From Leucoraja erinacea (taxonomy: Eukaryota), in contig NW_026576109.1 of assembly GCF_028641065.1 (NCBI RefSeq), positions 124,001-188,000 of the forward strand: 64,000 bases of DNA. The letters are read 5' to 3'. The notes beneath the pieces were generated by a model, which did not search any database, was not told the DNA's origin, and was given only the letters and a program-made list of their open reading frames with translations. Positions 1 to 64,000 of this stretch are shown piece by piece (within the stretch, counting starts at the first letter, position 1; each line of letters begins with the position of its first letter). Made by a program: the position numbers and the translations under genes.

Positions 1-311
1 TATATGGACGGGAAAGGAATGGAGGGTTATGGTCTGAGTGCAGGTAGATGGGACAAGGTGAGAGTAAGTGTTCGGCACGGACCAGAAGGGTCGAGATGGC
101 CTGTTTCCGTGCTGTAATTGTTATATGTTATATGTTATATTTTAAGTGCTTACGTTTATCCACCAACCCTTTCAAATGCATCGTATTTGTGGCAGCAGAC
201 GTATGTAGCTAGCAAATCCGAAATCATTCGTAATCAGTGAAACACGAAACGTACTCACAATTGGACAAGCGTTTACTCGCCAAAGCACTATCATCGTTAC
301 ACTGTTCAAAG

Positions 312-1254
312 CAAAGATCCTATAGCAGAGCAAGATAGGCTACTCCTGCTAAATGCAATGGACTGACGTGTAGTACGCTATGGAGGGGATAATGGGCTTT
401 TTCCACGCCCATTTTAGCAACCTGAGCCTACCTAACCCGACTCGACTCGCACTGTAATCAATGTTGCGGGGCAACAGTTTGTGTGGGTCAGATTCATAAA
501 TCGTTCAGTTCAAACGTCTTGTCAAGAATAAAATTTGATCTGGTAATTGTCTTTTTTTAATGTTTTTTAAATCATTTCTTTTTAAATGGCTCACAAGCAG
601 TGTTTGAGTTGATTTTGTAGTGACCGGAACCGACCCGACTCGCAGGATGATTGACAGGGGGGGGACTTTTTGTGCGTGATTATAGGGTTAGATTCATAAT
701 TCTGTTAGTTCATAATTCTGTTGATTCTTGTTAAAGAAAAAATGTTTATAAACACACATACATGAAAATTATATAAATGTATATAACACACACAATTATA
801 TGTCTTCTAATCCAATAATGAACTTTATTTCAGACTAGACAAGGGACATTAAATAAGAAACATTGTAAATAAGAAACATTGTAAACCTCCCTGCAACTTC
901 ACACACACTAGGCCTTATCCCCCCCGGCACTCTCTCGCCTGCCCCCTCACTACAATGTCCCCCCTCCTATGCCCCTCTCCCCGCTGCCCCGGGCCCCGCT
1001 CTCTCCCTCTCTCTCCCCGCTGCCCCACACTCTCTCTCCCCGCTGCCCCGGACCCCGCACTCCTTCTCCCCGCTGCGGATCCAATCTTTGGCCGGAAGCA
1101 AGAAGGCGCGAACAAGAACGCGGAGCAAGATGGCGACCCAAGATGGCGGAGTCAGGTTGCTAAAATGTGTCCTATAATCACCCATGAATCCGCCCATGAG
1201 CGTACCTCACGTTTGCGTGAGAGTAACCCATCTTGCTCTGCTATAGGATCTTTG
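312..1254. mobile_element. Non-autonomous DNA transposon, P-element-like (25-bp TIR, 8-bp TSD)
   Basis: TIR CAAAGATCCTATAGCAGAGCAAGAT at 312-336 and its exact reverse complement at 1230-1254; flanked by the direct repeat GTTCAAAG (304-311, 1255-1262). Confidence 0.85.
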
Positions 1255-1769
1255 GTTCAAAGTAAACAAATCTCTTGTCATAATTATTATTGCTGAACTT
1301 TGGGAATTACATTTCAGAATAGGGTACTGATGATGGGTATTCGGCGCCATAGCAGAAGCGTCCATGTCGCGGGGGTGGAAACTGGAATTATCCTGAGCTA
1401 ATTCTGTTACCACCGTCATCTATTGCGACATGTGAAGGCTTCCACATTGTCGCCGGAAGCTTGCGTCCTTTTCAGGACAGACGATGAGAGCGAGGCCAAC
1501 ATTTGTAACAAGATGGACACGAAAAGAAGAAGATGGATATTCGAAATGAAACACCATTTTTTAATATGAGTTCCACCGGGAATGAGGTTTAATTGTGCTT
1601 TTCAGTTCATTAATGCCATGTGATTAGAGTTTCAGCGGAAAGTCGTTTGCTTGCTTTCCAAACAAATCGGATAATACAATACATGCATACAATCAAGCCA
1701 AACTCAGGTACAATGGGTAGAAAATACAACCAAAAGAGTAAAGAGATGGTAACGAGATTGTCTCAGATG

Positions 1770-2000
1770 ATGTGTTTAAGAAGGAACTACAGATGCTGGA
1801 AAATCGAAGGTACACACTAATGCTGGAGAAACTCAGCGGGTGCGGCAGCATCCACGGAGCGAAGGAGATAGGCAACGTTTCGGGCCGAAGAAGAATTCGA
1901 ATTTCGCGTCTGAGGAAGGGTTTCGGCCCGAAACGTTGCCTATCTCCTTCGCTCCATAGATGCTGCTGTACCCGCTGAGTTTCTCCAGCATTTGTGTGTA
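1770..2000. repeat. Palindromic Penelope terminal-repeat derivative (other copies ~34630-34795, ~52330-52505)
   Basis: Arms ATGCTGGAGAAACTCAGCGGGT...GGCAACGTTTCGGGCCGAA and their reverse complement. Confidence 0.7.
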
Positions 2001-2616
2001 CATTGTATCGGATGATAGCAGATCCTAATTTGATATCAGCACGCAAACCGCCGCCACGCTCCGGCGCGGTCTTTGTCGAAATTCTTCACCACTTGTCGTT
2101 TCTGAGTTTGCATGCTCTTTTCAGTGGAGAATTGTCATGTCAGGACTTTCATATGAAGAAAGACTGGATAGACTCGGCTTGTACTCGCTAGAATTTAGAA
2201 GATTGAGGGGGGTTCTTATAGAAACTTACAACATTCTTAAGGGGTTGGACAGGCTAGATGCAGGAAGATTGTTCCCGATTTTGGGGAAGTCCAGAACAAG
2301 GGGTCACAGTTTAAGGATAAAGAAGAGATCTTTTAGGACCGAGGTGAGAAAAATATTTTTCACACTCTCTGTGGTGAATATCTGGAATTCTCTGCAACAG
2401 AAGGTAGTTGAGGCCAGATCATTGGCTATATTTAAGAGGGAGTTAGATGTGGCCCTTGTGGCTAAAGGGATCAGGGGGTATGGAGAGAAGTCAGGTACAG
2501 GATACTGAGTTGGATGATCAGCCATGATCATATTGAATGACGGTGAAGGCTCGAAGGGCCGAATGGCCCACTCCTGCACCTACTTTCTATGTTTCTAATT
2601 TTCTGTGTTATATGCA

Positions 2617-5036
2617 CTACTTGAACCAGCCAGTAATGATATTGAATGGATATTTGAGAGCATCCTTTAACAGTTCCCTGAATTTAGACTGTGTCCCAAC
2701 ATAAATACACGTGTTGGTACAGGAACTAAGAATCTCTAACATGTATCCGCTTTCTTGAAGAATAAATCTTGGGTCATTGGAATTAGAACCAGTTGGATAG
2801 ACGTTGCTTGTAATCTGCACAGATAGGAAATTTACCACATAGGTCGACCTCAACAAAATAAAACTCCAGGAGATGGCGAGAAGTAAAATAATGGATCTTC
2901 TCCTGCTCTCCATCTCGGGGTCACTCTGTTTCTCTCCGTTGCTCTGCGCCCGGAGTCTCCGGCGGGCCCGACTGGCCGCTAGAATGTGTCTGATCGTCAG
3001 AACATTAAGCAGCAAAATGAGTAGGAATGGGATACATGGATTTAACATATGGTGCAGCCATTCATACACCCTCCATGCAAGTGATGTATAGAAGATTGGT
3101 CTAATGCTGCAGAACCAGGGTACATTGTCAACGACATAGATGGGCTCATATTCAAAATATGCAGGGATGTTTCGCAAGGACGCCAGCACGCAGATGGATG
3201 CTATAATCACAGCCGCAGTTTTCTCGGTGCAGTATCTCACCTTCAATTTCTGGCTGCCAATAGCTAAAAAGCGATCGAACGTGAACGCGACCGTTAACCA
3301 CACCGATGTGTCTTTTGAAATCCAGCTGAAGGTAATAACGAGACTGCAGGCAGGAGTGGTGGACAAGAAACTAAGTGGGAAATAAATAGCCCGTAGCCGA
3401 CTTAATATCACAGCAGTTATAATGACCAGGAGATCCGCCACTGCCATGAACACCAGGTAACGAGTTATGCATTTCGAGAGGCCGCACTTTCCTTGGGACA
3501 AAATCACAATCGTCACTAAATTCGCTGCAAAACAAAATAATAAATTCGTTCATTGATAATCAGACCGTTAAATCCAATTGATTGACAGGATAAATTAGTG
3601 CAGTATTTCGACGATTCAGCTAACCACCAAATATATTGTGCTTTGGCTCATGCCACGCCCGCGTACGTTTATGCCCCTGTCCCACTTAGGCAACCTGAAC
3701 GGAAACCTCTGGAGACTGCGACCCACCCAAGGTTCCCGGAGATTGCAAGTGGTTGCCGGAGGGTGCAGGAAGTGGAAGCAGGTAGGGAGACTGACAAAAA
3801 AACCTCCGGGAACCGCACGGAAACCTTGGGTGGGGCGCAAAGTCTCCAGAGGTTTCCGTTCAGGTTTCCTAAGTGGGACAGGGACATTATGGAATGGAAT
3901 ACAAAAGACCAGCTTCCCAAACATAATGACAATTTGTTGAAAAAATAAGAAATTATAAATCCATTGGCACATCATAACCATATACCCATATATAACCATA
4001 TAACAATTACAGTACGGAAACAGGCCATCTCGGCTCTTCTAGTCCGCGCCGAACCCTTGCTCTCACCTAGTCCCATCTATCTACCTGCACTCAGACCATA
4101 AATCTCCATTCCTTTCCCATCCATATACCTTTCCAATTTATTTTTAAATTATAAAATCGAACCTGCCGGCCTCCACCACTTCCACTCTCTGAGTAAAGAA
4201 GTTCACCCTCATGTTACCCCTAAACTTCTGTCCCTTAATTCTCAAGTCATGTCCTCTTGTTTGAATCTTCCCTACTCTCAATTGAAAAAAGCTTATCCAC
4301 GTCAACTCTGTCTATCCCTTTCATAATTTTACAGACCTCTATCAAGTCCCCCCTTCACCATCTGCGCTCATACTGAAAGCAAATAACGATGTCAATGGGA
4401 GAAGAGATCATTTAGAATATAGCGTGTGAAATTTAGATACAATGATGCATTTCCATGCCAAACTAACTAGAGCGCTTCGTAATTTGGTAGATGAAATTGA
4501 TTCAATGCCCGCATTGAGACCAGTGTTGAGTCAAATGGTGTTCGAAGTGTAATTCCAATAAATGATATGATCGGAGGTGTTACATCAGCCACCAAATTCT
4601 GTAAATGACACCGGAATTTTTGTCGGGCGAGTTTCGGAGAGGAGAGACAATTTAAAATAATTCAATTCTGCATCCAATTATTCCTTTCTGTCTCTGATCA
4701 GAAATACAGATGCTCCCATTCAACAGCATTCAAAAGACGGTACCAACAAGCATTTTGTTCTTGCAGGAATTGTAAGAGAATATTTTTTTTTCGAACGACC
4801 TCCTTTGCATCAGACAACTTGATTGAATTCGTCATTCCGTACGAGATCGCAAGGAACAGATAGCGACGGAGAACCCGGCGTGCATTCGGTGCACATTGAA
4901 GTGGCTGAATGGCAGATTGAAAATGCTTTTTAAATGAAAGTCTACGTCCATATGTTTTGTTCTTACCTGGAACTCCGAAAGCTGCGAGAAAAGAATAATA
5001 AATGGCAAAGACCGGCCCATTCCCAGGTGCGTGCAT
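2617..5036 (-). CDS. GPR139/GPR142-like class A GPCR, copy 1 (exon 1 5036-4967, exon 2 3524-2617; ~325 aa)
   Basis: Exon 1 MHAPGNGPVFAIYYSFLAAFGVP + GTAAGA; exon 2 after TTTTGCAG continues ANLVTIVILSQGKCGLSKC...MAVADLL...FTFDRF...SSCTNTCIY. Seven hydrophobic segments, no stops. TATAAATA at 5101-5094. Confidence 0.9.
3672..3886. mobile_element. PIF/Harbinger-like MITE in the GPCR copy 1 intron
   Basis: Long TIR TGCCCCTGTCCCACTTAGG...CCTAAGTGGGACAGGGACA, with TTA on both sides. Confidence 0.8.
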
Positions 5037-5794
5037 TGTTTCCGTGAGCACGATTTAGCTGGCAAGAAAATTTTGCATCAAACTTATCAGAACTATTTAT
5101 ACCGCAGTGCAATCTCTGGAGCGACAATTAATTGCATCATCATAATTGCCAGGCAGAATGCTCCGAATAAACAAGGGAAAGTATGTTGTTCTTTCTTGTA
5201 ATGATTTATGACATGATATTGTTTGAGCAATGTGGCTTAATTGAGAAACGAGCTACTGTGGCTGTTTGAAATGAAACATATCACGTGAATTGGGTGAAAG
5301 GGGCTTCTGACTAGTAAATAATACGGTTTCTTCTAATAGCGTTAGGAATATTCTGTAGCCATTTGTGTGTCGACCCCAAATGAAGACATCGTCATCCTGG
5401 AGTGTGTCGCGAAGTGAATGGGCTCTTCTTTCTGCGTCTCACCCCCCCCCCCCCCTCCCGCGCTCCAATGGGTCTCCTATGTTTGTCTGTTTTTCCTCTC
5501 TCCCCTCTCTGAGCCGCGCCTGATGCCGTGGACCTGCTGCCGATACTCCCCTCTACCGCCTGATCATTCCCCGCCACCTGACTGCTTCTCCATAATCCGT
5601 TCACTGGTGGTCACCCATCTATTTTCTGCCTCTGTGGCATAGTATCATATTCAAAATCATACTCATAATAGTACTTTATTAGCCAAGAAAGGTTTGCAGC
5701 ATACCATCAAATCATGCCGTCGTAGCAGGAAAGAGCAACAATACACCAATATAAATGTTAAGTGTAGTTAGTGTAATGTTAAGTTAAATGTTAA

Positions 5795-6460
5795 GGCAGT
5801 GATGAAAGCGAATGGTATGTTAGCTTTCATAGCAAAAGGATTTGAGTATAGGAGCAGGGAGGTTCTACTGCAGTTGTACAGGGTCTTGGTGAGACCACAC
5901 CTGGAGTATTGCGTACAGTTTTGGTCTACAAATCTGAGGAAGGACATTATTGCCATAGTGGGAGTGCAGAGAAGGTTCACCAGACTGATTCCTGGGATGT
6001 CAGGACTGTCTTATGAAGAAAGACTGAATAGACTTGGTTTATACTCTCTAGAATTTAGGAGATTGAGAGGGGATCTTATAGAAACTTGCAAAATTCTTAA
6101 GGGGTTGGACAGGCTAGATGCAGGAAGATTGCTCCCGATGTTGGGGAAGTCCAGGACAAGGGGTCACAGCTTAAGGATAAGGGGGACATCCTTTAAAACC
6201 GAGATGAGAAGAACGTTTTTCACACAGAGAGTGGTGAATCTCTGGAACTCTCTGCCGCAGAGGGTAGTCGAGGCCAGTTCATTGGCTATATTTAAGAGGG
6301 AGTTAGATGTGGCCCTTGTGGCTAAGGGGATCAGAGAGTATGGAGAGAAGGCAGGTACGGGATACTGAGTTGGATGATCAGCCATGATCATATTCAATGG
6401 CGGCGCAGGCTCGAAGGGCCGAATGGCCTACTCCTGCACCTAATTTCTATGCTTCTATGT
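5795..6460 (+). mobile_element. CR1 3' fragment (similar short 3' ends at ~1-140, 2135-2597, 3985-4370, 7215-8400, 9968-10358, 11190-11520, 15931-16210, 22263-22855, 23708-24240, 29005-29385, 30025-30520, 31890-32295, 44220-44380, 61765-62040)
   Basis: Repeated GLSYEERL..LGLYSLEFRRLRGDLIE...TRGHSL homology and a shared 3' UTR/tail. Confidence 0.92.
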
Positions 6461-8766
6461 TAAACATGGCAATCGCCCACAGCGACTCCCCCACATTCCT
6501 CACTGTGATGGAAGGCAAACATGTTCACTCTGCTTGCCTTCTTTGTTCTTCCGCGGTCGGGGCTCTGAAACCTTCCGTTGTCGGGGAGATCTTGGCTCCC
6601 GCAGCCGGCGGTCGATCCCTCCCGGTCGGGGCGATCATGCGCCCGCATCTGGATGCTCCCAGCTGCCTCGCGCCTGGCGATCGGCCCCCAGGTCGGGGCT
6701 GGTCGAACCATCTGCGACTTGGAGCTTCCCGACATCAGTATCTGCCGAGACTGCGAGCTCCTCGATGTTGAAATCCACAGGCCACGGTTGGAGCGTCGAT
6801 CCCAGGCAAGGTAAATCCACTGCCCCGCGGTGGGGCTGAAAGTCAGATTCGAGCAAGGCCGCCAACTCCAAGATCTTGGGCCGCAGAGCGATCGGAGATA
6901 CGATCCGGAAAACAATCGCATCTCCGGCAAGGTAAGAGTTTGAAAAAAGTTTCCCCCGACCCCGTTCTCCACCTCCCACATAAAACAAACCAGAGAACAT
7001 TAACACGTATTTTAAAAACATACTAAAAATAACAAAAATGACGAAACGACAGCAATACTATTGGCGATGCTGCCGTCGCTGACGGCCCCACTCGTCATTG
7101 ATCGATGATGTAATTCGCGGAGATGGAAAGACTAAACTGATAGAAACAGAATTCCTGCATTATGAATTAGAAATATATTGGAGTATCATCAACCCTGTTA
7201 ATTTACTTTCTGTCGTTCTTTAAAAGCTTCCCAATACTCTGGCTTCCCACTAATCTTTGCAATGTTATACGCCTTCTCTTTTAGTTTTATAGTATCCTGG
7301 CTGCCCTTGTCAGCCACGGCCACGCTTTCTCCACCTAGAATCGTCCATCCTTTTTGGAACGAAAAGGTTCTGCATCTTCCGAATTATTCCCAGAAATTCC
7401 TGCCATTAAAGTTCCACTGTCTTCCCTGCTCTGTTCCCTTCCCAGACAACTTTCACCAGATAATCCTTCGTGCCTCGGTACCCTTTGCTCATCTGCAATA
7501 CAGACACATCCGATGTCATCTTCTCCCTCTTAAATTGCAGATTAAAACTTATCATGGTCTGGTCGCTACTTCCTAGAGGTTCATTTACCTAGAGTTCCCT
7601 TTATCAAATCCGGATCGCTACTCAACACTATATGCAGAATCATCTTTACCCTGGTATGCTCTGCTAAAAGCTTTTCTACGAATCCATCTCGTAGGCACTC
7701 AACAAATCCCCTTCCTTGTGGTCATGTACCATCCTGATTTACCCAGTTTACCTGCATAATGAAATCCCACATGACCTCCGTAGCATCGTCCTTCTTACAT
7801 GCCAATTGGTTATATTTAAGAGGGAGTTAGATGTGAGCCTTGTTGCTAAATGAGGTCAGGGGGTATGGAGAGAAGGCTGGTACAGGATACTGAGTTGGAT
7901 GATCAGCCATGATCATATTGAATGGCGGTGCAGGCTCGAAGGGCCGAATGGCCTACTCTTGCACCTATTTGCACCTAACTTGTATCCTATATCCTGACTA
8001 CTGTTTGGTTGCCTGTAACGAACTTCCATTATCGCATTTTTACCCGTAATATCTCTCAGCTCTATCCACAATTACTCTACACTCTATGATCTCATCACCC
8101 TCCCTACGGACTGAATTTTATACCGTGCCAACCGTGCTACCCCAACCCCTTCCCCCACCTGTCTTAAAATGTTTAACTTTGAACATTCAATTCCCAGCTC
8201 CGATCGTCGCTCAGGTAGCAATCCAGAGATTATTACCTACTTGGGTCTGCTTTTGATCTTCATATTCATTCAGCAGAATCTATCTTCTTGTTCTACCTAC
8301 GTCATTGGACCACGACAACGGGATCTTTCCCCTCGCCTGCACGTTGCTCAGCAGCGCAGACGAGATGTCCTGAATCCAGCCACCAGGCAGACAACAGCGG
8401 TTTTGTTCTATTTTGCCTCTTCCTTGTCTGGTTAGAAACTCCCCCCCCCCCCCTTCTGTTAATAGATCATTGCTACTCTTCTTAGTCTTTATAAAATCGC
8501 TGTTGTATTCATATTCCTTTTGGGGATTTTTTTGTGCCTTGATCGTTCTCTGTCATCGTTTATATCCTTTATCTCATAGTTATATCATACCTGCTGCCGG
8601 AGCGTGCCTCAATCCTTTCTCCAACATAACCAGATGTGTTTTTATTGCAAACCCCTATAGAAAACCGTCCTGTTGAAAATTGATTAAATTACTGTCGCCT
8701 TGTAACATGTTCCAGCACATTCCCAGGTACAGCCAGAGGTGGGACCCGAAGTTTTCGAATGCTTAC

Positions 8767-8832
8767 CGATTGTGACAGTCACTGCGGACCCTGTACCATC
8801 CTTATAGTAAGTTCTCCACTGAAGTATGGACC
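8767..8832 (-). CDS. NAR-TCR cassette A: J segment (SILQWRTYYKDGTGSAVTVTI)
   Basis: NAR-type DGxG(T/S)xVTV motif rather than FGxG/WGxG; phase-1 GTAAGC donor at 8766-8761; 5' 23-RSS. Confidence 0.9.
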
Positions 8833-8871
8833 CACAGTGACCTGACGCTGGGGATCGTCAGTACAAAAAAC
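8833..8871 (-). other. 23-bp-spacer RSS of cassette A J
   Basis: Reads on the + strand as CACAGTG + 23 bp + ACAAAAAAC, abutting the J coding end. Confidence 0.93.
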
Positions 8872-9184
8872 TCCCTCGTCTATATCTGCCCGACAGTCAT
8901 GACCAGAGGCTGTGAAATCACCTCCAGTGGTTTCGGAACGAAAACCAAATGTTACAAGTTCCAACGTCGCAGTATGATCAATCTGTTCAGTTTAAGAGAC
9001 GAACCAACAAGAAATGCAACCCCTGTACCTGGATCGGTGGTCGTTTCGGAAATCGATGGAGAAAATGGCAAGTAAAAATAGCAATAACTTCCCGATTGCA
9101 ATGGAGTTCAGGTCGACTCCAGCGTCACGAAGAATTGTAACATTGTGTTGCCGCTTCCCGTGAATAGATGTTTTAATTGCCCGA

Positions 9185-9212
9185 AGATTATGTGCTACTC
9201 TCTAATATTGTG
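9185..9212 (-). other. 12-bp-spacer RSS directly 3' of the cassette A V(D)
   Basis: Minus strand CACAATA + TTAGAGAGTAGC (12 bp) + ACATAATCT. The downstream flank (aatcttcggg...ttcacgg) resembles the flank 3' of the cassette B D RSS (aatctcggg...ttcccgg). Confidence 0.75.
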
Positions 9213-9522
9213 ATCCCCATAACCCTTTGTCGGCGCCATCTGTACTCAGCTTGACAGTAATAGGTGGCGTCGTCCCCAGCTGCCAGTTCTCGAATTTCCA
9301 GCGTGAAAGTCATTTCTGCTTCATTAACCGACGTACGGAATCGGGGCCCGTTGGTGATCCGTTCCCGCCCAGGTTCGGACTGGGTTTGTTTGAAGAAACT
9401 TCCAGTTTGAAATGCATATTCGCCCCTTGAACCAGGTTGGAAACGGCATTTGATGGCGAGAGACTGGCACTCCTCCCTCGTCGCCGCTGAGGGGCGCTGC
9501 GTCAGTGTCTGACTAAAGGAGA
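9213..9522 (-). CDS. NAR-TCR cassette A: IgNAR-like V exon, apparently already joined to a D segment
   Basis: Acceptor ...CCTGCAG, then an open frame SFSQTLTQRPSAATREECQSLAIKCRFQPGSRGEYAFQTGSFFKQTQSEPGRERITNGPRFRTSVNEAEMTFTLEIRELAAGDDATYYCQAEYRWRRQRVMG. Canonical Cys pair, DxATYYC, extra FR1 Cys, no FR2 Trp, short CDR2 region. Close paralogue of 16273-16566. Confidence 0.9.
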
Positions 9523-9650
9523 CTGCAGGTGAAGCACAGGCAGAGGTATATGTGAATCAAAAACGAACCACGTGTCGAGGATTAAACAAACTGTTTGAAA
9601 ATCGGGACGGATGCGATTATTTTTATATTAAAACTGCAAACTGCACTCAC

Positions 9651-9693
9651 GATGTAAGCAGAGCCACAGGATAAAAACCGGTGGGATTCGCAT
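9651..9693 (-). CDS. NAR-TCR cassette A: leader exon (MRIPPVFILWLCLH, phase 1)
   Basis: ATG at 9693; 43-bp hydrophobic signal-peptide exon followed by a GTGAGT donor (9650-9645). Same length and phase as the cassette B leader; splices in frame to the V exon at 9522. Confidence 0.88.
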
Positions 9694-11630
9694 CGCTCTG
9701 TTTCCCGGGGAGCTCACTCGGGTGACGGGAATTTGCGGCTGGCAGCCGTGAAAAGCTCCGCTGACCTGCGATAACGTTGGCTTGCAAAACTTCAGTGGGT
9801 CGGGTTGGTTTCCATTGGTCTATGCTCCGTAAATTACTGAAGTGACGCAGTTTCCGGTCCCTGATTTGTATGGTGTAAACAAACAATAGGTATAAACTGG
9901 GGTGGCTGATTTTTCTGAATTTGCTTCAGGTCCATAAGCCCCACATACATGCTTAACCAACATTCCTCTGGGGGATCTTATAGAAACATATACAACTATA
10001 GGAGGGCTGGACAAGTTATATGCAGGGAAAAAGTTCCCAATGTTGGGCGAGTCCAGAACCAAGGGCCACAGTCTTAGAATAAAGGGGAGGTTATTTAAGA
10101 CTGAGGTGAGAAAAAACGTTTTCTCCCAAGAGTTGTGAATTTATGGAATTCCCTGCCACAGAGGGCAGCGGAGGCCAAATCCCTGAATGGATTTAAGAGA
10201 GAGTTAGATAGAGCTCTAATGGCTAGTGTAGTCAAGGGATATGGGGTGAAGGCAGGCACGGGTTGATAGGGGACGATCAGCCATGATCACAATTAAAGGC
10301 GGTGCTGGCTCGAAGGGCTGAATGGCCTCCCCCTGCACCTATTTTGTATGTTTCTATGATGTCCGGTGAGTAGGGAAGATGTTCTGGGTGGAAGGGCCTC
10401 TGATATCATTGGCTTCTCATCAAACACTCACTCAAAGGAACTCGAGCTCCACATGTTTGCTTTCTCTCTTAAAGTGTATTTCCTTACCCACAATCAGACA
10501 GCTTCATGAACAGGGCGTCACCAAAGGTCAGCTTTGGACACTTCAGTTGGCGATATTCCCTCTGTCGCCCCCTCTCTTAAGGTCTACTTCTCTGTGAAAA
10601 TTAAATCGCAGTTTTTAAAAAAAAACTTTTTCTGTTCTGATCGAGAATCATGGTCATTAAATTTAAACTATTTCTGTTTCCACCGCCTGCGACGGAAATC
10701 TATGCGTTTTATGGGGATTTTACAACTTCTGCTTTTACTTCCAGTGTATAATTGAGGCTATATTTTTATATTTCTATTATTCTATATTTCACGGGAAATG
10801 TGACCTGCGTCTACATATATCCGAGCGCTTCTCCCTTAAAAATGCAGTCTTGAAAGCCACTCCATCATTCAGACACTGATGGATACTTCAAATACTTAAT
10901 CTCTTTCATTCAATCCCTTTCCGTAGATGATCTGAGGCCAAATAATTTGAGACATTTTTGTAAAAAACTGTTGTAGAGGAGCGGAATAAAAGATCAATAA
11001 TATTGGGAATTTTCTGTTCATGTGGACTTCGAAATCTTAGTGTACACGTGTCCACGTGTATTCCAGACCGGAACAACACGTTATGCATTAATGCATCTGA
11101 ATTAAATAAGAATAATGCAGGAAAGTGGCACTGATTATTCGGGATTATGCTGGTTGCCATAGGAGTGAACCCAACCAAATGATCTACTGTCAGGAAACAC
11201 GTTCCCGATGTTGGGGGAGTCCAGAACCAGGGGGCACAGTTTAAGAATAACGAGTAAGCAATTTAGAACGGAGACGAGGAAACACTTTTTCTTACAGACA
11301 GTGGTGAGTCTGTGGAATTACCTTCCTCAGAGGGCGGTGGAGGCAGGTTCTCTGGATACTTTCAAGAGAGAGCTAGATAGGGCTCTTAAAGATAGCGGAG
11401 TCAGGGGATATGGGGAGAAGGCAGGGACGGGGTGCTGATTGGGGATGATCAGCCACGATCACATTGAATGGCGATGCTGGCACGAAGGGCCAAATGGCCC
11501 AGTCCTGCACCTATTGTCGATTGAGATATCTTCGTTAATCAGCCTGGACCTATCGGAATATTTTACTTGAACATTAAATGACGATCAACAGATCATTGGC
11601 CCGCCTTTTTAATTCGCATTGTTATTAGGC

Positions 11631-11990
11631 NNNNNNNNNNNNNNNNNNNNNNNNNNNNNNNNNNNNNNNNNNNNNNNNNNNNNNNNNNNNNNNNNNNNNN
11701 NNNNNNNNNNNNNNNNNNNNNNNNNNNNNNNNNNNNNNNNNNNNNNNNNNNNNNNNNNNNNNNNNNNNNNNNNNNNNNNNNNNNNNNNNNNNNNNNNNNN
11801 NNNNNNNNNNNNNNNNNNNNNNNNNNNNNNNNNNNNNNNNNNNNNNNNNNNNNNNNNNNNNNNNNNNNNNNNNNNNNNNNNNNNNNNNNNNNNNNNNNNN
11901 NNNNNNNNNNNNNNNNNNNNNNNNNNNNNNNNNNNNNNNNNNNNNNNNNNNNNNNNNNNNNNNNNNNNNNNNNNNNNNNNNNNNNNNNNN
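11631..11990. other. Assembly gap (others: 18663-18843, 21455-21605, 21618-21830, 47768-48001)
   Basis: Runs of N. Confidence 0.99.
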
Positions 11991-12567
11991 ATATCGATAT
12001 CGATATACAAATCAAGATGCTGATCAAGTGTCAGCATATGTTACACCCGACGTGTTTCTATTCATCTAAATCCCGTCTTTCTGCTGAGATATTCCGACAT
12101 TCCCATTGTGAAACCTACAGTGCAGCCCTTTCCTTTCTGCAGTAAGTATTCATTGACGTACATGAGTGTGGCGTGGCGTGGCGTGGTTGTGTTCGCACGA
12201 GATACAATAGAAATCGATGCTCCTTTGTTGTCAAAAATTCCGATAAAAATATTGTGACTTCATTGCATTCTTCACCCTTTGTATGTGTGGACCATGCACC
12301 TTCCCGCGCCCCAGCGATTTTAGTTGAATGCGAGCATTAGGACCCTGCGTACTCCTTACATCTCGTGCGACAGTGGCGTTTCCATTCATAGTCGCCCAGA
12401 AGGAGTCTGTATCTGCTGCCATCTCGTGGTACATCTTTTCATTGCAGGTTTTGGGATTTTAGATTGAATTTCGAATATTACCTGTGACCAGGGGATGCTG
12501 ATATGAGCAATCGGTTGCCACTGATACATATATTTTATCGTTGGCATAGTTTAATTTCCATTATTTT

Positions 12568-24574: not shown

Positions 24575-27500
24575 AACCGAGGTTTGGCTCAAAAAGCTGG
24601 AGTAACTCAGCGTGACAGGCAACTTCGATGGAGAGAAAGAATGGGTGACGTTTCGGCTCGATACCCTTCTTCAGACTGGTTAGGGATAAGGGGAACGAGA
24701 GATATAGCCGGTGATGTGGAGAGATAAAAAACAATGAATTAAATATATGCAAAAAAACAGTTACAATTATATAGGAAATAGGCCATTGTTAGATGTTTGT
24801 AGCGAGACAATGAAAAGCAAATGCGGCTTGGGTGGGGGGGGTGGTGATGAGAGGGAATGCCGTGGCTACCTGACGGGAGAGAAATCAATAGTCATATCAC
24901 GGGGCTGTGAGCTGCCCAAGCGAACTATGAGATGCTGTTCCTCCAATTTGCGTGTAGCCTCACTATGACAATGGAGGAGACCGAGGACAGAAAGGTCTGT
25001 GTAGGAATGGGAAGGAGAATTAAAGTGTCAAGCAACGTTTACGTTCAGGCAGGCTAAGCGAATTGGTTCCGCAAAACCATCGTCCAGAGTGCGTTTGTTC
25101 TCGCCGATGTATAAGAACATCGGATACCGTAAATGAGGTGGCAAGAACTGCAAGTAAACCTCTGCCTAACCTGAAGGGACTTTCGCGGTCCTTGGACAGA
25201 GTCGAGGGAGGAGGTACAGCGATAGGTGTTGCATCTTCTGCGCTTGGAGGGGACGTTACCTGAGGAGGGAGGTGGGGGGTGGGGGGGGGGGGGGGGGGGG
25301 TGGGAATGGATGAGTTATCGAGGGAGTTATGGAGGGTACCGTCTCTGAGGAGCGCGGAAAGGTATAGTGAAGGTGGCCGATTAGGAAAAGAGGAGATGCA
25401 ACGAAACCTGGGTGTCATGGCACACCAGTCATTGAAAGTAGGCATGCAGTGAAGAAAGCGAATGACATGTTAGCATTCATAGCAATATAATTTGAGTATA
25501 GGAGCATGGAGGTTTTACGGTAAATGTACAGGGTCTTGGTGAGACCACACGTGGTGTATTGCGTACAGTTTTAGTCTCCTAATCTGAGGTAGGACATTCT
25601 TGCCATAGAGGGAGTACAGAGAATGTTCACCAGACTGATTTCCAGGATGTCAGGACTTTCATATGAAGAAAGACTGGATAGACTCGGCTTGTACTCGCTA
25701 GAATTTAGAAGATTGAGGGGGGATCTTATAGAAACTTACAAAATTCTTAATAGGTCGGACAGGCTAGATGCAGGAAGATTGTTCCCGATGTTGGGGAAGT
25801 CCAGAAAAAATGGTCACAGTTTAAGGATAAAGGGGAAATCTTTTAGGACTGAGATGAGAAAAACATTTTTTACACTGGGAGTGGTGAATCTCTGGAATTC
25901 TCTGCCACAGAATATAGTTGAGGCCAGTTCAATGGCTACATTTAAGAGGGAGTTAGATGTGGCCCTTGTGGCTAAAGGGATCAGGGGGTATGGAGAGAAG
26001 TCAAGTACAGGATACTGTGTTGGATGATCAGCCATGATCATATTAAATGGCGGTGCAGGCTCGAAGGGCCGAATGGCCTACTCTTGCACCTATTTACCAT
26101 ATTTCTATGTTTCTATGAAGGAAAAATGGGGCTAGTGGTAGGAGCCCGTTGGCGGTGGCGAAATTTCGGATGACATTTCGATATGCCACGGCTGGTGAGG
26201 TGGGATATAAGGACGAGGCGGTCTCTACTGCGAATAGCCTAAGGAGAGCAAGGGCGGAGCTGTGGGGTAACGAGGAGGCACGAATGATGGCCCCATACAC
26301 GAGAAGAATGATGATATCTCGGACGTCCTGGTATGGAACACTTCATCTTGGGCACAGATGCGGCGTAGACGGAGGAATTAGGAGTAGGGGTGGAGTTATT
26401 AAGTTACAAAGCATGCCGGTTCTCGGTTTTGCCCCCCCCCCTTCAGCAGACCCCCCACTCCATATTTGTCCCCACACCCCCTATTGTCCTTTGTTCTTCC
26501 CCCACTTCCCGCACGGCGCCTCCCCCCCCCCCCCCCCACCTCCAGCCCCACTCTCGGTCTTGCAATAACCCCCCCCCCCTCCTCTCAGCGCCCGCCTCCC
26601 CCCCCCCCCCCCCCCCTTCTCGCCGGGTGCTCCATTGTTCGTCCCCCTCCTTCCTCACGATGGTAATAGACGTCAGTCAATAGTGTATTTCCTGTGATGG
26701 CGCATGTGAGATCAAGAAAGGAGAGGGAGGTGGCGGAGATAGTCCAAGTAGATTTGAGTGCAGCATGAAAGTTGGTGGTGAAGTTAATGAAGTCCATGAG
26801 CTCTGCATGGGTGTCAGAGGTAGCACCGATGCGGCCATTTGTGTAACGAAGAAAGAGTTAGGGGATAAGGCCAGGATGCGCCTGGACCAGGGATTGGCCA
26901 ACGTACACAGAGGCAGGCGCTGCTGGGACCCACGTAAGTGCGCATAGCGACACTTCGGACTTGGAGGATGTGGGAGTATTCAAAGGAGAAGTTGATGAAG
27001 ATGAGGACCGGCTCCACTACCCAGAGGGGTGTTTGTAACATAGAAACATAGAAAATAGGTGCAGGAAGAGGCCATTCGGCCCTTGGAGCCTGCACCGCAA
27101 TTCATTGTGATCTTGGCTGATCATCCCGTATCAATAACCCGTGCTTGCCTTCTCCCCATATCCATTGACTCCACTAGCCGCTTGAGCTCTATCTAACTAT
27201 CTCTTAAATCCATCCAGTGATTTGGCCTCCACTGCCCTCTTTGGCAGGGAATTCCATCAATTCACAACTCTCTAGGTGAAAAGGTTTTTGCTCATCTCAG
27301 TCTTAAATGACATCCCCTTTATTCTAAGACTGTGGCCCCTGGTTCTGGACTCGCCCAACATTGGGAACATTTTTCCTGCATCAGGCTAGAGGGGAATCTG
27401 ATGGTTCTGCGGTCGAGGGAGAAACTGAGGGTTTTAAGGCATTCCTGGTGGGAAGTGGACGTGTAGAGTGACTGAACGTCCATCATAACGTGGGGGCTCG

Positions 27501-27820
27501 GAAAGAGACGAAAGCCATGTGAGGTATCTTGGACAAAGGGCGCGAGAGACTGTACGAGGGGTGATACGATGGAGTCGAAGTACGTGGAAATCATTCTCCT
27601 GGGACAGGAGCAGGCGGAAACAATGGACCGTTATGGTAGTGGATTTTGATGAGCAGGCAAAACCGGGCACTGCGGGGCTGGGAACGATAAGTTTGGAGGC
27701 TGCGAAATGCAGACCGCCAGAAGTGCTGAAATCAGAAATGGTGTGTGATATTAAGGCCTGGTGCTTGTCTGTGCGATCATGGCCCAAGTAGGAAGAGGTG
27801 TCTGAGAGTGACACAGCCCT
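24575..27820 (-). mobile_element. Degenerate Penelope-like retroelement with nested CR1 fragments (~25372-26117 +, ~27038-27385 -)
   Basis: RT motifs MDVQSLYTS and FINFTTNFH..LK.TW..S..SLSFLDL in broken ORFs; terminal repeat containing CTGAAGAAGGGT...CCGAAACGTC. Confidence 0.8.
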
Positions 27821-29553
27821 CCGGTAGTTTTCCTCCCGGGTGACGTACGCCAGCATCCACTGTTGAGCAGAGTAATCTTGAGTAATAAAGATATGTGAAC
27901 AGAACGCAGGAAAAAAAAATCACTTGACAAGGGTTGAGGCTTATAACGTGTCTACTGTTCCCACGAAATGCCTCCGAATCTCTCTCTGAGAAACTTTACC
28001 ACGTGTGCCGCACGTTCGGACCCCGTGAGCTGCGTGGGGTTTTCCGCGAGATCTTCGATCCCCCCCCCCCCCCCCCCCCCCCCCCCCCACTCCAAAGGCG
28101 TACAGGTCTGCACGTTGCTTGGTTTGCTTGTAATGTAAATGGAAAATCAGAGCAATTCTTAAAGATATGGTCTCCTTTCATCGATTTCTTACAAGTATAA
28201 TATGGCGCAACATAACTCTGGAAACTAACCGTTTCACAACTGGGCGAGGGGTTTGGAAAGATATGAAGTAGGTATATCCCTTTTATTTTCTGTTCTGTTT
28301 TTTTTTTACATCATTATGGGTTCTTCATCTCTATCCTTCCACAAACTATCAAATGTTAACTCCTTGGTACTCCAGGAGTTTACACATCACTATTTTCCTT
28401 ACTTTTTAATTTTCTCTTTCTCTTTCTTCGGTTATTTGTCTATTGTTAAATTTAAAACAAGAAGTTGTACACGAAATGTCTTATGTTATATGCCACGGTT
28501 TATATTACTGTGCATTGCTTCTAATAAAATATTAATAATAAAAACATTTAAAAAGTGAATGTAAATTGTCCTAAGCGTGCGTAGGATAGTGTTTAGCTGC
28601 GGGGATTGTTGGTGGGCGTGGGCTTGGTGGTCCGATGGCCGTGTTTCCGCGCACTATCACTAAACTAAACAAAAACTAAATGCTTGTACTCAAGCGGAAA
28701 CCGTGATAAACCCTCATTCTTACAAACAGGAGTCATTCTTCCCTCTTTTACTACAAGTAAAACCATAGTGAGGTTCATTTTAACACTACTTATTTGGTTT
28801 GTCCACTGTGTGGCGGGATGGCGGGAATCAAAGCCCGTACTCTCTCGGGGGGGGGGGGGGGGGTGGGGGGTCTACCCGGTTATTGATTATTCAGGTCCTC
28901 ACTAATGTCACCTGGAGCTGACCTGCAGTGAGTAGAGGTCAACTCGACTCTGGTGGTAATGCAGATTCAACAGTGACTCGTAGGAGACACTCCAGGAGAA
29001 CTATTTAATATTATAAAAGGACTGGGCAAGTTAGATGCAGGAAAAAATGTTCCCAATGTTAGGCGAGTCCAGAACCAGGGGGGCGCCGTCTTAGAATGAA
29101 GGGGAGGACATTTAAGGCTGAGGTGAGAAAAAACTTTTTTCACCCAGAGAGTTGTGAATTTGTGGAATTCCCTGCCACAAAGGGCAGTGGAGGCTTAATC
29201 ACTGGATGTATTTAAGCGAGAGTGAGATAGAGCTCTAGGGGCTAGTGGAGTCAAGGGATATGGGGAGGAGGCAGGCACGGGTTATTGATAGGGGACGATC
29301 AGCCATGATCACATTGAATGGCGGTGCTGGCTCGAAGGGCCGAATGGCCTCCTGCACCTATTTTCTATGTTTTCTATGTTTCTATGAGTATTCCCATTGA
29401 TTTATCGGTGGGATAGCATTCAAACTCTCTTCTCTTTCATATTCATATATAACAACACATCCAGGTTGAGTTGTCTACATTAAACACGTTTCGTTACTTC
29501 TGAGAGTGACGCCGAACCCCGCATTGTTCGCTCTCTTAGATGTGTTTGCTGTA

Positions 29554-29566
29554 GGAAGTGACGTCA
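29554..29566 (+). promoter_or_regulatory. ETS/CRE composite element of a TCR V promoter
   Basis: GGAAGTGACGTCA, containing the AGTGACGTCA decamer/CRE typical of TCR V promoters, about 95 bp upstream of the leader ATG. Confidence 0.65.
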
Positions 29567-29658
29567 TGCCAGTGTCAGCCAGTGCTGGCAGGGCTGTCAG
29601 ACGGACGCTCTGCGGGTATCTCAGACAGACAGATTTCTTGCAACCACGGTCATCAAAC

Positions 29659-29704
29659 ATGCATCTCCTGCCACATGCGGTGGCGTGGGTGACATTCTTT
29701 GTCG
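29659..29704 (+). CDS. TCR alpha/delta V gene: leader exon (MHLLPHAVAWVTFFV)
   Basis: 46-bp exon with a phase-1 GTAAGA donor, in frame with the V exon at 30826; the intron is enlarged by a CR1 insertion. Confidence 0.82.
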
Positions 29705-30825
29705 GTAAGAAGAGCGATTTCTCTAAACAGTTGCTTTTCCAGAGCAAGTGCCTGACTGCATGAAGATCCAAGGAGTTAAACATCGAACGGTTTGGTCATT
29801 CACTTGTTATTGAAATATGACATCGTGTGTTGTCCGCGACCCCATTAAGAAATGGGATCTAATAGTTTCGTAAAATAGTTTGGCGAAAAGCATATTTTGA
29901 GATAAATGTCATCGGGATAGTAAAGGCCAAGTAGTCACTTCCTACAGAGGACACATAACACGGTCGTACCACTGAAGAATTGTCACATAATAGATGAATG
30001 AAGCGTATACAAATGATACCGAGGATTAAATTGTACAAGGCCAATTCTGGAGTATGGTGTACAATTTTGGTCGCCTAATTATAGGAAGGATGTCAACAAA
30101 ATAGAGAGAGCACAGAGGAGAGTTAAGAGAATGTTGCCTGGGTTTCAGCAACTAAGTTACAAAGAAAGGTTGAACAAGTTAGGTCTTTATTCTTTGGAGC
30201 GCAGAAGGTTAAGGGGGGACCTGATAGACGTCTTTAAAATGATGAGAGGGATAGACAGCGTTGACGTGGATAAACTTTTCCCATTGAGAGTAGGGAAGAT
30301 TCAAACAAGAGGGTATGACTTGAGAATTAAAGGACATAAGTTTAGGGGTAACATGAGGGGGAACTTATTTACTCAGCGAGTGGTAGCGGTGTGGAATGAG
30401 CTTCCAGTGGAAGTGGTGGAGGCAGGTTCGATTTTATCATGTAAAAATAAATTGGATAGGTATATGGATGGGAAAGGAATGGAGGGCTATGGCCGAGATG
30501 GTCTGTTTTCCGTGCTGTAATTTTTATATGTTTATATATGTTTATAAAAACGATTTTACCATTGAAAGTGCAACTCAACACAGTATATTACAAAACATAT
30601 AAACATGTTTCAGTGGAGAGCGGCAATAAAGCGTAGAATGAGATGCAACATTGGCATTGGTTTTGGTAATAGTGAATATTTATGTAGGATTTCGAGACGG
30701 TCAAACTCAATTTGCTACGACAGGAATGGTGTGCTCTTATTGTTGCCTAATTTTGTTGAAGAGTCCCAAAGTCGTCTGCGTTTACTTTGTATCATTAATT
30801 CTTCACTCGCTCTAATGTGTTCCAG

Positions 30826-31127
30826 GTCTGGTTCATTCAGATTCCGTCAACCAAGAGCAGGGTCCGCTCGCACATGCAGAGGGTCAAAGCGCCACTTTCA
30901 CATGTACCTATACTGAGGATAGTTATTACTTATACTGGTATCGGCAGTATCCTGGCGGACAGCCCGAGTTTGCGGTCCGGCGAGACATTACCGGTGGCTC
31001 TGAGCTGAAGGCTGACTTCGCTCAAAATCGTTTTTCGGACTCAGTCCAGCGGTCGGAGAAAAAATATCGATTGACAATCTCGGCGCTTCGTCTGACTGAT
31101 ACGGCAGTTTATTACTGCGCAGCGGAT
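30826..31127 (+). CDS. Conventional TCR alpha/delta V exon
   Basis: TTCCAG acceptor; LVHSDSVNQEQGPLAHAEGQSATFTCTYTEDSYYLYWYRQYPGGQPEFAVRRDITGGSELKADFAQNRFSDSVQRSEKKYRLTISALRLTDTAVYYCAAD; intact frame. Confidence 0.93.
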
Positions 31128-31166
31128 CACAGTGATGAGAATGGTGTACATACCCGTACAATAACT
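31128..31166 (+). other. 23-bp-spacer RSS of TCR V
   Basis: CACAGTG + 23 bp + ACAATAACT. Confidence 0.93.
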
Positions 31167-33561
31167 GGTGAGAATTTCAAGCGCACAGCTGCTGTCTCGT
31201 GGATGGATGTCGTTCATTGCGGCTAGGGCAACGGCCGCGAAATTCGCAGCTTGCGTGCGGGTGGGAGACGCAGTCAGAGAAGAATTCACACGGTGTTTTG
31301 ACTTGTCTATTTCTGATAGTGACTGCATGCTTTCGGTGAGCTATCTGGAAAACAAAACACTTCTCCATTGAAAGTAAATTGACGTCAAACTTGTTCATTT
31401 AGGAAACCCACTGCTTCGTAAAAGGGAAACGTTCGTGCAATGAGGGAATAAATACTTCTTAAAGTATTCTCGCTAGAGAAACAGAAAGGAGGCCGATGCA
31501 AACAAAAGGAATGTAGATGCTTCTGAGTTAACCATGTTCTTGGTCTTGCTGTCAAACTCAGCGTTTATTAACTACTTATTGTGAACGGAATGTACTCCTG
31601 CATCCACTGGGATGGCTGTTTTCTTGAGACACAAACTGATCAAAGCAGACAATGAAAAAATACCCCGACAGTTTTACCGAAGGAGAGTTTGAGGCAGTTG
31701 GCTCTTTACTGAACTAAGTATTTGCGTTAACGTTTTATTAAAGAGTATACATCTGTTTCATGATTATCATGCTGGATAATTCACACATCCATTTGTGCTT
31801 CATTCGAAATTCCATATTCTAACCTAACAATTTAACGACGGTAAGAAAATCACTGTAGCCAGATATTTTGATCAGGTTGAATAACTCAGACACATAGAAA
31901 ATAGGTGCAGGAGTAGGCCATTCAGCCCTTCGAGCCTGCACCTCCATTCAATGTGATCATGGCTGATCATCCAACTCAGTATCCTGTACCTGCCTTCTCT
32001 CCATACACCCAGATCACTTTAGCCACAAGGGCCACATCAAACTCCCTCTTAAATATAACCAATGAACTACCTTTGTGGCAGAGAATTCCAGATATTCACC
32101 ACTCTCTGTGTGAAAAATGTTTTTCTCACCTCGGTCCTAAAATATTTCCCCCTTATCCGTAAACCGTGACCCCTTGTTCTGGACTTCCACAACATCTGGA
32201 GCAATCTTCCTGCATCTGGCCTGTCCAACCCCTTAAGAATTTTGTACGTTCACATAATTTCCCCCTCAATCTTCTAAATGCTAGCGAGTACAAGCCATGC
32301 CTTGTAATAAGTCTCCAAAATGCGACTGAAATAGCCTAGATGGTTACAATCGAGATTCGATTGGGAGCTGACAACGGACGGTTAGCTCACTCGTCTTCCC
32401 AAATGGTCCTTAGAAAGGCAGAATGGTATTTCGTCGGTAGCTCGGATGGCACGAGCACGTCTGACAGCAACGACTTAGATGGGAGTTTGGTAGAAGTGTG
32501 TGAACATGCATATCTAACGCAGGCATCGTAAGGCACGGATACGTACATAAACGGACATAGGATCAGAACCCCCAATAAAATGTATACCGTCAGCAAGTAT
32601 TGTGTCTTCCGCAATGATATGCCATGAAGCGGCTGATGGCGAATGGTTGTTGAAATCACTTCTGCTAAAGGGCCCACAGTACAAAAGCGAAGTACAAAGA
32701 AGTTATGCCAGAATTGTTAAGACACTCGCAGGGAACTCTGCGTATTCCGCCCTGATCCTCTCACGCCATTACAAGGAGACGTGTCGTAAAATGGAAAGCG
32801 TAGAAGAGACACTGAAGTATAGAATGGAATAGTGGAGAGACGCGAGGCTTCAATGGAGCAGAGTAGGTCGAATCGATACTGAACAAGATACAAGATACAG
32901 GATAGATTTATTCATCACATGTGCCAGATGGCACAGTGAAATGAAATTCCCATACAGCCATACAATAAAAAAAGGGACACAACACACTATAGGGTTTGAC
33001 ATAAAACATTCCCACACAGCAGAATCAATGTTTCCCACTGTGTGTGAAGGCACCAAAGTCAGTCTCTTCCTCCATTGTTCCCCGCGGTCAAACTTTGTTT
33101 TTTTTTACCGAAATCCGAATCCCTGAGAGGAGATCAAAGATGAATGAATACATTTTATTCCGCCAATGCCCCGAGACCTGCTGACCATCTCCAGAATAAT
33201 CCGACTCTAAATGCAAATTCCTCCATCCGTCCTTCTTCATTTCGGAGGTTCTGCTTGACCACTTGGGTGCACGTGCTGGATTTGGACCACACTCAAATCA
33301 TGCTTCGCATCTGTTGCAGTGATTACAACATTAAAACGGTAAAACGAGTATATTTCACACAGGGAAAGTTAACTAAACCAACACTACATGAAACAATAAG
33401 TCTTGCAAATCGCTGAGATACAAAAGACTACATATGCTCGAATATTTATGCAAAATTATAACGGTGTAGTGAATCCAGTTGGACAACACGTGGCTGGGTC
33501 TTGGCCGACTGCATGAGGTCAATTTGTTCTGAATAGCCAGCAATCGGTCAGTGAAGACATT

Positions 33562-34188
33562 TCAGTTCAAGCACCGTGCAGCCCAACAAATCAGTTCAAG
33601 CACTGTGAAGACCAACAATTCAGTTCAAGCAGAGTCCAGACCAACAACTTATTTAAAGCACAGTGCAGAATAACAATTCAGTTCAATCACAGTGCAGACC
33701 AATAATTCAGTCCAAGCAGAGTGCAGACCAACAATTCGGTTCAAGCACAGTGCAGACCAACATTTGAATTCAAGCACAGTGCAGACCAACATTTGAATTC
33801 AAGCACAGTGCAGACAAACAATTCAGTTCAAACACAGTGCCGACCAACAAATCAGTTCAAGCACAGTCCAGACCAACAATCAAGTTCAAGCACAGTCCAG
33901 ACCAACAATCAAGTTCAAGCACATTGCAAACGCACAATTGTATTCAAGCACAATCAAGACTAACAATTCAGTTCAAGTACAGTGCAGATCAACAATACAG
34001 TTCAAGCACAGTGCAGATCAACAATACAGTTCAAGCACGGTCCAGACCAACAATTCAGTTCAAGCACAGTGCAGACCAATAATTATGTTCAAACACAGTG
34101 CAGACCAACAATTAAGTTCAAGCAGAGTGCAGACCAACAAATCAGTTCAAGCACAATGCAGACCAATAATCAGTTACAGCACAGTAAT
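33562..34188 (+). repeat. 29-bp minisatellite, ~21 units (CAGTTCAAGCACAGTGCAGACCAACAATT)
   Basis: Tandem periodicity is directly visible; the three overlapping ORFs in the track arise from it. Confidence 0.92.
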
Positions 34189-35133
34189 ATTTTGTTAAGT
34201 TCTGGACACCATGTTATAGGAAAGATATTGTCAAGCTTGAAAAGGTTCAGAAAAGATATTCGAGCATGTTTCCAGGACGAGAGGGTGTGAGCTATGAGGA
34301 GATGTTCTGTAGGCTGGGTCTCTATCCATGAAGTGCAGCAGGATGAGGGGTGTTCTTATCGAGATGTACAAACTATAGAGGATAAGGTCGGGAAGATGCC
34401 GAGTCTCTTTCCAGAGTAGGTGCATCGAGGACCAGAGGGCATAGTTTCCCCCTGATCTTTCCCCGTGAAGAATGTAAATAAGAACACACAGACGAACCTT
34501 TCTAATTTATGTTTCAACAGGGCCCACTGGAAACACCTGGGAAGAAATTGATAGTGGTAAATGTAAAGGGATTGGGTCAGTGTCTGGGAACTGTAGTTCA
34601 AGTTTTCCGAATAAACAAACGATAGACAGAAAAAGCTGGAGTGACGTTTCGGTTCGAGACCCTTCTTCACAGTGAAGAAGGTCTTGACCCGAATCGCCAC
34701 CCATTTATTTCTCTCCAAAAATGCTGTCGGTCCCGCTGAGTTAGTCCGGCTTTTTTGTGTCTACCTTCTGTTTAAACCAGCATCTGCAGTTCCTCATTGG
34801 ATCGTGTGTTGTTGACTGATATTTCTGTCGGACCTTTCTGCAGCTGCAACCTCCGTGGAACATATTTAAATTGCGAAATATTTTTCGCAATCCTACTTTA
34901 CAGTGTGTTTGTTCTGTACGTGCTCAATTGGTGCATGTGCAGCGAACGACCACCCTCGTGATTGTTGTCGTATAACATCACACGGGAGCAAAATCCGTAA
35001 TGAATGTCCACAGGGAGATTATCACAATAACTCGTGAATCTTCTTCTTGGGTTATAAATGTCAAGCGGTTTAACCTCCCACTATAACATCTGTAAGCTTT
35101 GTACTGAGTTTCCGAAGTCGCTTTGAAGGAGAA

Positions 35134-36822
35134 ATGGGTCGGATGCACATGTCGGTTGAATATTATTATTACCCAATCCTGGCATCAATTGGAGTACCCG
35201 GTATGTCTCTTGACGGCTGTATTTGGGATAACCGTGACGCCAATTGATTGGGAAGCGGTAATGTTGAAGATTAAGTTAAAATAATGTGACAACATGTACT
35301 GGATACTCGGCTGCATTCAGGGAATGGGGTTTGGGGGAAATAACCAGAAGATAATATAGTTATTGTATGGTTTCATTGCATTTCACCGTTTGGCGTTTAG
35401 AATGATCCTTGCAATATTGTTAAGAGAAGTAACAGCCAAAGTAGGTTGAGCGACAAAGGCTGTATGTGCTTAAATCTCGGGCGATTGTATTTCCCGCCTC
35501 TATCTTTGTTTCCATATGTTCTCCCTTTTTATGGCTTCTATTAATTTTCATTGTGGGCTTTCTTCAACGATCACCGCATCGCGTGCAGGTATTCTCCACT
35601 GTACACCGCCCCCTGCAAATGTTGCAAACCAATAAGCAAATGCTGATCCGAAATGTGCACCCGTTTAACACTAACTTCAGTCGTATTGTTCACTCTACGC
35701 TTCCGTTCAAACTGTTTCTCAGTAGATTAATTCACTGTTAGGTGGAATGTTTGTTCGTGAGCGCAGTATCAGGGATTACATTAAAACCAAAGGAAATCTC
35801 CGTCCATTTCACAATTTAGGAAAGCGAGCAAAATAACAATATATGACCATCCATCACTCAACTCGAAGTTTTGTCCCCATAATCACCATTGCTTCTTTCT
35901 TGCTCCCCTAGTGAATCTACTGGCCATTGTGATCCTGTCCCGAGGAAAGTGCGGTCTCTCCAAATGCATCACCTGTTACCTGGTGGCTATGGCGACGGCG
36001 GACCTCTCCGTGATTGTCTGCGAAGTGATTTTAAATCAAATTGCCGATCTTTATTGGGTGAACTCAATCCTGTTCATTGCTCCTGTGTGCAAGTGTATCC
36101 TCTTCCTGTCCGCCGCGGCCGTAGACTGTTCCGTTTGGTTCACGGTCGCTTTCACATTTGATAGGTTCGTGGCCATCTCCAAACAGAATCTGAGATCCAG
36201 ATACTGCACCGAGAGAAGCGCGGCGGTGATTATTATGACCCTGTGTACCTTCTTCTGCTTACAGAACGCTCCCTGGCCTTTCGCTTACAATCCTCTCTAC
36301 CTGTATAATGGTTTACTGTGGGGCTGCGGAATCCGACCGGAGTTCTATGTCCTGCCAGCATGGATCGCATTTTCTTGGACCGAGGCGCTGTTGACCCCAG
36401 TTATTCCATTCTGTTTCATCTTGTTGTTTAATGCGCACATGGCGAGATGTATTGTAATGGCCAATCGGGTCCGCAGGAGGCTCCGCGATCTCACTCGTGG
36501 AGACCCGGAGACGGAAAGCCGTAAACGGTCCATAATATTACTCTTTGCCATCTCCGGCAGCTTTCTACTGCTCTGGGTCACAACTGTATTTCATTTTGTG
36601 TACTCTCGATGTATCAACGTAATGTGGGTGAGAGCTTTCACTAACTCATTAGAAACAATCGAAAAAACGGGAGTCCTGCTGCAGCTGTTGAACACATGTA
36701 CAAACACACTGATTTACACCGTCACCCAGGGGAAGTTCAGAGAGCAGTTCCTTCACGCACTTCAATGCCCCGTCGCGCTAATTAGAAAGTTCGTTAAAGT
36801 TCCCAAAACCGGTTCAAAATGA
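35134..36822 (+). CDS. GPR139/GPR142-like GPCR, copy 2 (exon 1 35134-35200, exon 2 35912-36822; ~325 aa)
   Basis: Exon 1 MGRMHMSVEYYYYPILASIGVP + GTATGT; exon 2 VNLLAIVILSRGKCGLSKC...DRF...NTCTNTLIY, intact. TATAAAT at 35053. Confidence 0.9.
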
Positions 36823-38129
36823 CATCAGGCAACAAGTCTGTCCGAGTGTGACTTCGTGGATCTCTGTTGAAGAGGGAGCATTGAACGAAAATCACACCTA
36901 TCTTTCCAAAACGTTTTAAAAAAATGCCACTAATTGTCGGCTAAAACATTAATATCCCCCGGTACGTAACGGCGTACCGGCGTTTCGGCGCCCTCACCGC
37001 TCCGCAGACCCAAGCCCCTGCCCTTTAAAACGAACGCCGCCCGTTTCCCAATTCCTCAGGGGCGGTGGTCTGGAACCCGGTGTTAACTTCTACTGGAGCC
37101 GGCGTCCAGTATCTCCAATTGAAAAATTCCGCGACATCCCCGATTTCCTTTCAATCCTGCGGCCAACCCATTAGGCTCTAAACGCCCAAAGCTCTAAGTT
37201 CGCGATACGTTCCACGTCCTTCTCATTTTAATTTTTCGAAGCACTCATGTGGGTGCCGAAGTCACAAATTTACTTGATGATATTAAAGTAAACTGCGTCT
37301 CCCACATTCCAGCTACTGCATTTAGCTAAACGGGAGCTTCACTGTATTCTTGGTGCCCCATTGCAACAGAACCTGTTATTCCCATTTAGAGGCGTTTACT
37401 GATTACATTAAACTAATTATAAACGGATGGATGCTGTCTGGTTATAAAACTCACTCTTCAAATATTTTACAATATTACACGTCAAATCTGAGCATTCAAA
37501 TTCAGGAACAAAACGTGGAGCCTGTAGTGTTAATTCCTGCTTCATTGTCAAATGTGCTCTAGGAGATGCAGATTTACATTAAACCGTGACTTCGGTCTCT
37601 TTCGCAAAATATTTTCCAGATTCGTTTTGACACGCTATCCAGGGTCCCGTTAAACATCTCGCAGAACTCATATTACATTGCAATGAAAAGCCATAGAGAG
37701 ACATATATGACTCTTTCTCCTGTTATCAATTAAGGAAATGTGAAATATGTAAGTTAATGTTGAAATGGTGATCAATCTCTTTATCTCACGAAGTGGCAGG
37801 CAGTTCCTTGGAGAAATGCAGTGAGAGAAGAAAGCGAGTTTACAGCTGCTAAAGGAAATGATGGAATTTCTCCGGAATCGTTTCAATGTTCATTAAAATA
37901 TCGATTCAAATTGACTTGTTCGATGTTCTCTTTGACATTAAAGACTGAAGTCTTCTCAAACCCAAATATCTAAAATAGCTCTCCGAGTGCTCCTTTCACT
38001 ATCGTCTTACAATGAATGGGCGTTTATCAGTGTTCAGGATTATATTGGTTAAATACATTTTAATTGCTGATTGACGTGTGTAAATCAGAAGGTGATCCGT
38101 TCCGTCTCGTTCATTTGCAGCGTTGAGTC

Positions 38130-38650
38130 TATCATAGCAACTGAGAGGGGAGAAACATTACGACTGCTTCGGGGCTACCTGCTGCACCCACGTAGAACTC
38201 CCGTACTTCAAAAACGTCACAACTAATTTCCACCCCGCATTCAAATTCACTTGGACCATCTCCGTTAGCTCCTTTCTGTTTCTTAATCTCACCGTCTCCA
38301 TTGTAGGAGATAGACAACCGACGGACATCCACTATAAACCTGCTGACTACCACGTCTATCCACACGACATTCCTTCCCTCCCTGCCTCCTGTAAAGACTC
38401 TATCCCCTACTCCCAATTCCTCCGTCTATGCAGCATGTGTGCCCAGGATAAAGTGTTCCATACCAGGACATCTGAATTCTTCTCGTACTTTAGCGGCCGG
38501 GGTTCACCTCTTCCACAAATGAGTCCCTCACTCGCTTCTTCTCGTTATCCCGTAGCTCCTCTGTTACTTCCCTCCTCCAGACGCAACAGGGACAAAGTCC
38601 CCGTTCCTCAACTTTCACCCTATCAGCCATCGCACACAGAACCTAATCCT
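38130..38650 (+). mobile_element. Penelope-like RT fragment
   Basis: Homologous to the 26100-26850 region in the opposite orientation. Confidence 0.65.
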
Positions 38651-38654
38651 CCGA

Positions 38655-39518
38655 CAGGCGAATTGATCATGGGGAACAAGGACATGGCAGACCAATTGAA
38701 TAACTACTTTGGTTCTGTCTTCACTAAGGAAGACATAAATAATCTGCCGGAAAAAGCAGGGGACCGGGCGTCAAACGAGGGAGGAACTGATTGAAATCCA
38801 GGTTAGCCGGGAAGTGGTGTTAGGTAAATTGAATGGACTAAAGGCCGATAAATCCCCACGGCCAGATGAGTTCCATCCCAGAGTACTGAAGGAAGTAGCC
38901 GTAGAAATAGTGGATGCATTAGAGATAATTTTACAAAACTCTTTAAATTCCGGAGTAGTTCCTGAGGATTGGAGGGTAGCTAATGTAACCCCATTTTTAA
39001 AAAAGCGAGGGGAAGAGAAAACGGAGAATTACAAACCAGCTAGTCTAACATCGGTTGTGGGGAAAGTGCTGGAGTCAGTTATTAAAGATGGTATAGCGGC
39101 ACATTTGGAAAGTGGTGAATTCATTGAACAAAGTCAGCATGGATTTATGAAAGGTAAATCATGTCTGACGAATCTTATAGAATTTTTCGAGGATGTAACT
39201 AGTAGAGTGGATAAGGGAGAACCAATGGACGTGTTATATCTGGCCTTTCAGAAAGCTTTCGACAATGTCCCACATAAGAGATCAGTATGCAAACTTAAAG
39301 CACATGGCATTGGGGGTTCAGTATTGATGTGGATAGAGAACTGGCTGGCAGACATGAAGCAAAGAGTAGGAGTATACGGGTCCTTTTCAGAATGGCAGGC
39401 AGTGACTAGTGGAGTACCGCAAGGTTCAGTGCTGGGACCCCAGCTATTTACAATATATATTAATGATCTGGATGAGGGAATTGAAGGCAATATCCAAGTT
39501 TGCGGATGACACGAATCT

Positions 39519-39562
<44 letters not shown>

Positions 39563-39828
39563 TTTGCTGTGAGGAGGATGCTAGGAGACTGCAAGGTGAC
39601 TTGGATAGGTTGGGTGAGTGTGTGGCAGATGCAGTATAATGTGGATAATTCTGAGGTTATCCACTTTGGTGGAAAAAAACAGGAAAGTAGACTATTATCT
39701 GAATGGTGGCCGATTAGGAAAAGGGGAGATGCAACGAGACCTGGGTGTCATGGTACACCAGTCATTGAAAGTAGGCATGCAGGTGCAGCAGGCAGTGTAG
39801 ACAGCGAATGGCATGTTTGCATTCATAG
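38655..39828 (+). mobile_element. CR1 RT fragment, 3'-truncated against the GPCR copy 3 acceptor
   Basis: ORF 38814-39509 RT motifs; homology stops abruptly about 12 bp before the splice acceptor. Confidence 0.92.
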
Positions 39829-39841
39829 TCTTCGTTCCCAG

Positions 39842-40754
39842 TGAACCTGGTGGCGATTGCTGTTCTGTACCGGGGAAGGTGCGGTCTTTCCGAATGCATT
39901 ACTCGTTACCTGATCGCCATGGCGACGGCGGACCTCGCGGTGATTGTCGGCGATGTCATATTACATCGGATAGCCGATCTATATTGGTGGGACACGTTCT
40001 TGCTCCACATTACGGCGTGCAGGTTCATGTCCTATCTCGCTTCTGCGGCCGTAGACTGTTCCGTTTGGTTCACCGTGGCTTTCACCTTTGACCGCTTTTT
40101 GGCCATTTCCACGCAAAACCTAAAGAACAGTTGCTGCACCAAGAAAACCGCGATGGTGGTTATCGTGACGCTAAGTGCGTTCTTCAGTTTACAAAATGCT
40201 CCCTGGCCTTTCGCGTATGGTTATTTTCACATGGATAATGAGGGTATAAAGGGTGGTTGCCGAATGGGGATACAATTTTATACTTTGACCACGTGGGTTG
40301 CATTTCTTGGACTGAACAGCTGTTAACACCTGTGATTCCGTTCGGTTTGATTGTGCTGTTGAATGCGCTCACGATCAGACGTATTTTAGTGGCTAGTCGG
40401 ATCTGCAGGAAGCTCCGCGATCTGGATGGTGGCGACGCCGAGATCGGAAACCGCAGACGCTCCGTTATTTCACTCCTCGCGATATCCAGCAGCTTTATGC
40501 AGCTCTGGGGCACAACTGTAGCACATTTCGTTTTCTATCGAAGTGCGAGCGTATATTGGTGCAGGGGATTGATGAATCCATTTGCAATATTTGATCGGAC
40601 TGGGGTTGTCCTGCAGCTGTTGAACACCTGCACAAACACGCTGATTTACACCGTGACCCAGAGGAGGTTCAGAGAGCAGCTGCTCCACGCATTCAAATAC
40701 CCCTTCACCCTAAATGTACGTTTAATAAAATTGAGAAAACATGGTGTAAAATAA
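39842..40754 (+). pseudogene. GPR139-like GPCR, copy 3 (exon 2 only, frameshifted)
   Basis: Full exon-2 homology split over two ORFs by a 1-nt loss near 40303-40306 (GCATTTCTTGG vs GCATTTTCTTGG in copy 2). A truncated CR1 abuts the acceptor. No exon 1 found between 36822 and 39840. Confidence 0.82.
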
Positions 40755-41448
40755 CATACAACCACAAATCCCTTCGTGGGTGAGTGCAACACCTAGGTAA
40801 CGATGAGTTTTCTCTGAATTCTATCCGCATCAATTGTTTAACAAATACCTTCGAAATGCAATCAATACCTGAACGTGTCTCCTGCACTGGAATGCATATC
40901 TGGCCATCAATTTGACATGGGGGACGGGCACATTGTTCAATTGCTCAGTCGGGAGTGTAGTCACGGGGAGCCGTGCGCTATGATACACTGGAACATACAT
41001 TCAATGTCTCTGGACTTGAGTATCACTATTAACTGCTTCCACCTTCCTTTGAATCCAGCGGTAACGCCTCGAGCACGCGATAACAACAGACATAGCGACA
41101 TGGTGCTGAACTTTTCATCCTCCATTCCTTTACTTTCTTTGAAACGTTCCGTGTCTACTTATGTCCATGACACAAAGGTAAACACAATTATTGCTGCAAC
41201 ATTTATTTTAATGGAACTTCCATTTTATTTTTGCTTCTCGCACTGAATGTTCATTCTACTTACAGTAGCCTCATTGCTACTTACAGAGTCTTCCTGTTTT
41301 CATTAACATTACTAACTCTGCACCGGATCCAGGCAAAGGTAGTGGGTATTATTCATACAGGGCGGTAAAGTCAGTTCGTCTGCGTGGTTTGCCAGAGACC
41401 CACAATCGCTATGCATTTATGTCCCATCTCCATTGCTGCAGCGCAGAC

Positions 41449-41767
41449 CAAAGGTCGGGTAGGTTCCGGTTACTACAAAATCAACTCAAACACAGCTTGT
41501 GTTCCATTAAAATAAATGATTTAAAACGCATTAAAAACATAGCAGAGTCAAATTTTATTCTTTAACAAGAATTAACAGAATTATGAATCTAACTCTATAT
41601 CACACACACAAACTGTTACTCCGCAACGTTGATTACACTGCGAGTCGGGTCGGGTCCGGTTACTGAAATGGACGAAAAAAAAGCCCACGCTCCTCTCCGT
41701 AGCGTACTACACGTCAGCCCATTGCATTTCGCAGGAGTGGCCTATCTTGCTCCACTATAGGGTCTTG
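41449..41767 (-). mobile_element. Internally deleted copy of the same P-like transposon family
   Basis: Reverse-oriented homology to ~312-640; flanked by the 8-bp direct repeat GCGCAGAC (41441-48, 41768-75); the left TIR is reduced to CAAAG. Confidence 0.8.
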
Positions 41768-41982
41768 GCGCAGACGCTACAGATCTACCGAGGTGTAGTG
41801 CGAAGTAACTAAAGTGGCGGTACCAGAATCATTGTTTAAAACCTATATCAGTTCTGAGCGATTACGTCGCAAGCATCTTTCACCGTTCTAATCGTAAGCA
41901 TCACGAAGAGGATGAAGCTTAAAAGCTTTGTTCTCAGGATCGAGAGCTTCTTCTGTGTGGTTCCCCTGCAGACGGCTCATTG

Positions 41983-43020
41983 TAGCAATGTTACAAAATT
42001 TTGAGATTTAAAAAATCAAGTTTGTAATTTATCCCATCAGATAAAGCATAAAAAGGAGTTTAATTTGACACCTAATTCACTTTCATATCTCAAGTATTTA
42101 AAAAGTTATGGCCATTTTCATACTCGGAAATTAGCATCTTGTTCCCTATTGATTTTCTATGGACAAGACAAAAAAGCTGTGATCGTGTGCTGTCAAAAGG
42201 CCATAACCTTCTTAAAAATAAAGGGAACTGAATGAAATGTTCAGTTATCGAAGATTGAACCATTCTGAAACAAATATAAAATAATCTTACTTGGATGACC
42301 TGAAATTAAAACATATAATTAGTTAGTTACCCAAGTGTAGCTAATTTCAAACTTCAATTACTAGATCTAAACATCTATCCATTTCTTAATAACTGATTAA
42401 CATTTTTAAATAGCCCAAGTGTCCAAATAATATTCATAAATAATTCACAATAATACATGATTTTGAAATCTCATTTACATTAATTTATAGGCCAACTGGA
42501 AGGAATTTAGTGTTCAATTGCTGTAAATTAAAGTCCATTTAAATCAGCTTTCTAGTGGGTTCCTGTGAACGCGCTGGTTTAGAACGTTCACATTGCGCTA
42601 GATTTGTGCCTCAAATGCCCAGAAATATACTGCGGGATATAAAGAGCCCAAAATTATCTACTCGCAATAGTAAACTTTGTATAAAGGGTTCTTAAGAAGC
42701 CCTTTTTAATGTAAAAATAAGCTACATACCTTCTGTATACAGCTCCATGCGGCCCTGCGGTTGCGTGAGGTCGCGGGTTTAGAGAGTGATTTTTAAACTA
42801 TTATAACTATTATACAAGGCCATAAAAGCTAATAATACCTTTTGCGACGGGGTCTTTCAGCGATTTTTCGTTAATGATTTACTAGGCTGAACATCTTCGA
42901 TTGGAACAGCCTAGTGAAAATCGCGTTTTAATCCGCCCCCCTCTAAACGGCGCCAATATCGCGCACACCCGCAGCGCCAGATTTTCAGCCACGCTTCAGG
43001 TAGGCTTTGCAACATACCTA
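41983..43020. mobile_element. hAT-like non-autonomous DNA transposon
   Basis: Imperfect TIRs TAGCAATGTTACAAA / TTTGCAACATACCTA (TAG...CTA ends); near-duplicated flanks CTCATTG / CTTATTG. Confidence 0.55.
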
Positions 43021-43735
43021 CTTATTGGTTGTTCAGTTACCTACTGAACTAACATGGATGATGAAGTAAGCTTTCTAACAACATATGAACTGATTTCGGG
43101 ACAACATGTATGTTCCTTCTGCTGCTTGTGCCAATTTTGATATTCATGGAAATCAGTGTCCATTTGTAATGAGGCGCCACCTTCCTCAGAAATATTTTCA
43201 TAACTTGGTTTACCAACAAACCCTCCATCCGTCTTCAGTTCTCAATGCCAATAATTCCACCATTCAGGTCCTCGACGGTTTCACCTCAACAGACTTTTCT
43301 TCTTTAAAACCATTTCTGAATGTTCATGTAAGTACCCCGGCCACAAATCAACTTGAGACAATGATCATAACATAATCCTTCCTTGTTTGCTCATGGGGGC
43401 TTTCGGTTTTCAGCATAGGCTGTGGGCCGAGCATCGACAATGTGTCCAGAATTTAACTTTCTTGACCCATGCAACAACATTACATGGCATTTTGCACAGA
43501 TTTAGATAAAATATAATTGGGAAGGAAGTCATATCTCGTCAGTGCCAAAAGTTACACATTAATTAGCTAAACTAATTAGAAAAGGAGATCGAAAAAGTAA
43601 GCGCCATCGCGTGTGCAATGTCCATAATACACGATGGGGAGCAAAAATTCCGTGCTGCTGTCTATTTGAACCATATATTATTATACCATAAATATATGAC
43701 TTGTGACTGTTTTCCTATAACATTATGTATCATTA

Positions 43736-44220
43736 TCTATTATATATTAAATGTCTGTGGCTGCCGCCGTCTGGCGTCCGTCCGGCTGCCTTTCTGCCTT
43801 TTGATTCGTTCCCTCGTGTGATTTCACAATGTCCAATGCCGAAATCTGTCCCGTTTCCTCCTCCCCCTCTACCCTCCCTCCACTCTCCTCCGCCCCTCCC
43901 CCCACCTGTGTGTTTGGGGGTGGCTAATGTGAATGTGCTGCCGCAGCCCCCCCCCCCCCCCCGCAAATGCCGTTGGGTAAACAGACCCAACGGGTCTGCA
44001 CTTTGTCTAGTTATATATTAAAACTCTGTGGCTGCCGCTGTCCGCCGTCCGTCCGGCTGCATGTCTGCCTTTTGATTCGTTCCATCGTGTGATGTCACAA
44101 TGCCCAATGCTCACAGATGTCCAATCGGAATGGATCGCATTTACATATGCCTTTGCACTAGCCCCAGCCCCAGCCCCTGGTGAACGTTCCGTCGTGTGAT
44201 GTCACAATGCCCATTGCTCA
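43736..44220 (+). mobile_element. Non-autonomous Helitron-like element, head-to-tail tandem (unit 1 43736-44010)
   Basis: A|TC 5' end, hairpin CAGACCC-AAC-GGGTCTG just before the CTAG|T 3' end; the 5' sequence (tatatattaaa...tgtggctgccgc) restarts immediately afterwards. Confidence 0.7.
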
Positions 44221-44379
44221 AAGACATTCTTGCCATAGAGGGAGTACAGAGAAGGTTAACCAGACTGATTCCTGGGATCTCAGGACTTTCATATGAAGAA
44301 AGACTGGATAGACTCGGTTTGTACTCGCTAGAATTTAGAAGATTGAGGGGGGTCTTGTAGAATCTTATGTTTCTATGTT

Positions 44380-44690
44380 TCCTTCTCCTCACCCCTCCCC
44401 CTCTCACAGCCATCCCTCTCTCCCACACCCCCTTCACACTCTACCCAACCCCTTTCGCTCTCCCCCCCCCTTCCCTCTACCCCTCTGTCCCTCTTCCACC
44501 ACTCCCCCTACCCCTCCCTCCCCACTCTTCCACTTCTCTCCCCCCCCCCTTCACCCTCCACTCTCCATCCCCATTCTTTCCCCTCTCTCCCCCCACCCCC
44601 TCTCCCCTCCATCCCTCCTCCCCTCCCTCCCCATCCCCCCCCCCTCCCCCACATCTCTCTCCCCATCTCCCTCTCTCACCCCCTACCCCC
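44380..44690. repeat. C/T-rich low-complexity tract
   Basis: Direct observation; source of the Pro-rich spurious ORFs. Confidence 0.85.
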
Positions 44691-45710
44691 GCTCTTCGCG
44701 GGAAGTGATATGCGCATTAAATGTGTTTTGCGTGGAATGTCATAATTCTGGGATCTTTCTGACATTCATCACCCACTCTGCGGCCGTGAAGCCGATGCGA
44801 TGGGTGAATATGATAACATGGACGGTATCAGCAACATTGCTCAAAATGAATATGAGTTCTGCGCGGTTTCATCATGAACAGCGGGTGTGGGGGAGGGGGG
44901 TGGGAGATGAATGGAGAGGCAGTGCATGGGGTGTTTTATGGGCTCGAGTGCTTCTCGGAATCAATGTACCATTTAACAATGCACTTTTTTTCATGCAGTT
45001 AGTTTAGTTTTTCGCCACGTGAAAGCAGGTACAATGAAACGCTTTTGTTGCGTGCTGACCAGTCGGCATAAAGGCAAGACGTGATTACGACCGCGCTATT
45101 TACAGTGTACAGATAGATGGTAAGGGAATTATGTTTAGTGCAATGTAAAGCCAGCAAAGACTGATCATGGATAGTCCGATTTCAGGTATACATTAGGATA
45201 CGAGCGGTTTAAAACGGCACGACTGTTTTTTCAAATATTCGTTGAATATTCTGCTTAACAAGAAGCTTTCGACAATAAATGGGTTAGATGTCAGTTGTCG
45301 TTGCGACATATACGAAGCGCTGGAGTTACGCGATTATGCACTTGAGAGGCCCAACTCTCAGCATTCAGCAAGAGGCGTTGATGTCTGATTTCTGCTAAAT
45401 CGACACATTCTTCATATTAATCAAATATTTAAACGTTTTTAAGAGATTAAATCCGAATATTTATATGTTTCGAGTGTGGAGCTGAACATCTTCCGTTGGA
45501 ACGTTACTAGAGAGTATTCTGAGGTATGCGATATACATTAATTTCGATGGGCAAGGTCAGATAAGGGATAAACAGCAGGGTGTTGTACGTGGGAGGTCGT
45601 GTCTCACAAGTCTGATTGAGTTTTTTGAAGATTGACAAAGAATGATGAAAAGGTCGTAGTTGTTGTAAAAAATGGACTTCAGCAATAACTCGACAAGTCT
45701 GCGCTTGGGA

Positions 45711-47718
45711 GTACCAAAGCGAAGGATGATGCGTACAAATTAGCCAGAAAAAGCAGCATACCGGAGGACTGGGAGAAATTCAAAGATAAGCAGAGGAGGA
45801 CAAAGGGCTTAATTAGGAAAGGGAAAATAGATTATGAAAGAAAACTGGCAGGGAACATAAAAACTGACTGCAAACGTTTTTATAGGTATGTGAAAAGAAA
45901 GAGATTAGTTAAAACAAATGTAGGTCCCTTGCGGTCAGAACAAGGTGAGTTGATCATGGGGAACAAGGATATGGCGGACCAATTGAATAACTACTTTGGT
46001 TCCATCTTCACTAATGAAGACATAAATAATTTGCCGGAAATAGCAGGGGACCGCGGGTCAAAGGAGTTGGAGGAATTGAGTGAAATCCAGGTTAGCCGGG
46101 AAGTGGTGTTGGGTAAATTGAACGGATTAAAGGCCGATAAACCCCCAGGGCCAGATATGCTGCATCCCAAAGTACTTAAGGAAGTAGCTCCAGAAATAGT
46201 GGATGCATTAGTAATAATCTTTCAAAACTCTTTAGATTCTGGAGTAGTTCCTGAAGATTGGCGGGTAGCAAACGTAACCCCACTTTTTAAGAAGGGAGGA
46301 AAAGAGAAAATTGGGAATTACAGACCAGTTAGTCTAACATCGGTAGTGGGGAAACTGCTAGAGTCAGTTATTAAAGATGGGATAGCAGCACATTTGGAAA
46401 GTGGTGAAATCATTGGACAAAGTCAGCATGGATTTACGAAAGGTAAATCATGTCTGACGAATCTCATAGAATTTTTCGAGGATGTAACTAGTAGCGTGGA
46501 TAGGGGAAACCAGTGGATGTGGTGTATCTGGACTTCCAGAAGGGGTTTCAACAAGGTCCCACGAAAGAGATTAGTATACAAACTTAAAGCACAAGGCATT
46601 GGGGGTTCAGTATTGATGTGGATAGAGAACTGGCTGGCAAACAGGAAGCAAAGAGTAGGAGTAAACGGGTCCTTTTCACAATGGCAGGCAGTGACTAGTG
46701 GGGTACCGCAAGGCTCGGTGCTGGGACCCCAGCTATTTACAATATATATTAATGATCTGGATGAGGGAATTGAAGGCAATATCTCCAAGTTTGCGGATGA
46801 CAATAAGCTGGGGGGCAGTGTTAGCTGTGAGGAGGATGCTAGGAGACTGCAAGGTGACTTGAATAGGCTGGGTGAGTGGGCAAATGTTTGGCAGATGCAG
46901 TATAATGTGGATAAATGTGAGGTTATCCATTTTGGTGGCAAAAACGGGAAAGCAGACCATTATCTAAATGGTGGCCGATTGGGAAAGGGGGAGATGCAGC
47001 GAGACCTGGATGTCATGGTACACCAGTCATTGAAGGTAGGCATGCAGGTGCAGCAGGCAGTAAAGAAAGCGAATGGTATGTTAGCTTTCATTGCAAAAGG
47101 ATTTGAGTATAGGAGCAGGGAGGTTCTACTGCAGTTGTACATGGTCTTGGTGAGACCACACCTGAGTATTGCGTACAGTTTTGGTCTCCAAATCCGAGGA
47201 AGGGCATTATTGCCATAGAGGGAGTGCAGAGACGGTTCACCAGACTGATTCCTGGGATGCCAGGACTGTCTTATGAAGAAAGACTGGATAGACTTGGTTT
47301 ATACTCTCTAGAATTTAGGAAATTGAGAGGGGATCTTATAGAAACTTACAAAATTCTTAAGGGGTTGGACAGGCTAGATGCAGGAAGATTGTTCCCGTTG
47401 TTAGGGAAGTCCAGGACAAGGGGTCACAGCTTAAGGATAAGGGGGAAATCCTTTAAACCGAGATGAGAAGAACGTTTTGCACACAGAGAGTGGTGAATCT
47501 CTGGAACTCTCTGCCACAGAGGGTAGTTGAGGCCAGGTCATTGGCTATATTTAAAAGGGAGTTAGATGTGGCCCTTGTGGCTAAGGGGATCAGGGGGCAT
47601 GGAGAGAAGGCAGGTACTGGATACTGAGTTGGATGATCAGCCATGATCATATTGAATGGCGGTGCAGGCTCGAAGGGCAGAATGGCCTACTCCTGCACCT
47701 AATTTCTATGTTTCTATG
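45711..47718 (+). mobile_element. CR1 LINE, 5'-truncated, near-intact RT (ORF 45890-47218)
   Basis: [35 protein letters not shown] motifs; 3' UTR ending in a TTTCTATG repeat tail. Confidence 0.95.
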
Positions 47719-48374
47719 ATGCTCTGGAATGTTTTACCACATGGGATCCAACGAGGGAAATTAGCAGNNNNNNNNNNNNNNNNNNNNNNNNNNNNNNNNN
47801 NNNNNNNNNNNNNNNNNNNNNNNNNNNNNNNNNNNNNNNNNNNNNNNNNNNNNNNNNNNNNNNNNNNNNNNNNNNNNNNNNNNNNNNNNNNNNNNNNNNN
47901 NNNNNNNNNNNNNNNNNNNNNNNNNNNNNNNNNNNNNNNNNNNNNNNNNNNNNNNNNNNNNNNNNNNNNNNNNNNNNNNNNNNNNNNNNNNNNNNNNNNN
48001 NTTATACTTTGAAATAAAACTCAGAAACTCGTTGCGTCAAAGCCAAATAAAGGTGTTGAGTAAATGCTCCTCTGCCAACCACGCTCACATTTGTCGAAAG
48101 AGACACAGAGAAAGCCGAGTTGACGGAATTTTATTTCACAACTTCCTTCCTCTAAGATATAAACTTTGTTCTGTTTCCACTAAATTTCAACAGTTACTTC
48201 CAACAATATGACAATAATATTACAAACCATCAAGCGCAATTGACCCGACCATTTTTTTATTCTAATGTAGACTGAAAATATCCTTTCCTTCATGAACCCT
48301 TCGCAAAATTGTATTTGTCTTGAATATTAATTGAAACGTTGTCTAATTATGTTGAAATGATATTGAATAGTTGT

Positions 48375-49670
48375 CATAAGTCAGTCCCGCCATCCCGGGA
48401 GTTAAGATGGTGAACATAAGCTGCACTCCCTCAATAGCAAGAATGCCCTTCCTCAAATGCGGAGACCAAAACTGCGGTCTCACCAGGATCGCTTTGCTCC
48501 TTTACACACACCCTCTCGCTATGAAAGCCAACATGCCATTAGCTTTCTTCATTGCCTGTTATACCTGCATGCTTACTTTCAGTGATTAATGTACAAGGAC
48601 ATCACTGTCTCGTTAACACTCCCCTTTTCCAAATCTGACACCATTCAGATAATAATCTGCCTTCTTGTTGTTGCCACCAATGTGCATAAACTCACATTTA
48701 TCCACATTATACGGCATCTTACTTGCATCTGCCCACGCACCGAACCAAGTCACCAGGCAGCATCATCGTATTCTCCTCGCAGCTCACACTGCCACCCAGC
48801 TTTGTGTCATCCGCAAACATGGAAATGTTGCATTTAATTCCTTCGTCTAAATCGTTAATATATATTTAAATAACTGGCGTCCCACGACTTAGCCTTACGG
48901 CACCCGACGGGTCACTGCATGCCATTCTGAAAAGGCCCGTTATTTCCTGCTCCTTCCTTCCTGCCTGCCAACCAGTTATTTATGCGTGTCAATAGCCTAC
49001 CTCCAGTACAATGTGCTGTAATTTTGCACACTAATCTCCTGTGGTGGACCTTGTCAAAGCTTTTTTGAAAGTCCAGTTACACCACACCCACTGGTTCTCC
49101 CTTAACCATGCTACTTGTTACATCCTCAAAAATCCCGAAGATTTGTCAAGCATGATTTCCCTTTCATAAATCAATGATAACTCTGACCTATCCTGTCACT
49201 GCTAATCCAAATGCGGTCCTGTTACATCTTTAATAAGCGGCTCAACCACCCTCCCTTCTACCAATGTCAACCAAACTGGTCTATAGTTCCCAGTTTTCTC
49301 TCTTCCTCCTTTATTCAAAAAAAAGTGGGATTACATTAGCTGCCCTCCAGTCCGCAGGAACTAATTCAGAGTCAAAAGAACTGATCACCAATGCAAGCAC
49401 GATTTCTCGGCCCACCTCCGTGGGTACTCTGGGATGCAGACCATCAGGTCCTGGGGATATATCTGTCTTCAGTCCCAACATTTTACCCAACACCATTTCA
49501 TGACTAATGTGAATTTCCTTCAGTTCCTCAGACATGATAGATTCTCGGTCCTCCAATATTTATGGGAGATTGTTTATGCCTTCCTTGGTAAGTACTTGTT
49601 AAACTGGTCTGCAATTCCTTGTTTCCCATTATAAATTCACCTGTAATTCTGACTGTAAGGGACCTACATG
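48375..49670 (-). mobile_element. Old CR1 RT fragment
   Basis: SPGPDGLHPRV and WRAANVIPLF motifs in broken frames. Confidence 0.85.
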
Positions 49671-49980
49671 TATTGAATCAGCTGACATGATGTATCAACT
49701 AATATTAATATTTCAAGCCATGAATTTGCACTTGATACATCGTTAGAGAGCCATAGAGTGATACCTACGGTAACAGCGCTTTGGGCCCTTGTTCATGCCG
49801 ACCAAGATGCCCCTAGTGTCATTTCCCCGCGTCTGTATCATACGCCTTCCGTATCCATATACCTGTCCACATGTGTTTTCAATAAAGTACCTGTCATAGT
49901 ACCTGCCACAACTACTCCCTCTGGCTGCACGTTCCATACACCGGTCACTCCCTGTGCGAAAAAGTGTGTATGCAGTTTAA

Positions 49981-50250
49981 AGGACCTGTCCCACGAGCAT
50001 GCGGCTCCAAGCGGCAAGCGCGACCTAACGTGGTCGCTTGAGCCGTACGACCTCGCATGGCCGGTCCCACTTCGATCGCCGGAGGCGCATGGAGTTGTGC
50101 GGAGCTGGTCCCGACATCGCGCGGGGCTCCGAAAAACTGACCGTGTTCAAAAATTCCGCGCGGCTGCCGGTCCCGCAGCCGCCTCGACGCCGTGTCACTG
50201 ACTCGACCTCCTCGCGGCTCACGCTTCTGGTTTGGTCGCGCTTGCCGGAT
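49981..50250. mobile_element. Truncated Harbinger-like MITE
   Basis: Begins TAA|AGGACCTGTCCCAC; internal inverted pair CGGCAAGCGCGACC / GGTCGCGCTTGCCG; right terminus missing. Confidence 0.5.
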
Positions 50251-52114
50251 GACACCAGAACTTTATGCCAAGATCTAAGAAAAACACATCACCTTCCGCC
50301 GGGGCAAGGCGCAAATTTCTGCACATAACATCCGAGTCTACATCTCTACTAAATCTCTCTTCCTCGTCATTTGGAACACAATTGGGCATTTCGACGACGG
50401 TCTTGATTATATTGTCTCTCGTGAAAACGTTCAAAACTTGAAATGTCAAATCACAACATCGTTCGGTCCAGAACAATAAAATATCCTCACCTATACAGTC
50501 TCTCTCAGGATTGAACCACCACACCAGTCCAGGCAAAAACTTTGTCATGAATACGCTGCCACCCCCAGTTTAATTGTATCATCGCTAACATATTGCGATG
50601 TGAACAACATTGCATGTGCGGTCTCGTAAACGTCCCAGACCAGGTGGTTAAACTCCACTTATATCCAACTGCGTGCGACTCCTGCCGTGAAATAAGCCCA
50701 CACCTCCAGCTGGCTGAGGGGAAAAAAATCTTACCATCCACATTCAAATTTACTCGCGTTAGTTGCAAGCAAATAGTTCATGAACAAGATGGAAAAAAGG
50801 CCCTGTTTCTGTGCTGTGTAACATGCAATTACCACTTACAGTGAGAGTTGGTTCAATATACCCGCCCCTCCCGTGAGGGAGAGTTGGCGCTGCGTGCCCT
50901 TTAAATATTTACTTATTTTAGACTCCTGCCTCTTGTAGAGACCTATACCTTAGGAACAAAATATAATACCTCAATTGATCACCTTGTCATATTTTAATTC
51001 TCCATAATTCCTCCTGTTTTGTTCGCTGCAGAGAGAAAAAGCTTCTGCATTATCCAGTCCATCTCACAATTCGCTCTGTCCAATATTAGTACCATTCGTG
51101 TGAGGAGAGTTGCATACTCCCTAGTTTAAATGGATCCTTAATGAATTATTTCGAAAAATAAGATCCCTGTTCCTGTGCTGTACTGCTCTGTGAAGATTTT
51201 TTTTCCTTTGAATTGCTTAGTTTGAGTGCAGCAAACATGACACTTTTTCCTTAGGTCAAGACTTTCTTCAAAATGATCTATCCCCAAACATGTACCGCCG
51301 GTCAGAGTCTCCTTAACGGATTCAATCGGTTCTATCATCTTGCTCGTCAACATTCGTGATATCTCCAACGGATCAATGCATTGAGAAGATTTCGCCCTAA
51401 TATCTGGAGTAACATCAAAAGCTGTTCACCTCTGTGTTTTATGAATTAACACATGTCTTTAAACATAACCTGTTGATCAAGAATATTTCTAGCCGCTGTT
51501 TATTTCCAGTCAGTTGTCACATTACACATTATATTCGCCTATCCTTTACTTCATGCGGTGCCAACAGTTGAAAGACATTAATGCTGCTGTTGTATCTGAA
51601 TGTATACGATGTCTTCTGGAAGGTTCCCTGTGATTTACATCATTTAGACCCTGCCCAAAAATAATAATCATTCCTTTTGAAAGATCAAATTATTAATGGG
51701 TGCATGTTAAATGAATGGAACGGTGTCTGGAAAATGCATCACAAATGCTACAAATGAAATACTGTATTGCATCGCAGCATGTGTAGACAAATACTACATG
51801 AAATGAATTTTGCTGCATCTGTGTGCCACGCGTTCAAATTTAAAAATAGAATGTGCAGTCGTATTTTACAGTTCCTTTGTTCTGTTGGTGCTCAGCTGGT
51901 GCCTGAGTAGGGAGCGGTCGCATAATGAGTTTGATCGCTTTGCATCACATGGGAGCAAACTATTTGTTCATCGGTCCAAAATAAATGTCCGCGGGGAGGT
52001 GAACGCACGCAGTACTTCACTTTTTTCCAGGAACATAAATATAGCGCTGTTTGACTTCTCACTTTGACTTCCCTAAGTTTTGCACTGCATAACTGCGGAT
52101 GGCTTGAAGGAATA

Positions 52115-53167
52115 ATGAGTTGGAAGTGGCACTTGGAAGTTGAATATTACTATTATCCAATTCTGGCAGCAATCGGAGTACCCGGTAGGTGAAGGGAAAG
52201 CAGTAAGAGGGACTGAGACGTGGGATGATATGTTGATAAAAACAATGTTAAAGGTAAAGTTTAAATATTGTGCGAAACACGGGAATGCTAGAGTGCATTC
52301 TTCAGGTCAGGGCGGTATTAACTAAAAAATGTTTGTTTAAGAAATTACTGCAGTTGCTGGAGAAATCGTATCTAGACAAAAATGCTGGAGAATTAGACAG
52401 CGGGTGAAGCGGCATCTATGAAGCGAAGGAATAGGTGACGTTTCGGGTCGAGACTGATCAGTCTGAAGAAGGGTCTCAACCCGAAACGTCACCTATTCCT
52501 TCGTTAATCTACTTGATCGTTGGTCGTTCATTGGATCTGGCACAGGTTAATTCTCTTCAGATTTAGGTACATTGTTGTCATGTCTCTCCGGGAGCTGCAA
52601 AAAGCTTTGGTTTGCAAGAAATCCAAATTAGATCAAATAATATTAAATATCAGTACAAACTATTCAATCTCAGTAACAGGTAGTGTAAGAGGGGACATTG
52701 GAGTGCAGAGCGTAGTTCACGTTTGGGAGCGCTCTGCAGCGTATCACATCCACAAAGCCCAATGTCCGCAAGAGGATAGAGGTTTAACGGCAATGCCCTG
52801 GCATATGGAAGAGCGGCTCAGAAGCCTGACAACAGAGGGTAAGAAGTTGTTCTGGAGTCTGGTGTTGCAAGCTTTAAGCCTTCTGTATGTTCTGCCCGAC
52901 GGGTGCAGGGACGGGTGATGGAATGAGCGGGGTGAGACGTGTCGCCGTTTCCAAGGGATTTTGAAGTGCAAACGCAGTCAACAGTGCGGGGTCTATTTCG
53001 CGATAACTACCCGGCATCTTCCAGAACTCGCTGCAATTTATTGTTTGCAGGGTAGGCGGTGGGCGGCGCGACTCACGTCGCAGTGGCTTCTGCAGTCCGT
53101 CTGTCTTTTTGTTATTTTTTTGTCCTGTTTTAATGTAATTTTTTTTGATGGGGGTATGTGTGTGTGT

Positions 53168-53210
<43 letters not shown>

Positions 53211-55546
53211 GGGGGGGGGGGGGGGGGGGGGTACGGGGGGGCGGGTTTTAAAATATTTCCACTGCACGGACAACCCGACCTCTTCCCTGTCGTTGGGGCT
53301 GCAACGTGGAGCGGCCTCCAGCAGGAACGACCTGGGGCTCCAGTCGCGGAGCTGCGGAGCTACTCACCATCATGCGGCTGGCCGAGTCCGGAGCGGGTGG
53401 AGCTGTGGTGGCGCGCTGCTGCGACCCGATCCCCGGAGATTAGGAGGCTTACCGCAGGTCTGACAGACAGTAATATCGGGAGCCCGTGGGTCCCTGCTGG
53501 GAGACCGCTTTTCGGGGCTTCCGCAACGGCGACTTCTCCTGCCCGAGTCGCGGGATCGAGGAGTTCCTGGAGCGGGGCCTTACATCATCGCCCGGTGTGG
53601 CTTCAACGGCTGCGGGACTTTGCTAGCGCCCGCCGCAGGCTCCAACAACAAGTCCCGGAGCGCGGCCTTGCATCACCCGGCGCGGCGTTAATGGCCGCGG
53701 GCCAATTGCCATCGCCCGCCGGGGGCTTTGCCATCGGGAGGGGAATGGGGAGTGCAGGGGAGAGATAAGCGTTTTTGCCTTCCATCACAGCGAGGAGGAG
53801 ATGCGCTGTGATGGATGTCTGTGTAAATTGTGTTGTGTCTTGGGTTTTGTTTTTCTTGTGTGTATGACTGCAGAAACAACATTTCATTTGAGCCTCTATG
53901 AGGTTCAAGCGACAAATAAATTGTATTGTGTATTGTGTATTGTGTACTGAGATGTGCCCACAGCAAGCGGTAATCTACCCAACAGTATGTTTTCTACGCT
54001 AATCTGTAGCGGCATGTTTGAGTCATCAGATGCAGGTCAAAGTCATTATCTGGAAACTTGCGGGAGCAGTCACATCCAAATTTGGCCGCGGGGCGCGAGT
54101 GCACAGGGTGAAAAGTCGGGGACGGGGAAGACATCTTTATGCGGCATCGTTGTAGAGAATTATTGTGGAAGGGGTGTTATCACTAATTCCTACTGATTAG
54201 GGCATGTTCATTAGAACGTCAAGTATGCACTCGCAAGCTGGTGCACTGATCACTAGGTTCGGGAGTTTATCAACGGTTTGGATGGGAATAGTGTTGAAGG
54301 CAAGTTCTCCAGCGAAGACATGGGCTTCTAACTTTCGATTCCTTGTTGCCTGGCTGTTCCGGGGAATTGTTTAGGTCCAGGAGGATGGCGTGTGATGTGG
54401 ACATGTTGCTGCAATATGCAGTCTGCGGTGCATCACGGATGGCTGGGAGACAGCTCACGCTGCCTGCGTATACCGCTGTTAGCGAATCCGCACAGCTCCT
54501 TAGCACGCACCGAGGTTTGCATGTGGGCTGGTTGTTTTAGAAAAAATATGCAAAGTGTAACCCAAGTTTGTCCCCGCCTCCAAATGAGCATCGCGTTTCC
54601 CTTACATGTAACGACAGTTTGCTCTTTTCCAGTGAACCTGTTGGCGATTGTGATCCTGTCGCGCAGAAATTGTGGTATCTCCAAATGCACCACTCGGTAC
54701 CTGGTGGCCATGGCGACAGTGGACCTCTCGGTGATTGTCTGCGAAGTGATATTACATCGGATTGCCGACCTTTCCTGGATGTATTCTTTCCTCTTCCACA
54801 ATACTGTGTGCAGGTCCATTATGTTCCTCGCTCCCGCGACTGTTGCCTGTTCTGTTTGGCTCACGGTCGCTTTCACATTTGATCGCTTTGTGGCCATTTC
54901 CACTCAGAATCTGAGAACCAGATACTGCACTGAGAGAACCGCGCTGGTGGTTATAGTGACCCTAACTGCGTTCTTCTGTTTGCAGAACGTACCTTGGCCG
55001 TTTGCGTACAATTATTATTTCAGGGATCAGCAGGGTACACTGTGGGGTTGCCTAATACGACATCAGTTTTATAGCCTATCCTCGTGGATAGCATTTTCCT
55101 GGACTAAACAGCTGCTAGTCCCAGTCATTCCATTTTGTTTGATTATGCTGATGAACGTGCTCACAGTCAGACGCATTTTAATGGCCAGTCGTGTCCGCAG
55201 AAAACTCCGCGATCTCAGTAGTGAGGACCCCGAAATCGCAAATCGCAGACGGTCCGTAATTTTACTCCTTGCAATCTCCAGCAGTTTTATGCTGCTCTGG
55301 GGCACAAATGTGGTATATTTCGTTTTATATCGAATTACGAATGCGTTTATGTCCAGGGGGTTGAAAAACCCATATGCAACATTTGAACAAACTGGAATTC
55401 TGCTACAACTGTTGAACACCTGCACAAACACGCTCATTTACACCGTGACCCAGAGGAGGTTCAGAGAGCATCTGCTCCAGGTACTCATGTACCCCTTCAC
55501 CCTAACTGTAAGCTTAATAAAATCGAGAACACCTGGTGTAAATTAA
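52115..55546 (+). CDS. GPR139/GPR142-like GPCR, copy 4 (exon 1 52115-52184, exon 2 54633-55546; ~327 aa)
   Basis: Exon 1 MSWKWHLEVEYYYYPILAAIGVP + GTAGGT; exon 2 after CTTTTCCAG, VNLLAIVILSRRNCGISKC...DRF...NTCTNTLIY, intact. The first ~80 aa of the 384-aa ORF in the track are intronic. Confidence 0.9.
53050..53945 (+). mobile_element. Non-autonomous GC-rich retroposon with a LINE-like 3' tail (related pieces ~6465-7095 -, ~32884-33090 -, ~55965-56275 -)
   Basis: Shared block TGCCTTCCATCACAG...TGTGTATG.CTG...AA..A.ATTTC followed by a short tandem tail (TTGTA / TCTTGA). Confidence 0.6.
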
Positions 55547-56589
55547 CATGACAATACTAATCCCTCCGTGAGTGAGAGCAAAAACGAGGTAATGAAGGAG
55601 TTTCCTCTGAAATGTTTCCGGATCAATTTTCGAAACAAACAGCTTAGAAATACAATCTGAACGCGTCCCCTGCACTGGAATGCACATTTGGCCATCTATT
55701 TAACATGCGACACGGGCGCGTTGTTCAAAACGCCCAGAGGGAAGGGCGGCCATGTGGAGCCGAGTGCTATGTTGTACTGGAGCAGATCTCCAATAATTCC
55801 GGAATTGAGCCTCGCCGTTTACTGTCTCCACCTTCCTTTGACTCGAGCGGCAACGTCACCAGCACTTAATGAAAACAGACATAGAGTTATGGTCCTAAAC
55901 ATTGCATGCTCCATTACTCTACAATTCTTTGAGACGTTCCATGGTTACGTACGTAAATGCCCATGTCAAGAGTCAAGAGTCAAGAGTCAAGAGTCAAGAG
56001 TCAAGAGTCAATTTAATTGTCATTTGGACCCCTGGAGGTCCAAACGAAATGCCGTTTCTGCAGCCATACATTACACACAAATAGACCCCAGACACAACAT
56101 AATTACATTTTACATAAACATCCATCACATAGCTGTGATGGAAGGCCAAAAAAACGTATCTCTCCACTGCACTCTCCCCCCCCCCCCCGATGTCAGAGTC
56201 AAAGTCAAAGCCCCCCGGCTGGCGATGGCGATTGTCCCGCGGCCATTGAAGCCACGCCGGGTGGTGCGAGGTGCACCAATGTGCCCCATAAAATTCTTGC
56301 TGCAACATTTACGTTCATGAGAGTTCAATTTTATATTTGTTTCTCGCACTGAATGTAATGCCTCGTTGCTTCTTACAGAGGTTTTCGGTTTCCATTGCAA
56401 ATCTTAATTCTGCACCAGATGCAGCCAAAGGTAGTGGGTGACGTTCAAACAAGTTCACGTTACTAACTATATGTTTTAATGGAAGCAGAGTGTCCCAAGC
56501 TAATGTCCAGTAGATGGCTGTAAGGTGAGTAAGTTCGCCTGTGTGGTAAGACAGAGGTTCGGAATCGTTTTGCATTAATGCCCCACCTC

Positions 56590-56970
56590 CATCTAGCTTG
56601 TCCATTTATAATTGTATATGTTTCTATAAGACCCCCCCTCGTCTTTCTAAACTCCAGTGAATACAAGCCCAGTCTTTTCAATCTGTCCTCATATGGCAGT
56701 CCCGCCATCTCACGGATTAATCTCGTGAACCTACGCTGAAATGCCCCAATCACAAGGATGTTCTTCCTCAACTTAGCAGACCAAAAATGCACACAATACT
56801 CCAGATATGGCCTTACCAGAGCTCTATACAACTGCAGAAGAACATCTTTACTCCGATACTGAAATCCTCTTGATATGAAGGCCAACATTCCATTAACTTT
56901 CTTCACCGCCTCCTATACCTGAACGCCAACGTTCAATGACTGGTGTACAAGGCCGCCCAGGTCTCGATGC

Positions 56971-57004
<34 letters not shown>

Positions 57005-60000
57005 TTACCTAACATAAACTCATTGAGATAATAATCTGCTCCCTTGCTTTTGCCGGCAAAGTGGATAACCTCATATTTATCTATATTATACTGCATCTGC
57101 CACGCAACTGCCCATTCACTCTACCTGTCCAGGTCACCCTGCAACTTCCTAACATCCTCTTCACAGTTCACACTGCCACACAGCTTTGTGCCATCTGCAA
57201 ACCTGGTAGTGTTGCTCCTAATTCCCTCTTCCAAATCATTAATATATATGGTGAAAAGTTGCAGCCCCAACACCGAGACTTGAGGCACTCCACTCGCCAC
57301 TGCCTGCCATTCTGAAAATGACCCGTTCACTCCTACTCTTTGCTTCCTGTCTGCCAATCAATTTTCTATCCATGTCAACACCCTATCCCCAATACCATGT
57401 GCTCTAATTTTAGTCACCAGTCTCCCGTGCGGCACCTTATCAAAGGCTTTCTGAAAGTCTAGATACTCCACATCCAATGGATCCCCTCCAACCATTTAAC
57501 TTGTCGCAACCTCAAAAAATTCCCGAAGATTAGTCAAGGGCGATTTCCCTTTCATAAATCCATGTATACTTGGACTAATCGTTTTGCTATCCAAATTCCC
57601 CATTATTACCTCTTTATTAATTGACCCCAGCATCTTATCTACCACCGAAGTCAGGCTAACTGGTCTGTAATTCCCCATTTTCTCTCTCGCTCCTTTCCTG
57701 AAAAGTGGGATAAGGAAGACATAAATAATTTGCCGGAATTAGCAGGGGACCGGGGATCAAATAAGATAGAGGAGCGGAGTGAAATGCATGCTAGTCGGGA
57801 AGTGGTGTGATGTAAATTAAATGGATTAAAGGCCGTTAAATCCCCAATGCCAGATAGGCTGCACCGTAGGATAAGATGCTGGGGTCAATTAAAGGATGTA
57901 GCCCCAGAAATAGTGGATGCATTAGTGATGATTTTTCAAAACTCTTCAGATTCTGGAGGAGTTCCTGAGGATTGGAGGGTAGCATATGTAACCCCACTTT
58001 TTAAAAAGGGAGGGAGAGAGAAAACGGGGAATTACAGATCAGTTAGTCTAACATCGGTAGTGGGGAAATACTAGAGTCAGTTATTAAAGATGGGATAGCA
58101 GCACATTTGGAAAGTGGTGAATTCATTGGACAGTCAGCATGGATTTATGAAAGGTAAATCATGTCTGACGAATCTTATACAATGTTTCGAGGATGTAACT
58201 CGTAGAGTGGATAAGGGAGAACCAGTTGATGTATTATATCTGGACTTTCAGAAGGCTTTCGACAAGGTCCCATATAAGAGATTAGTATGCAAACTTAAAG
58301 CACACGGTATTGGGGCTTCAGTATTGATGTGGATAGAGAACTGGCTGGCAGACATTAAGCTAAGTGTTGGTGTAAACGGGTCCTTTTCAGAATGGCGGGC
58401 AGTGACTAGTGAGGTACCACAAGACTCAGTGCTGGGACCGTAGCTATTTACAGTACATATTAATGATTTGGACGAGGGAATTGAATGCAACATCTCCAAC
58501 TTTGCGGATGACACGAAGCTGCGGGGCAGAGTTCGCTGTGAGGAGGATGCTAGGTGGCTGCAGTGTGACTTTGATAGGTTGGGTGAGTGGGCAAATGCAT
58601 GGCCGATGCAGTATAATGTGGATAAATGTGAGGTTATCCACTTTGTTGGCAAGAACGGGGAAGTAGACTGAATGGTGGCCGATTAGGAAAAGGGGCGATG
58701 CAACCAGACCTGGGTGTCATGGTACACCAGTCATTCAAAATGGGCATGAAGGTGCAGCTGACAGTGAAGAAAGCGAATGGTATGTTAGCACTCATAGCAA
58801 AACGGTTTTCAGCATAGGAGCAGAGAGGTTCTACTGCAGTTGTACAGGGCCTTGGTGAGACCACAGCTGGAGTATTGCATATAGTTTGGTCTCATAAGCT
58901 GAGGAAATACATTCTTGCCATGGACGGAGTACAGAGAAGGTTCACCAGACTAATTCATGGGATGGCAGGTCTTCCACACGAAGAAATAGTTGATAGACTC
59001 GGCTTGTACTCTCTGGAATTTAGAAGATTGAGGGAGGATCTTATAGAAACGTACAACATTCATAAGGGGTTGGACAGGCTAGATGCAGGAAGATTGTTCC
59101 CGATGTCGGGGAAGTCCAGAACAAGGGGTCAGAGTTTAAGTATAAGGGTGATATCTTTTAGGACCGAGATGAGAAAAAAAGAAATCACACTGAGAGTGAA
59201 TCTGTAGAATTCTCTGCCACAAAAAGTAGTTGAGGCCAGTTCATTGGCTATATTTAAGAGGGAGTTAAGTGGCTCTTGTGGCTAAAGGGATTAGGGTTAT
59301 GGACAGAAGGCACGTACAGGATGCTGAGTTGGATGATCAGCCATGATCATATTGAATGACGGTGCAGGCTCGAAGATCCGAATGGCCTACTCCTGCACCT
59401 ATTTTCTATGTGTCTATGTTTCTACAACATTAGCTATACTTCCATCCGCAGAAACTGACCCTGAATCTTTTGAACATTGGACAATGATCACCAATGCATC
59501 CACTATTTGTAGAGCCACCTCCCTGAGGACCCTGGGATGCAGACCATCGGAACCAGGGGATATATTATCCTTACGTATTATTAGCCTACCCAATTCTATT
59601 TCTCGCCTATGGAAACATTATTTCAGTTCCTCTACCCCCTTAGATCATCTGTCCTCCAGCACACCTGGGAGATTGTTTGTGTCTTCTTCAGTGACGACAG
59701 ATCCGAAGTACAAGTTCAACTATTCTACCATTTCATTATTACCCATAATAATTTCACCCGTGTCTGTCTTCAAGGGACCCACATTTGACGTTGCTACTCT
59801 TTTTCCCTTAACATATCTAAAGAAGCTTTTATAGTCCATCCTGATATTCTTGGCCAACTTGCACTCACACTTCATCTTCTCAGCCCGTATTGCCCGTTTT
59901 GTTTCCTTCTGTTGCCCTATGAAAGTTTCCCAATCCTATGGCTTCCGGCTACTTTTTGCTGTGTCATATATATTATCTTTTAGTTTTATTCAATTCTGAA

Positions 60001-61762
60001 CTTCTGTTGTCAGCCGCGGTTGCCTCCTACTCCCTTTGGAATCTTCCTTCCTTTTTTGGAATGAAATCATCCTTCGTCTTCCGGATTATGCCCAGAAATT
60101 CCTGCCATTGCTGTTCCACCGTCATTCCTGCTGGGATCCCTTTCCAGTCTACCTTGGCCAGCTCCTCTCTCATGCCTTCACAGTCCCCTTTGTTCAACGG
60201 CATCACTGCCACTTCCGATTTAACCTTCTCCTTCTCAAATTGCAGATTAAAACTAATCATATTATGATCACTACACCCAAGAGGTTCCTTACCTCGAGTT
60301 CCCTTTATCAAATCTGGTTGATTGGACAACACTAAATCTAGAATTGCCTTTTCTCTGGTCGGCTCCATTACAAGCTGCTATAAGTATCGATCTCGGAGAC
60401 ATTCTACAAACTCGCTTCCTTGGAGTCCTGAACCAACCTGATTTTCCCAGTCAACCTGCATATTGAAATCCCCCATCACCACAGTGGCATTACCTTTGTT
60501 ACATGCCAGTTTTAACTCCTGCTGCAACTTACACGCTACATCCGGGCTACTATTTGGGGGGTCTGTAGAAAGCACCAATTAGTGTCTTCATGCCTTTACA
60601 ATTCTTGAACTGCAACCACAGTGACCCTGCCACGTCAGTCCCTATGTCTTCCCTCGCAAGGTATTGAATTCCATCCCTCAACAGCAGAGATACCCCTCCC
60701 CACCACCCCCCTCCTCTGCCCACCTGCCTGTCCAATCTTTAGGATGTATAAATTAAATGACTAGGCCCGATCCTCCTGCAGACCCGTCGCAGTAACCCCC
60801 ATAACGTCATATCTACCAACCTCTAACTGAGGCTCAACCTGATCTCCTTTACTTCTTATACTTCGCGCATTCATATACACTACTTTTAAGTCCTTACGCA
60901 TCTCACCTTTCCCCAACGATCCCTATTACACTTGCCCATAGTCTCCTATCATTTGTGAGCTATCTTTCCCGTTAATTCTGGGGGTCATTAACTACCCATT
61001 TACTCTCTTTCCCTTTAACCCCGTCCTTGACTATCCCATTTGACACCCCACCCCCATTATTCAGTTTAAAACCACCTGTGTAGCAGTGGCAAAGCTGCCT
61101 GCCAGAATGTTGGTGTCCCACATGTTAAGGTTTAATCCGTCCCTTTTGTACAGTTCCTCCTAACTCCAAAACAGACCCCAGGGGTCTAGGAATCGAAATC
61201 ACTGCCCCCTGCACCTGTTCCTCAGCCACACATTCAGGTTCTGTATCTCCCTTTTCCTGCTCTCGCCAGCACGAGGAACTGGAAACAAACCGGAGACAAA
61301 CACCCTGCAGGTCCCGCTTTTCCGAGCTCTCTAAAGTCCCGCTAAAGAATATTCATCTCCTTCTTTCCAACATCGTTTGTGCCGACATGCACTACCACTT
61401 CCGGCTGTTCACCTACGCCCTTAAGGATTTTCTGCACTCTGTCCGTGACAACCACGGATCTGGCACAAGGGAGGCAACGCTCCATCCTCGAATCCCGTCT
61501 GTTGCCGCAGAAACCCCTGTCCGTACCTCTCACAATGGAGTCTCCAACTACCACGGCGTTGCCTGACGTCGGCCTCTTTGGTTTTGGCTCAACAGCACTT
61601 TTTGCTTCGCAAGCCACTCCGCCGATCAGTGTGTTAACGGGATCTGTCCCGACAGCTTCTAAGTGGGAGAGCCTGTTCTCAAGAGGTACACCACTCGAGG
61701 ACCTTTGCATTCCATGTCTCCTTCCCTTTCTCACTGTCACCCACCTTCTCTCTTCCAGTACC
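56590..61762 (-). mobile_element. Near full-length CR1 LINE (ORF1 SGNH esterase, ORF2 endonuclease-RT), split by a nested + strand CR1 at ~57713-59424
   Basis: ORF1 VVVGDSIVRG...VHVGTNDVG (61342-61788); endonuclease motifs MGDFN and SDHN; RT fragments on both sides of the nested copy. Confidence 0.92.
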
Positions 61763-62994
61763 TTAGAAACACAGACACATAGAAACATAGAAAATAGGTG
61801 CAGCAGTAGGCTATTCCGTCATTCGAGCCTGCACCGCCATTCAATATGATCATGACTGATCATCCAACTCTGTATCCCATACCTTCCTTCTCTCCATACC
61901 TCCTGATCCCTTCAGCCACAAGGGCCACATCTAACTCCCTCTTAAATATAGCCAATGAACTGGCCTCAATCACCTTCTGTGGCAGAAAATTCCACAGATT
62001 CACCACTCTGTGTAAAAAATGATTTTCTCCCCTCGGTCCTAGGTTTAGTTATCTGCAACAAAAAATGGAGAATGATGAAATCAACTTTTATCGAAATATA
62101 AACTGATAACAAAAGTATTTTGGGGACAAAATGTGTTTTCCTTCAGCTGCTTGCGCCAGTTGTGATCTCCATTGGGATCGGTGTCCATTTGTGACGTGGC
62201 GCCACTTTCCACAGCAATCTGTTCTGAACTAGATTTACCAACAGACTCTGCATCCATCGTATCCAGCCGCCACGCCTCCAACTTAATGGCAATAGCTCTA
62301 CTATTCCGGTCCTCGACTCTTCCCCCTGATCACACTATACTTCTCTAAACCCATCTCTGATTGCTCATGTAAGTACTCAGGTTACAAATCTGCTTAATAT
62401 AATGAGTTTACAATGTACATTAAAGATTCACTCTTCACCAGTTGCAACCAACGGCGGCTGATGGTGTTTATACAATCAAGGGAATGTAATTATATTTTAA
62501 GAAAGCAGAGTCTAGTAGTCGGGTGCGCTAAAGCGAGAAGGTTCGCGTTTGTGATTGGTCATAGAGCAAATTGGTCTGGCATTTATCTCCCAATCCATTA
62601 CCCCAGCGCAGATGCTGCAGTTCTGCTGATGCAAAGTGTTGAGAATGAAAACAAGAGGAAACAGCTTGACAGGATGATTCTCAGACTCGTGTGCATCGTG
62701 CGTAGAACTCCGCAGTTGGGAAGACATGGAGAATGATAGAGGATGCTTCCAATTAAATTGTAACTGATTACGTAAAATAAGGAATCCTTCTGCTGTTAGT
62801 GCCAGCTAAGATATTTATGAGGATTAGGGTTGATTGATGACTTTTGACATTGCGGCAAATTATGCACAAATCTTTCCATAACATTATTTAAAATCAAACC
62901 TCCATACTTTGAATCCAACAGCGAAGCCTTCAGCTCTCAATGACAATAGATCCACAATTCCGTTCCTCAGCCGTTCCATGGCCATCACTCTTTT

Positions 62995-64000
62995 CTTGTA
63001 TTTAATATGTTTTATTATTTTATACAATTTTTTAACAAAACAGAACAAAACAAACAAAAAAAATAAAAAATAAAAACTGAAAAAGACAACAGGAAAAATA
63101 AAAGGAAGGAAGAAAAAATAAATAATAATAATAATAATAAAACAAAGCGGCCAGACATAACAGTATTGGTACAATCCACATGGTGCTACACAGTCATGCA
63201 TTGCAAAAGCAGAACTAAAGGTCACAGGACTACATCACTGCAGATAATATGAAATTATGAAATTATTGGACTTTGAGATGGTTGATAAATGGTCCACAAA
63301 CACTTAAAAAGTTGTTTGGTACCTTGGAGTTGTAGAAGCGTATCCTTTCCATCTGTATGATTATTATCATTTCATTGAGCCATTTATCGAAGCAGGGGGG
63401 TGTAGATGATTTCCAGTCTGTTAGGATCATTTTCTTGGCTGCCACCATACCAAGCATCAGTGCTTGTTGTTCTTCAGACGTGAAGTACAAAGAAGTCTCC
63501 GAGCATCCAAAAAGTGCTTGTTCTGGATCAGGGAGAATATCTTGTCCATAGACCCCATAAAGCCACTTAAATATTTTAGACCAGTATCTTTGTATATGAG
63601 GACAGAGCCAGAAAATATGTGTTAAAGAACCATTTGCACTTTTGCATCTGTCACATAATGGAGAAATAGCAGGGTAGATTCGATGTAATTTGGTCTTTGA
63701 GTAATGGAGTCTGTGGATGACTTTAAACTGAATCAGTTTATACCTGCCATTGATCGAACAAGTTTGGAATCTGGTCAGACCTTCATTCCAAATGTTGTCA
63801 GACACCTCGAAATTCAGCTCAGTAGACCAGGCTTCTTTCAGATGGGTAGTGGACCCAGAGGTGGTGAATAGACTCACAAAGCGAGATATTAGATGCTTGG
63901 AGTCTGCAGGAAGCTGCAGGAGCTCATAGAGTGGGCAGCTGTCAGGCATGATTTGAAAATTTGCAATTTGGTCTTTAACGTGGTGCCTAATTTGGCGAAA
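62995..64000 (-). mobile_element. L1-clade LINE 3' end (ORF2 C-terminal CCHC finger + 3' UTR)
   Basis: ORF 63263-63949 with QFKVIHRLHY...CDRC....SLTHIFWLC; T-rich UTR and A-rich tail. A smaller + strand L1 3' end lies at ~28130-28556. Confidence 0.88.

Follow-up and report, generated by a model that had tools for sequence, protein, structure and literature searches.

GPR139-like receptor genes interspersed among the V genes of the TCR alpha/delta locus in the skate Leucoraja erinacea

In the skate Leucoraja erinacea, GPCR genes alternate with V genes of a rearranging T-cell receptor locus, which raises the question of why they are there and what becomes of them when the V genes rearrange. The window, by which we denote the whole analysed stretch of 64,000 nucleotides, bears out the interleaving of GPCR, NAR-TCR and Valpha/delta genes reported in a first-pass annotation. 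From left to right it contains GPCR1, NAR-TCR cassettes A and B, a GPCR2 fragment, a Valpha/delta exon, GPCR3, GPCR4 and GPCR5, and the order is repeated on a second haplotype.

Gene content of the window

The following features were mapped (clades A and B are described below).

2617..3524, minus: GPCR1 (clade A) exon 2, intact; full protein 325 aa, Pfam 7tm_1 E 2.8e-17
4967..5036, minus: GPCR1 exon 1, coding for the N-terminus and the beginning of TM1, with G-V-P at its end; phase-1 GT donor
8766..8871, minus: cassette A J (YYKDGTGSAVTVT) with 23-bp-spacer RSS, heptamer at 8833
9230..9693, minus: cassette A leader and V exon, leader at 9693
15820..16604, plus: cassette B leader (from 15820) and V exon with a-b loop Cys, no WYR Trp; 22/23-RSS at 16567
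16941..16990, plus: D segment of cassette B at 16948-16962, a heptamer on either side; 3' 12-RSS at 16963
17319..17416, plus: cassette B 23-RSS and J (YYEDGAGTTVAVTA, from 17358), splice donor present
21042..21387, plus: cassette B supporting TCR-delta V, CDR1 Cys, 23-RSS at 21349; faces away from D/J, predicted inversional
24279..24584, minus: GPCR2 pseudogene, 3' fragment (TM6-TM7)
30826..31166, plus: TCR Valpha/delta exon (30834-31127), 23-RSS at 31128; predicted inversional
35134..36822, plus: GPCR3 (clade B), exon 1 35134-35200, exon 2 ~35913-36822; intact, 325 aa
39832..40754, plus: GPCR4 pseudogene, exon 2 frameshifted near 40300; 64-69% to GPCR5, clade-B-like
52115..55546, plus: GPCR5 (clade B), exon 1 52115-52184, exon 2 ~54634-55546; intact, 327 aa

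Five GPR139-like loci had been claimed and were recovered as two-exon class-A loci, but only three are intact, one being frameshifted (GPCR4, for which no exon 1 of its own was found) and one a fragment. Pfam 7tm_1 scored above cut-off in four of the six GPCR pieces scanned; the GPCR2 fragment and the 3' half of GPCR4 gave no Pfam match, yet were assigned to the family by tblastn. Besides the 7tm_1 domain (E 2.8e-17, 5.9e-17 and 1.4e-16), the class-A features found were the TM3 D-R motif (FDRF) and, in the alignment, the TM3/ECL2 cysteines. A V-set domain was detected in all four V exons scanned, above cut-off in three.

In the excerpted text of PMC1845163, NAR-TCR is characterized by a V that has a leader and an a-b loop Cys but lacks the canonical WYR Trp; by an RSS-flanked D and J of its own; by a leaderless supporting Vdelta with CDR1 Cys, downstream and in splice phase; and by an expressed, doubly rearranged transcript. 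Both cassettes carry the V hallmarks (leaders at 9693 and 15820, the Cys in 'ECQS', and 'FFK' replacing WYR). Cassette B also has its own D and J (RSS 16567, D 16948-16962, J 17358) and a supporting Vdelta (21042-21348, 'GHCSY', phase-1 junction), with no leader within 350 bp upstream. Nor could a leader be identified with confidence for the V exon at 30834. Cassette A retains the J RSS only: no recognisable RSS follows its V, on either haplotype, no D RSS was found, and its supporting Vdelta is absent from the window haplotype and split in two frames on the other (contig C924). Lacking these elements, cassette A, which lies on the minus strand, is probably dead and non-rearranging.

Position and orientation within the TCR alpha/delta locus

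Tiling of overlapping contigs placed the window inside the true TCR alpha/delta locus, confirming that the GPCRs lie within a rearranging V region. On the tiled contigs this region spans ~420 kb and holds 21 intact and 5 broken GPCR loci; at these 26 loci in ~420 kb, or ~1 per 16 kb, as compared to ~1,400 first-look candidates in 2.19 Gb, chance placement was rejected. A scaffold misjoin was ruled out by C924, a second haplotype that is collinear with the window (93-99% identity across blocks of several kb) and repeats its GPCR/V order. An inversion or a paralogous block sets C924 apart from C989, a caveat for the orientation given below.

For the locus map, a Jalpha array was located on C875/C121 (27 of 29 pattern matches on the minus strand), together with a Calpha TM exon and, on C977, Cdelta, six Jdelta-like and two Ddelta segments, all on the minus strand. 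The C exon on C977 is a 99% match to an annotated TCR-delta constant. TCR-delta constants were identified by profile-free search and cluster look-up; the C1-set search did not single out Cdelta, the J pattern did, and homologue searches for longer TCR chains gave two matches and one match.

Linkage to D/J/C is direct for the GPCRs on C977, the first of which lies 48 kb from Ddelta. For the window it runs through the overlaps of C977 with C1316 (92-97% identity, one block 20 kb, +/+) and of C1316 with C928 (95.9% over 5,656 bp, 75% non-repeat, +/+). The orientation depends on the latter, a single inter-haplotype overlap inside a tandem array, whose identity compares with at most 91% between the paralogous units of C928. 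From these overlaps, Ddelta, Jdelta, Cdelta, Jalpha and Calpha most likely lie on the minus strand, ~270 kb left of the window. The tiled path contains 34 full V exons with RSS, 23 on the minus and 11 on the plus strand.

In a V-to-D or V-to-J join, a minus-strand V would delete every GPCR between itself and D/J, and a plus-strand V would invert the GPCRs in this interval; per allele, between 1 and 21 intact GPCR genes would be deleted or flipped per join. The first-pass annotation had assumed D/J to the right of the window in the same orientation, with the V genes at 21349 or 31128 excising the GPCRs at 35-55 kb. Both these V genes are on the plus strand, with D/J/C to the left, and are therefore predicted to rearrange by inversion, leaving those GPCRs untouched; more distal minus-strand V genes would delete them instead (13 of the 19 V genes distal to GPCR5 have the deleting orientation). 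The expectation that T-cell clones differ in GPCR content according to V usage is nevertheless right by the mechanics of V(D)J recombination, as a prediction in which the distal minus-strand V genes do the deleting. We consider the originally assumed geometry improbable: no single contig holds both the window and D/J/C and the join passes through a tandem array, but all non-repeat C1316-C928 alignments within this array are +/+, bar one 465-bp piece, with the best at allelic identity, and the sequence read to the right of the window (85 kb on C924, then C989 and C1211) carries GPCRs and V genes along with an additional NAR-TCR cassette, whereas a Ddelta/Jdelta cluster was not found in it.

The receptor family and its linkage to TCR genes

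Two genome-wide searches yielded 1,432 and 1,404 first-look family candidates in 2.19 Gb, counts that include haplotype duplicates and fragments, with 128 of the ~1,400 candidates scored per search. They are spread over C3, C9, C14, C15, C22, C24, C33, C34, C35 and unplaced contigs; given ~1,400 loci, only ~2% therefore lie in the TCR locus and ~98% elsewhere. The GPCR array on C15 also contains an IgNAR cluster, two TCR-like V genes and C2H2 zinc-finger genes.

GPR139, which is activated by L-Trp/L-Phe, is single-copy in mammals, as against ~1,400 candidates in the skate. Human GPR139 (PDB 7vug, 9m42) was the best match among solved structures (E 9e-8, 35 bits over 204 residues), and databases annotate the corresponding shark and ray genes as 'probable GPR139'. 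The skate receptors share the class-A 7TM architecture and the TM3 D-R motif with GPR139 and GPR142, but have DRF in TM3 and SSCTN or LNTCTN in place of NPxxY in TM7. Because of the low score to human GPR139 and the number of candidate paralogues, the skate family is, judged by sequence, a paralogous expanded lineage of distant relatives of GPR139/GPR142, and not orthologous to them. Olfactory receptors have a single coding exon and motifs such as MAYDRYVAIC; this identity was rejected on account of the two coding exons, domain matches to 7tm_1/Srw only, and the weak GPR139 similarity.

The locus GPCRs fall into two locus-enriched clades (clade A 100% SH-aLRT, clade B 100%; quick trees, no bootstrap). 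The first tree comprised 63 skate rows (HSPs of at least 240 aa) and 30 of 120 listed homologues, the cross-species rows being best matches to GPCR1; for the second, 10 allelic duplicates and all cross-species rows were dropped. Median dN/dS was 0.17 for clade A (66 pairs) and 0.38 for clade B (45 pairs), ratios by which both embedded clades are under purifying selection; 21 of the 26 locus GPCR loci are intact. The genes point either way and, outside the NAR-TCR block, are not consistently paired with V genes.

Sharks and rays also contribute members to clade A, and one from a stingray lies on the same 48,887,500-bp chromosome as the TCR-delta constant gene of that species. Linkage is thus kept at chromosome level in stingray and, for GPCR orthologs, in two other skates; it is old.

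Joint copying was seen for clade B. The segment at 1.4-16.8 kb of C928 recurs at 35.8-53.9 kb with 83-93% identity and comprises a GPCR, a supporting-V region, a NAR-V and the next GPCR; tandem blocks thus copied clade-B GPCRs together with NAR-TCR V/J and supporting Vdelta. Orphons on C3 and C1440 pair a GPCR3-like gene with a NAR-TCR V pseudogene. In clade A no GPCR+V unit recurs, and within the parts examined C1211 and C1519, the densest V arrays, contain no GPCR. The proposed co-expansion of the two families is only partial, given these V arrays and the bulk of the candidates elsewhere. Signs of NAR-TCR cassette turnover are block duplications, orphons and complementary deletions between haplotypes.

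Role of the embedded receptors and comparable loci

The V-region GPCRs most likely function outside mature T cells, as passengers in a birth-and-death gene region that they share with the antigen-receptor genes. Selection would maintain them in a different cell type, where their putative role is probably that of a diversified small-molecule or peptide-sensing repertoire, and clonal changes in GPCR copy number would be incidental, much as with the trypsinogens of TRB and the olfactory receptors of TRAV. The genome-wide spread, the make-up of the C15 array and the GPCR-free dense V arrays support passenger status as the most likely reading. Against it, the old linkage of two locus-enriched, largely intact clades could reflect selection for linkage instead of a neutral neighbourhood. 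An RNA search for GPCR3 listed no data set. In raw RNA reads of four runs of unknown tissue, the coding exons of GPCR3 had no real cover, and the V at 30834, which would have served as T-cell control, had none; in contigs of four further runs, GPCR1 was uncovered bar one short low-depth piece in X18. Neither observation is weighed in either direction.

Alternatively, the two clades may form an immune-receptor module that lymphocytes or the thymus express under TCR alpha/delta control, with V choice setting the retained receptors and the linkage itself selected. Their concentration in the locus and in the C15 array linked to it, the linkage conserved in stingray and two other skates, the intact loci under purifying selection and the copying of clade B along with NAR-TCR cassettes would fit such a module. 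We regard it as unlikely, since the family is genome-wide and its locus members lie in both orientations, free of fixed V pairing outside the NAR-TCR block. In mammalian T cells, moreover, both alleles rearrange Valpha-Jalpha; if this held in the skate, most alpha-beta T cells would be left without the proximal receptors on either chromosome, a loss intolerable for a gene needed in T cells. It is a long shot that the T cells of elasmobranchs possess a GPCR repertoire that varies somatically, in which the two clades, retained in TCR alpha/delta since the shark-ray split and expressed under TCR control, would lose or flip 1-21 intact genes with each V(D)J join, coupling antigen specificity to the chemosensory or homing phenotype of the clone. 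Pure coincidence, i.e. two unrelated expansions in a repeat-rich region without joint copying, is very unlikely, being contradicted for clade B by the block duplications and orphons, but may hold for clade A, which has no repeated unit, dense V arrays having grown without GPCRs.

Deletion of TRB trypsinogens in T cells follows from their position. The sections of PMC2685407 consulted list 8 human, 20 mouse and 5 bovine trypsinogen genes in TRB, likewise a non-TCR multigene family within a rearranging TCR locus, but of another locus and protein class and arranged in blocks, whereas the skate GPCRs, facing either way, alternate with single V genes. Olfactory receptors amid mammalian TRAV (human OR10G2 and OR4E2, mouse Olfr1507-1509; excerpts of PMC4574546) are closer, as non-immune GPCR genes amid TCR alpha/delta V segments that can be lost on rearrangement. 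They are two to three single-exon genes at the far 5' end, in contrast to ~21 intact two-exon non-OR receptors over ~420 kb in the skate, which begin 48 kb from Ddelta and were in part copied with V cassettes. The best reading by analogy is that the skate array would be a neighbourhood of the same kind, but far more extensive, and an old, testable parallel to the olfactory one.

In cartilaginous fish, the TCR alpha/delta and IgNAR region of ancestral type is built on a very large, mislabelled and little-studied GPCR array, which helps explain the region's fragmented assembly, mixed V orientation and cassette turnover. Should the embedded receptors be T-cell-expressed, a repertoire of signalling receptors would be edited by V(D)J recombination as well; otherwise, the locus still offers a good starting point for work on the roles of ~1,400 orphan receptors in sharks and rays.

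Full-text search found no paper on the GPCR array or its TCR linkage, in a coverage that leaves out Deiss 2019, Ott 2021 and a catshark supplement, which may bear on novelty and tissue expression. The array is not mentioned in the available text of PMC11372145, PMC11979771 and PMC12208981, nor are sharks mentioned in that of PMC6504862. The main text and two supplements of PMC12227049 contain no mention of GPR or G-protein; in its excerpted text, the elasmobranch AgRC unites TCR alpha/delta V, NAR-TCR and IgNAR/IgH in one region with mixed V orientation. The skate C15 GPCR array resembles the AgRC in that a cluster of IgNAR genes and two TCR-like V genes lie within it.

Receptor loci and V segments on two haplotypes

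C928 is a 208-kb unplaced contig of the 2.19-Gb skate genome, and the window is C928:124001-188000. The five GPCR loci in the window (GPCR1-GPCR5), with their nearest GPCR homologues in skates and rays, are separated by two NAR-TCR cassettes and a Valpha/delta exon:

GPCR1, GPCR3 and GPCR5: two exons each, intact, encoding 325, 325 and 327 aa
GPCR2, 24.3-24.6 kb: TM6-7 fragment
GPCR4, 39.8-40.8 kb: frameshifted
Cassette A, minus strand: V RSS and D lost
Cassette B, plus strand: leader, V, D and J, with a supporting Vdelta
Supporting Vdelta of cassette B: Cys in CDR1, 23-RSS at 21349
Valpha/delta exon: 23-RSS at 31128

In the intact genes, exon 1 is short, has G-V-P at its end and precedes a phase-1 intron. 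The NAR-TCR features agree with those given in PMC1845163. The interleaving described in the first-pass annotation was present, with corrections, on both haplotypes: C924 runs collinear with C928:95-208 kb as a second haplotype and has identical GPCR/V order, and an assembly artefact was rejected on these grounds. As the losses of supporting Vdelta are complementary, with C924 retaining a broken copy for cassette A and none for cassette B, and the window haplotype lacking that of cassette A, NAR-TCR content is polymorphic. The corresponding deletions map to window 4000-8700 and 18600-22000 versus C924:39084-39372 and 51735-53222. Ordinary repeats fill the spacers, both SINE-like elements and remnants of CR1/LINE reverse transcriptase (window 45689-47466, with numerous shorter stretches).

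Position of D, J and C segments and predicted rearrangement

The first-pass annotation considered the case of Ddelta and J lying to the right of the window; contig overlaps instead point to the left. On C977, Cdelta (99% to an annotated TCR-delta constant), two D and six J segments all have minus orientation, and the GPCR/V alternation starts on this contig itself, 48 kb above Ddelta. C977 overlaps C1316 (+/+, one 20-kb block, 95.8%), which overlaps the start of C928 (+/+, 5,656 bp, 95.9%, 75% non-repeat); as a yardstick, non-repeat blocks of paralogous units inside C928 do not exceed 91%. Along this tiled path, whose probable C1316-C928 join runs through a tandem array, the window would start about 270 kb right of Ddelta. 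A J-segment pattern gave 29 matches, and 0 when reversed as a control; C875 and C121 carry 27 of the 29 in minus orientation (the Jalpha array, with a Calpha-like TM exon below it). Between Ddelta and the first GPCR, both haplotypes carry an inverted second TCR-delta-like unit (C977:89198-97096, plus strand; also C875:222884-227900). Its V has a weak 23-RSS and its J a 12-RSS, and C and TM exons are also present, the latter 51% to that of Cdelta; the unit may represent a delta minicluster of V, J and C with no D.

Beyond C928, the path continues through C924 and C989 (reversed) to C1211. C924 and C989 are not collinear throughout, owing to an inversion or a paralogous block: in this V region, C924:128-198 kb aligns to C989:82-150 kb part direct and part inverted, reflecting inversion polymorphism or misassembly. 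An inversion would turn some deletional V genes inversional, and vice versa.

Under established V(D)J mechanics, RSS geometry fixes whether joining deletes or inverts the intervening DNA. The path, covered to C1211:60 kb, holds 26 GPCR loci, 21 with uninterrupted exon 2 and recognisable exon 1, and 34 full non-NAR V exons with RSS (23 minus, 11 plus). From this geometry, minus V genes are predicted to delete, and plus V genes to invert, the GPCRs between V and D/J, affecting 1 to 21 intact receptors. The earlier proposal that the V at 21349 or 31128 would excise the GPCRs at 35-55 kb probably does not hold: both are plus V genes, predicted to be inversional, and would invert GPCR1 while sparing GPCR3 and GPCR5. 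Distal minus V genes would delete the latter two; the path has 19 V genes in distal position, 13 of them minus, and C1211:60-107 kb yields 24 further minus V matches. Because P0276, a rearranged TCR-delta protein from a transcript assembly, joins a V 88% identical to distal V C924:155185 to a J and C exons of C977, this V family does reach the C977 Cdelta, in L. erinacea or a related skate.

A genome-wide receptor family, co-expanded in part with NAR-TCR cassettes

Two genome searches returned about 1,400 first-look candidates each, with 128 scored per search. GPCRs do lie in TRA/D, as annotated, but the family is not confined to it, with matches spread over many chromosomes and unplaced contigs. 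The database label is 'probable GPR139' (2,212 homologues); the match to human GPR139 is weak (E 9e-8). A dense array on C15:44.03-45.14 Mb has antigen-receptor genes within it: two TCR-like V genes with 23-RSS, and an IgNAR cluster (C15:44798318-44813170) of V, an RSS-flanked D region and at least five C exons. It also takes in a C2H2 zinc-finger cluster at 44.93-44.98 Mb.

Quick trees placed the locus genes in two clades (100% SH-aLRT) plus one outlier. Beyond the locus, clade A (GPCR1 type) extends to sharks and rays and, in this genome, to one unplaced gene and two on C15 that adjoin the TCR-like V genes. Clade B (GPCR3/GPCR5 type) has 20 rows: 13 locus genes, two orphons with linked NAR-V pseudogenes, and five unplaced copies whose surroundings showed no V over the 10-30 kb inspected. 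Median dN/dS is 0.17 in clade A (66 pairs) and 0.38 in clade B (45 pairs), and selection therefore maintains the intact GPCRs.

Co-expansion of the two families is supported for clade B, but not for the whole locus. A block of GPCR, supporting-V region, NAR-TCR V and next GPCR at C928:1-17 kb recurs at 36-54 kb (83-93%), and in the C3 and C1440 orphons a GPCR3-like gene is paired with a NAR-V pseudogene; no GPCR was found in the covered parts of the V arrays C1211 (68 of 108 kb) and C1519 (30 of 75 kb). Orphon NAR-TCR V or supporting-Vdelta pseudogenes occur off-locus at C3:12.665-12.670 Mb and 13.062-13.070 Mb and on C1440, C1701 and C96, with GPCR copies or fragments adjoining those on C3, C1440 and C96. 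In the divergent NAR-TCR cassette at C989:36244-39638, the spacer of the J RSS scores as 12 bp, in contrast to 23 bp in the other cassettes.

Known parallels and other chondrichthyans

While the observation stands as corrected, its interpretation is only partly supported. The mechanism is most likely passive: a birth-and-death GPCR array and an antigen-receptor complex would share one region and have been partly copied together, receptor deletion or inversion being a by-product of rearrangement. The working principle would be that of olfactory receptors in TRAV (PMC4574546) and trypsinogens in TRB (PMC2685407); the skate array differs from the former in its roughly tenfold scale and its co-duplication. 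A full-text literature search, which missed two key locus papers, returned no publication on linkage of a GPCR array to TCR.

Synteny in other species was recovered at the level of chromosomes, not of interleaving; this applies to Hypanus, Amblyraja, Rhinoraja and catshark alike. Hypanus, a stingray, has its TCR-delta constant gene on the 48,887,500-bp chromosome that also bears a clade-A GPCR. Amblyraja and Rhinoraja each have orthologues of locus GPCRs and of C15-array GPCRs together on one chromosome (59.9 and 49.5 Mb, respectively), suggesting C15 as the place of the unplaced TCR locus. In catshark, a clade-A gene sits on a chromosome of 133,841,611 bp, which is suggestively consistent with the AgRC chromosome of PMC12227049 (coordinates up to 133.54 Mb in table S1). 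The stingray and catshark clade-A genes have several RefSeq isoforms each and are thus probably transcript-supported, as multiple isoforms usually imply.
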